The translations under genes and the position numbers were made by a program. Positions 1 through 64,000 of a stretch of DNA of 64,000 bases are shown in pieces. The stretch's first letter is position 1; every line of letters begins with the position of its first letter. This stretch comes from Heterodontus francisci (Eukaryota). Under the pieces are notes generated by a model that saw nothing but the letters and a program-made list of their open reading frames with translations, made no database searches and had not been told where the DNA came from. The stretch spans positions 50,190,430 through 50,254,429 of the forward strand of contig NC_090399.1 in NCBI RefSeq assembly GCF_036365525.1. Direction: 5' to 3'.

Positions 1-319
1 TGGGAATTGTTGGGATTGGTTGAAATGCTGGTTTTACACCCGCCTGATTTCACTCTGCAGTGAAGTCACTGAAGATTCACATTGATGGTGGTGTAAAAAC
101 TGTTGTCCCAATCCCGTGGGTTACCTTCCCGACCAGTTCAGTTATAATGATCCCTGATGTCTCTGTGTCCGGTCCTTGTTCAATCAGTCGACAGGGTCGA
201 TACGGAGAAACCATTTATTCTGGTGGCAGAATCTGGAGTGAGGCCATTTTGGAGTGAAATGGAGGAAGCACTTTATCACATAAAGGACAGTGGAAAATTA
301 GGAGCTCCCTCCCCCAAAA

Positions 320-497
320 GACGCTGGATGCTGGGGGTTAAATGACATTTTTAATACTGGGATTCAGAGGTTTGTGTTGGGGAAGGGAAGTGAGGGATAT
401 GAAGGAATGGTGTGGAAATGAAGTTGAGGTACATGTTCTGACTGAATAATGGAATACACTCAAGGGGCCGAATGGCCTGCTCCTGTTCCTATGATCC
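320..497 (+). mobile_element. CR1-clade (HER1-like) LINE 3' end fragment
   Basis: Ends in ggggccgaatggcctgctcctgttcctatg. The same 3'-terminal motif family closes the RT-bearing LINEs at ~3560-3590, ~3690-3728 and ~5395-5446. Start is approximate. Confidence 0.7.
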
Positions 498-498
498 A

Positions 499-518
499 TA
501 CACACACACACACACACA
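499..518. repeat. (CA)n microsatellite
   Basis: About 10 tandem CA units directly after the LINE tail. Confidence 0.9.
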
Positions 519-1004
519 TCATATCCAGTGGATTTAGTGAGCTCGTTGCAGGTCCCAGCATCGTCCCCGCTAATCACGTGTGCGGTTGCTCCATCAGAAT
601 CACGTGGCATATGGTCAATTATCATCATGGAGGTGCGGGGCCTGGTGAATCATGAGGCTGGGCAGGGATGCGAGAGGCCGAATGCAGCGTCGGATCGTTC
701 TGGAGCCATATGGAAAGGCCTGCCTGTCCTGAATTCACTCCTGCCTGGTTTAGCAGTCTGGCTTCCTGAGTGCTCACTGCTGTACCAGGACACCTCCCGC
801 TGCCCCAGGACTCCTCATCCTGACAGAGGCTACATCTCGGCCACAGGCCACTCTCTTTCACAGCTCATCTCCATTAAGTCCACTGAGAGCTGACGGAAGG
901 CTGAGCTATATGGGACAGCCCAGTAGGGGACGAAGGGCTGCCACTAGCAGAACTGTCATGTTGATCTCTCTGAAGTATGACTATCGCTCTCTTTCCACTT
1001 GCAG

Positions 1005-1900
1005 AACAGATGGCCCACAATAGCAGAGAGACATCATGGACTGGTGGAGGAATCCCCGACATTGGACCACTCTCCACAGCTGAGGTGGAGGCACTTGAAC
1101 CAGCAGGGACCCAGGGTGACCACTCAATAGAGGATGGTCAGATAGAGTCACTGGAGTGTCTTCCAACTACATACAGATCACCTCTGGAGACCCACATCTC
1201 ACATGATTGGCATGACCAGATCTGCACAGCTTTAACCCACAGATGTTTGTGTTCTCTCATGCAGGTCGATGTGTGCAGGAGGCTTCAGAAGCAGGGGGAC
1301 AGTGTCTACCTCTGAGGATGAGCAGCATTCTGAGGATGCACTGTCCCAGGACGCTCTGCACTTTCCACCAATGCAGATACATTCACCTCGGTGGGAATCC
1401 GCTCAGCTTTACAATCAGGGTCAGAAGCTGGTGAGAGCACCACACACATGCGCCTGAGCAACTGGGTGAGGCTGAGACAGCCAAGGCCTCTGACAGTCGG
1501 AGGTCTGTGGGTGTCCAGGGCCAATCTGAGCCCCAGGCTGATGATGAGCCTCTGGTGTTGACAACACAGGGCATGCTGGAGTTGCAGAGAGAGGTGAGGC
1601 AACATCCAGTGGAGATGCCAGAGGCAAAGAGCAGCCATGAGTGGACGATTGAGGTGTCCATCAGGCCTTGACTGCTGCCTTGTTTCTGGCATATGAGCGC
1701 ATGTCTTCCTCCATCGAGAGGTTGCTGACCCTCATGGAGAGCCACATTCCACAGATGCGTACAGAACCTGCACACCATCGTCTTGGCCATGAACTCGACA
1801 CAGCAGTGGCAAGGTGAGAGAAGGAGCAGGCACCTGGAGACTTCTCCAGATCCTCGTCCTTCTCTGGTTAGCAGGGAGGTTCCAGTAAGCCTTGGGGGAG
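1005..1900 (+). pseudogene. Harbinger ORF2 (Myb/SANT-like accessory protein) spliced remnants
   Basis: After acceptor ctttccacttgcag (ends 1004) it reads MAHNSRETSWTGGGIPDIGPLSTAEVEALE, resembling the 'HNxRExxxTGGG..P..L..E' motif that follows the trihelix domain in Harbinger ORF2 proteins. A second acceptor (ttctctcatgcag, ends 1264) is followed by an acidic segment (STSEDEQHSEDA) and a coiled-coil-like segment (MLELQREVRQH). Frameshifted. The Myb helices themselves were not clearly recognised. Confidence 0.5.
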
Positions 1901-2149
1901 CCTGACCAGCAGTCTACCTCTAGTCCAGCTGCTCGTGCGGAGGTCACACTGTGTAGAAGCACTCGTAAATGTACAATGAAAACCACACTTGGGGATTCAC
2001 GTCTGTTTGACATTTCAGATTTGTTTTCTCACAATCTTCATTTGTTATTGAAGTGAACTTTCATTGTGGAAAATGATTATTCTATCATGTCTTCATTGTG
2101 AGCTGCTTCTTTCCCCTTCGTGGATGCCAATGTAGGCACAGCCCTCATT

Positions 2150-2734
2150 TCATTAGCATCTCTCATGGACCATAGCGTGTGGTTCAGCTGGGCACCAGGC
2201 ATGGAAGACAAATAGAAAGGTGGGGACAGACAGCGTGAATTTAGCTGAGTCCTTATTGATTTTATCCTGACAGGCCATCATGGTGGCTGGAAGCGGGTAA
2301 GTATGGGATTGCCTCCTGCCTCTTTGCTCAAGGTGCCTGGCCTCCGGTGCAAGGGGTTTAATATCCAGTGTTGCCTGATCATTACCCTTCTCCACACCCT
2401 CCTTGTCGGTGGAGGAGTGATGTTCAATCATGTCCTCACCTTGCACTCTGCAGTGCTTGATTGTGCAGAGCACAGCAGACCTCCATGGTACACAAGACCC
2501 TCACTGGGACATACTGCAGATCGATCGACGCAGTGGAATCTCACCTTCAGCAGCCCAATGGCCTACTCGATGGTCGCTTGGGTGGAGCCGTGGCAAGTGC
2601 TGTATCTCTCCTCCGCTCTGTTGTGAGGGTTGCCCACAGGCGTGAGTAGCCAATGGGCAGTCACTGTCCCGGAGAATCCATCTCTGAAGGAAAGCAGGGG
2701 GACCTGAAGAACTGCGGCACCTGGGACTGTCAAA
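2150..2734 (-). pseudogene. Harbinger (HARBI1-like) DDE transposase, C-terminal part
   Basis: L*QSQVPQFF, WLLTPVGNPHNRAEERYSTCHGSTQATIE*, AIGLLKVRFHCVDRS match the HARBI1 'WLMTP..NP..AEERYN..H..TR..IE..IG.LK.RFRCLD' region. Contains stops and frameshifts. Confidence 0.85.
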
Positions 2735-3728
2735 GCTGTGAGGAGGGTGCAAGAAGACTTCAAAGGGACTTGGACAGGCTAAGTGAATGGGCAAGAACAT
2801 AGCAGATGGAATATAATGTGAATAAGTGTAAAGTTATCCACTTCAGTAGAAAAAAACAAGACAGAGTATTTCTTAAATGGTGAGAGGTTGGGAAGTGTTG
2901 ATGTCCAAAAGGATCTGGGTTTCCTTATTCATGCACTAGCATGCAGGTGCAGCAGCAATTAAGAAGGCGAATGATATATTGGCTTCATTGCAAAAGGATT
3001 TGTGTACAGGAGTAAAGAAACCTTTCTACAATTGTATAGAGCCTTGGTGAGACTGCAGCTGGAATATTGTGTATAGTTTTGGTCTCCTTATCGAAGGATG
3101 GATATACTTGCCATAGAGGGAGTGCAACAGAGGTTCATCAGACTAATCTCTGGGAGGGCAGGATTGTCTTATGAGGAGAGATTGAGGAAAATGAGAGGTG
3201 ATCACATTGAAACTTACAAAATTCTTACAGGACATGACAGAGTTGATATGGATAGGATGTTTCCCCTGGTAGGTGAGTCTAGAACCAGGGGACACAGTCT
3301 CAGAATCAGGGGCAGGCCATTTAAGACTGAGATGAGGAGGAATTTCTTCACTCCGAGGATGGTGAATCTTTGGAAAACTCTACCACAGAGTGGTGGGCAC
3401 CTGGAACGCATTGCCAGCGGAGGTGGTAGATGCGGGCACGATGGAGTCTTTTAAGATGTATCTAGACAGATACATGAATGGGCAGGAAGAAAAGAGATAC
3501 AGAACCTTAGAAAATAGGCGACATGTTTAGAGAGAGGATCTGGATCGGCGCAGGCTTGGAGGGCCGAAGGGCCTGTTCCTGTGCTGTAATTATCTTTGTT
3601 CTTTGTTCTTTGTATATAGGGATCGTGCGTGAAAATGTTGTTTAGGTCAATGATCAGCCATGATTTAATAGAATGGCGGAGTAGACTTGATGGGCAGAAT
3701 GGCCTACTCCTGCTCCTATGTTCTCCTA
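2735..3728 (+). mobile_element. 5'-truncated CR1-clade LINE (RT C-terminus + 3' UTR) inserted in the Harbinger transposase
   Basis: CEEGARRLQRDLDRLSEWAR, DILAIEGVQQRFIRLI..LSYEERL..RGDHIETYKIL..SRTRGHSLRIRGRPFKTEMRRNFF are CR1 ORF2 C-terminal motifs. The tail is ctcctatgttctcctatg. Confidence 0.9.
3388..3613 (+). mobile_element. Second CR1 3'-end fragment nested in the first LINE
   Basis: Repeats the RVVGTWNALPAEVVDA motif immediately after the host LINE's RMVNLWKTLPQ. It has its own terminal motif gggccgaagggcctgttcctgtgctgta and a (tctttgt)n tail. Confidence 0.75.
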
Positions 3729-4500
3729 TGTAGGCATCATGGCTACTTCCCGGGAAGTGGGCACACACCTGCAGGAAAAGCTTTCGGTGTTCGCAGACCA
3801 GTTGAACATTGATGGAATGGAAGTCCTTCCTGTTGATGAAGGTGCCTTGATGGTTACATGTGTACAATCGACCACAACTTGTACCCAGGAATTCCAGTGA
3901 TGGCCCCGAATCTGATAACCCTCTCAGCCTGACTGTCAGGGTTGGTCCTGTAGCACATATAGTCACCGGCCCTCTTGCACATTAGTCATGGATGCAGCAG
4001 TGTGCTGCTGCCTGGGAAACCCCACACATCTCCCCAGTGGATCCTTGGAATGATCCAGAAGTGCCAAAGTTAAGTGCCATGGTGGTTTTCAATGCCACGG
4101 GCATAGGGTGCCCACCAAATCCCATAGGTTGTAACTCGTCCTGCAGCATGGCACATACGCCAGTGATGGCCTGCCTGAAGAACCCTAGTCTTTGCTGACA
4201 ATGCCACTCAAACATCTGGAGGTTGCTGAGTCAAGTCCCGTACACTGTCTGGGGCAGGAGGGCCCTCCTTGGCATGGCCGGCTGCTGTTGCTCTCGTCAT
4301 GGAGCTTTGCGGGCAGGCGCAGCTGCCTCCTGTCTCTCCTTCGGAGGCACTGCATCACCCCCCGGGAGGTGACAAAGACAGGGCAGGAGGCCCCTGCCAG
4401 GTGATCAGTTGGCCTGCTGAGCAGTGTCCTTGCAGATACGAACCTGTCTTGGCAGTTTTCCCTTTGCTGCTTCTCCTGGCAGACTCCCGAATGGCCCTCA
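3728..4500 (-). pseudogene. Harbinger (HARBI1-like) DDE transposase, N-terminal and central part
   Basis: LQMFEWHCQQRL, MPVALKTTMALNFGTSGSFQGSTGEMCGVSQAAAHCCI (helix-turn-helix region) and FINRKDFHSINVQLVCEHRKLFLQVCAHFPGSSHDAYI (NRKG.HS.NVQ.VCD...PGS.HD catalytic region). Frameshifted. Confidence 0.88.
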
Positions 4501-4567
4501 GCACCCACCCTTACTGACAGCCAACTCTCTTACCTTGCAGTATGAGCACCCAACCTTTGATCCAACA

Positions 4568-5446
4568 GTTTGGGGCATGATAAAGAAGTTTGCGGATGAC
4601 ACAAAGATTGGCCGTGTGATCGGTAGCCAGGAGGATAGCTGTCGGCTGCAGGAAGATATTGATGGTCTGGTCAGATGGGCAGAAAAGTGGCAAATGGAAT
4701 TCAACTTACAGAAGTGAGAGGTGATGCAGTTGGGGAGGTCAAACAAGGCAAAAGAATACAAGATTAATGGGAAAATACTGAGAAGTGTAGGGGAAGTGAG
4801 GGACCTTGGATCCCTGAATGCACAGGACAGGTCGATAAGGTGGTTAAGAAGGCATATGGAATTCTTTCCTTGATTAGCCGAGGTATAGACTACAAGAGCA
4901 GGGAGGTTATGCTGGAACTGTATAATTCATTGGTTAGGCCACAACTTGACTACTGTGTGCTGTTCTGGTCACCTCATTACAGAAAGGATGTAATTGCACC
5001 AGAGAGGGTACAGAGGAGATTTATGAGGATGTTGCCAGGACTGGAAAAATGCAGCTATGAGGAAAGATTGGATAGGCTGGGGTTGTTCCCTTGGAACAGA
5101 GAAGGCTGAGGGGAGATTTGATTGAAATATACAACATTTTGAGGGGCCTGGATAGAGTGAAGGTGAAGGGTCTTTTCACCTTAGCAGAGAGTTCAGTGAT
5201 GGGGGGCATAGATTTAAAGCGATTAGAAGAATAAGAGGAGAGGTGAGGAAAAACTTTTTCATCTAGAGGGTGGTGATGGTCTGGAACTCACTGCCTGAAA
5301 GGGTAGTTGAGGCAGAAACCCTCAACACATTCAGAAGGAGTCTGGATATGGACCTCAAGTGCCATAATCTGCAGGGCTAGGGACTAAATACGATGGACCA
5401 ATTGGCCTCTTTTTGTGCCTTAAACTTTCTACGATTTCTATGATTT
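4568..5446 (+). mobile_element. 5'-truncated CR1-clade LINE
   Basis: GMIKKFADDTKIG (RT FADD motif), LQEDIDGLVRWAEKWQMEFN, LYNSLVRPQLDYCVLFWSPHYRKD..ERVQRRFMRMLPGL. The tail is tttctacgatttctatgatttc. Confidence 0.92.
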
Positions 5447-5550
5447 CCGGACAGACTCGTCTGACGCTATTGTCTGGCCCCCCCCCCCCAAGGCTCCATA
5501 CCTGCTGCAAATGCCACACTGAATCCAGCCCATCCACTGGAGTTCCTTAC

Positions 5551-5829
5551 CCCACTGATAGAGTTTGGCCTCTGCCAGGCTGCTGTGATCAATTCGACAG
5601 GAGTATTGATCCTCTTCCCCAGCATTTATTTCAATCTCTTTCTGGATCTGATGAGTCCCATCGTGGTTCGGTCGCACCCCCGAGGATTGGCTCTCAGACA
5701 TTACCTCTCCATTCCTTAGCCAGTTCACCTCAATGTCTACAGGATAAAATCCAGTAACCAGGCAGGAGAGAGTGAGCGGCTTGTACTGACTATTGGGGTC
5801 ACTTCTGGAGATGAACACTTCAGGCTGAA
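5551..5829 (-). CDS. MHC class I heavy chain, alpha3 (C1-set Ig) exon
   Basis: 279-bp phase-1/phase-1 exon with acceptor ttttatcctttcccattacag and donor G|gtaagg. Encodes VQPEVFISRSDPNSQYKPLTLSCLVTGFYPVDIEVNWLRNGEVMSESQSSGVRPNHDGTHQIQKEIEINAGEEDQYSCRIDHSSLAEAKLYQW, with LxCxxxGFYP, the core W, the class I-type RPNxDGTxQ and YxCxxxHxSL. Confidence 0.96.
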
Positions 5830-5952
5830 CTGTAATGGGAAAGGATAAAAACACAAACACAAACAATACACAGACATTGAATGGAACAGGATAATGGATT
5901 CATAGATCAGTGATGTTAGATCAGAACATGGGGTAAAAACTGAAATCAATAC

Positions 5953-6228
5953 CTTTCCTTTCAAAATATTCCTTTCCAGCTCGCAAATATCTCTTTAAAT
6001 AGTCAACAAGGTCGACCTCCAAATTCCATTTCCAATACTTGTTCCAGGATTCATCAGAATTCCATTTCTCCTTGGTCTTCACTGCAAGGTGATTGGTTGT
6101 GACCCATCTCATTCTGTCTGGCTCTAAACTAATATAGTCCTTTCCATCATAACCAAATCGCATCGATATCTTAATGGAGCCTTCATCAGTGATCTCAACA
6201 GTCCTGATCCATTGGAAAGTGTGAATTC
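5953..6228 (-). CDS. MHC class I heavy chain, alpha2 exon (nonclassical; lacks both canonical Cys)
   Basis: 276-bp phase-1/phase-1 exon with acceptor ctgttttgtcactgacag and donor G|gtattg, followed by a 123-bp intron (5830-5952) to alpha3. Encodes GIHTFQWIRTVEITDEGSIKISMRFGYDGKDYISLEPDRMRWVTTNHLAVKTKEKWNSDESWNKYWKWNLEVDLVDYLKRYLRAGKEYFERK, with HTxQ, GYDGxDY, TKxKW and LKRYL motifs. Confidence 0.95.
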
Positions 6229-6344
6229 CTGTCAGTGACAAAACAGGAATCAATAACTAATAGTTAATATCAAATCACAAGCACTCTCATCAGAGAGAAA
6301 TGGGATCTATTACCTGGCAGAAATAGGGGGTGGGGGGTGTGGTT

Positions 6345-6700
6345 ATCGGGTCATTTAGGGCACAGAAAGAGGCCATTTAGCTCACTGAATCCATGCCATC
6401 TGTCCACGGAGCTATGCAGCCAGTCCCACTCCCTGGCACGATTCCCATTGCCCTGCAAGTCTATTTCTCTCAGGTGGCCATCCAACGTCCTCTTGATGTC
6501 ATTTATTGTCTCTGCTTCCACCACCCTGGTCGGCAGTGAGTTCCAGGTCATTACAATCCTCTCCATAAAAAAGTGCTTCCTCATGTTCCTCCTGCATCTT
6601 TCGCCTAAAAAATTTAATCTGTTTTCCCTAGTCCTTGTACCATTTTTTAATGGGAACAGCTTTCAGTTGTCTAATTTATCTAAGCCCATCATAGTTTGTT
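6345..6700 (-). mobile_element. CR1-clade LINE 3' fragment
   Basis: MRKHFFMERIVMTWNSLPTRVVEAETINDIKRTLDGHL, followed by a 3' motif (gagctaaatggcctctttctgtgccc on -). Confidence 0.88.
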
Positions 6701-7650
6701 TCTAAAATTTTCTCAATCTTTTGACTTTGCACGAATCTTCGCAACATTATATGTCTTTTCTTTGAATTTGATACCATCCTTAACTTCTTTAATTAACCAC
6801 GGATGGTTCATCATTCTCAGTAAGTATTTTTTTCTCAATGGAATATATCTTTGTTGAGAATTATGAAATATCTCATTAAATGTCTACCACTGCTTATCTA
6901 CTGTTATACCATTTAATCTATTTTCCAAAGCCACTTTTGTCAACTCTGTCTTCATACCTTTGTAATTGCCTTGATTTAAGTTTCCGACATTAGTTTCAGT
7001 TCCAAGATTTTCACCCACAGACTGAATTTTAAATACTACCATGTTATGATCACTCTTCTCTACAGGATCATTTACTGTGAGATCATTAATTAACCCTGTC
7101 TCATTACACATTCCCACATCCAAAATAGCCTGTTCCCTGGTTGGTTCCACAATGTATTGTTCTCAGGAACTGTCCTGAATATACTCTATGAACTTGTCCT
7201 TGAAGCTACTTTTGCCAATTTGATTTGTCCAATCTATATGAAGATTAAATTCATCCACAATTAATGCAGCACCTTTCTTATAAACCCTCATGACTCCTTG
7301 ATTTATATTCTGTCCTACAATGCAGCTAATGTTAGTGTCTCCCAGCAGTGACTTTTTCACGTGCTACTTCTTATCTCCAACCAAATTGATTCTATATCTT
7401 GATCTTCCAAGCCAAGATCAATTTTCACTACTGCACTGATCTCATCATTTATTAACAAAGCTATCCCAACCCCTGTACTTTTCTGTTTATCCTTCCAAAA
7501 TATCAGGTACCTGTAAATATTCAGTTCCAAGCCTTGGTCACCGTGCAACCATGCCTCTGTAATGGCCATCTGATCAGATGAATTTATTTCTATTTTTGCC
7601 ATCAATTCATCTATCTTGTTATAAATACTGTGCGTATTAACAGATAAATT
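6701..7650 (-). mobile_element. CR1-clade LINE ORF2 APE-endonuclease fragment
   Basis: NTHSIYNKIDEL..AITEAWL..GVGIALLI..IESIWLEI, DEFNLHIDW, EPTREQAILD..DPVEKSDHNMVVF (APE motifs including SDH). Degenerate. Confidence 0.88.
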
Positions 7651-7655
7651 CAGAT

Positions 7656-8071
7656 TCAGATAGAAATGGGGGCTTAAAGTCACAGTATGATCAGAGGGGA
7701 AACAGAATACAGTATCAGAAAGAAATTGCAGGGGTGGGGGGAGGGTGTGGGTGAGTGTTGGTGTTTGTAGTTACAGTATGAACAGCGGGGAACGGGACCA
7801 AGTATCAGATAGAAATGGGGTGGAGGTAGTTGTTGTCACAGCATGAACAGAAGGGAAACAGAATTCAGTATCAGAAAGAAATGGGGGCAGGGGTGGTGGT
7901 TCTAGTCACATTTTGAACAGAGGGGAAAAGGGACCAAGTATCAGATAGAATTTGGGGTTTAGAGTCACAGTCTAATCCGAGGGGGAAAGGTGATCTAATG
8001 CCAGATAGATATCAGGGGGTTAGAGACACAGTCTGGTTAGAGGGGAAAGGGGATCTAGTATCAGATAGAAT
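7656..8071 (+). repeat. Diverged edge copies (~7) of the 58-bp satellite
   Basis: Recognisable tcagatagaaatgggg / gtcacagt / gaggggaaagggg blocks with many substitutions and GT-rich insertions. Confidence 0.9.
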
Positions 8072-8763
8072 CGGAAGAGAGAGAGCTGAAGCGGCTTGAG
8101 AAAGCATCACCAATATGGAGGAGTATAATTCAGGGCTGGGTACAAAATTGCTGAAACTCGCTCAATTAATTCCAAAATTCAATGAGGAAGATGTGGAAGA
8201 GTTTTTCATGTCCTTCAAGAAACTGGCGAGGCAACTACAATGGCCAGCTAAGACCTGGTCTCTTTTACTACAAAGCAAACTAACTGGAAAAGCCCATGAG
8301 GTTTATTCCTTACTGCCAGATGAGAGTTTATCAATTTATGAACTGACCATAAGTGCTATCCTCAGGGCATATGAATTAGAACCCAAAGCCTATCACCAAA
8401 AGTTTGGAACCATCAAAAAGCAAGCTAATCAAACTTATCTGGAGTTTGAAAGAAGCAAGCAGCTTGATTTGACCAATGGCTTTAAAAATAAAGCTCAGCT
8501 ATGAGACTCTCAGAGAAGTAATCCTGTTAGACCAATTTAAAAACTCCCTCCCATTCTCAATAAAAACCCATGTAGAGGAGCAGTGGGTTCAGGGAGCCCG
8601 GCAAGCAGCCGTTCTGGCTGATGAATTGCTTTCATCTACAAGTCCGTTTCCCAGGGGAGAACCTTTCCTAATCACCCCCACAAATCCGAAAAGGACAAAG
8701 GGTGGGAAGTTGAAATCCGCCCAGACAGTCCTGAAAGAGAAAGGAAAGCAAGAGACACAGGGA

Positions 8764-8788
8764 CCCCCCCCCCCCCCCCCCCCCCCCC
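8764..8788. repeat. poly(C) tract (~25 nt)
   Basis: Homopolymer run inside gag. A second C-rich run lies at ~9376-9395. Confidence 0.85.
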
Positions 8789-10732
8789 GCCCACCTCCAG
8801 CCAAAAAGGAAGGTGCTGTGAGCACGAGTGAGACTCGGAGACCTGTGTCCTTCCATTGTAATAAGGCAGGGCATTTAAAAGTTGACTGCTGGAAACTATA
8901 GGGGAAATCGGTAGGGTTAATCAGGGCACACCTGCTCAGTGAAGACGAGGGCCTGATAGAAAACACAGAATGGGCTGTGGCTTTAACTGCAGTGAGGGTG
9001 CAACGCAGGAAGCTTACTACGGCCAGTGCAGGAAAAGTTAATAGGATTACTGAAGGTTATCAGGATTTGTGTTTGAAGGGAAAGTAACCCCACATATTCC
9101 TCAATTGGGACAAGGAAGCCCAGAGTGATTCTCAGGGACATGGGCGACTGGATCCCTTTTACTGGGAAAAGGCCTGATCTTTCCCCCAGAGAGTGCAGTG
9201 AACACCAAAATGGTGGTGAGTGGTCTTGGAGGACAGTGTACCTGTAGACTGAGTGCACTTGGAATGCGACCTGGTTTCGGGTCTGCTGAACGTAGGGATT
9301 ATCCCTAGTTTTCCTGTGGACGGGATTGACCTGTGCCCTAAGATAATGATCTGGCAGGGGTGAAGGTGGTTGCCTCCCCCCCCCCCCCACCCCCCAGTAG
9401 TGAAAGAAAGACCACAGGAGGTCAGAGAGACAGGGCAGTGGCAGGAGACGGACCCCTGCAGTTTCCCTGAATGTGTAGTGGATCAGGCCATGATCAAACC
9501 AGCTCCCCCAGAGGAGACTGAATTAGTACTGCAGGCAGATGACCAGGAGGTCTGTCTGTCCAAGACTTTCTTTGGAAAACTGGGAGACCCTGGGAAAGAA
9601 TTAAATGGATTTTTCCTAGCTGAGGCTCAGCGAGCTGACCCAGTATTGTGAGAGTTAGCACAGGCTGCCCAGTCTGAAAGTGAAGCAGAGGGAGTCCCTG
9701 ATTGCTACTATTTAATGAATGAGGTACTGATGAGGAAATGGAGTTCTCCTCACAGACCTGAGGGCCAGGAGTTGACAGTAGTTCACCAGTTAGTGGTGGC
9801 ACAGAGGTACCGGGGAGAAATATTAAGAAGGGCTCACATGACTACAGTGGTTGTACATGCTGGTTTACAAAAGACCAAAGCTCGCATACGACAGCATTAT
9901 GACTGGCCAAAATTTCAAAGGTGTGGTGGAGTCCTGCAGGAGTTACCACCTGTACCACGTTGAGGGCAATCCCCAACCTACAGTGAAACTTACACCGCTA
10001 TTTCCTGTACCGGTGTTAGGAGGACTCTCCAATAGAGGGCTGGTGAACCGTAAGGGACCCCAGCTAAGAACAAAAGGGGACAGGCAGGCACATGGCCATC
10101 AAAAGTTTAGAAAGAGAAGGGTATAAAATGACCCAGAGGGTAGGTTAAAGGAAGTCCGGGAGGAATCCCAGATGAAAACAATGACTGTCTGGTCAACCAA
10201 CCCTGAAAAATGTGAAATGTTAGACCCCACAACCTCCTATGTAAATGCAGACTCTAGAAGCACCCACCAAAGATGCTAACAGCATTTACAGGAACCTACA
10301 GAAACAAAGAGAGACCTCTAGGGGTCAGAGAAACCATGAGGGTGATGCCTCAACTAGTGAGAATGCAGTTAAGGCTGCACAAATATCTGCAGGTAGCCGT
10401 GTCCAGAGAACAAAGGGGACAGTAACAGAGACTCCTCCCCCACAGTCAGAGGAAAAGGGAACCACCCATCCCCTGAAGACAAAAGTCTTTCCATGAATCA
10501 GGGAGTTCAGGATAGACCAGCCCCCCTACTTACTCTCCTGGGAACAAAGAGACAATCAAAGCAGCCCTGGCACCCAGAACAGCCCATTTTTAATGAGCTT
10601 TAAGATTGGTGAATGAATGGAAATGAATGAGAGAGATGCATGAGCTTTTTTCTGTATTGTATATTTCTCTCAAACTCTGTAAAGAAATGCACAACTTTCC
10701 TTCAAATCACATTTCATTTCCGGGTGAGGACA

Positions 10733-11521
10733 TATCGGACAAACCACCACCTGCCAAGACTGAGGCACGCATTATTTCGCCACATGAACATTAAACCTTA
10801 AAAATGCAAGCCCCTGACTGGAAAGACATTTTGCATAGTAACAGACGGTGTTGAAACAATGGGGATGCAGTAGTTCTTCCCCAATACACAGAAGTGGTCA
10901 GACCAGTTTCAGTCAGATGACTAACTGGCTGTTGCTGAGAATTTGAACTTCCTACAAAGGATTTGAACTGAGACAAAGCCATGTGCTCATGGAGTGAAGA
11001 TCTCTCCTGAAACTGAAGCAAGAATACCTCTCTCCTACCTGCTTCCATCTCCGTCCCATGCAAATGAATCTTGAGAAAACAGGTGAAACACAAAAAGAGA
11101 AAGCTTTTCAATGTTAACAAGCTTTTAAGAAGACTACTGGGCCCCAACAAAAAGCAAGACGACTTACAAAAGGAATACAAGATATTGCCTCAAACTGTTC
11201 CATCTGAGCTTTTCTTCTTCTTGTTTTCTGTTCCTATCTGCATGTGTATATCGCGTGTGCATGCTGGCATAGGTGTGTCGGACATCCATCAGGTGTGAAC
11301 AGTATTAGAGTTTAAGTTTAAAAAACATTTAATCTTTCTTCTTTAAAACAGAGAAATCCTGCATGAATTGGTTTCTTTGTCCTATAATTGGGAAAACAGT
11401 GAACAAGGATTCAGAAAAAGGGGACTCAAAACACATCGCATTTATAATTAAACCCTGTTAAAGTAAGATCAGGTGAAGATAGAAACAGATCCTGACACAA
11501 CATTTGCACCGGGTCGCAACA
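10733..11521 (+). mobile_element. Probable 3' LTR (~790 bp)
   Basis: Preceded by a short purine-rich stretch (gggtgagga). Begins tatcggac (degenerate TGTC..) and ends ccgggtcgcaaCA exactly where the satellite resumes. There is no second copy in the window to confirm it. Confidence 0.6.
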
Positions 11522-14500
11522 ATGGGAAAGGGGATCCAGTATCAGATAGAAATGGGAGTAAAAGTCACAGTCTGATCAGAGGGGAAAGGGGATCCAGTAT
11601 CAGATAGAAATGGGAGTTTAAGTCACATTCTGATCAGAGGGGAAAACGGATCCTGTATCAGATAGAAATGGGGGTTAGAGTCACAGACAGATCAGAGGGG
11701 AAAAAGGATCCCGTATCAGATAGAAATGGGGGTCAGAGTCACAGTCTGATTAGAGGAGAAAGGGGATTGAGTATCAGATAGAAATGGGGGGTTCAAGTCA
11801 CAGTCCGATCGGAGGAGAAAGGGGTATCCAGTATCAGATAGAAATGGGGGGTGGGTGGGTGTGGATAGAGTCACAGTGTGATAGAGGGGAAAGGGGATCC
11901 TGTATCAGATAGAAATGGGGGTTAGAGTCACAGTCCGATCAGAGGGGAAAGGGGATCCAGTATCAGATAGAAATGGGGGGTTCAAGTCACAGTCCGATCG
12001 GAGGAGAAAGGGGTATCCAGTATCAGATAGAAATGGGGGGGGGGGGGGTGTGGATAGAGTCACAGTCTGATAGAGGGGAAAGGGGATCCTGTATCAGATA
12101 GAAATGGGGGTTAGAGTCACAGTCCGATCAGAGGGGAAAGGGGATCCAGTATCAGATAGAAATGGGGGGTTCAAGTCACAGTCCGATCGGAGGAGAAAGG
12201 GGTATCCAGTATCAGATAGAAATGGGGGGGGGGGGTGGATAGAGTCACAGTCTGATAGAGGGGAAAGGGGATCCTGTATCAGATAAAAATGGGGGTTAGA
12301 GTCACAGTCCGATCAGAGGGGAAAGGGGATCCAGTATCAGATAGAAATGGGGGTTAGAGTCACAGTCCGATTAAAGGGGAAAGGGGATCCAGTATCAGAT
12401 AGAAATGGGGGTTAGATTCACAGTCTGATCAGAGTGGAAAGGGGATGTAGTATCAGATAGAAATGGGGGTTAGAGTCACAGACAGATCAGAGGGGAAAAA
12501 GGATCCCGTATCAGATAGAAATGGGGGTCAGAGTCACAGTCTGATCAGAGGAGAAAGGGGATCTAGTATAGATAGAAATGGGGGTTAGAGACACAGTCTG
12601 ACCAGAGGGGAAAGGGGATCCTGTATCAGATAGCAATGGGGGTTAGAGTCACAGTCTGATCAGAGGGGAAAGTGGATCCAGTATCAGATAGAAATGGGGG
12701 GTTAGAGTCACAGTCTGATCAGGGGGGAAAGGGGATCCAGTATCAGATAGAAATGGGGGTCAGAGTCACAGTCTGATCAGAGGGGAAAGGGGATCCAGTA
12801 TCAGATAGAAATGGGGGTTTGAGTCACAGTCTGATCAGAGGAGAAAGGGGATTGAGTATCAGATAGAAATGGGGGGTTCAAGTCACAGTCCGATCGGAGG
12901 AGAAAGGGGTATCCAGTATCAGATAGAAATGGGGGGGGGGGGTGTGGATAGAGTCACAGTGTGATAGAGGGGAAAGGGGATCCTGTATCAGATAGAAATG
13001 GGGGTTAGAGTCACAGTCCGATCAGAGGGGAAAGGGGATCCAGTATCAGATAGAAATGGGGGGTTCAAGTCACAGTCCGATCAGAGGAGAAAGGGGTATC
13101 CAGTATCAGATAGAAATGGCGGGGGGGGGGGGGTGTGTATAGAGTCACAGTCTGATGGAGGGGAAAGGGGATCCTGTATCAGATAGAAATGGGGGTTAGA
13201 GTCACAGTCCGATCAGAGGGGAAAGGGGATCCAGTATCAGATAGAAATGGGGGGTTCAAGTCACAGTCCGATCGGAGGAGAAAGGGGTATCCAGTATCAG
13301 ATAGAAATGGGGGGGGGGGTGGATAGAGTCACAGGCTGATAGAGGGGAAAGGGGATCCTGTATCAGATAGAAATGGGGGTTAGAGTCACAGTCTGATGAG
13401 AGGGGAAAAAGGATCCTGTGTCAGATAAAAATGGGGTTAGAGTCACAGTCCGATCAGAGGGGAAAGGGGATCCAGTATCAGATAGAAATGGGGGTTAGAG
13501 TCACAGTCCGATTAAAGGGGAAAGGGGATCCAGTATCAGATAGAAATGGGGGTTAGATTCACAGTCTGATCAGAGTGGAAAGGGGATGTAGTATCAGATA
13601 GAAATGGGGGTTAGAGTCACAGACAGATCAGAGGGGAAAAAGGATCCCGTATCAGATAGAAATGGGGGTCAGAGTCACAGTCTGATCAGAGGAGAAAGGG
13701 GATCTAGTATAGATAGAAATGGGGGTTAGAGACACAGTCTGACCAGAGGGGAAAGGGGATCCTGTATCAGATAGCAATGGGGGTTAGAGTCACAGTCTGA
13801 TCAGAGGGGAAAGGGGATCCAGTATCAGATAGAAATGGGGGGTTAGAGTCACAGTCTGATCAGGGGGGAAAGGGGATCCAGTATCAGATAGAAATGGGGG
13901 TTAGAGACACAGTCTGACCAGAGGGGAAAGGGGATCCTGTATCAGATAGCAATGGGGGTTAGAGTCACAGTCTGATCAGAGGGGAAAGGGGATCCAGTAT
14001 CAGATAGAAATGGGGGTTAGAGTCACAGTCTGATCAGAGGGGAAAGGGGATCCTGTATCAGAAAGCAATGGGGGTTAGAGTCACAGTCTGATCAGAGGGG
14101 AAAGGGGATCCAGTATCAGATAGAAATGGGGGGTTAGAGTCACAGTCTGATCAGGGGGGAAAGGGGATCCAGTATCAGATAGAAATGGGGGGTTAGAGTC
14201 ACAGTCTGATCAGGGGGGAAAGGGGATCCAGTATCAGATAGAAATGGGGGTTAGAGTCACAATCTGATAAGAGGATAAAGGGGATCCTGTATCAGCTAGA
14301 AATGGGGGTTAGAGTCAAGGTCTGATCGGAGGGGAAAGGGGATCCTGTATCAGATAGAAATGGGGGTTAGAGTCACAATCTGATCAGAGGGGAAAGGGGG
14401 TCCTGTATCAGACAGAAATGGGGCTAAGAGTCACAGTCTGATCAGGGGGGAAGGGGGATCCTGTATCAGATAGAAATGGGGGTTAGAGTCACAATCTGAT

Positions 14501-17500
14501 CAGAGGGGAAAGGGGGTCCTGTATCAGACAGAAATGGGGCTAAGAGTCACAGTCTGATCAAGGGGGAAAGGGGATCCTGTATCAGATAGAAATGGGGGTT
14601 AGAGTCACAGAATGATCAGGGGGGAAACGGGATCCTGTATAGGATAGAAATGGGGGGTTGGAGTCAGAGTGTGATCAGGGGGGAAAGGGGATCCAGTATC
14701 AGATAGAAATGGGGGGTTGGAGTCACAGTCTGATCAGAGGGGAAAGGGGATCCAGTATCAGATAGAAATGGGGGTGAGAGTCACAGTCTGATCAGAGGGG
14801 AAAGGGGATCCTGTATCAGATAGCAATGGGGGTTAGAGTCACAGTCTGATCAGAGGGGAAAGGGGATCCAGTATCAGATAGAAATGGGGGGTTAGAGTCA
14901 CAGTCTGATCAGGGGGGAAAGGGGATCCAGTATCAGATAGAAATGGGGGTTAGAGTCACAATCTGATCAGAGGATAAAGGGGATCCTGTATCAGCTAGAA
15001 ATGGGGGTTAGTGTCACAGTCCAATCAGAGGGGAAAGGGGATCCAGTAGCAGATAGAAATGGGGAGTTGGAGTCACAGTCCGATTAGGGGGGAAAGGGGA
15101 TCCAGTAGCAGATAGAAATGGGGGGTTAGAGTCACAGTCTGATCAGGGGGGAAAGGGGATCCAGTAGCAGATGGAAATGGGGGGTTGGAGTCACATTCTG
15201 ATCAGAGGGGAAAGGGGATCCTGTATCAGATAGAAATGGGGGTTCGAGTCACAGTCTGATCAGAGGGGAAAGGGGATCCAGTATCAGATAGAAATGGGGG
15301 GTTGGAGTCACAGAATGATGAGGAGGGAAAGGGGATCCAGTATCAGATAGAAATGGGGGTTACAGTCACAGACTGATCAAAGGGGAAAGGGGATCCTGTA
15401 TCAGATAGAAATGGGGGTTAGAGTCACAGTCTGATCAGAGGGGAAAGGGGATCCAGTATCAGATAGAAATGGGGGTTAGTGTCACAGTCCAATCAGAGGG
15501 GAAAGGGGATCCAGTATCAGATAGAAATGGGGGGTTGGAGTCACAGTCCGATCAGGCGGGAAAGGGGATCCAGTATCAGATAGAAATGGGGGGTTGGAGT
15601 CACAGTCTGATCAGAGGGGAAAGGGGATCCAGTATCGGATAGAAATGGGGGGTTAGAGTCACCGTCTGATCAGAGGGGAAAGGGGATCCTGGACCAGATA
15701 GCAATGGGGGGGGGGGGGGTTCGATTCACAGTCTGATCAGAGGGGAAAGGGGATCCAGTATCAGATAGAAATGGGGTTAAAGTCACAGTCTGATCAGAGG
15801 GGAAAGGGGATCGAGTATCAGACAGAAATGGGGGTTCGAGTCACAGTCTGATCAGAGGGGAAAAAGGATCCTGTATCAGATAGAAATGGGGGTTCGAGTC
15901 ACAGTCTGATCAGAGGGGAAAAAGGATCCTGTATCAGATAGAAATGGGAGTTAAAGTCACAGTCTGATCAGTGGGGAAAGGGGATCCAGTATCAGATAGA
16001 AATGGGGGTTAGAGTCACAGTCTGATCAGAGGGGAAAGGGGATCCAGTATCAGATAGAAATGGGGGTTAGAGTCACAGTCTGATCAGAGGGGAAAGGGGA
16101 TCCTGTATCAGATAGAAATGGGGGTTAGAGTCACAGTCTGATCAGAGGGGAAAGGGGATCCAGTATCAGATAGAAATGGGGGTTAGTGTCACAGTCCAAT
16201 CAGAGGGGAAAGGGGATCCTGTATCAGATAGAAATGGGGGTTAGAGTCACAGTCTGATCAGAGGGGAAAGGGGATCCAGTATCAGATAGAAATGGGGGTT
16301 AGTGTCACAGTCCAATCAGAGGGGAAAGGGGATCCAGTATCAGATAGAAATGGGGGGTTGGAGTCACAGTCCGATCAGGCGGGAAAGGGGATCCAGTATC
16401 AGATAGAAATGGAGGGTTAGAATCACAGAATGATCAGAGGGGAAAGGGGATCCAGTATCAGATAGAAATGGGGGGTTGGAGTCACAGTCTGATCAGAGGG
16501 GAAAGGGGATCCAGTATCAGATAGAAATGGGGGGTTGGAGTCACAGTCTGATCAGAGGGGAAAGGGGATCCAGTATGAGATAGAAATGGGGGTTAGTGTC
16601 ACAGTCCAATCAGAGGGGAAAGGGGATCCAGTATCAGATAGAAATGGGGGGTTAGAGTCACCGTCTGATCAGAGGGGAAAGGGGATCCTGGACCAGATAG
16701 CAATGGGGGGGGGGGGTTCGATTCACAGTCTGATCAGAGGGGAAAGGGGATCCAGTATCAGATAGAAATGGGGTTAAAGTCACAGTCTGATCAGAGGGGA
16801 AAGGGGATCGAGTATCAGACAGAAATGGGGGTTCGAGTCACAGTCTGATCAGAGGGGAAAAAGGATCCTGTATCAGATAGAAATGGGGGTTAGAGTCACA
16901 GTCTGATCAGAGGGGAAAGGGGATCCAGTATCAGATAGAAATGGGGGTGAGAGTCACAGTCTGATCAGAGGGGAAAGGGGATCCTGTATCAGATAGAAAT
17001 GGGGGTTGGAGTCACAGAATGATCAGGGGGGAAAGGGGATCTAGTATAGATAGAAATGGGGGTTAGAGTCACAGTCTGATCAGAGGGGAAAGGGGATCCT
17101 GTATCAGATAGAAATGGGGGGTTAGAGTCACAGTCTGATCAGAGGGGAAAGGGGATCCAGTATCAGATAGAAATGGGGGTTAGTGTCACAGTCCGATCAG
17201 AGGGGAAAGGGGATCCAGTATCAGATAGAAATGGGGGGTTGGAGTCACAGTCCGATCAGGGGGGAAAGGGGATCCAGTAGCAGATAGAAATGGGGGGTTA
17301 GAGTCACAGTCTGATCAGGGGGGAAAGGGGATCCTGTATCAGATAGAAATGGGGGTTACAGTCACAGTCTGATCAGAGGGGAAAGGGGATCCAGTATCAG
17401 ATAGAAATGGGGGTTACAGTCACAGTCTGATCAAAGGGGAAAGGGGAAACTTTATCAGATAGAAATGGGGGTTAGAGTCACAGAATGATCAGAGGGGAAA

Positions 17501-20500
17501 GGGGATCCAGTATCAGATAGAAATGGGGGGTTGGAGTCACAGTCTGATCAGAGGGGAAAGGGGATCCAGTATCAGATAGAAATGGGGGTTAGAGTCACAG
17601 TCTGATCAGAGGGGAAAGGGGATCCAGTATCAGATAGAAATGGGGGGTTGGAGTCACAGTCCGATCAGGCGGGAAAGGGGATCCAGTATCAGATAGAAAT
17701 GGGGGGTTAGAATCACAGAATGATCAGAGGGGAAAGGGGTCCAGTTTCAGATAGAAATGGGGGGTTGGAGTCACAGTCTGATCAGAGGGGAAAGGGGATC
17801 CAGTATCAGATAGAAATGGGGGTTAGAGTCACCGTCTGATCAGAGGGGAAAGGGGATCCTGGACCAGATAGCAATGGGGGTGGGGGGGGGTTCGATTCAC
17901 AGTCTGATCAGAGGGGAAAGGGGATCCAGTATCAGATAGAAATGGGGTTAAAGTCACAGTCTAATCAGAGGGGAAAGGGGATCGAGTATCAGACAGAAAT
18001 GGGGGTTCGAGTCACAGTCTGATCAGAGGGGAAAAAGGATCCTGTATCAGATAGAAATGGGGGTTAGAGTCACAGTGTGATCAGGGGGGAAAGGGGATCC
18101 AGTATCAGATAGAAATGGGGGTTAGAGTCACAGTGTGATCAGAGGGGAAAGGGGATCCAGTATCAGATAGAAATGGGGGTGAGAGTCACAGTCTGATCAG
18201 AGGGGAAAGGGGATCCTGTATCAGATAGAAATGGGGGTTGGAGTCACAGAATAATCAGGGGGGAAAGGGGATCTAGTATAGATAGAAATGGGGGTTAGAG
18301 TCACAGTCTGATCAGAGGGGAAAGGGGATCCTGTATCAGATAGAAATGGGGGGTTAGAGTCACAGTCTGATCAGGGGGGAAAGGGGATCCTGTATCAGAT
18401 AGAAATGGGGGTTACAGTCACAGAATGATCAGGGGGGAAAGGGGATCCAGTATCAGATAGAAATGGGGGTTAGTGTCACAGTCCAATCAGAGGGGAAAGG
18501 GGATCCATATCAGATAGAAATGGGGGGTTGGAGTCACAGTCCGATCAGGGGGGAAAGGGGATCCAGTAGCAGATAGAAATGGGGGGGTTAGAGTCACAGT
18601 CTGATCAGGGGGGAAAGGGGATCCTGTATCAGATAGAAATGGGGGTTACAGTCACAGAATGATCAGAGGGGAAAGGGGATCCTGTATCAGATAGAAATGG
18701 GGGTTACAGTCACAGTCTGATCAAAGGGGAAAGGGGATACTTTATCAGATAGAAATGGGGGTTAGAGTCACAGAATGATCAGAGGGGAAAGGGGATCCTG
18801 TATCAGATAGAAATGGGGGTCAGAGTCACAGTCCGATCAGAGGGGAAAGGGGATCCTGTATCAGATAGAAATGGGGGTTAGAGTCACAGTGTGATCAGGG
18901 GGGGAAGGGGATCCTGTATCGGATAGAAATGGGGGTTAGAGTCACAGTGTGATCAGGGGGGAAAGGGGCTCCAGTATCAGATAGAAATGGGGGTTAGTGT
19001 CACAGCCCAATCAGAGGGGAAAGGGGATCCAGTAGCAGATAGAAATGGGGGGTTGGAGTCACAGTCTGATCAGAGGGGAAAGGGGATCCAGTATCAGATA
19101 GAAATGGGGGTTAGTGTCACAGCCCAATCAGAGGGGAAAGGGGATCCAGTATGAGATAGAAATGGGGGGTTGGAGTCACAGTCTGATCAGAGGGGAAAGG
19201 GGATCCTGTATCAGATAGAAATGGGGGGTTGGAGTCACAGTATGATCAGAGGGGAAAGGGGATCCTGTATCAGATAGAAATGGGGGTTAGAGTCACAGAA
19301 TGATCAGGGGGGAAAGGGGGTCCAGTATCAGATAGAAATGGGGGTTACAGTCACAGTCTGATCAAAGGGGAAAGGGGATTCTTTATCAGATAGAAATGGG
19401 GGTTGGAGTCACAGTCTGATCAGAGGGGAAAAAGGATCCTGTATCAGATAGAAATGGGGGTTAGAGTCACAGTCTGATCAGGGGGGAAAGGGGATCCAGT
19501 ATGAGATAGAAATGGGGGGTTGGAGTCACAGTATGATCAGAGGGGAAAGGGGATCCAGTATCAGATAGAAATGGGGGTGAGAGTCACAGTCTGATCAGAG
19601 GGGAAAGGGGATCCTGTATCAGATAGAAATGGGGGGTTGGAGTCACAGTCCGATCAGGGGGGAAAGGTGATCCAGTATCAGATAGAAATGGGGGTTACAG
19701 TCACAGTCTGATCAAAGGGGAATGGGGATACTTTATCAGATAGAAATGGGGGTTGGAGTCACAGTCTGATCAGAGGGGAAAGGGGATCGAGTATCAGATA
19801 GAAATGGGGGTTAGAGTCACAGTGTGATCAGGGGGGAAAGGGGATCCAGTATCGGATAGAAATGGGTTTAGACTCACAGTCCGATCAGAGGGGAAAGGAG
19901 ATCCTCTATCAGATAGAAATGGGGGTTAGAGTCACAGTGGGATCAGGGGGGAAAGGGGATCCAGTATCAGATAGAAATGGGGGGTTGGAGTCACAGTCTG
20001 ATCAGAGGGGAAAGGGGATCCAGTATCAGATAGAAATGGGGGGTTGGAGTCACAGTCCGATCAGGGGGGAAAGGGGATCCAGTAGCAGATAGAAATGGGG
20101 GTTAGAGTCACAGTCTGATCAGAGGGGAAAGGGGATCCTGTATCAGATAGAAATGGGGGTTAGAGTCACAGAATGATCAGGGGGGAACGGGGATCCAGTA
20201 TCAGATAGAAATGGGGGTTACAGTCACAGTCTGATCAAAGGGGAAAGGGGATACTTTATCAGATAGAAATTGGGGTTGGAGTCACAGTCTGATCAGAGGG
20301 GAAAGGGGATCGAGTATCAGATAGAAATGGGGGTTAGAGTCACAGTCTGATCAGAGGGGAAAAAGGATCCTGTATCAGATAGAAATGGGGGTTAGAGTCA
20401 CAGTCTGATCAGGGGGGAAAGGGGATCCTGTATCGGATAGAAATGGGTTTAGACTCACAGTCCGATCAGAGGGGAAAGGGGATCCAGTATGAGATAGAAA

Positions 20501-23500
20501 TGGGGGGTTGGAGTCACAGTCTGATCAGAGGGGAAAGGGGATCCATATCAGATAGAAATGGGGGGTTGGAGTCACAGTCCGATCAGTGGGGAAAGGGGAT
20601 CCTGTATCAGATAGAAATGGGGGTTAGAGTCACAGTCTGATCAGGGGGGAAAGGGGATCCTGTATCGGATAGAAATGGGTTTAGACTCACAGTCCGATCA
20701 GAGGGGAAAGGGGATCCAGTATGAGATAGAAATGGGGGGTTGGAGTCACAGTCTGATCAGAGGGGAAAGGGGATCCATATCAGATAGAAATGGGGGGTTG
20801 GAGTCACAGTCCGATCAGGGGGGAGAGGGGATCCAGTAGCAGATAGAAATGGGGGGTTAGAGTCACAGTCTGATCAGAGGGGAAAGGGGATCCATATCAG
20901 ATAGAAATGGGGGGTTGGAGTCACAGTCCGATCAGGGGTGAAAGGGGATCCAGTATCAGATAGAAATGGGGGTGAGAGTCACAGTCTGATCAGAGGGGAA
21001 AGGGGATCCAGTATCAGATAGAAATGGGGGGTGAGAGTCACAGTCTGAGCAGGGGGGAAAGGGGATCCTGTAGCAGATAGAAATGGGGGTCAGAGTCACA
21101 GACTGATCAGAGGGGAAAGGGGATCCAGTATCAGATAGAAATGGGGGGTTAGAGTCACAGACTGATCAGAGGGGAAAGGGGATACTTTATCAGATAGAAA
21201 TTGGGGTTGGAGTCACAGTCTGATCAGAGGGGAAAGGGGATCGAGTATCAGATAGAAATGGGGGTTAGAGTCACAGTCTGATCAGAGGGGAAAAAGGATC
21301 CTGTATCAGATAGAAATGGGGGTTAGAGTCACAGTCTGATCAGGGGGGAAAGGGGATCCTGTATCGGATAGAAATGGGTTTAGACTCACAGTCCGATCAA
21401 AGGGGAAAGGGGATCCAGTATGAGATAGAAATGGGGGGTTGGAGTCACAGTCTGATCAGAGGGGAAAGGGGATCCATATCAGATAGAAATGGGGGGTTGG
21501 AGTCACAGTCCGATCAGGGGGGAGAGGGGATCCAGTAGCAGATAGAAATGGGGGGTTAGAGTCACAGTCTGATCAGAGGGGAAAGGGGATCCATATCAGA
21601 TAGAAATGGGGGGTTGGAGTCACAGTCCGATCAGGGGTGAAAGGGGATCCAGTATCAGATAGAAATGGGGGTTACAGTCACAGTCTGATCAAAGGGGAAT
21701 GGGGATACTTTATCAGATAGAAATGGGGGTTGGAGTCACAGTCTGATCAGAGGGGAAAGGGGATCGAGTATCAGATAGAAATGGGGGTTAGAGTCACAGT
21801 GTGATCAGGGGGGAAAGGGGATCCAGTATCGGATAGAATTGGGTTTAGACTCACAGTCCGATCAGAGGGGAAAGGAGATCCTCTATCAGATAGAAATGGG
21901 GGTTAGAGTCACAGTGGGATCAGGGGGGAAAGGGGATCCAGTATCAGATAGAAATGGGGGGTTGGAGTCACAGTCTGATCAGAGGGGAAAGGGGATCCAG
22001 TATCAGATAGAAATGGGGGGTTGGAGTCACAGTCCGATCAGGGGGGAAAGGGGATCCAGTAGCAGATAGAAATGGGGGTTAGAGTCACAGTCTGATCAGA
22101 GGGGAAAGGGGATCCTGTATCAGATAGAAATGGGGGTTAGAGTCACAGAATGATCAGGGGGGAACGGGGATCCAGTATCAGATAGAAATGGGGGTTACAG
22201 TCACAGTCTGATCAAAGGGGAAAGGGGATACTTTATCAGATAGAAATTGGGGTTGGAGTCACAGTCTGATCAGAGGGGAAAGGGGATCGAGTATCAGATA
22301 GAAATGGGGGTTAGAGTCACAGTCTGATCAGAGGGGAAAAAGGATCCTGTATCAGATAGAAATGGGGGTTAGAGTCACAGTCTGATCAGGGGGGAAAGGG
22401 GATCCTGTATCGGATAGAAATGGGTTTAGACTCACAGTCCGATCAGAGGGGAAAGGGGATCCAGTATGAGATAGAAATGGGGGGTTGGAGTCACAGTCCG
22501 ATCAGTGGGGAAAGGGGATCCTGTATCAGATAGAAATGGGGGTTAGAGTCACAGTATGATCAGAGGGGAAAGGGGATCCAGTATCAGATAGAAATGGGGG
22601 TTAGAGTCACAGTCTGATCAGAGGGGAAAGGGGATCCTGTATCAGATAGAAATGGGGGTTAGAGTCACAGAATGATCAGGGGGGAACGGGGATCCAGTAT
22701 CAGATAGAAATGGGGGTTACAGTCACAGTCTGATCAAAGGGGAAAGGGGATACTTTATCAGATAGAAATTGGGGTTGGAGTCACAGTCTGATCAGAGCGG
22801 AAAGGGGATCGAGTATCAGATAGAAATGGGGGTTAGAGTCACAGTCTGATCAGAGGGGAAAAAGGATCCTGTATCAGATAGAAATGGGGGTTAGAGTCAC
22901 AGTCTGATCAGGGGGGAAAGGGGATCCTGTATCGGATAGAAATGGGTTTAGACTCACAGTCCGATCAGAGGGGAAAGGGGATCCAGTATGAGATAGAAAT
23001 GGGGGGTTGGAGTCACAGTCTGATCAGAGGGGAAAGGGGATCCATATCAGATAGAAATGGGGGGTTGGAGTCACAGTCCGATCAGGGGGGAGAGGGGATC
23101 CAGTAGCAGATAGAAATGGGGGGTTAGAGTCACAGTCTGATCAGAGGGGAAAGGGGATCCATATCAGATAGAAATGGGGGGTTGGAGTCACAGTCCGATC
23201 AGGGGTGAAAGGGGATCCAGTATCAGATAGAAATGGGGGTTAGAGTCACAGACTGATCAGGGGGGAAAGGGGATCCTGTATCAGATAGAAATGGGGGTGA
23301 GAGTCACAGTCTGATCAGAGGGGAAAGGGGATCCAGTATCAGATAGAAATGGGGGGTGAGAGTCACAGTCTGAGCAGGGGGGAAAGGGGATCCTGTAGCA
23401 GATAGAAATGGGGGTTAGAGTCACAGACTGATCAGAGGGGAAAGGGGATCCAGTATCAGATAGAAATGGGGGGTTAGAGTCACAGTCTGATCAGAGGGGA

Positions 23501-26500
23501 AAGGGGATCGAGTATCAGATAGAAATGGGGGTTAGAGTCACAGTCTGATCAGAGGGGAAAAAGGATCCTGTATCAGATAGAAATGGGGGTTAGAGTCACA
23601 GTCTGATCAGGGGGGAAAGGGGATCCTGTATCGGATAGAAATGGGTTTAGACTCACAGTCCGATCAGAGGGGAAAGGGGATCCAGTATGAGATAGAAATG
23701 GGGGGTTGGAGTCACAGTCTGATCAGAGGGGAAAGGGGATCCATATCAGATAGAAATGGGGGGTTGGAGTCACAGTCCGATCAGGGGGGAGAGGGGATCC
23801 AGTAGCAGATAGAAATGGGGGGTTAGAGTCACAGTCTGATCAGAGGGGAAAGGGGATCCATATCAGATAGAAATGGGGGGTTGGAGTCACAGTCCGATCA
23901 GGGGTGAAAGGGGATCCAGTATCAGATAGAAATGGGGGTTACAGTCACAGTCTGATCAAAGGGGAATGGGGATACTTTATCAGATAGAAATGGGGGTTGG
24001 AGTCACAGTCTGATCAGAGGGGAAAGGGGATCGAGTATCAGATAGAAATGGGGGTTAGAGTCACAGTGTGATCAGGGGGGAAAGGGGATCCAGTATCGGA
24101 TAGAATTGGGTTTAGACTCACAGTCCGATCAGAGGGGAAAGGAGATCCTCTATCAGATAGAAATGGGGGTTAGAGTCACAGTGGGATCAGGGGGGAAAGG
24201 GGATCCAGTATCAGATAGAAATGGGGGGTTGGAGTCACAGTCTGATCAGAGGGGAAAGGGGATCCAGTATCAGATAGAAATGGGGGGTTGGAGTCACAGT
24301 CCGATCAGGGGGGAAAGGGGATCCAGTAGCAGATAGAAATGGGGGTTAGAGTCACAGTCTGATCAGAGGGGAAAGGGGATCCTGTATCAGATAGAAATGG
24401 GGGTTAGAGTCACAGAATGATCAGGGGGGAACGGGGATCCAGTATCAGATAGAAATGGGGGTTACAGTCACAGTCTGATCAAAGGGGAAAGGGGATACTT
24501 TATCAGATAGAAATTGGGGTTGGAGTCACAGTCTGATCAGAGGGGAAAGGGGATCGAGTATCAGATAGAAATGGGGGTTAGAGTCACAGTCTGATCAGAG
24601 GGGAAAAAGGATCCTGTATCAGATAGAAATGGGGGTTAGAGTCACAGTCTGATCAGGGGGGAAAGGGGATCCTGTATCGGATAGAAATGGGTTTAGACTC
24701 ACAGTCCGATCAGAGGGGAAAGGGGATCCAGTATGAGATAGAAATGGGGGGTTGGAGTCACAGTCTGATCAGAGGGGAAAGGGGATCCATATCAGATAGA
24801 AATGGGGGGTTGGAGTCACAGTCCGATCAGTGGGGAAAGGGGATCCTGTATCAGATAGAAATGGGGGTTAGAGTCACAGTATGATCAGAGGGGAAAGGGG
24901 ATCCAGTATCAGATAGAAATGGGGGTTAGAGTCACAGTCTGATCAGAGGGGAAAGGGGATCCTGTATCAGATAGAAATGGGGGTTAGAGTCACAGAATGA
25001 TCAGGGGGGAACGGGGATCCAGTATCAGATAGAAATGGGGGTTACAGTCACAGTCTGATCAAAGGGGAAAGGGGATACTTTATCAGATAGAAATTGGGGT
25101 TGGAGTCACAGTCTGATCAGAGCGGAAAGGGGATCGAGTATCAGATAGAAATGGGGGTTAGAGTCACAGTCTGATCAGAGGGGAAAAAGGATCCTGTATC
25201 AGATAGAAATGGGGGTTAGAGTCACAGTCTGATCAGGGGGGAAAGGGGATCCTGTATCGGATAGAAATGGGTTTAGACTCACAGTCCGATCAGAGGGGAA
25301 AGGGGATCCAGTATGAGATAGAAATGGGGGGTTGGAGTCACAGTCTGATCAGAGGGGAAAGGGGATCCATATCAGATAGAAATGGGGGGTTGGAGTCACA
25401 GTCCGATCAGGGGGGAGAGGGGATCCAGTAGCAGATAGAAATGGGGGGTTAGAGTCACAGTCTGATCAGAGGGGAAAGGGGATCCATATCAGATAGAAAT
25501 GGGGGGTTGGAGTCACAGTCCGATCAGGGGTGAAAGGGGATCCAGTATCAGATAGAAATGGGGGTTAGAGTCACAGACTGATCAGGGGGGAAAGGGGATC
25601 CTGTATCAGATAGAAATGGGGGTGAGAGTCACAGTCTGATCAGAGGGGAAAGGGGATCCAGTATCAGATAGAAATGGGGGGTGAGAGTCACAGTCTGAGC
25701 AGGGGGGAAAGGGGATCCTGTAGCAGATAGAAATGGGGGTTAGAGTCACAGACTGATCAGAGGGGAAAGGGGATCCAGTATCAGATAGAAATGGGGGGTT
25801 AGAGTCACAGACTGATCAGGGGGGAAAGGGGATACTTTATCAGATAGAAATTGGGGTTGGAGTCACAGTCTGATCAGAGGGGAAAGGGGATCGAGTATCA
25901 GATAGAAATGGGGGTTAGAGTCACAGTCTGATCAGAGGGGAAAAAGGATCCTGTATCAGATAGAAATGGGGGTTAGAGTCACAGTCTGATCAGGGGGGAA
26001 AGGGGATCCTGTATCGGATAGAAATGGGTTTAGACTCACAGTCCGATCAGAGGGGAAAGGGGATCCAGTATGAGATAGAAATGGGGGGTTGGAGTCACAG
26101 TCTGATCAGAGGGGAAAGGGGATCCATATCAGATAGAAATGGGGGGTTGGAGTCAAAGTCCGATCAGGGGGGAGAGGGGATCCAGTAGCAGATAGAAATG
26201 GGGGGTTAGAGTCACAGTCTGATCAGAGGGGAAAGGGGATCCATATCAGATAGAAATGGGGGGTTGGAGTCACAGTCCGATCAGGGGTGAAAGGGGATCC
26301 AGTATCAGATAGAAATGGGGGTTAGAGTCACAGACTGATCAGGGGGGAAAGGGGATCCTGTATCAGATAGAAATGGGGGTGAGAGTCACAGTCTGATCAG
26401 AGGGGAAAGGGGATCCAGTATCAGATAGAAATGGGGGGTGAGAGTCACAGTCTGAGCAGGGGGGAAAGGGGATCCTGTAGCAGATAGAAATGGGGGTTAG

Positions 26501-29500
26501 AGTCACAGACTGATCAGAGGGGAAAGGGGATCCAGTATCAGATCGAAATGGGGGTTAGAGTCACAGACTGATCAGGGGGGAAAGGGGATCCTGTATCAGA
26601 TAGAAATGGGGGTGAGAGTCACAGTCTGATCAGAGGGGAAAGGGGATCCTGTATCAGATAGAAATGGGGGTTAGAGTCACAGTCCGATCAGGGGGGAAAG
26701 GGGATCCAGTAGCAGATAGAAATGGGGGTTAGAGTCACAGACTGATCAGAGGGGAAAGGGGATCCAGTCTCAGATAGAAATGGGGGGTTAGAGTCACAGT
26801 CTGATCAGGGGGGAAAGGGGATCCTGTATCAGATAGAAATGGGGGTTAGAGTCACAGTCTGATCAGAGGGGAAAGGGGATCCTGTATCAGATAGAAATGG
26901 GGGTTAGAGTCACAGTCTGATCAGAGGGGAAAGGGGATATCTTATCAGATAGAAATGGGGGGTTGGAATCACAGAATGATCAGAGGGGAAAGGGGTCCAG
27001 TTTCAGATAGAAATGGGGGGTTGGAGTCACAGTCTGATCAGAGGGGAAAGGGGATCTAGTATGAGATAGAAATGGGGGTTCGAGACACAATCTGATCAGA
27101 GGGGAAAAAAGATCCCGTATCAGATAGAAATGGGGGTTAGAGTCACAGTCTGATCAGGGGGGAAAGGGGTTCCTGTTTCGGATAGAAATGGGGGTTAGAG
27201 TCACAGTCCGATCAGAGGGGAAAGGGGATCCAGTATCAGATAGAAATGGGGGTTAAAGTCACAGTCTGATCAGGGGGGAAACGGGATCCAGGAGCCGATA
27301 GAAATGGGGGTTAGAGTCACAGTCTGATCAGAGGGGAAAGGGGATCCAGTATCAGATAGAAATGTGGGTTAAAGTCACAGTCTGATCAGAGGGGAGAGGG
27401 GATCCAGTATCAGATAGAAATGGGGGTTCGAGTCACAGTCTGATCAGAGGGGAAAGGGGATCTGGTATCAGATAGAAATGGGGATTAGAGTCACAGTCTG
27501 ATCAGAGGGGAAAGGGGATCTGGTATCAGGTAGAAATGGGGGTTCGTGTCACAGTCCGATCAGAGGTGAAATGAGATCCAGTATCAGATAGAAATGGGGG
27601 GGTTAGTGTCACAGTCCGATCAGAGGGGAAATGGGATCCAGTATCAGATAGAAATGGGGGGGTTAGTGTCACAATCTGATCAGAGGGGAAAGGGGATCCA
27701 GTATCAGATAGAAATGGATGTTAGGGTCACAGTCCGATGAGAGGGGAAAGGGGGTCCAGTATCAGATAGAAATGGGGATTCGAGTCACAGTCTGTTCAGA
27801 GGGGAAAGGGGATCAAGTATCACATAGAAATCGGGGGTTTGAGTCACAGTCTGCTCAGAGGGGAAAGGGGATTGAGTATTAGATAGAAAATGAGGGTTAG
27901 AGTCACAGTCCGATCAGAGGGGAAATGGGATTGAGTATTAGATAGAAATGGGGGGTGAGAGTCAAAGTCTGATCAGAGGGGAAAGGGGATCCAGTATCAG
28001 GTAGAAATGGGTGGTTAGAGTCAAAGTCTGATCAGAGGGGAAAGGGGATCGAGTATTAGATAGAAATGGGGGGTTAGAGTCACAGTCTGATCAGAGGGGA
28101 AAGGGGATCCAGTATCAGGTAGAAATGGGTGGTTAGAGTCAAAGTCTGATCAGAGGGGAAAGGGGATCGAGTATCAGATTGAAATGGGGGTTAGAGTCGC
28201 CGTCCGATCAGAAGGGAAAGGGGATCCAGTATCAGGTAGAAATGGGTGGTTAGAGTCAAAGTCTGATCAGAGGGGAAAGGGGATCCAGTATCAGATAGAA
28301 ATGGGGGTTAGAGTCACAGACTGATCAGAGGGGAAAGGAGATCCAGTATCAGATAGAAATGGGGGTTAGTGTCACAGTCTGATGAGAACGGAAAGGGGAT
28401 CGAGTATCAGATAGAAATGGGTGGTTAGAGTCACAGTCTGAACAGAGGGGAAAGTGGATCCAGTATCAGATAGAAATTGGGGTTAGAGTCACAGTCTGAA
28501 CAGAGGGGAAAGTGGATCCAGTATCAGATAGAAATGGGGGTTAGAGTCACAATCTGATCAGAGGGGAAAGGGGATCAAGTATCACATAGAAATCGGGGTT
28601 TCGAGTCACAGTCTGATCAGAGGGGATAGGGGATCCAGTATCAGATCGAAATGGGGGGTTAGAGTCACAATCTGATCAGAGGGGAAAGGGGATCAAGTAT
28701 CACATAGAAATCGGGGTTTCGAGTCACAGTCTGATCAGAGGGGATAGGGGATCCAGTATCAGATAGAAATGGGGGGTTAGAGTCACAGTCTGATCAGAGG
28801 GGAAATGGGATCCTGTATCAGATAGAAATGGGGGTTAGAGTCACAGTCTGATCAGAGGGGAAAGGGGATCCAGTATCAGATAGAAATGGGGGTTAGAGTC
28901 ACAGTCTGATCAGAGGGGAAAGGGGATCTGGTATCAGGTAGAAATGGGGGTTCGTGTCACAGTCCGATCAGAGGGGAAATGGGATCTGGTATCAGGTAGA
29001 AATGGGGGTTCGTGTCACAGACTGATCAGAGGGGAAAGGGGATCTGGTATCAGGTAGAAATGGGGGTTCGTGTCACAGTCTGAACAGAGGGGAAAGGGGT
29101 TCCAGTTTCAGATAGAAATGGGGGTTCGAGTCACAGTCTGATCAGAGGGGAAAGGGGATCCAGTATCAGATAGAAATGGGGGGTTGGAGTCACAGTCCGA
29201 TCAGGGGGGAAAGGGGATCCAGTAGCAGATAGAAATGGGGATTAGAGTCACAGTCTGATCAGAGGGGAAAGAGGATCTGGTATCAGGTAGAAATTGGGGT
29301 TCGTGTCACAGTCCGATCAGAGGGGAAAGGAGATCCTGTATCAGATAGAAATGGGGGTTAGAGTCACAGTGGGATCAGGGGGGAAAGGGGATCCAGTATC
29401 AGATAGAAATGGGGGGTTGGAGTCACAGTCTGATCAGAGGGGAAAGGGGATCCAGTATCAGATAGAAATGGGGGGTTGGAGTCACAGTCCGATCAGGGGG

Positions 29501-32500
29501 GAAAGGGGATCCAGTAGCAGATAGAAATGGGGGGTAGAGTCACAGTCTGATCAGCGGGGAAAGGGGATCCTGTATCAGATAGAAATGGGGGTTAGAGTCA
29601 CAGTATGATCAGAGGGGAAAGGGGATCCAGTATCAGATAGAAATGGGGGTTAGAGTCACAGTCTGATCAGAGGGGAAAGGGGATCCTGTATCAGATAGAA
29701 ATGGGGGTTAGAGTCACAGAATGATCAGGGGGGAAAGGGGATCCAGTATCAGATAGCAATGGGGGTTACAGTCACAGTCTGATCAAAGGGGAAAGGGGAT
29801 ACTTTATCAGATAGAAATTGGGGTTGGAGTCACAGTCTGATCAGAGGGGAAAGGGGATCGAGTATCAGATAGAAATGGGGGTTAGAGTCACAGTCTGATC
29901 AGAGGGGAAAAAGGATCCTGTATCAGATAGAAATGGGGGTTAGAGTCACAGTCTGATCAGGGGGGAAAGGGGATCCTGTATCGGATAGAAATGGGTTTAG
30001 ACTCACAGTCCGATCAGAGGGGAAAGGGGATCCAGTATGAGATAGAAATGGGGGGTTGGAGTCACAGTCTGATCAGAGGGGAAAGGGTATCCATATCAGA
30101 TAGAAATGGGGGGTTGGAGTCACAGTCCGATCAGGGGGGAAAGGGGATCCAGTAGCAGATAGAAATGGGGGCTAGAGTCACAGTCTGATCAGAGGGGAAA
30201 GGGGATCCAGTAGCAGATAGAAATGGGGGGTTAGAGTCACAGTCTGATCAGGGGGGAAAGGGGATCCAGTATCAGATAGAAATGGGGGTTAGAGTCACAG
30301 TCTGATCAGAGGGGAAAGGGGATCCAGTATCAGATAGAAATGGGGGTTAGAGTCACAGTCTGATCAGAGGGGAAAGGGGATCTGGTATCAGGTAGAAATG
30401 GGGGTTCGTGTCACAGTCCGATCAGAGGGGAAATGGGATCTGGTATCAGGTAGAAATGGGGGTTCGTGTCACAGTCTGAACAGAGGGGAAAGGGGTTCCA
30501 GTTTCAGATAGAAATGGGGGTTCGAGTCACAGTCTGATCAGAGGGGAAAGGGGATCCAGTATCAGATAGAAATGGAGGGTTGGAGTCACAGTCCGATCAG
30601 GGGGGAAAGGGGATCCAGTAGCAGATAGAAATGGGGATTAGAGTCACAGTCTGATCAGAGGGCAAAGAGGATCTGGTATCAGGTAGAAATTGGGGTTCGT
30701 GTCACAGTCCGATCAGAGGGGAAAGGAGATACTGTATCAGATAGAAATGAGGGTTAGAGTCACAGTGGGATCAGGGGGGAAAGGGGATCCAGTATCAGAT
30801 AGAAATGGGGGGTTGGAGTCACAGTCTGATCAGAGGGGAAAGGGGATCCAGTATCAGATAGAAATGGGGGGTTGGAGTCACAGTCCGATCAGGGGGGAAA
30901 GGGGATCCAGTAGCAGATAGAAATGGGGGGTAGAGTCACAGTCTGATCAGCGGGGAAAGGGGATCCTGTATCAGATAGAAATGGGGGTTAGAGTCACAGT
31001 ATGATCAGAGGGGAAAGGGGATCCAGTATCAGATAGAAATGGGGGTTAGAGTCACAGTCTGATCAGAGGGGAAAGGGGATCCTGTATCAGATAGAAATGG
31101 GGGTCAGAGTCACAGAATGATCAGGGGGGAAAGGGGATCCAGTATCAGATAGCAATGGGGGTTACAGTCACAGTCTGATCAGAGGGGAAAGGGGATCGAG
31201 TATCAGATAGAAATGGGGGTTAGAGTCACAGTCTGATCAGAGGGGAAAAAGGATCCTGTATCAGATAGAAATGGGGGTTAGAGTCACAGTATGATCAGAG
31301 GGGAAAGGGGATCCAGTATCAGATAGAAATGGGGGTTAGAGTCACAGTCTGATCAGAGGGGAAAGGGGATCCTGTATCAGATAGAAATGGGGGTCAGAGT
31401 CACAGAATGATCAGGGGGGAAAGGGGATACTTTATCAGATAGAAATTGGGGTTGGAGTCACAGTCTGATCAGAGGGGAAAGGGGATCGAGTATCAGATAG
31501 AAATGGGGGTTAGAGTCACAGTCTGATCAGAGGGGAAAAAGGATCCTGTATCAGATAGAAATGGGGGTTAGAGTCACAGTCTGATCAGGGGGGAAAGGGG
31601 ATCCGGTATCGGATAGAAATGGGTTTAGACTCACAGTCTGATCAGAGGGGAAAGGGGATCCATATCAGATAGAAATGGGGGGTTGGAGTCACAGTCCGAT
31701 CAGGGGGGAGAGGGGATCCAGTAGCAGATAGAAATGGGGGGTTAGAGTCACAGTCTGATCAGAGGGGAAAGGGGATCCAGTAGCAGATAGAAATGGGGGG
31801 TTAGAGTCACAGTCTGATCAGAGGGGAAAGGGGATTCATATCAGATAGAAATGGGGGGTTGGAGTCACAGTCCGATCAGGGGGGAAAGGGGATCCAGTAT
31901 CAGATAGAAATGGGGGTTAGAGTCACAGACTGATCAGGGGGGAAAGGGGATCCTGTATCAGATAGAAATGGGGGTTAGAGTCACAGTCTGATCAGAGGGG
32001 AAAGGGGATCCAGTATCAGATAGAAATGGGGGGTGAGAGTCACAGTCTGAGCAGGGAGGAAAGGGGATCCTGTATCAGATAGAAATGGGGGTTAGAGTCA
32101 CAGTCCGATCAGGGGGGAAAGGGGATCCAGTAGCAGATAGAAATGGGGGTTAGAGTCACAGACTGATCAGAGGGGAAAGGGGATCCAGTATCAGATAGAA
32201 ATGGGGGGTTAGAGTCACAGTCTGATCAGGGGGGAAAGGGGATCCTGTATCAGATAGAAATGGGGGTTAGAGTCACAGTCTGATCAGAGGGGAAAGGGGA
32301 TCCTGTATCAGATAGAAATGGGGGTTAGAGTCACAGTCTGATCAGAGGGGAAAGGGGATACTTTATCAGATAGAAATGGGGGGTTGGAATCACAGAATGA
32401 TCAGAGGGGAAAGGGGTCCAGTTTCAGATAGAAATGGGGGGTTGGAGTCACAGTCTGATCAGAGGGGAAAGGGGATCTAGTATGAGATAGAAATGGGGGT

Positions 32501-35500
32501 TCGAGACACAATCTGATCAGAGGGGAAAAAGATCCCGTATCAGATAGAAATGGGGGTTAGAGTCACAGTCTGATCAGGGGGGAAAGGGGTTCCTGTTTCG
32601 GATAGAAATGGGGGTTAGAGTCACAGTCCGATCAGAGGGGAAAGGGGATCCAGTATCAGATAGAAATGGGGGTTAAAGTCACAGTCTGATCAGGGGGGGA
32701 AACGGGATCCAGTATCCGATAGAAATGGGGGTTAGAGTCACAGTCTGATCAGAGGGGAAAGGGGATCCAGTATCAGATAGAAATGTGGGTTAAAGTCACA
32801 GTCTGATCAGAGGGGAGAGGGGATCCAGTATCAGATAGAAATGGGGGTTCGAGTCACAGTCTGATCAGAGGGGAAAGGGGATCTGGTATCAGATAGAAAT
32901 GGGGATTAGAGTCACAGTCTGATCAGAGGGGAAAGGGGATCTGGTATCAGGTAGAAATGGGGGTTCGTGTCACAGTCCGATCAGAGGTGAAATGGGATCC
33001 AGTATCAGATAGAAATGGGGGGGTTAGTGTCACAATCTGATCAGAGGGGAAAGGGGATCAAGTATCACATAGAAATCGGGGTTTCGAGTCACAGTCTGAT
33101 CAGAGGGGATAGGGGATCCAGTATCAGATCGAAATGGGGGGGTTAGAGTCACAATCTGATCAGAGGGGAAAGGGGATCAAGTATCACATAGAAATCGGGG
33201 TTTCGAGTCACAGTCTGATCAGAGGGGATAGGGGATCCAGTATCAGATAGAAATGGGGGGTTAGAGTCACAGTCTGATCAGAGGGGAAAGGGGATCCATA
33301 TCAGATAGAAATGGGGGGTTGGAGTCACAGTCCGATCAGGGGTGAAAGGGGATCCAGTATCAGATAGAAATGGGGGTTAGAGTCACAGACTGATCAGGGG
33401 GGAAAGGGGATCCTGTATCAGATAGAAATGGGGGTGAGAGTCACAGTCTGATCAGAGGGGAAAGGGGATCCAGTATCAGATAGAAATGGGGGGTGAGAGT
33501 CACAGTCTGAGCAGGGGGGAAAGGGGATCCTGTAGCAGATAGAAATGGGGGTTAGAGTCACAGACTGATCAGAGGGGAAAGGGGATCCAGTATCAGATAG
33601 AAATGGGGGTTAGAGTCACAGACTGATCAGGGGGGAAAGGGGATCCTGTATCAGATAGAAATGGGGGTGAGAGTCACAGTCTGATCAGAGGGGAAAGGGG
33701 ATCCAGTATCAGATAGAAATGGGGGTTAGAGTCACAGTCCGATCAGGGGGGAAAGGGGATCCAGTAGCAGATAGAAATGGGGGTTAGAGTCACAGACTGA
33801 TCAGAGGGGAAAGGGGATCCAGTATCAGATAGAAATGGGGGGTTAGAGTCACAGTCTGATCAGGGGGGAAAGGGGATCCTGTATCAGATAGAAATGGGGG
33901 TTAGAGTCACAGTCTGATCAGAGGGGAAAGGGGATCCTGTATCAGATAGAAATGGGGGTTAGAGTCACAGTCTGATCAGAGGGGAAAGGGGATACTTTAT
34001 CAGATAGAAATGGGGGGTTGGAATCACAGAATGATCAGAGGGGAAAGGGGTCCAGTTTCAGATAGAAATGGGGGGTTGGAGTCACAGTCTGATCAGAGGG
34101 GAAAGGGGATCTAGTATGAGATAGAAATGGGGGTTCGAGACACAATCTGATCAGAGGGGAAAAAAGATCCCGTATCAGATAGAAATGGGGGTTAGAGTCA
34201 CAGTCTGATCAGAGGGGAAAGGGGATCCAGTATCAGATAGAAATGGGGGTTAAAGTCACAGTCTGATCAGGGGGGAAACGGGATCCAGGAGCCGATAGAA
34301 ATGGGGGTTAGAGTCACAGTCTGATCAGAGGGGAAAGGGGATCCAGTATCAGATAGAAATGGGGGTTAAAGTCACAGTCTGATCAGGGGGGAAACGGGAT
34401 CCAGGAGCCGATAGAAATGGGGGTTAGAGTCACAGTCTGATCAGAGGGGAAAGGGGATCCAGTATCAGATAGAAATGTGGGTTAAAGTCACAGTCTGATC
34501 AGAGGGGAGAGGGGATCCAGTATCAGATAGAAATGGGGGTTCGAGTCACAGTCTGATCAGAGGGGAAAGGGGATCTGGTATCAGATAGAAATGGGGATTA
34601 GAGTCACAGTCTGATCAGAGGGGAAAGGGGATCTGGTATCAGGTAGAAATGGGGGTTCGTGTCACAGTCCGATCAGAGGTGAAATGGGATCCAGTATCAG
34701 ATAGAAATGGGGGGGTTAGTGTCACAGTCCGATCAGAGGGGAAATGGGATCCAGTATCAGATAGAAATGGGGGGTGAGAGTCACAGTCTGAGCAGGGGGG
34801 AAAGGGGATCCTGTAGCAGATAGAAATGGGGGTTAGAGTCACAGACTGATCAGAGGGGAAAGGGGATCCAGTATCAGATAGAAATGGGGGTTAGTGTCAC
34901 AGACTGATCAGGGGGGAAAGGGGATCCTGTATCAGATAGAAATGGGGGTGAGAGTCACAGTCTGATCAGAGGGGAAAGGGGATCCAGTATCAGATAGAAA
35001 TGGGGGTTAGAGTCACAGTCCGATCAGGGGGGAAAGGGGATCCAGTAGCAGATAGAAATGGGGGTTAGAGTCACAGACTGATCAGAGGGGAAAGGGGATC
35101 CAGTATCAGATAGAAATGGGGGGTTAGAGTCACAGTCTGATCAGGGGGGAAAGGGGATCCTGTATCAGATAGAAATGGGGGTTAGAGTCACAGTCTGATC
35201 AGAGGGGAAAGGGGATCCTGTATCAGATAGAAATGGGGGTTAGAGTCACAGTCTGATCAGAGGGGAAAGGGGATCTGGTATCAGATAGAAATGGGGGGTT
35301 GGAATCACAGAATGATCAGAGGGGAAAGGGGTCCAGTTTCAGATAGAAATGGGGGGTTGGAGTCACAGTCTGATCAGAGGGGAAAGGGGATCTAGTATGA
35401 GATAGAAATGGGGGTTCGAGACACAATCTGATCAGAGGGGAAAAAAGATCCCGTATCAGATAGAAATGGGGGTTAGAGTCACAGTCTGATCAGGGGGGAA

Positions 35501-38500
35501 AGGGGTTCCTGTTTCGGATAGAAATGGGGGTTAGAGTCACAGTCCGATCAGAGGGGAAAGGGGATCCAGTATCAGATAGAAATGGGGGTTAAAGTCACAG
35601 TCTGATCAGGGGGGAAACGGGATCCAGGAGCCGATAGAAATGGGGGTTAGAGTCACAGTCTGATCAGAGGGGAAAGGGGATCCAGTATCAGATAGAAATG
35701 TGGGTTAAAGTCACAGTCTGATCAGAGGGGAGAGGGGATCCAGTATCAGATAGAAATGGGGGTTCGAGTCACAGTCTGATCAGAGGGGAAAGGGGATCTG
35801 GTATCAGATAGAAATGGGGATTAGAGTCACAGTCTGATCAGAGGGGAAAGGGGATCTGGTATCAGGTAGAAATGGGGGTTCGTGTCACAGTCCGATCAGA
35901 GGTGAAATGGGATCCAGTATCAGATAGAAATGGGGGGGTTAGTGTCACAGTCCGATCAGAGGGGAAATGGGATCCAGTATCAGATAGAAATGGGGGGGTT
36001 AGTGTCACAATCTGATCAGAGGGGAAAGGGGATCCAGTATCAGATAGAAATGGATGTTAGGGTCACAGTCCGATGAGAGGGGAAAGGGGGTCCAGTATCA
36101 GATAGAAATGGGGATTCGAGTCACAGTCTGTTCAGAGGGGAAAGGGGATCAAGTATCACATAGAAATCGGGGGTTTGAGTCACAGTCTGCTCAGAGGGGA
36201 AAGGGGATTGAGTATTAGATAGAAAATGAGGGTTAGAGTCACAGTCCGATCAGAGGGGAAATGGGATTGAGTATTAGATAGAAATGGGGGGTGAGAGTCA
36301 AAGTCTGATCAGAGGGGAAAGGGGATCCAGTATCAGGTAGAAATGGGTGGTTAGAGTCAAAGTCTGATCAGAGGGGAAAGGGGATCGAGTATTAGATAGA
36401 AATGGGGGGTTAGAGTCACAGTCTGATCAGAGGGGAAAGGGGATCCAGTATCAGGTAGAAATGGGTGGTTAGAGTCAAAGTCTGATCAGAGGGGAAAGGG
36501 GATCGAGTATCAGATTGAAATGGGGGTTAGAGTCGCCGTCCGATCAGAAGGGAAAGGGGATCCAGTATCAGGGAGAAATGGGTGGTTAGAGTCAAAGTCT
36601 GATCAGAGGGGAAAGGGGATCCAGTATCAGATAGAAATGGGGGTTAGAGTCACAGACTGATCAGAGGGGAAAGGAGATCCAGTATCAGATAGAAATGGGG
36701 GTTAGTGTCACAGTCTGATGAGAACGGAAAGGGGATCCTGTATCAGATAGAAATGGGTGGTTAGAGTCACAGTCTGAACAGAGGGGAAAGTGGATCCAGT
36801 ATCAGATAGAAATTGGGGTTAGAGTCACAGTCTGAACAGAGGGGAAAGTGGATCCAGTATCAGATAGAAATGGGGGTTAGAGTCACAATCTGATCAGAGG
36901 GGAAAGGGGATCAAGTATCACATAGAAATCGGGGTTTCGAGTCACAGTCTGATCAGAGGGGATAGGGGATCCAGTATCAGATCGAAATGGGGGGTTAGAG
37001 TCACAATCTGATCAGAGGGGAAAGGGGATCAAGTATCACATAGAAATCGGGGTTTCGAGTCACAGTCTGATCAGAGGGGATAGGGGATCCAGTATCAGAT
37101 AGAAATGGGGGGTTAGAGTCACAGTCTGATCAGAGGGGAAATGGGATCCTGTATCAGATAGAAATGGGGGTTAGAGTCACAGTCTGATCAGAGGGGAAAG
37201 GGGATCCAGTATCAGATAGAAATGGGGGTTAGAGTCACAGTCTGATCAGAGGGGAAAGGGGATCTGGTATCAGGTAGAAATGGGGGTTCGTGTCACAGTC
37301 CGATCAGAGGGGAAATGGGATCTGGTATCAGGTAGAAATGGGGGTTCGTGTCACAGTCTGATCAGAGGGGAAAGGGGATCTGGTATCAGATAGAAATGGG
37401 GATTAGAGTCACAGTCTGATCAGAGGGGAAAGAGGATCTGGTATCAGGTAGAAATTGGGGTTCGTGTCACAGTCCGATCAGAGGGGAAATGGGATCTGGT
37501 ATCAGGTAGAAATGGGGGTTCGTGCCACAGTCTGAACAGAGGGGAAAGGGGTTCCAGTTTCAGATAGAAATGGGGGTTCGAGTCACAGTCTGATCAGAGG
37601 GGAAAGGGGATCCAGTATCAGATAGAAATGGGGGGTTGGAGTCACAGTCCCATCAGGGGGGAAAGGGGATCCAGTAGCAGATAGAAATGGGGATTAGAGT
37701 CACAGTCTGATCAGAGGGGAAAGAGGATCTGGTATCAGGTAGAAATTGGGGTTCGTGTCACAGTCCGATCAGAGGGGAAAGGAGATCCTGTATCAGATAG
37801 AAATGGGGGTTAGAGTCACAGTGGGATCAGGGGGGAAAGGGGATCCAGTATCAGATAGAAATGGGGGGTTGGAGTCACAGTCTGATCAGAGGGGAAAGGG
37901 GATCCAGTATCAGATAGAAATGGGGGTTGGAGTCACAGTCCGATCAGGGGGGAAAGGGGATCCAGTAGCAGATAGAAATGGGGGGTAGAGTCACAGTCTG
38001 ATCAGGGGGGAAAGGGGATCCAGTATCAGATAGAACTGGGGGTTAGAGTCACAGTCTGATCAGAGGGGAAAGGGGATCCAGTATCAGATAGAAATGGGGG
38101 TTAGAGTCACAGTCTGATCAGAGGGGAAAGGGGATCTGTTATCAGGTAGAAATGGGGGTTCGTGTCACAGTCTGATCAGAGGGGAAATGGGATCTGGTAT
38201 CAGGTAGAAATGGGGGTTCGTGTCACAGTCTGAACAGAGGGGAAAGGGGTTCCAGTTTCAGATAGAAATGGGGGTTCGAGTCACAGTCTGATCAGAGGGG
38301 AAAGGGGATCCAGTATCAGATAGAAATGGAGGGTTGGAGTCACAGTCCGATCAGGGGGGAAAGGGGATCCAGTAGCAGATAGAAATGGGGATTAGAGTCA
38401 CAGTCTGATCAGAGGGGAAAGAGGATCTGGTATCAGGTAGAAATTGGGGTTCGTGTCACAGTCCGATCAGAGGGGAAAGGACATCCTGTATCAGATAGAA

Positions 38501-41500
38501 ATGAGGGTTAGAGTCACAGTGGGATCAGGGGGGAAAGGGGATCCAGTATCAGATAGAAATGGGGGGTTGGAGTCACAGTCTGATCAGAGGGGAAAGGGGA
38601 TCCAGTATCAGATAGAAATGGGGGTTTGGAGTCACAGTCCGATCAGGGGGGAAAGGGGATCCAGTAGCAGATAGAAATGGGGGGTAGAGTCACAGTCTGA
38701 TCAGCGGGGAAAGGGGATCCTGTATCAGATAGAAATGGGTGTTAGAGTCACAGTATGATCAGAGGGGAAAGGGGATCCAGTATCAGATAGAAATGGGGGT
38801 TAGAGTCACAGTCTGATCAGAGGGGAAAGGGGATCCTGTATCAGATAGAAATGGGGGTCAGAGTCACAGAATGATCAGGGGGGAAAGGGGATCCAGTATC
38901 AGATAGCAATGGGGGTTACAGTCACAGTCTGATCAAAGGGGAAAGGGGATACTTTATCAGATAGAAATTGGGGTTGGAGTCACAGTCTGATCAGAGGGGA
39001 AAGGGGATCGAGTATCAGATAGAAATGGGGGTTAGAGTCACAGTCTGATCAGAGTGGAAAAAGGATCCTGTATCAGATAGAAATGGGGGTTAGAGTCACA
39101 GTCTGATCAGTGGGGAAAGGGGATCCGGTATCGGATAGAAATGGGTTTAGACTCACAGTCTGATCAGAGGGGAAAGGGGATCCATATCAGATAGAAATGG
39201 GGGGTTGGAGTCACAGTCCGATCAGGGGGGAGAGGGGATCCAGTAGCAGATAGAAATGGGGGGTTAGAGTCACAGTCTGATCAGAGGGGAAAGGGGATCC
39301 AGTAGCAGATAGAAATGGGGGGTTAGAGTCACAGTCTGATCAGAGGGGAAAGAGGATCTGGTATCAGGTAGAAATTGGGGTTCGTGTCACAGTCCGATCA
39401 GAGGGGAAAGGAGATCCTGTATCAGATAGAAATGGGGGTTAGAGTCACAGTGGGATCAGGGGGGAAAGGGGATCCAGTATCAGATAGAAATGGGGGGTTG
39501 GAGTCACAGTCTGATCAGAGGGGAAAGGGGATCCAGTATCAGATAGAAATGGGGGGTTGGAGTCACAGTCCGATCAGGGGGGAAAGGGGATCCAGTAGCA
39601 GATAGAAATGGGGGGTAGAGTCACAGTCTGATCAGCGGGGAAAGGGGATCCTGTATCAGATAGAAATGGGGGTTAGAGTCACAGTATGATCAGAGGGGAA
39701 AGGGGATCCAGTATCAGATAGAAATGGGGGTTAGAGTCACAGTCTGATCAGAGGGGAAAGGGGATCCTGTATCAGATAGAAATGGGGGTTAGAGTCACAG
39801 AATGATCAGGGGGGAAAGGGGATCCAGTATCAGATAGCAATGGGGGTTACAGTCACAGTCTGATCAGAGGGGAAAGGGGATACTTTATCAGATAGAAATT
39901 GGGGTTGGAGTCACAGTCTGATCAGAGGGGAAAGGGGATCGAGTATCAGATAGAAATGGGGGTTAGAGTCACAGTCTGATCAGAGGGGAAAAAGGATCCT
40001 GTATCAGATAGAAATGGGGGTTAGAGTCACAGTCTGATCAGGGGGGAAAGGGGATCCTGTATCGGATAGAAATGGGTTTAGACTCACAGTCCGATCAGAG
40101 GGGAAAGGGGATCCAGTATGAGATAGAAATGGGGGGTTGGAGTCACAGTCTGATCAGAGGGGAAAGGGTATCCATATCAGATAGAAATGGGGGGTTGGAG
40201 TCACAGTCCGATCAGGGGGGAAAGGGGATCCAGTAGCAGATAGAAATGGGGGCTAGAGTCACAGTCTGATCAGAGGGGAAAGGGGATCCAGTAGCAGATA
40301 GAAATGGGGGGTTAGAGTCACAGTCTGATCAGGGCGGAAAGGGGATCCAGTATCAGATAGAAATGGGGGTTAGAGTCACAGTCTGATCAGAGGGGAAAGG
40401 GGATCCAGTATCAGATAGAAATGGGGGTTAGAGTCAGAGTCTGATCAGAGGGGAAAGGGGATCTGTTATCAGGTAGAAATGGGGGTTCGTGTCACAGTCC
40501 GATCAGAGGGGAAATGGGATCTGGTATCAGGTAGAAATGGGGGTTCGTGTCACAGTCTGAACAGAGGGGAAAGGGGTTCCAGTTTCAGATAGAAATGGGG
40601 GTTCGAGTCACAGTCTGATCAGAGGGGAAAGGGGATCCAGTATCAGATAGAAATGGAGGGTTGGAGTCACAGTCCGATCAGGGGGGAAAGGGGATCCAGT
40701 AGCAGATAGAAATGGGGATTAGAGTCACAGTCTGATCAGAGGGGAAAGAGGATCTGGTATCAGGTAGAAATTGGGGTTCGTGTCACAGTCCGATCAGAGG
40801 GGAAAGGACATCCTGTATCAGATAGAAATGAGGGTTAGAGTCACAGTGGGATCAGGGGGGAAAGGGGATCCAGTATCAGATAGAAATGGGGGGTTGGAGT
40901 CACAGTCTGATCAGAGGGGAAAGGGGATCCAGTATCAGATAGAAATGGGGGGTTGGAGTCACAGTCCGATCAGGGGGGAAAGGGGATCCAGTAGCAGATA
41001 GAAATGGGGGGTAGAGTCACAGTCTGATCAGCGGGGAAAGGGGATCCTGTATCAGATAGAAATGGGTGTTAGAGTCACAGTATGATCAGAGGGGAAAGGG
41101 GATCCAGTATCAGATAGAAATGGGGGTTAGAGTCACAGTCTGATCAGAGGGGAAAGGGGATCCTGTATCAGATAGAAATGGGGGTCAGAGTCACAGAATG
41201 ATCAGGGGGGAAAGGGGATCCAGTATCAGATAGCAATGGGGGTTACAGTCACAGTCTGATCAAAGGGGAAAGGGGATACTTTATCAGATAGAAATTGGGG
41301 TTGGAGTCACAGTCTGATCAGAGGGGAAAGGGGATCGAGTATCAGATAGAAATGGGGGTTAGAGTCACAGTCTGATCAGAGTGGAAAAAGGATCCTGTAT
41401 CAGATAGAAATGGGGGTTAGAGTCACAGTCTGATCAGTGGGGAAAGGGGATCCGGTATCGGATAGAAATGGGTTTAGACTCACAGTCTGATCAGAGGGGA

Positions 41501-44500
41501 AAGGGGATCCATATCAGATAGAAATGGGGGGTTGGAGTCACAGTCCGATCAGGGGGGAGAGGGGATCCAGTAGCAGATAGAAATGGGGGGTTAGAGTCAC
41601 AGTCTGATCAGAGGGGAAAGGGGATCCAGTAGCAGATAGAAATGGGGGGTTAGAGTCACAGTCTGATCAGAGGGGAAAGGGGATTCATATCAGATAGAAA
41701 TGGGGGGTTGGTGTCACAGTCCGATCAGGGGGGAAAGGGGATCCAGTATCAGATAGAAATGGGGGTTAGAGTCACAGACTGATCAGGGGGGAAAGGGGAT
41801 CCTGTATCAGATAGAAATGGGGGTTAGAGTCACAGTCTGATCAGAGGGGAAAGGGGATCCAGTATCAGATAGAAATGGGGGGTGAGAGTCACAGTCTGAG
41901 CAGGGAGGAAAGGGGATCCTGTATCAGATAGAAATGGGGGGTTAGAGTCACAGTCCGATCAGGGGGGAAAGGGGATCCAGTAGCAGATAGAAATGGGGGT
42001 TAGAGTCACAGACTGATCAGAGGGGAAAGGGGATCCAGTATCAGATAGAAATGGGGGGTTAGAGTCACAGTCTGATCAGGGGGGAAAGGGGATCCTGTAT
42101 CAGATAGAAATGGGGGTTAGAGTCACAGTCTGATCAGAGGGGAAAGGGGATCCTGTATCAGATAGAAATGGGGGTTAGAGTCACAGTCTGATCAGAGGGG
42201 AAAGGGGATACTTTATCAGATAGAAATGGGGGGTTGGAATCACAGAATGATCAGAGGGGAAAGGGGTCCAGTTTCAGATAGAAATGGGGGGTTGGAGTCA
42301 CAGTCTGATCAGAGGGGAAAGGGGATCTAGTATGAGATAGAAATGGGGGTTCGAGACACAATCTGATCAGAGGGGAAAAAAGATCCCGTATCAGATAGAA
42401 ATGGGGGTTAGAGTCACAGTCTGATCAGGGGGGAAAGGGGTTCCTGTTTCGGATAGAAATGGGGGTTAGAGTCACAGTCCGATCAGAGGGGAAAGGGGAT
42501 CCAGTATCAGATAGAAATGGGGGTTACAGTCACAGTCTGATCAGGGGGGGAAACGGGATCCAGTATCCGATAGAAATGGGGGTTAGAGTCACAGTCTGAT
42601 CAGAGGGGAAAGGGGATCCAGTATCAGATAGAAATGTGGGTTAAAGTCACAGTCTGATCAGAGGGGAGAGGGGATCCAGTATCAGATAGAAATGGGGGTT
42701 CGAGTCACAGTCTGATCAGAGGGGAAAGGGGATCTGGTATCAGATAGAAATGGGGATTAGAGTCACAGTCTGATCAGAGGGGAAAGGGGATCTGGTATCA
42801 GGTAGAAATGGGGGTTCGTGTCACAGTCCGATCAGAGGTGAAATGGGATCCAGTATCAGATAGAAATGGGGGGGTTAGTGTCACAATCTGATCAGAGGGG
42901 AAAGGGGATCCAGTATCAGATAGAAATGGATGTTAGGGTCACAGTCCGATGAGAGGGGAAAGGGGGTCCAGTATCAGATAGAAATGGGGATTCGAGTCAC
43001 AGTCTGTTCAGAGGGGAAAGGGGATCAAGTATCACATAGAAATCGGGGGTTTGAGTCACAGTCTGCTCAGAGGGGAAAGGGGATTGAGTATCAGATAGAA
43101 AATGAGGGTTAGAGTCACAGTCCGATCAGAGGGGAAATGGGATTGAGTATTAGATAGAAATGGGGGGTGAGAGTCAAAGTCTGATCAGAGGGGAAAGGGG
43201 ATCCAGTATCAGGTAGAAATGGGTGGTTAGAGTCAAAGTCTGATCAGAGGGGAAAGGGGATCGAGTATTAGATAGAAATGGGGGGTTAGAGTCACAGTCT
43301 GATCAGAGGGGAAAGGGGATCCAGTATCAGGTAGAAATGGGTGGTTAGAGTCAAAGTCTGATCAGAGGGGAAAGGGGATCGAGTATCAGATTGAAATGGG
43401 GGTTAGAGTCGCCGTCCGATCAGAAGGGAAAGGGGATCCAGTATCAGGTAGAAATGGGTGGTTAGAGTCAAAGTCTGATCAGAGGGGAAAGGGGATCCAG
43501 TATCAGATAGAAATGGGGGTTAGTGTCACAGTCTGATGAGAACAGAAAGGGGATCGAGTATCAGATAGAAATGGGGGTTGAAGTCACAGTCTGATCAGAG
43601 GGGAAAGGTGACTGAGTATCAGATAGAAATGGGGGGTTAGAGTCACAGTCTGATCAGAGGGGAAAGGGGATCCAGTATCAGATAGAAATGGGGGTTAGAG
43701 TCACAGACTGATGAGAGGGGAAAGGGGACTGAGTATCAGATAGAAATGGGGGGTTAGAGTCACAGTCTGATCAGAGGGGAAATGGGATCCAGTGTCAGAT
43801 AGAAATGGGGGTCAGAGTCACAGTCTGATCAGAGGGGAAAGGGGATCCAGTATCAGATAGAAATGGAGGTTACAGTCACAGTCTGATCAGAGGGGAAAGG
43901 GGATCTGGTATCTGATAGAAATGGGGGTTCGTGTCACAGTCTGATCAGAGGGGAAAGGGGAAACAGTATCAGATAGAAATTGGGGTTAGAGTCACAGTCT
44001 GAACAGAGGGGAAAGTGGATCCAGTATCAGATAGAAATTGGGGTTAGAGTCACAGTCTGAACAGAGGGGAAAGTGGATCCAGTATCAGATAGAAATGGGG
44101 GTTAGAGTCACAATCTGATCAGAGGGGAAAGGGGATCAAGTATCACATAGAAATCGGGGTTTCGAGTCACAGTCTGATCAGAGCGGATAGGGGATCCAGT
44201 ATCAGATCGAAATGGGGGGTTAGAGTCACAATCTGATCAGAGGGGAAAGGGGATCAAGTATCACATAGAAATCGGGGTTTCGAGTCACAGTCTGATCAGA
44301 GGGGATAGGGGATCCTGTATCAGATAGAAATGGGGGGTTAGAGTCACAGTCTGATCAGAGGGGAAATGGGATCCTGTATCAGATAGAAATGGGGGTTAGA
44401 GTCACAGTCTGATCAGAGGGGAAAGGGGATCCAGTATCAGATAGAAATGGGGGTTAGAGTCACAGTCTGATCAGAGGGGAAAGGGGATCTGGTATCAGGT

Positions 44501-47500
44501 AGAAATGGGGGTTCGTGTCACAGTCCGATCAGAGGGGAAATGGGATCTGGTATCAGGTAGAAATGGGGGTTCGTGTCACAGTCTGATCAGAGGGGAAAGG
44601 GGATCTGGTATCAGATAGAAATGGGGATTAGAGTCACAGTCTGATCAGAGGGGAAAGAGGATCTGGTATCAGGTAGAAATTGGGGTTCGTGTCACAGTCC
44701 GATCAGAGGGGAAATGGGATCTGGTATCAGGTAGAAATGGGGATTCGTGTCACAGTCTGAACAGAGGGGAAAGGGGTTCCAGTTTCAGATAGAAATGGGG
44801 GTTCGAGTCACAGTCTGATCAGAGGGGAAAGGGGATCCAGTATCAGATAGAAATGGGGGGTTGGAGTCACAGTCCGATCAGGGGGGAAAGGGGATCCAGT
44901 AGCAGATAGAAATGGGGATTAGAGTCACAGTCTGATCAGAGGGGAAAGAGGATCTGGTATCAGGTAGAAATTGGGGTTCGTGTCACAGTCCGATCAGAGG
45001 GGAAAGGAGATCCTGTATCAGATAGAAATGGGGGTTAGAGTCACAGTGGGATCAGGGGGGAAAGGGGATCCAGTATCAGATAGAAATGGGGGGTTGGAGT
45101 CACAGTCTGATCAGAGGGGAAAGGGGATCCAGTATCAGATAGAAATGGGGGGTTGGAGTCACAGTCCGATCAGGGGGGAAAGGGGATCCAGTAGCAGATA
45201 GAAATGGGGGGCAGAGTCACAGTCTGATCAGCGGGGAAAGGGGATCCTGTATCAGAGAGAAATGGGGGTTAGAGTCACAGTATGATCAGAGGGGAAAGGG
45301 GATCCAGTATCAGATAGAAATGGGGGTTAGAGTCACAGTCTGATCAGAGGGGAAAGGGGATCCTGTATCAGATAGAAATGGGGGTTAGAGTCACAGAATG
45401 ATCAGGGGGGAAAGGGGATCCAGTATCAAATAGCAATGGGGGTTACAGTCACAGTCTGATCCAAGGGGAAAGGGGATACATTATCAGATAGAAATTGGGG
45501 TTGGAGTCACAGTCTGATCAGAGGGGAAAGGGGATCGAGTATCAGATAGAAATGGGGGTTAGAGTCACAGTCTGATCAGAGGGGAAAAAGGATCCTGTAT
45601 CAGATAGAAATGGGGGTTAGAGTCACAGTCTGATCAGGGGGGAAAGGGGATCCTGTATCGGATAGAAATGGGTTTAGACTCACAGTCCGATCAGAGGGGA
45701 AAGGGGATCCAGTATGAGATAGAAATGGGGGGTTGGAGTCACAGTCTGATCAGAGGGGAAAGGGGATCCATATCAGATAGAAATGGGGGGTTGGAGTCAC
45801 AGTCCGATCAGGGGGGAAAGGGGATCCAGTAGCAGATAGAAATGGGGGGTTAGAGTCACAGTCTGATCAGAGGGGAAAGGGGATCCAGTAGCAGATAGAA
45901 ATGGGGGGTTAGAGTCACAGTCTGATCAGGGGGGAAAGGGGATCCAGTATCAGATAGAAATGGGGGGTTAGAGTCACAGTCTGATCAGAGGGGAAAGGGG
46001 ATCCATATCAGATAGAAATGGGGGGTTGGAGTCACAGTCCGATCAGGGGGGAAAGGGGATCCAGTATCAGATAGAAATGGGGGTTAGAGTCACAGACTGA
46101 TCAGGGGGGAAAGGGGATCCTGTATCAGATAGAAATGGGGGTTAGAGTCACAGTCTGATCAGAGGGGAAAGGGGATCCAGTATCAGATAGAAATGGGGGG
46201 TTAGAGTCACAGTCTGATCAGGGGGGAAAGGGGATCCAGTAGCAGATAGAAATGGGGGTTAGAGTCACAGACTGATCAGAGGGGAAAGGGGATCCAGTAT
46301 CAGATAGAAATGGGGGGTTAGAGTCACAGTCTGATCAGGGGGGAAAGGGGATCCTCTATCAGATAGAAATGGGGGTTAGAGTCACAGTCTGATCAGAGGG
46401 GAAAGGGGATCCTGTATCAGATAGAAATGGGGGTTAGAGTCACAGTCTGATCAGAGGGGAAAGGGGATACTTTATCAGATAGAAATGGGGGGTTGGAATC
46501 ACAGAATGATCAGAGGGGAAAGGGGTCCAGTTTCAGATAGAAATGGGGTGTTGGAGTCACAGTCTGATCAGAGGGGAAAGGGGATCTAGTATGAGATAGA
46601 AATGGGGGTTCGAGACACAATCTGATCAGAGGGGAAAAAAGATCCCGTATCAGATAGAAATGGGGGTTAGAGTCACAGTCTGATCAGGGGGGAAAGGGGT
46701 TCCTGTTTCGGATAGAAATAGGGGTTAGAGTCACAGTCCGATCAGACGGGAAAGGGGATCCAGTATCAGATAGAAATGGGGGTTAAAGTCACAGTCTGAT
46801 CAGGGGGGAAACGGGATCCAGTATCCGATAGAAATGGGGGTTAGAGTCACAGTCTGATCAGAGGGGAAAGGGGATCCAGTATCAGATAGAAATGTGGGTT
46901 AAAGTCACAGTCTGATCAGAGGGGAGAGGGGATCCAGTATCAGATAGAAATGGGGGTTCGAGTCACAGTCTGATCAGAGGGGAAAGGGGATCTGGTATCA
47001 GATAGAAATGGGGATTAGAGTCACAGTCTGATCAGAGGGGAAAGGGGATCTGGTATCAGGTAGAAATGGGGGTTCGTGTCACAGTCCGATCAGAGGTGAA
47101 ATGGGATCAAGTATCAGATAGAAATGGGGGGGTTAGTGTCACAGTCCGATCAGAGGGGAAATGGGATCCAGTATCAGATAGAAATGGGGGGGTTCGTGTC
47201 ACAATCTGATCAGAGGGGAAAGGGGATCCAGTATCAGATAGAAATGGATGTTAGGGTCACAGTCCGATGAGAGGGGAAAGGGGGTCCAGTATCAGATAGA
47301 AATGGGGATTCGAGTCACAGTCTGATCAGAGGGGAAAGGGGATCAAGTATCACATAGAAATCGGGGTTTCAAGTCACAGTCTGCTCAGAGGGGAAAGGGG
47401 ATCCAGTATCAGATAGAAATGGGGGGTTAGAGTCACAGTCTGATCAGAGGGGAAATGGGATCCTGTATCAGATAGAAATGGGGGTTAGAGTCACAGTCTG

Positions 47501-50500
47501 ATCAGAGGGGAAAGGGGATCCAGTATCAGATAGAAATGGGGGTTAGAGTCACAGTCTGATCAGAGGGGAAAGGGGATCTGGTATCAGGTAGAAATGGGGG
47601 TTCGTGTCACAGTCCGATCAGAGGGGAAATGGGATCTGGTATCAGATAGAAATGGGGATTAGAGTCACAGTCTGATCAGAGGGGAAAGAGGATCTGGTAT
47701 CAGGTAGAAATTGGGGTTCGTGTCACAGTCCGATCAGAGGGGAAATGGGATCTGGTATCAGGTAGAAATGGGGGTTCGTGTCACAGTCTGAACAGAGGGG
47801 AAAGGGGTTCCAGTTTCAGATAGAAATGGGGGTTCGAGTCACAGTCTGATCAGAGGGGAAAGGGGATCCAGTATCAGATAGAAATGGGGGGTTGGAGTCA
47901 CAGTCCGATCAGGGGGGAAAGGGGATCCAGTAGCAGATAGAAATGGGGATTAGAGTCACAGTCTGATCAGAGGGGAAAGAGGATCTGGTATCAGGTAGAA
48001 ATTGGGGTTCGTGTCACAGTCCGATCAGAGGGGAAAGGAGATCCTGTATCAGATAGAAATGGGGGTTAGAGTCACAGTGGGATCAGGGGGGAAAGGGGAT
48101 CCAGTATCAGATAGAAATGGGGGGTTGGAGTCACAGTCTGATCAGAGGGGAAAGGGGATCCAGTATCAGATAGAAATGGGGGGTTGGAGTCACAGTCCGA
48201 TCAGGGGGGAAAGGGGATCCAGTAGCAGATAGAAATGGGGGGCAGAGTCACAGTCTGATCAGCGGGGAAAGGGGATCCTGTATCAGAGAGAAATGGGGGT
48301 TAGAGTCACAGTATGATCAGAGGGGAAAGGGGATCCAGTATCAGATAGAAATGGGGGTTAGAGTCACAGTCTGATCAGAGGGGAAAGGGGATCCTGTATC
48401 AGATAGAAATGGGGGTTAGAGTCACAGAATGATCAGGGGGGAAAGGGGATCCAGTATCAGATAGCAATGGGGGTTACAGTCACAGTCTGATCAAAGGGGA
48501 AAGGGGATACATTATCAGATAGAAATTGGGGTTGGAGTCACAGTCTGATCAGAGGGGAAAGGGGATCGAGTATCAGATAGAAATGGGGGTTAGAGTCACA
48601 GTCTGATCAGAGGGGAAAAAGGATCCTGTATCAGATAGAAATGGGGGTTAGAGTCACAGTCTGATCAGGGGGGAAAGGGGATCCTGTATCGGATAGAAAT
48701 GGGTTTAGACTCACAGTCCGATCAGAGGGGAAAGGGGATCCAGTATGAGATAGAAATGGGGGGTTGGAGTCACAGTCTGATCAGAGGGGAAAGGGGATCC
48801 ATATCAGATAGAAAAGGGGGGTTGGAGTCACAGTCCAATCAGGGGGGAAAGGGGATCCAGTAGCAGATAGAAATGGGGGGTTAGAGTCACAGTCTGATCA
48901 GAGGGGAAAGGGGATCCAGTAGCAGATAGAAATGGGGGGTTAGAGTCACAGTCTGATCAGGGGGGAAAGGGGATCCAGTATCAGATAGAAATGGGGGGTT
49001 AGAGTCACAGTCTGATCAGAGGGGAAAGGGGATCCATATCAGATAGAAATGGGGGGTTGGAGTCACAGTCCGATCAGGGGGAAAAGGGGATCCAGTATCA
49101 GATAGAAATGGGGGTTAGAGTCACAGACTGATCAGGGGGGAAAGGGGATCCTGTATCAGATAGAAATGGGGGTTAGAGTCACAGTCTGATCAGAGGGGAA
49201 AGGGGATCCAGTATCAGATAGAAATGGGGGGTTAGAGTCACAGTCTGATCAGGGGGGAAAGGGGATCCAGTAGCAGATAGAAATGGGGGTTAGAGTCACA
49301 GACTGATCAGAGGGGAAAGGGGATCCAGTATCAGATAGAAATGGGGGGTTAGAGTCACAGTCTGATCAGGGGGGAAAGGGGATCCTCTATCAGATAGAAA
49401 TGGGGGTTAGAGTCACAGTCTGATCAGAGGGGAAAGGGGATCCTGTATCAGATAGAAATGGGGGTTAGAGTCACAGTCTGATCAGAGGGGAAAGGGGATA
49501 CTTTATCAGATAGAAATGGGGGGTTGGAATCACAGAATGATCAGAGGGGAAAGGGGTCCAGTTTCAGATAGAAATGGGGTGTTGGAGTCACAGTCTGATC
49601 AGAGGGGAAAGGGGATCTAGTATGAGATAGAAATGGGGGTTCGAGACACAATCTGATCAGAGGGGAAAAAAGATCCCGTATCAGATAGAAATGGGGGTTA
49701 GAGTCACAGTCTGATCAGGGGGGAAAGGGGTTCCTGTTTCGGATAGAAATAGGGGTTAGAGTCACAGTCCGATCAGACGGGAAAGGGGATCCAGTATCAG
49801 ATAGAAATGGGGGTTAAAGTCACAGTCTGATCAGGGGGGAAACGGGATCCAGTATCCGATAGAAATGGGGGTTAGAGTCACAGTCTGATCAGAGGGGAAA
49901 GGGGATCCAGTATCAGATAGAAATGTGGGTTAAAGTCACAGTCTGATCAGAGGGGAGAGGGGATCCAGTATCAGATAGAAATGGGGGTTCGAGTCACAGT
50001 CTGATCAGAGGGGAAAGGGGATCTGGTATCAGATAGAAATGGGGATTAGAGTCACAGTCTGATCAGAGGGGAAAGGGGATCTGGTATCAGGTAGAAATGG
50101 GGGTTCGTGTCACAGTCCGATCAGAGGTGAAATGGGATCAAGTATCAGATAGAAATGGGGGGGTTAGTGTCACAGTCCGATCAGAGGGGAAATGGGATCC
50201 AGTATCAGATAGAAATGGGGGGGTTCGTGTCACAATCTGATCAGAGGGGAAAGGGGATCCAGTATCAGATAGAAATGGATGTTAGGGTCACAGTCCGATG
50301 AGAGGGGAAAGGGGGTCCAGTATCAGATAGAAATGGGGATTCGAGTCACAGTCTGTTCAGAGGGGAAAGGGGATCAAGTATCACATAGAAATCGGGGTTT
50401 CAAGTCACAGTCTGCTCAGAGGGGAAAGGGGATCCAGTATCAGATAGAAATGGGGGGTTAGAGTCACAGTCTGATCAGAGGGGAAATGGGATCCTGTATC

Positions 50501-53500
50501 AGATAGAAATGGGGGTTAGAGTCACAGTCTGATCAGAGGGGAAAGGGGATCCAGTATCAGATAGAAATGGGGGTTAGAGTCACAGTCTGATCAGAGGGGA
50601 AAGGGGATCTGGTATCAGGTAGAAATGGGGGTTCGTGTCACAGTCCGATCAGAGGGGAAATGGGATCTGGTATCAGATAGAAATGGGGATTAGAGTCACA
50701 GTCTGATCAGAGGGGAAAGAGGATCTGGTATCAGGTAGAAATTGGGGTTCGTGTCACAGTCCGATCAGAGGGGAAATGGGATCTGGTATCAGGTAGAAAT
50801 GGGGGTTCGTGTCACAGTCTGAACAGAGGGGAAAGGGGTTCCAGTTTCAGATAGAAATGGGGGTTCGAGTCACAGTCTGATCAGAGGGGAAAGGGGATCC
50901 AGTATCAGATAGAAATGGGGGGTTGGAGTCACAGTCCGATCAGGGGGGAAAGGGGATCCAGTAGCAGATAGAAATGGGGATTAGAGTCACAGTCTGATCA
51001 GAGGGGAAAGAGGATCTGGTATCAGGTAGAAATTGGGGTTCGTGTCACAGTCCGATCAGAGGGGAAAGGAGATCCTGTATCAGATAGAAATGGGGGTTAG
51101 AGTCACAGTGGGATCAGGGGGGAAAGGGGATCCAGTATCAGATAGAAATGGGGGGTTGGAGTCACAGTCTGATCAGAGGGGAAAGGGGATCCAGTATCAG
51201 ATAGAAATGGGGGGTTGGAGTCACAGTCCGATCAGGGGGGAAAGGGGATCCAGTAGCAGATAGAAATGGGGGGCAGAGTCACAGTCTGATCAGCGGGGAA
51301 AGGGGATCCTGTATCAGAGAGAAATGGGGGTTAGAGTCACAGTATGATCAGAGGGGAAAGGGGATCCAGTATCAGATAGAAATGGGGGTTAGAGTCACAG
51401 TCTGATCAGAGGGGAAAGGGGATCCTGTATCAGATAGAAATGGGGGTTAGAGTCACAGAATGATCAGGGGGGAAAGGGGATCCAGTATCAGATAGCAATG
51501 GGGGTTACAGTCACAGTCTGATCAAAGGGGAAAGGGGATACATTATCAGATAGAAATTGGGGTTGGAGTCACAGTCTGATCAGAGGGGAAAGGGGATCGA
51601 GTATCAGATAGAAATGGGGGTTAGAGTCACAGTCTGATCAGAGGGGAAAAAGGATCCTGTATCAGATAGAAATGGGGGTTAGAGTCACAGTCTGATCAGG
51701 GGGGAAAGGGGATCCTGTATCGGATAGAAATGGGTTTAGACTCACAGTCCGATCAGAGGGGAAAGGGGATCCAGTATGAGATAGAAATGGGGGGTTGGAG
51801 TCACAGTCTGATCAGAGGGGAAAGGGGATCCATATCAGATAGAAAAGGGGGGTTGGAGTCACAGTCCAATCAGGGGGGAAAGGGGATCCAGTAGCAGATA
51901 GAAATGGGGGGTTAGAGTCACAGTCTGATCAGAGGGGAAAGGGGATCCAGTAGCAGATAGAAATGGGGGGTTAGAGTCACAGTCTGATCAGGGGGGAAAG
52001 GGGATCCAGTATCAGATAGAAATGGGGGGTTAGAGTCACAGTCTGATCAGAGGGGAAAGGGGATCCATATCAGATAGAAATGGGGGGTTGGAGTCACAGT
52101 CCGATCAGGGGGAAAAGGGGATCCAGTATCAGATAGAAATGGGGGTTAGAGTCACAGACTGATCAGGGGGGAAAGGGGATCCTGTATCAGATAGAAATGG
52201 GGGGTTAGAGTCACAGTCTGATCAGGGGGGAAAGGGGATCCAGTAGCAGATAGAAATGGGGGTTAGAGTCACAGACTGATCAGAGGGGAAAGGGGATCCA
52301 GTATCAGATAGAAATGGGGGGTTAGAGTCACAGTCTGATCAGGGGGGAAAGGGGATCCTCTATCAGATAGAAATGGGGGTTAGAGTCACAGTCTGATCAG
52401 AGGGGAAAGGGGATCCTGTATCAGATAGAAATGGGGGTTAGAGTCACAGTCTGATCAGAGGGGAAAGGGGATACTTTATCAGATAGAAATGGGGGGTTGG
52501 AATCACAGAATGATCAGAGGGGAAAGGGGTCCAGTTTCAGATAGAAATGGGGTGTTGGAGTCACAGTCTGATCAGAGGGGAAAGGGGATCTAGTATGAGA
52601 TAGAAATGGGGGTTCGAGACACAATCTGATCAGAGGGGAAAAAAGATCCCGTATCAGATAGAAATGGGGGTTAGAGTCACAGTCTGATCAGGGGGGAAAG
52701 GGGTTCCTGTTTCGGATAGAAATAGGGGTTAGAGTCACAGTCCGATCAGACGGGAAAGGGGATCCAGTATCAGATAGAAATGGGGGTTAAAGTCACAGTC
52801 TGATCAGGGGGGAAACGGGATCCAGTATCCGATAGAAATGGGGGTTAGAGTCACAGTCTGATCAGAGGGGAAAGGCGATCCAGTATCAGATAGAAATGTG
52901 GGTTAAAGTCACAGGCTGATCAGAGGGGAGAGGGGATCCAGTATCAGATAGAAATGGGGGTTCGAGTCACAGTCTGATCAGAGGGGAAAGGGGATCTGGT
53001 ATCAGATAGAAATGGGGATTAGAGTCACAGTCTGATCAGAGGGGAAAGGGGATCTGGTATCAGGTAGAAATGGGGGTTCGTGTCACAGTCCGATCAGAGG
53101 TGAAATGGGATCCAGTATCAGATAGAAATGGGGGGGTTAGTGTCACAGTCCGATCAGAGGGGAAATGGGATCCAGTATCAGATAGAAATGGGGGGGTTCG
53201 TGTCACAATCTGATCAGAGGGGAAAGGGGATCCAGTATCAGATAGAAATGGATGTTAGGGTCACAGTCCGATGAGAGGGGAAAGGGGGTCCAGTATCAGA
53301 TAGAAATGGGGATTCGAGTCACAGTCTGTTCAGAGGGGAAAGGGGATCCAGTATCAGATAGAAATGGGGGGTTAGAGTCACAGTCTGATCAGAGGGGAAA
53401 TGGGATCCTGTATCAGATAGAAATGGGGGTTAGAGTCACAGTCTGATCAGAGGGGAAAGGGGATCAAGTATCACATAGAAATCGGGGTTTCGAGTCACAG

Positions 53501-56500
53501 TCTGATCAGAGGGGATAGGGGATCCTGTATCAGATAGAAATGGGGGTTAGAGTCACAGTCTGATCAGAGGGGAAAGGGGATCCAGTATCAGATAGAAATG
53601 GGGGTTAGAGTCACAGTCTGATCAGAGGGGAAAGGGGATCCAGTATCAGATAGAAATGGGGGGTTAGAGTCACAGAATGATCAGAGGGGAAATGGGATCC
53701 TGTATCAGATAGAAATGGGGGTTAGAGTCACAGTCTGATCAGAGGGGCGAGGGGATCCAGTATCAGATAGAAATGGGGGTTCGAGTCACAGTCTGATCAG
53801 AGGGGAAAGGGGATCTGGTATCAGATAGAAATGGGGATTAGAGTCACAGTCTGATCAGAGGGGAAAGGGGATCTGGTATCAGGTAGAAATGGGGGTTCGT
53901 GTCACAGTCCGATCAGAGGTGAAATGGGATCAAGTATCAGATAGAAATGGGGGGGTTAGTGTCACAGTCCGATCAGAGGGGAAATGGGATCCAGTATCAG
54001 ATAGAAATGGGGGGGTTCGTGTCACAATCTGATCAGAGGGGAAAGGGGATCCAGTATCAGATAGAAATGGATGTTAGGGTCACAGTCCGATGAGAGGGGA
54101 AAGGGGGTCCAGTATCAGATAGAAATGGGGATTCGAGTCACAGTCTGTTCAGAGGGGAAAGGGGATCAAGTATCACATAGAAATCGGGGTTTCAAGTCAC
54201 AGTCTGCTCAGAGGGGAAAGGGGATCCAGTATCAGATAGAAATGGGGGGTTAGAGTCACAGTCTGATCAGAGGGGAAATGGGATCCTGTATCAGATAGAA
54301 ATGGGGGTTCGTGTCACAGTCTGATCAGAGGGGAAAGGGGATCTGGTATCAGATAGAAATGGGGATTAGAGTCACAGTCTGATCAGAGGGGAAAGAGGAT
54401 CTGGTATCAGGTAGAAATTGGGGTTCGTGTCACAGTCCGATCAGAGGGGAAATGGGATCTGGTATCAGGTAGAAATGGGGGTTCGTGTCACAGTCTGAAC
54501 AGAGGGGAAAGGGGTTCCAGTTTCAGATAGAAATGGGGGTTCGAGTCACAGTTTGATCAGAGGGGAAAGGGGATCCAGTATCAGATAGAAATGGGGGGTT
54601 GGAGTCACAGTCCGATCAGGGGGGAAAGGGGATCCAGTAGCAGATAGAAATGGGGATTAGAGTCACAGTCTGATCAGAGGGGAAAGAGGATCTGGTATCA
54701 GGTAGAAATTGGGGTTCGTGTCACAGTCCGATCAGAGGGGAAAGGAGATCCTGTACCAGATAGAAATGGGGGTTAGAGTCACAGTGGGATCAGGGGGGAA
54801 AGGGGATCCAGTATCAGATAGAAATGGGGGGTTGGAGTCACAGTCTGATCAGAGGGGAAAGGGGATCCAGTATCAGATAGAAATGGGGGGTTGGAGTCAC
54901 AGTCCGATCAGGGGGGAAAGGGGATCCAGTATCAGATAGAAATGGGGGTTAGAGTCACAGACTGATCAGGGGGGAAAGGGGATCCTGTATCAGATAGAAA
55001 TGGGGGTTAGAGTCACAGTCTGATCAGAGGGAAAAGGGGATCCAGTATCAGATAGAAATGGGGGGTTAGAGTCACAGTCTGATCAGGGGGGAAAGGGGAT
55101 CCAGTAGCAGATAGAAATGGGGGTTAGAGTCACAGACTGATCAGAGGGGAAAGGGGATCCAGTATCAGATAGAAATGGGGGGTTAGAGTCACAGTCTGAT
55201 CAGGGGGGAAAGGGGATCCTCTATCAGATAGAAATGGGGGTTAGAGTCACAGTCTGATCAGAGGGGAAAGGGGATCCTGTATCAGATAGAAATGGGGGTT
55301 AGAGTCACAGTCTGATCAGAGGGGAAAGGGGATACTTTATCAGATAGAAATGGGGGGTTGGAATCACAGAATGATCAGAGGGGAAAGGGGTCCAGTTTCA
55401 GATAGAAATGGGGTGTTGGAGTCACAGTCTGATCAGAGGGGAAAGGGGATCTAGTATGAGATAGAAATGGGGGTTCGAGACACAATCTGATCAGAGGGGA
55501 AAAAAGATCCCGTATCAGATAGAAATGGGGGTTAGAGTCACAGTCTGATCAGGGGGGAAAGGGGTTCCTGTTTCGGATAGAAATAGGGGTTAGAGTCACA
55601 GTCCGATCAGACGGGAAAGGGGATCCAGTATCAGATAGAAATGGGGGTTAAAGTCACAGTCTGATCAGGGGGGAAACGGGATCCAGTATCCAATAGAAAT
55701 GGGGGTTAGAGTCACAGTCTGATCAGAGGGGAAAGGGGATCCAGTATCAGATAGAAATGTGGGTTAAAGTCACAGTCTGATCAGAGGGGAGAGGGGATCC
55801 AGTATCAGATAGAAATGGGGGTTCGAGTCACAGTCTGATCAGAGGGGAAAGGGGATCTGGTATCAGATAGAAATGGGGATTAGAGTCACAGTCTGATCAG
55901 AGGGGAAAGGGGATCTGGTATCAGGTAGAAATGGGGGTTCGTGTCACAGTCCGATCAGAGGTGAAATGGGATCCAGTATCAGATAGAAATGGGGGGGTTA
56001 GTGTCACAGTCCGATCAGAGGGGAAATGGGATCCAGTATCAGATAGAAATGGGGGGGTTCGTGTCACAATCTGATCAGAGGGGAAAGGGGATCCAGTATC
56101 AGATAGAAATGGATGTTAGGGTCACAGTCCGATGAGAGGGGAAAGGGGGTCCAGTATCAGATAGAAATGGGGATTCGAGTCACAGTCTGTTCAGAGGGGA
56201 AAGGGGATCAAGTATCACATAGAAATCGGGGTTTCAAGTCACAGTCTGCTCAGAGGGGAAAGGGGATCCAGTATCAGATAGAAATGGGGGGTTAGAGTCA
56301 CAGTCTGATCAGAGGGGAAATGGGATCCTGTATCAGATAGAAATGGGGGTTAGAGTCACAGTCTGATCAGAGGGGAAAGGGGATCCAGTATCAGATAGAA
56401 ATGGGGGTTAGAGTCACAGTCTGATCAGAGGGGAAAGGGGATCTGGTATCAGGTAGAAATGGGGGTTCGTGTCACAGTCCGATCAGAGGGGAAATGGGAT

Positions 56501-59500
56501 CTGGTATCAGGTAGAAATGGGGGTTCGTGTCACAGTCTGATCAGAGGGGAAAGGGGATCTGGTATCAGATAGAAATGGGGATTAGAGTCACAGTCTGATC
56601 AGAGGGGAAAGAGGATCTGGTATCAGGTAGAAATTGGGGTTCGTGTCACAGTCCGATCAGAGGGGAAATGGGATCTGGTATCAGGTAGAAATGGGGGTTC
56701 GTGTCACAGTCTGAACAGAGGGGAAAGGGGTTCCAGTTTCAGATAGAAATGGGGGTTCGAGTCACAGTCTGATCAGAGGGGAAAGGGGATCCAGTATCAG
56801 ATAGAAATGGGGGGTTGGAGTCACAGTCCGATCAGGGGGGAAAGGGGATCCAGTAGCAGATAGAAATGGGGATTAGAGTCACAGTCTGAACAGAGGGGAA
56901 AGAGGATCTGGTATCAGGTAGAAATTGGGGTTCGTGTCACAGTCCGATCAGAGGGGAAAGGAGATCCTGTATCAGATAGAAATGGGGGTTAGAGTCACAG
57001 TGGGATCAGGGGGGAAAGGGGATCCGGTATCAGATAGAAATGGGGGGTTGGAGTCACAGTCTGATCAGAGGGGAAAGGGGATCCAGTATCAGATAGAAAT
57101 GGGGGGTTGGAGTCACAGTCCGATCAGGGGGGAAAGGGGATCCAGTAGCAGATAGAAATGGGGGTTAGAGTCACAGTCTGATCAGAGGGGAAAGGGGATC
57201 TGGTATCAGGTAGAAATGGGGGTTCGTGTCACAGTCCGATCAGAGGGGAAATGGGATCTGGTATCAGGTAGAAATGGGGGTTCGTGTCACAGTCTGATCA
57301 GAGGGGAAAGAGGATCTGGTATCAGGTAGAAATTGGGGTTCGTGTCACAGTCCGATCAGAGGGGAAATGGGATCTGGTATCAGGTAGAAATGGGGGTTCG
57401 TGTCACAGTCTGAACAGAGGGGAAAGGGGTTCCAGTTTCAGATAGAAATGGGGGTTCGAGTCACAGTCTGATCAGAGGGGAAAGGGGATCCAGTATCAGA
57501 TAGAAATGGGGGGTTGGAGTCACAGTCCGATCAGGGGGGAAAGGGGATCCAGTAGCAGATAGAAATGGGGATTAGAGTCACAGTCTGATCAGAGGGGAAA
57601 GAGGATCTGGTATCAGGTAGAAATTGGGGTTCGTGTCACAGTCCGATCAGAGGGGAAAGGAGATCCTGTATCAGATAGAAATGGGGGTTAGAGTCACAGT
57701 GGGATCAGGGGGGAAAGGGGATCCAGTATCAGATAGAAATGGGGGGTTGGAGTCACAGTCTGATCAGAGGGGAAAGGGGATCCAGTATCAGATAGAAATG
57801 GGGGGTTGGAGTCACAGTCCGATCAGGGGGGAAAGGGGATCCAGTAGCAGATAGAAATGGGGGGTAGAGTCACAGTCTGATCAGCGGGGAAAGGGGATCC
57901 TGTATCAGATAGAAATGGGGGTTAGAGTCACAGTATGATCAGAGGGGAAAGGGGATCCAGTATCAGATAGAAATGGGGGTTAGAGTCACAGTCTGATCAG
58001 AGGGGAAAGGGGATCCTGTATCAGATAGAAATGGGGGTTAGAGTCACAGAATGATCAGGGGGGAACGGGGATCCAGTATCAGATAGAAATGGGGGTTACA
58101 GTCACAGTCTGATCAAAGGGGAAAGGGGATACTTTATCAGATAGAAATGGGGGTTAGAGTCACAGTCTGATCAGAGGGGAAAGGGGATCCATATCAGATA
58201 GAAATGGGGGGTTGGAGTCACAGTCCGATCAGGGGGGAAAGGGGATCCAGTATCAGATAGAAATGGGGGTTAGAGTCACAGACTGATCAGAGGGGAAAGG
58301 GGATCCAGTATCAGATAGAAATGGGGGGTTAGAGTCACAGTCTGATCAGGGGGGAAAGGGGATCCTGTATCAGATAGAAATGGGGGTGAGAGTCACAGTC
58401 TGATCAGAGGGGAAAGGGGATCCTGTATCAGATAGAAATGGGGGTTAGAGTCACAGTCTGATCAGAGGGGAAAGGGGCTCCTGTATCAGATAGAAATGGG
58501 GGTTAGAGTCACAGTCTGATCAGAGGGGAAAGGGGATACTTTATCAGATAGAAATGGGGGGTTGGAATCACAGAATGATCAGAGGGGAAAGGGGTCCAGT
58601 TTCAGATAGAAATGGGGTGTTGGAGTCACAGTCTGATCAGAGGGGAAAGGGGATCTAGTATGAGATAGAAATGGGGGTTCGAGACACAATCTGATCAGAG
58701 GGGAAAAAAGATCCCGTATCAGATAGAAATGGGGGTTAGAGTCACAGTCTGATCAGGGGGGAAAGGGGTTCCTGTTTCGGATAGAAATGGGGGTTAGAGT
58801 CACAGTCTGATCAGAGGGGAAAGGGGATCCAGTATCAGATAGAAATGGGGGTTAAAGTCACAGTCTGATCAGGGGGGAAACGGGATCCAGTATCCGATAG
58901 AAATGGGGGTTAGAGTCACAGTCTGATCAGAGGGGAAATGGGATCCAGTATCAGATAGAAATGTGGGTTAAAGTCACAGTCTGATCAGAGGGGAGAGGGG
59001 ATCCAGTATCAGATAGAAATGGGGGTTCGAGTCACAGTCTGATCAGAGGGGAAAGGGGATCTGGTATCAGATAGAAATGGGGATTAGAGTCACAGTCTGA
59101 TCAGAGGGGAAAGGGGATCTGGTATCAGGTAGAAATGGGGGTTCGTGTCACAGTCCGATCAGAGGTGAAATGGGATCAAGTATCAGATAGAAATGGGGGG
59201 GTTAGTGTCACAGTCCGATCAGAGGGGAAATGGGATCCAGTATCAGATAGAAATGGGGGGGTTAGTGTCACAATCTGATCAGAGGGGAAAGGGGATCCAG
59301 TATCAGATAGAAATGGATGTTCGGGTCACAGTCCGATGAGAGGGGAAAGGGGGTCCAGTATCAGATAGAAATGGGGATTCGAGTCACAGTCTGTTCAGAG
59401 GGGAAAGGGGATCAAGTATCACATAGAAATCGGGGGTTTGAGTCACAGTCTGCTCAGAGGGGAAAGGGGATTGAGTATCAGATAGAAAATGAGGGTTAGA

Positions 59501-62500
59501 GTCACAGTCCGATCAGAGGGGAAATCGGATTGAGTATTAGATAGAAATGGGGGGTTAGAGTCAAAGTCTGATCAGAGGGGAAAGGGGATCCAGTATCAGG
59601 TAGAAATGGGTGGTTAGAGTCAAAGTCTGATCAGAGGGGAAAGGGGATCGAGTATCAGATTGAAATGGGGGTTAGAGTCGCCGTCCGATCAGAAGGGAAA
59701 GGGGATCCAGTATCAGGTAGAAATGGGTGGTTAGAGTCAAAGTCTGATCAGAGGGGAAAGGGGATCCAGTATCAGATAGAAATGGGGGTTAGAGTCACAG
59801 ACTGATCAGAGGGGAAAGGAGATCCAGTATCAGATAGAAATGGGGGTTAGTGTCACAGTCTGATGAGAACGGAAAGGGGATCGAGTATCAGATAGAAATG
59901 GGGGTTGGAGTCACAGTCTGATCAGAGGGGAAAGGGGACTGAGTATCAGATAGAAATGGGGGGTTAGAGTCACAGTCTGATCAGAGGGGAAAGGGGATCC
60001 AGTATCAGATAGAAATGGGGGTTAGAGTCACAGACTGATGAGAGGGGAAAGGGGACTGAGTATCAGATAGAAATGGGGGGTTAGAGTCACAGTCTGATCA
60101 GAGGGGAAATGGCATCCAGTGTCAGATAGAAATGGGGGTCAGAGTCACAGTCTGATCAGAAGGGAAAGGGGATCCAGTATCAGATAGAAATGGAGGTTAG
60201 AGTCACAGTCTGATCAGAGGGGAAAGGGCATCTGGTATCAGATAGAAATGGGGGTGACAGTCACAGTCTGATCAGAGGGGAAAGGGGATCTGGTATCTGA
60301 TAGAAATGGGGGTTCGTGTCACAGTCCGATCAGAGGGGAAAGGGGAAACAGTATCAGATAGAAATTGGGGTTAGAGTCACAGTCTGAACAGAGGGGAAAG
60401 TGGATCCAGTATCAGATAGAAATGGGGGTTAGAGTCACAATCTGATCAGAGGGGAAAGGGGATCAAGTATGACATAGAAATCGGGGTTTCGAGTCACAGT
60501 CTGATCAGAGGGGATAGGGGATCCAGTATCAGATCGAAATGGGGGGTTAGAGTCACAATCTGATCAGAGGGGAAAGGGGATCAAGTATCACATAGAAATC
60601 GGGGTTTCAAGTCACAGTCTGATCAGAGGGGAAAGGGGATCCGGTATCAGACAGAAATGGGGGTCAGTGTCAAAGTCTGATGAGAACGGAAAGGTGATCG
60701 AGTATCAGATAGAAATGGGGGTTAGAGTCACAGACTGATCAGAGGGGAAAGGAGATCCAGTATCAGATAGAAATGGGGGTTAGTGTCACAGTCTGATGAG
60801 AACGGAAAGGGGATCGAGTTTCAGATAGACATGGGGGTTAGAGTCACAGTCTGATCAGAGGGGAAAGGGGATCAAGTATCCGATAGAAATGGGGGGGTCA
60901 GAGTCACAGTCTGATTAGAGGGGAAAGGGGATCCAGTATCAGATAGAAATGGGGGTTAGAGTCACAGACTGATCAGAGGGGAAAGGGGATCCAGTATCAG
61001 ATAGAAATGGGGGTTAGAGTCACAGACTGATCAGAGGGGAAAGGAGATCCAGTATCAGATAGAAATGGGGGTTAGAGTTACAGTCTGATGAGAACGGAAA
61101 GGGGATCGAGTATCAGATAGAAATGGGGGGGTCAGAGTCAGTCTGATTAGAGGGGAAAGGGGATCCAGTATCAGATAGACATGGGGGTTAGAGTCACAGT
61201 CTGATCAGAGGGGAAAGGGGATCAAGTATCCGATAGAAATGGGGGGGGGGGTCAGAGTCACAGTCTGATTAGAGGGGAAAGGGGATCCAGTATCAGATAG
61301 ACATGGGGGTTAGAGTCACAGTCTGATCAGAGTGGAAAGGGGAAACAGTATCAGATAGAAATTGGGGTTAGAGTCACAGTCTGAACAGAGGGGAAAGTGG
61401 ATCCTGTATCAGATAGAAATTGGGGTTAGAGTCACAGTCTGAACAGAGGGGAAAGTGGATCCAGTATCAGATAGAAATGGGGGTTAGAGTCACAATCTGA
61501 TCAGAGGGGAAAGGGGATCAAGTATCACATAGAAATCGGGGTTTCAAGTCACAGTCTGATCAGAGGGGAAATGGGATCCTGTATCAGATAGAAATGGGGG
61601 TTAGAGTCACAGTCTGATCAGAGGGGAAAGGGGATCCAGTATCAGATAGAAATGGGGGTTAGAGTCACAGTCTGATCAGAGGGGAAAGGGGATCTGGTAT
61701 CAGGTAGAAATGGGGGTTCGTGTCACAGTCCGATCAGAGGGGAAATGGGATCTGGTATCAGGTAGAAATGGGGGTTCGTGTCACAGTCTGATCAGAGGGG
61801 AAAGAGGATCTGGTATCAGATAGAAATGGGGATTAGAGTCACAGTCTGATCAGAGGGGAAAGAGGATCTGGTATCAGGTAGAAATTGGGGTTCGTGTCAC
61901 AGTCCGATCAGAGGGGAAATGGGATCTGGTATCAGGTAGAAATGGGGGTTCGTGTCACAGTCTGAACAGAGGGGAAAGGGGTTCCAGTTTCAGATAGAAA
62001 TGGGGGTTCGAGTCACAGTCTGATCAGAGGGTAAAGGGGATCTGGTATCTGATAGAAATGGGGGTTCGTGTCACAGTCCGATCAGAGGGGAAAGGGGAAA
62101 CAGTATCAGATAGAAATTGGGGTTAGAGTCACAGTCTGCTCAGAGGGGAAAGGGGATTGAGTATCAGATAGAAAAGGGGGGTTAGAGTCACAGTCCGCTC
62201 AGAGGGGAAATGGGATTGAGTATCTGATAGAAATGGGGGGTTAGAGTCACAGTCTGATCAGAGGGGAAAGGGGATCCAGTATCAGGTAGAAATGGGTGGT
62301 TCGAGTCAAAGTCTGATCAGAGGGGAAAGGGGATCCAGTATCAGATAGAAATGGGGGTTCGAGTCACAGTCTGATCAGAGGGGAAAGGGGATCCAGTATC
62401 AGATAGAAATGGGGGTTAGAGTCACAGTCTGATCAGAGGGGAAAGGGGACCAACTATCAGATAGAAATTGGGGTTAGAGTCACAGTCTGATCAGAGGGGA

Positions 62501-64000
62501 AAGGGGATCCAGTATCAGATAGAAATGGGGGGTTAGAGTCACAGTCTGATCAGAGGGGAAAGGGGACCAACTATCAGATAGAAATGGGGGTTAGAGTCAC
62601 AGTCCGATCAGAGGGGAAAGGGGATCCGGTATCAGACAGAAATGGGGGTCAGTGTCAAAGTCTGATGAGAACGGAAAGGGGATCGAGTATCAGATAGAAA
62701 TGGGTGTCAGAATCACAGTCTGATCAGAGGGGAAAGGGGATCGAGTATCAGATAGAAATGGGGGGTTAGAGTCACAGTCTGATCAGAGGGGAAAGGGGAC
62801 CAACTATCAGATAGAAATGGGGGTTAGAGTCACAGTCCGATCAGAGGGGAAAGGGGATCCGGTATCAGACAGAAATGGGGGTCAGTGTCAAAGTCTGATG
62901 AGAACGGAAAGGTGATCGAGTATCAGATAGAAATGGGGGTTAGAGTCACAGACTGATCAGAGGGGAAAGGAGATCCAGTATCAGATAGAAATGGGGGTTA
63001 GTGTCACAGTCTGATGAGAACGGAAAGGGGATCGAGTATCAGATAGACATGGGGGTTAGAGTCACAGTCTGATCAGAGGGGAAAGGGGATCAAGTATCCG
63101 ATAGAAATGGGGGGGTCAGAGTCACAGTCTGATTAGAGGGGAAAGGGGATCCAGTATCAGATAGAAATGGGGGTTAGAGTCACAGACTGATCAGAGGGGA
63201 AAGGGGATCCAGTATCAGATAGAAATGGGGGTTAGAGTCACAGACTGATCAGAGGGGAAAGGAGATCCAGTATCAGATAGAAATGGGGGTTAGTGTCACA
63301 GTCTGATGAGAACGGAAAGGGGATCGAGTATCAGATAGAAATGGGGGGGTCAGAGTCACAGTCTGATTAGAGGGGAAAGGGGATCCAGTATCAGATAGAC
63401 ATGGGGGTTAGAGTCACAGTCTGATCAGAGGGGAAAGGGGATCAAGTATCCGATAGAAATGGGGGGGGGGCGGGTCAGAGTCACAGTCTGATTAGAGGGG
63501 AAAGGGGATCCAGTATCAGATAGACATGGGGGTTAGAGTCACAGTCTGATCAGAGTGGAAAGGGGATCAAGTATCCGATAGAAATGGGGGGTTAGAGTCA
63601 CAGTCTGATCAGAGGGGAAAGGGGATCCAGTATCAGATAGAAATGGGGGGTTAGTGTCACAGTCTGATCAGAGGGGAAAGGGGATCCAGTATCAGATAGA
63701 AATGGGGGTTAGAGTCACCGTCTGATCAGAGGGGAAAGGGGATCCAGTATCAGATAGAAATGGGGGGTTAGTGTCACAGTCTGATCAGAGGGGAAAGGGG
63801 ATCCACTATCAGATAGAAATGGGGGGTTAGAGTCACAGTCTGATCTGAGGGGAAAGGGGATCCAGTTTCGGATAGAAATGGGGGTTCGTGTCACAGTCCG
63901 ATCAGATGCAAAAGGGGTTCCAGTTTCAGATAGAAATGGGGGTTAGAGTCACAGTCTGATCAGAGGGGAAAGGGGATCGAGTATCAGATAGAAATGGGGG
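11522..64000 (+). repeat. 58-bp tandem satellite array, >52 kb, ~900 monomers, open at the right edge
   Basis: Consensus GATCAGAGGGGAAAGGGGATCCAGTATCAGATAGAAATGGGGGTTAGAGTCACAGTCT (58 nt; 57-59 nt with G-run slippage). Head-to-tail, one orientation, no interruptions seen. Confidence 0.99.

Follow-up and report, generated by a model that had tools for sequence, protein, structure and literature searches.

An intact, spliced MHC class I gene of the horn shark, likely UEA, whose alpha2 domain lacks both disulfide cysteines

The disulfide bond between C101 and C164 of the alpha2 domain is regarded as necessary for class I molecules to fold. According to PMC6926029, this bond is located at the A pocket, where it lies between the alpha2-2 helix and the sheet, and HLA-A*02:01 deprived of it no longer engages TAPBPR. 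Efficient folding without the bond is therefore not guaranteed. The window analyzed here, a stretch of 64,000 nucleotides of the horn shark (Heterodontus francisci) genome, contains a class I alpha2 exon (5953..6228, minus strand) in which no cysteine codon is present. This raises the question of whether such an exon still belongs to a functional gene, from which lineage it comes, and how a groove can be built without its staple. Taken together, the results make it probable that the exon is part of an intact, spliced nonclassical class I gene, likely UEA, with a groove that likely no longer clamps the N-terminus of a peptide.

The exon is 276 nt long, in phase 1/1, with AG/GT borders, an open frame and contig cover, and its translation matches the Pfam family MHC_I with an E-value of 2e-16. 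In an alignment without gaps to 7cpo_A, C101 is replaced by valine and C164 by leucine. The corresponding codons, both on the minus strand, are GTT (6197..6199) and CTT (6008..6010), each separated from TGY by two changes, and the same letters are found at both codons in transcript-like contigs. Alignment, Pfam match and codon reading thus bear out what the preliminary description had noted, namely V101 and L164 in an exon free of cysteine, at least two substitutions between each codon and TGY, and a stop-free frame between canonical splice sites; the coordinates that it gave, with the strand unstated, are the exact ends of the exon on the minus strand. That the missing cysteines are due to chance or to an error of assembly was considered and rejected, six of six close copies in the genome being without both.

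Around this exon, the leader, alpha1, alpha2, alpha3, transmembrane (TM) and first cytoplasmic exons were located, all with canonical splice sites, in the class I order leader-alpha1-alpha2-alpha3(C1)-TM-cytoplasmic and with phase-1 introns. The leader exon (G000:C29 50280462) lies 22 kb beyond the alpha1 exon (G000:C29:50257852-50258113), itself 3.4 kb past the window end, and most of the 61,194-nt alpha1-alpha2 intron fills the window from 6229 to 64000 (minus strand). Downstream of alpha2, still on the minus strand, a GT-AG intron (5830..5952) that is near-identical in the six copies of the genome measures 123 nt here vs. 117 nt in the other five. It is followed by the alpha3 exon (5551..5829), an Ig C1-set domain with both cysteines and 95-99% identity among the six copies, and by part of the 5.6-kb alpha3-TM intron (1..5550). 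The intact TM exon, one codon shorter than in the paralogs, extends from G000:C29:50190332 downwards, just outside the window and some 100 bases from its start, and the first cytoplasmic exon is found about 0.7 kb beyond it, outside the window, both on the minus strand. Over alpha2, the gene is 100% identical to a public protein (P0003), a horn shark class I-like protein by its source name. The P0003 model terminates in a non-TM exon (window 4533-4646, minus strand) within a retroelement-like fragment, which is probably a modelling artefact or a minor isoform.

The length of the alpha1-alpha2 intron is mostly that of a tandem array of a 58-bp motif, running from 11524 to 64000 and about 2.3 kb past the window (L057:3454-5790), with 890 copies from 12055 alone. 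Although this array of about 55 kb occupies most of the intron, the intron is spliced. With only 26 occurrences of the motif in the corresponding intron of one paralog (C29:50.133 Mb), the array is greatly expanded in the present copy. The same intron holds broken fragments resembling LTR elements (window 8100-9960), with SCAN and integrase H2C2 matches. Transposon frames near the exon are short, with at most 179 aa from stop to stop within the first 13 kb, and of seven such frames compared with Pfam two matched (SCAN, Integrase_H2C2) and five did not, in agreement with the initial impression that the neighbouring transposon ORFs are shattered.

Evidence of expression was obtained from contigs of four runs, representing two samples (X1 and X2 being one, X3 and X5 the other) and two studies; none of these runs is recorded as RNA, and splicing was read from the contigs themselves. 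The contigs cover the alpha2 and alpha3 exons with zero depth over the intron between them, and one contig omits exactly the 123 nt of this intron. The join of alpha1 to alpha2 across the 61-kb intron is likewise visible, the loose ends of contigs at 6229 running into the end of alpha1. Contig pieces show no mismatch to the present copy over 6122-6229 and 5953-6055, whereas the five paralogs differ from them at 10-14 and 16-23 places, respectively. Hence, it is the present copy itself that is transcribed and spliced. A contig from a second organism spans the exon with eight differences; the six that are listed all fall at third codon positions and, as read by eye, five are synonymous and one is D163E, with none at codons 101 or 164.

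The genome search yielded 35 alpha2 matches, of which 30 were fetched and the five weaker ones left out. Among the 30 loci fetched, six alpha2 copies that are 70-100% identical lack both cysteines, and the other 24 have both (23 by alignment and one by hand reading). In the six copies, position 101 is invariably valine encoded by GTT, while position 164 is L, L, L, L, F and S, the codons of the paralogs being CTT, CTT, CTA, TTC and TCT. The alpha2 dN/dS of the present copy against the five paralogs ranges from 0.33 to 0.65. The six copies (L001-L006) are scattered over 3.3 Mb, yet their alpha3 exons and alpha2-alpha3 introns are almost identical, and the mean dS is 0.67 in alpha1, 0.27 in alpha2 and 0.05 in alpha3. 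The low dS of alpha3 together with the near-identity of the short intron indicates that the 3' part of these genes has been homogenised, with the groove domains remaining distinct. For the copy at C29:50.31 Mb no alpha1 turned up, and an alpha1 exon of the family was observed on a separate contig (L033, G000:C130:771001-771261), possibly following an assembly break in a long intron.

Two further observations concern other class I loci. Near-identical leader peptides occur in UDA and in the V101 family, in contrast to their alpha2 domains with an identity of only about 27% (L055:804-854, G000:C29:50091283; P0113, P0114, P0121, P0019); within sawshark, a two-residue leader variant is common to both lineages, which suggests leader-exon conversion between them. 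Besides, ten near-identical loci (L008-L017, with 0-3 residue differences in alpha2) at C29:57-63 Mb and on three small contigs, which may be a recent amplification or uncollapsed haplotypes, resemble by eye the 'UAA-2' row in the PMC10751288 supplement.

Relatives of the exon were collected by two word-based protein searches, one with 66 matches and one with 120 listed of 441 matches. Among the matches listed, relatives come from galeomorph sharks and two squalomorph genera, and no ray or chimaera name appears among the 66 or among the 120 listed of 441. From 121 proteins, 105 alpha2 alignments reached an identity of 50% or more, among which there are 83 distinct, complete domains, with 2-13 distinct family rows per species in 13 species. 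C101 is absent from all 83 domains (V in 78, A in 3, L in 1 and I in 1). At position 164, 11 residue types are found (L 27, F 22, C 8, Y 8, S 7, G 4, D 3, and one each of W, T, V and H), and with 2.68 bits this site is the third most variable of the 91 alpha2 sites. V/L is the commonest pair at 101/164 (25 of 83), the other 58 domains having other pairs, including V/C (8), V/S (7), V/G (4) and V/D (3).

Trees of 77 family and six outgroup rows, six of the 83 domains being left out for lack of a usable alpha1, were built with quick IQ-TREE and FastTree runs on genes that recombine. In the quick tree, the family forms one clade with an SH-aLRT of 100, and at least three clades unite squalomorph and galeomorph rows. 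On the FastTree topology, the loss of cysteine at 101 requires a single change and all states at this site require three; at 164, all states require 23 changes, and the presence or absence of cysteine requires six, a count in which parsimony does not separate retention of C164 from its regain. F, Y, S, G and W, which make up 42 of the 83 residues at 164, are single-base neighbours of cysteine codons, leucine is one step from phenylalanine, and TTC and TCT are seen at this codon in the genome paralogs. The single change at 101 against six at 164, along with these single-base neighbours, is what one would expect if C101 had been lost first and the unpaired C164 had then changed many times. Eight members combine C164 with V101 (P0001, P0013, P0045, P0048, P0056, P0057, P0063, P0065); in seven of them it is the sole alpha2 cysteine, i.e., a free thiol near the groove end. 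The age and constraint attributed to this nonclassical lineage in the preliminary description are in line with the alpha2 dN/dS and with the spread of the family over squalomorph and galeomorph sharks.

The loss of the bond is accompanied by that of the residues surrounding the A pocket. The anchors of this pocket, invariant in the six outgroup rows, are kept in none of the 77 family rows for Y7 and W167, in 16 for Y159, in 28 for Y59 and in 56 for Y171; in the present copy, Y7 is replaced by L, Y59 by H, R84 by S, Y159 by N and W167 by Y. Residues on the C-terminal side are better kept (T143 in 57, K146 in 70 and W147 in all 77 rows), W147, W152, W156 and M114 are near-invariant and W97 is common. 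H93, Q96, D119, G120 and D122, which we take to be the usual beta2m-contact residues, are kept in 75-77 of the 77 rows. An AlphaFold2 (AF2) model of alpha1-alpha2 reached a pLDDT of 91 and superimposes on the fish class I structure 6lbe_A with a TM-score of 0.93 and an rmsd of 1.6 A, whereas the full-length model gave a TM-score of about 0.52 and an rmsd of 7-8 A, probably owing to a misplaced alpha3 in the absence of beta2m and to a disordered tail. Because a class I fold is returned for nearly any class I-like sequence, the predicted fold says little on stability.

From these elements, a working scheme can be proposed. A single change of C101 to valine would have taken place in an ancestral shark, possibly preceding the split from dogfish UCA, and V101 may keep a buried packing role beneath the alpha2-2 helix. 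The orphan C164, once released, would have been changed repeatedly, mostly to residues one base from cysteine, and the residues anchoring the peptide N-terminus would have been eroded along with the disulfide. For the platform, normal folding and pairing with beta2m in a surface molecule are nevertheless predicted. Its groove, presumably lined on the alpha2 side by the near-invariant W97/M114/W147/W152/W156 and thus aromatic in its middle, would likely hold a non-canonical ligand, either a hydrophobic/aromatic one or a peptide fixed at the C-terminal end alone, and the unstapled helix 158-173 likely confers specificity for a ligand or receptor on each paralog.

In contrast with this scheme, the variability of the groove end might reflect a relaxed constraint only. 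No ligand would then occupy the A-pocket end, the groove being empty or the molecule serving as a receptor ligand, and positions 99, 158-173 and 164 would vary by neutral drift and gene conversion. In the family, the variability of the segment 158-173, picked after the entropy profile was known, is 2.0 times that of the remaining alpha2 sites, vs. 0.88 in 14 disulfide-keeping alpha2 domains of the genome. Among non-independent pairs of the six paralogs, groove sites have a pN/pS of 0.89 vs. 0.53 elsewhere; this value is below 1, as a relaxed constraint would have it, no dN/dS above 1 was found among the six paralogs and positive selection is not demonstrated. The segment 158-173 is elevated in synonymous divergence as well (0.44 vs. 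0.16), so that selection accounts for its variability no better than old conversion tracts or relaxed constraint do, and the contrast in dS between alpha3 and the groove domains points to frequent conversion. However, subclades common to squalomorph and galeomorph sharks hold their own residue at 164, and alpha1 and alpha2 resist the homogenisation seen in alpha3, which suggests that distinct grooves are maintained. We consider pure relaxation possible, if rather unlikely. Speculative, and doubtful as it stands, is the proposal that the whole A-pocket end has been dismantled (the disulfide together with Y7, Y59, Y159 and W167) and that the unstapled alpha2-2 helix (158-173, including 164) serves as a paralog-specific specificity cassette, whose distinctness is maintained across shark orders whereas alpha3 undergoes homogenisation. 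If this were true, the groove would be open-ended, naturally free of the disulfide and destined for a new class of ligand, and the lone C164 found in 8 of 83 members might allow dimers to form or a ligand to be bound covalently.

The preliminary description had instead viewed the aliphatic pair as a coordinated replacement, in which a selected V101-L164 hydrophobic contact takes over stapling from the disulfide. Indeed, V/L is present in this copy and in four of the six genome copies and is the commonest pair of the family, there are several shark-wide subclades in which 164 remains L or F, and the AF2 model is confident around both residues. Against this stand the 58 of 83 domains with other pairs, among them those with cysteine, serine, glycine or aspartate combined with V101, and the 23 changes at 164 vs. 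three at 101. At the level of the family, a coordinated swap is largely refuted and this explanation is improbable; the loss of C101 followed by the release of position 164 accounts for the pattern under the reading preferred here.

The lineage of the gene was then considered. PMC10751288 describes a multicopy UEA beside a single-copy UDA, in an MHC-Ib cluster between brd2/b2m and hsd17b8/rxrb, and UEA is multicopy also according to PMC12562908. In the horn shark genome, the family likewise counts six alpha2 copies, and the distance between a UDA-like exon and the nearest Cys101-less copy is 26 kb. The flanking genes were placed from the white shark, in which the relative LOC121291255, fused to UDA in its gene model, lies at 80.1 Mb, with B2M at 78.3 Mb on one side and HSD17B8 at 84.1 Mb on the other, i.e., in the interval from B2M/BRD2 to HSD17B8/RXRB. 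UEA is reportedly found in sharks and absent from rays and chimaeras; it is also said to comprise three sublineages related to dogfish UCA, to have a very hydrophobic groove and to be without the invariant peptide-anchoring residues.

A published sequence with the same features can be recognized in Supplemental File 10 of PMC10751288, where the nurse-shark row 'Gcirratum_UCA_NODE_26056' has V101/L164. By an eye count made outside the tree, this row is identical to the present gene at 65 of 91 alpha2 positions (71%) and 79 of 93 alpha3 positions (85%), and in that study it served as a query for a 'previously reported' lineage. The string 'UEA' does not occur in the supplement. We consider it very likely that 'UCA' serves in this row as a working name of UEA and that the present gene is a UEA member. 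The gene is then very probably a new member of an already described lineage, with the missing cysteines visible in published sequences, and the novelty suggested at first probably does not hold, since a published Cys-less nurse-shark sequence closely resembles the exon by eye. A lineage of its own, undescribed and apart from UEA, or else the UGA lineage, is hardly to be expected. The former may draw on the fact that the comparison had no sequence explicitly labelled UEA; it is at odds with a multicopy family that adjoins UDA, exactly the place of UEA, and with the use of the matching nurse-shark sequence as a lineage query. The latter had been put forward as a possibility in the preliminary description and was rejected: in the PMC10751288 supplement, both alpha2 cysteines are present in three of three UGA and two of two UFA rows, as well as in the UDA, UAA and UBA rows, and the UGA-like exon of the horn shark genome itself (L030) is a separate locus with both cysteines, 33% identical over the aligned part.

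Two other assignments were also rejected. Identity with classical UAA does not agree with V101/L164 and with L7, H59, S84, N159 and Y167, and membership in dogfish UCA does not agree with an alpha2 identity of about 35%, by eye, to the AF515705 row of the PMC10751288 supplement. In the same Supplemental File 10, a very divergent ray row named 'UHA' apparently lacks both alpha2 cysteines as well. A full-text literature search, with a scope outside of which the primary UEA/UDA papers (Almeida 2021, 2020) fell, found no passage on the loss of the alpha2 disulfide in UEA, UCA or UGA, and the asymmetry between a fixed position 101 and a free position 164, with the matching loss of A-pocket residues, may be less remarked.

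Finally, the decay of a single copy into a pseudogene, to which the satellite of about 55 kb inside the alpha1-alpha2 intron and the non-TM terminal exon of P0003 (window 4646-4533) might point, is most improbable, as the preliminary description had also held, given that all located coding exons are intact, TM included, that copy-specific spliced contigs join alpha1 to alpha2 and alpha2 to alpha3, that the listed differences of the second organism's contig fall at third codon positions and that C101 is missing from the whole family. The feature is therefore real, old, expressed and family-wide, in a gene that is ordinary for its family and whose freed groove end is unusually variable. A shark-wide, expressed, multi-copy family without the bond represents a natural experiment in which a groove is built without its staple, and the missing bond offers a concrete handle on the function of the lineage.

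Compared with classical class I molecules (UAA, HLA-A2) and MR1, the gene has the same predicted platform fold (TM-scores of 0.88-0.93) and keeps T143, K146, W147, the N86 glycan motif and the alpha3 disulfide, but it differs in the absence of the alpha2 disulfide and in the replacement of Y7, Y59, R84, Y159 and W167. The many MR1 structures among the matches reflect the content of the PDB and the fold rather than a demonstrated function. Chondrichthyan UGA/UFA, which are CD1-like and, in PMC12562908 citing a personal communication, reported lipid binders, are likewise nonclassical and MHC-linked, a UGA-like exon lying about 0.4 Mb from the present cluster. They differ in that C101 and C164 are kept and in that, according to the same source, they are single or low copy. 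Spiny dogfish UCA (AF515705 row of the supplement) likewise lacks both cysteines (V101/V164) and has W152/W156 in common with the present gene; its alpha2 domain, with only about 32 of 91 positions identical by eye, makes it a sister lineage at best. The closest counterpart is UEA (Almeida et al. 2021), for which the nurse-shark row is the likely representative. The present copy departs from this reference by its 61-kb alpha1-alpha2 intron and its TM exon one codon short, the row is labelled UCA with the name UEA inferred, and the alpha1 of the row is closer to the paralog P0016 than to the present gene. The row and the present gene nevertheless have V101/L164 in common, the names among the family matches listed are those of sharks only, and UEA, like the family, is multicopy and adjoins UDA.

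Follow-up and report, generated by a model that had tools for sequence, protein, structure and literature searches.

A horn shark nonclassical MHC class I gene with a satellite-filled intron probably longer than 57 kb

The class I exons near one end of the stretch of Heterodontus francisci (horn shark) DNA analysed here, 64,000 nt in all and referred to as the window, most likely belong to an intact, expressed nonclassical MHC class I gene (probability roughly 0.78), whose leader and alpha1 exons would lie beyond position 64000 and whose transmembrane (TM) exon would lie before position 1, giving an intron 2 of more than 57.7 kb. The original prediction had offered two readings of the missing alpha1 exon, an intact gene with a satellite-filled intron of more than 57 kb or a gene decapitated at a satellite boundary. 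Two RefSeq models tied to the locus (P0003, XP_067865853, and P0067, XP_067865852) and an alpha1-alpha2 join in RNA-type contigs support the former; the latter is disfavoured by the intact exons, by the presence of alpha1 in the RefSeq models and by the same join. Alpha1 itself and the distal limit of the array would lie outside the window, and the intron size is a lower bound. The features are laid out as follows.

4534..4645, minus strand: cassette exon, 112 nt, AG/GT ends, used by RefSeq isoform X2 (P0003); antisense to a CR1-like LINE
5551..5829, minus strand: alpha3 (C1-set) exon, 279 nt, a separate phase-1 exon
5830..5952, minus strand: alpha2-alpha3 intron, 123 nt, removed in contigs of run X5 (joint 5829/5953, CT..AC)
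5953..6228, minus strand: MHC class I alpha2 exon, 276 nt, AG/GT ends, phase 1; residues 106-196 of P0003/P0067
6229..64000, minus strand: 3' part of the putative alpha1-alpha2 intron, at least 57,772 nt; its 5' end would lie beyond the window
6229..6351, plus strand: two degenerate 58-mer units adjoining the alpha2 acceptor, the final one, a candidate unit, in register with the acceptor AG
6352..7645, minus strand: CR1-like LINE fragment (endonuclease part and 3' end) in gene orientation, splitting the degenerate satellite
7648..8073, plus strand: about seven degenerate 58-mer units
8074..11523, plus strand: Gypsy-like retrotransposon fragment, 5'-truncated and broken, inserted in the array edge
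11524..64000, plus strand: homogeneous 58-bp tandem array of about 900 units, with recent kb-scale block duplications

As had been predicted, the gene lies on the minus strand, where alpha2 (Pfam MHC_I, E = 2e-16) and alpha3 (C1-set, E = 1e-17) each occupy their own phase-1 exon, the arrangement of a class I heavy chain, and the intron between them measures 123 bp, as stated. Neither canonical cysteine is present in alpha2. No leader, alpha1 or TM exon was found in the 64-kb window: tblastn with 71 family proteins located class I exons only at 5500-6300 and at the cassette exon, matched over 4533-4646, the remaining 11 window matches having E values of 0.04-0.97. For an HMM built from 53 alpha1 sequences, the top score in the window was -3.2 bits, versus -2.5 on a reversed decoy (alpha2 control, 169.5 bits). 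These searches bear out the earlier statement that 6229-64000 holds no alpha1-like exon and rule out an alpha1, leader or TM exon hidden within the window.

P0003 and P0067 contain the alpha2 and alpha3 sequences without a single difference; both models include a leader and alpha1, and the second also includes a TM. Among the stored proteins, the start of the window's alpha2 is carried by these two only. The RefSeq isoform model can be tied to the window locus because isoform X2 uses the cassette exon found here, at which the tail of P0003 is encoded (38 of 38 amino acids identical by tblastn). This exon is predicted to shift the frame and to bring in a stop ahead of the TM segment; the contig joints listed include no cassette-exon junction. 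Among the annotated proteins compared (four matches of six candidates), no other carries the alpha1 of P0067 at 100% identity. Gene models from tandem clusters may nevertheless be chimeras, and nested and multi-unit models occur in other sharks.

The proposed check for a transcript joining alpha1 to alpha2 yielded a direct join to this alpha2 acceptor in the RNA-type contigs of runs X5 and X6, which, together with the DNA run X1, derive from one sample; the RNA label of these runs is a guess, none being listed on record as RNA. One X5 contig has a 37-nt loose end at 6229, of which the 30 letters shown encode, by hand translation, the alpha1 C-terminus of P0067 with zero inserted bases, and record 24 of X6 matches all 108 nt of 6122-6229 exactly and overhangs by 37 nt. 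Unlike these, X1 runs unbroken across 5917-6432. The junction is seen in one contig per run, and the alpha1 portion joined to alpha2 comprises the last ~10 codons only. Because the alpha1-end peptide of the junction contig is identical in the paralog P0071, 37 nt cannot identify which alpha1 exon was used.

The claim that 6229-64000 consists of short intron sequence, CR1, Gypsy and satellite stands as to the overall layout, but the piece at 6229-6351 that had passed for unique itself contains degenerate satellite (unit at about 6270-6345, nhmmer E = 4.3e-6, matched by 0 of 1000 shuffles). The LINE at 6352..7645 was recognised by its translation, its match to the other LINE copy and its high repeat depth, and the pieces are presumably CR1, a family label based on motifs. 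Pfam recovered SCAN (E = 8e-7) and Integrase_H2C2 (E = 7e-8) in the Gypsy-like fragment and no match for the LINE or Harbinger-like pieces in the window; Rfam had no matches on 1-14000. The main array makes up 52,477 of the 57,772 nt (91%), so that, provided alpha1 lies beyond the window, intron 2 is both long and repeat-rich. TRF counted 890 copies at 12055-64000, with further copies from 11524, in agreement with the predicted single tandem array of some 900 or more repeats. Its orientation is uniform (662 anchors on plus, 0 on minus), no non-satellite stretch of at least 25 nt occurs within 11524-64000, and there are 306 distinct monomers. The array is G-rich on the plus strand and 68% pyrimidine on the sense strand of the gene, with 0 strict G-quadruplex motifs. 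A coding role was rejected, no relatives being present among 570 candidates; the two phmmer matches are unrelated repeat proteins, one from a bacterium and one from an insect. The satellite had 0 matches in metagenome contigs, a source uninformative for sharks.

An intact gene of this shape could have arisen from an old minisatellite at the 3' end of intron 2 that was broken up by the LINE and Gypsy-like insertions, the part distal to them then growing by kb-scale block duplications through unequal exchange. The polymerase would be able to read through the array because AATAAA occurs 0 times on the sense strand; the antisense strand lacks AATAAA too, so its lack is no evidence of selection. 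The spliceosome would pass over the acceptor-like motifs of the array, most likely because alpha2 is recognised by exon definition. In a repeat-rich MHC, such an expansion most likely represents bulk that is tolerated, not an adapted device. Introns of such a size would fit the spans of other shark genes, 5 of 18 MHC-Ib models in the white shark and 6 of 17 in the catshark extending over more than 57,772 nt.

As to its relatives, the sequence of the gene fits a nonclassical, UEA/UCA-like multigene class I family of sharks. UEA is the sister lineage to dogfish UCA, which is not known outside dogfishes, and a UEA gene would be expected in the UDA/UEA cluster adjoining brd2 and b2m; the paper that defined UEA reportedly described it as multigene and present in sharks, not in rays or chimaeras. 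UEA is described as multicopy and MHC-linked, and no description of its intron structure was found in the literature searched. Family matches to the window gene comprise 66 proteins from 13 shark species and no ray or chimaera in a word-seeded search of limited reach; at least six of the genes are in the horn shark, whose paralog models all share a source-sequence length of 74.47 Mb. A two-cysteine alpha2 occurs in 0 of 53 family members. Of the nine peptide-terminus anchor positions that we take, with the alpha2 disulfide, to mark class Ia, the alignment keeps Y123, T143, K146, W147 and Y171, and changes Y59 to H, Y159 to N and position 84 to a residue other than Y or R, with Y7 replaced by L by eye; the gene thus has neither the full anchor set nor the alpha2 disulfide of classical class Ia (UAA). 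Its alpha2 is similar to the UEA/UCA clade, sharing 66 of 92 residues, counted by eye, with the nurse shark query 'UCA NODE_26056' (PMC10751288 supplement). The window gene and UEA are alike in being multicopy and shark-only, for the former among the matches found; the reference compared was labelled UCA, none being labelled UEA.

The history of the two groove halves was approached through P0067, whose alpha1 is nearest to P0071 (75% versus 45-47% to P0007/P0069) and whose alpha2 is nearest to P0007 (82% versus 71%). The max-chi method places a breakpoint in columns 83-95, a range that includes the alpha1/alpha2 boundary at 87 (p = 1.5e-4). Of 15 cross-species triplets, which are not independent, 13 reached p < 0.05 in Fisher tests, whereas for the control P0071 only 3 of 15 did. 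Three AU tests of this gene did not reject congruent placements (p = 0.44, 0.24 and 0.06), and a Mustelus pair shows a strong alpha1/alpha2 conflict (AU p = 1.5e-5) in a group named after seeing the trees. The suggestion that alpha1 was shuffled against alpha2 among paralogs is partly supported, by the mosaic in the triplet tests, which the three AU tests do not confirm. On balance, the gene somewhat more probably than otherwise originated earlier, when two paralog sublineages exchanged sequence in or close to intron 2; that the satellite drove this exchange is doubtful. Likewise unlikely is an adapted shuffling platform, in which many paralogs would share the 58-mer in their intron 2 and the repeat would actively promote alpha1/alpha2 exchange. 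The split affinities of P0067, the boundary-spanning breakpoint and the Mustelus conflict are what such a platform would draw on, but P0067 diverges by 18-25% of amino acids from its nearest relatives and the mosaic looks old, whereas the bulk of the array, with a mean of 3.9 edits per 58 nt and blocks 99-100% identical, looks young, though homogenisation can reset the clock. Moreover, one of four triplets places the breakpoint at 55-57, and chimeric gene models would mimic shuffling in other species.

An assembly artefact, in which the gene is intact but assembly has lengthened the array or bridged a gap within it, leaving a true intron that is much shorter or of unknown size, is improbable. 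Near-identical blocks are where assemblers err: duplicates recur at lags of 2267, 3031 and 8336 nt, with 1,847 nt exact at lag 3031 and 99-100% identity over ~4.5 kb. Most of the array, however, is non-identical (35,882 of 52,278 200-mers distinct) and contains no Ns, unique insertions alternate with repeat units at its proximal edge, and the array junction appears real because this edge is graded, passing from degenerate units to LINE, degenerate units, Gypsy and array. Least probable of all is a decapitated copy, an alpha2-alpha3 unit that lost alpha1, with the RNA coming from another haplotype or an identical duplicate and the annotation bridging the array: alpha1-less paralog models do exist (e.g. 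horn shark P0070/P0043, P0056 and P0063) and the alpha1 position is out of view, but neither exon is damaged and their splice sites are canonical, the alpha2 start is confined to P0003/P0067 among stored proteins, a colinear model requires alpha1 upstream on the same sequence, and the DNA contig that covers alpha2 shows no branching and has a depth of 3.6 versus 3.5-3.6 in the flanks, a low depth and weak evidence.

For the intact gene, the apparent arrival of degenerate satellite units in register at the alpha2 acceptor raises a new point, namely that the 58-mer may derive from a 3' splice-site region by amplification and supply about 800 decoy acceptors. Pyrimidines at least equal to those of the real acceptor accompany 815 of the 931 YAG sites of the array, and 766 also have a branch-like motif. 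The in-register score of the last unit, 27, was attained in 40 and 51 of 5000 shuffles (p ~ 0.01) and by 3 of 203 other YAG-ending 57-mers, so that homology between the last unit, with its acceptor, and the satellite is only suggestive. It is a rather long shot that the 58-mer is the amplified 3' splice-site region of intron 2 and that the gene is transcribed through ~800 decoy acceptors with clean splicing to the last. Were it so, the gene would be a natural test of how the spliceosome settles on a single 3' site when hundreds of decoys lie upstream, and if all paralogs inherited the unit in the same place and orientation, it would form a homology block beside alpha2, recombining groove halves across the shark UEA family. 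Recursive splicing was ruled out by the absence of AG|GT ratchet points from the visible intron (0 AG|GT on the array sense strand, 0 AG|GTRAG in the rest). An array devoid of donor sites is not supported either: a rough tally gives 639 GT sites that agree with the consensus at six of nine positions, equal to the true donors of alpha2 and alpha3, and 26 sites that agree at seven.

Partial precedents are known for this architecture. Classical class I genes of teleosts have a long intron 2 (more than 10 kb in trout UBA; also zebrafish and medaka) and frog class I undergoes exon shuffling, such a long repeat-rich intron having already been published as an alpha1/alpha2 recombination site that yields new alpha1-with-alpha2 combinations (PMC6523485, PMC3684511). 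The shark gene differs in being nonclassical, with an intron above 57 kb that is 91% one tandem unit, and any exchange would involve paralogs, not alleles. The Drosophila Y genes kl-3 and kl-5 likewise transcribe long intronic satellite arrays (PMC6508621, PMC11207136), but with megabase introns and a testis-specific programme, as against tens of kb (a lower bound), a 58-bp unit and an immune gene here. In the human F7 intron 7 37-bp VNTR, the terminal unit is the true splice site and is followed by silent pseudo-sites (PMC1557585); F7 reiterates a 5' site, whereas the shark array would reiterate a 3' site (branch-like motif, pyrimidine tract and CAG) in ~800 copies upstream of the true acceptor. 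The horn shark gene would thus extend the long-intron-2, domain-shuffling layout of fish and frogs to nonclassical genes, within a family of the oldest lineage that has an MHC, in an extreme form whose filler is a single satellite rather than mixed repeats. Such arrays may also explain split, headless or fused class Ib gene models in sharks.

The original prediction of minus-strand class I alpha2 and alpha3 exons parted by a 123-bp intron, with short intron sequence, CR1, Gypsy or satellite from 6229 to 64000, is borne out by the exon ends, by Pfam and by a single 58-bp array starting at 11524. The window contains 0 Ns, and its features are as follows.

Features of the class I locus (window coordinates)
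4534-4645, minus strand: cassette exon of isoform X2, 112 nt, AG/GT-bounded, antisense to a LINE
5551-5829, minus strand: alpha3 exon, AG/GT ends, Pfam C1-set
between 5829 and 5953, minus strand: alpha2-alpha3 intron, 123 nt, between AG/GT exon ends
5953-6228, minus strand: class I alpha2 exon, AG/GT ends, Pfam MHC_I
6229-6351: two degenerate 58-mer units directly at alpha2
6352-7645, minus strand (the gene's orientation): CR1-like fragment
7648-8073: about seven degenerate 58-mer units
8074-11523: truncated Gypsy-like fragment
11524-64000: homogeneous 58-bp array in one orientation

The predicted lack of alpha1 within the window also holds. Searches by tblastn with 71 family proteins matched only alpha2, alpha3 and the cassette exon, with no alpha1, leader or TM exon in the window, which scored no higher than a reversed decoy against profile HMMs for these three; the alpha2 profile, as the positive control, reached 169.5 bits. 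The TM exon is also absent from 1-5550, so the alpha3-TM intron exceeds 5.5 kb. In this interval, a decayed segment near 970-2700 is Harbinger-like, and two plus-strand pieces, at about 2700-3720 and at about 4560-5430, are CR1-like; all three are labelled by their motifs and have no Pfam match.

As a query, the alpha2 exon matched 66 proteins among 87 candidates (13 shark species), and none of the 66 came from a ray or chimaera. The cluster identical to it comprises the Heterodontus francisci models XP_067865852 (P0067) and XP_067865853 (P0003), which come from a 74.47-Mb sequence. Each model includes an exact match to the alpha2 and alpha3 of the window as well as a leader and alpha1, and P0067 includes a TM segment. 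Judged by its sequence, the gene is nonclassical, because both alpha2 cysteines are absent, a pair missing in 53/53 family members examined, and P0067 keeps only 5/9 of the positions that we take to be the classical anchors. UCA proper is known only from dogfishes, so UEA is the probable name of the gene's lineage. UEA is described in PMC10751288 and PMC12562908 as the multicopy shark lineage; alpha2 shares 66/92 residues, counted by eye, with a nurse shark query labelled UCA (PMC10751288 supplement).

That the gene is intact, with a giant intron 2, has in our estimate a probability of nearly four in five. The C-terminal 38 residues of isoform X2 (P0003) are encoded at 4533-4646 (tblastn), which links the RefSeq model with this locus or else with an exact copy of it; a colinear model would have to draw its alpha1 from past 64000, provided that the window belongs to the annotated assembly. 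Four sequencing runs among 24 listed were compared over 4450-7620; X5, X6 and X1 are one sample, and the RNA status of X5 and X6 is a tool's guess supported by their joints. Contigs of X5 have exactly the 123-nt intron spliced out, and one carries a 37-nt loose end at 6229; translated by hand, 30 nt of it give the alpha1 C-terminus of P0067, joined without extra bases. X6 provides a 145-nt contig with a 37-nt overhang and 108 nt identical to 6122-6229, across which paralogs diverge by 2-10 residues. The DNA run X1 is unbroken across the alpha2 acceptor (5917-6432, 0 differences), and X7, from a second organism, covers alpha2 with 8 differences. The alpha1-alpha2 junction in the one X5 contig and the locus-tied models with alpha1 thus favour an intact gene over a decapitated copy, although the alpha1 end at this junction is also identical in the horn shark paralog P0071.

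The cassette exon is LINE-derived, and the three residues after it match out-of-frame entry into the TM exon; its isoform would either encode a protein without a TM segment or be marked for decay. Among relatives, a horn shark paralog (P0070/P0043, XP_067865855-859) has five models, all beginning inside alpha2, and appears as an alpha1-less family member, and an epaulette shark isoform model (P0061, XP_060706328.1; its sister isoform P0074 has 349 aa) joins the leader directly to alpha2, skipping alpha1. Models from three shark species (P0001, P0002, P0004) with two or more tandem class I units are probably fused neighbour genes; therefore, gene models in the class Ib cluster can be chimeric.

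One of the two degenerate units next to alpha2, at about 6270-6345, matches the satellite significantly (nhmmer E 4.3e-6; 0/1000 shuffles; 0/342 control pieces), and the 58-bp repeat appears to be an old resident of intron 2, later broken by insertions. Such an interrupted repeat speaks against a misjoin on the proximal side of the array. No interruption of at least 25 nt occurs within 11524-64000. Of its 894 monomers, 306 are distinct, and the mean distance from the consensus is 3.9 edits. Blocks of the array have recently been duplicated, with lags of ~2.3, 3.0 and 8.3 kb, a trace such as unequal exchange would be expected to leave. The youngest expansion of the array lies at 44500-52000, where a block of 3031 nt (52 monomers) is repeated about 2.5 times almost unchanged, and this is the likeliest array site for assembly error or length polymorphism. 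The LTR-like end of the Gypsy-like fragment (about 10700-11523, plus strand) faces the array in the orientation opposite to that of the class I gene and could be a source of antisense transcripts of the satellite.

Read in the sense direction, each monomer runs from a branch-like motif through a pyrimidine tract to CAG. In the array, 815/931 YAG sites have at least 12/16 pyrimidines, the value for the true alpha2 acceptor being 12, and 766 of these 815 have YTRAY upstream. Over its final 57 nt the intron can be aligned to the monomer in register, the real AG opposite the monomer AG. The alignment scores 27, a value that 5000 shuffles reached 40 and 51 times and that 3/203 other YAG-ending pieces reached as well, and is at most suggestive of homology. 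The final few intron codons are nearly the same in white shark and bamboo shark read-through gene models, which points to an acceptor region older than the array, with acceptor to satellite as the likelier direction. The observed alpha1-alpha2 junction has no array-derived insert, and exon definition is the mechanism that we favour for the choice of the true acceptor. Canonical recursive splicing is ruled out for the visible part of intron 2 by the absence of AG|GT from the array and of AG|GTRAG from the rest of that part. A depletion of donor sites in the array was not borne out by a crude count.

The horn shark gene is a real, extreme case of a known layout. PMC6523485 describes a long intron 2 serving alpha1/alpha2 recombination in trout (>10 kb), zebrafish and medaka, PMC3684511 infers the same for frogs, and PMC1513397 puts nurse shark MHC genes at 3-5x mammalian size; two bioRxiv papers report elongated introns and tandem-repeat-rich regions in elasmobranchs generally. 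MHC-Ib models spanning >57,772 nt number 5/18 in white shark and 6/17 in catshark, as whole-gene spans, some nested and possibly chimeric. Introns filled with satellite are known from Drosophila (PMC6508621, PMC11207136), and a VNTR reiterating a splice site from human F7 (PMC1557585). In the literature searched, a set without the main J Immunol papers, no shark class I gene was described as having an intron 2 filled with satellite.

For the proposed shuffling of alpha1 against alpha2, 53 of 71 proteins were compared; those left out were redundant isoforms (5), models with several class I units (3) and proteins whose domains were incomplete (10). P0067 is sister to P0071 in the alpha1 tree (support 96/82), and in the alpha2 tree P0071 falls in a cross-species clade without P0067. 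In the triplet with P0071 and P0007, another family member, 30/34 informative alpha1 sites favour P0071 and 19/28 informative alpha2 sites favour P0007, with the best breakpoint at columns 83-95, across the alpha1/alpha2 boundary at 87 (permutation p 1.5e-4); other partners place it at 92-95, 91-95 and 55-57. Among horn shark triplets, 4/30 reach p<0.001, every one with P0067 and P0071, and across species, in triplets that are not independent, 13/15 with P0067 and 3/15 with the control P0071 have Fisher p<0.05. AU tests did not reject congruent placement of P0067 (p 0.44, 0.24, 0.06); a mosaic origin of the gene is likely. Most of the array seems to postdate the mosaic, which makes the array's present size an improbable cause. 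Alpha3 identity among horn shark paralogs (91-99%) is consistent with homogenisation. In Mustelus asterias, P0038 and P0009 are sisters in alpha2 and strongly apart in alpha1 (AU p 1.5e-5), and several Mustelus breakpoints lie at columns 87-92, reflecting either true shuffling or chimeric models.
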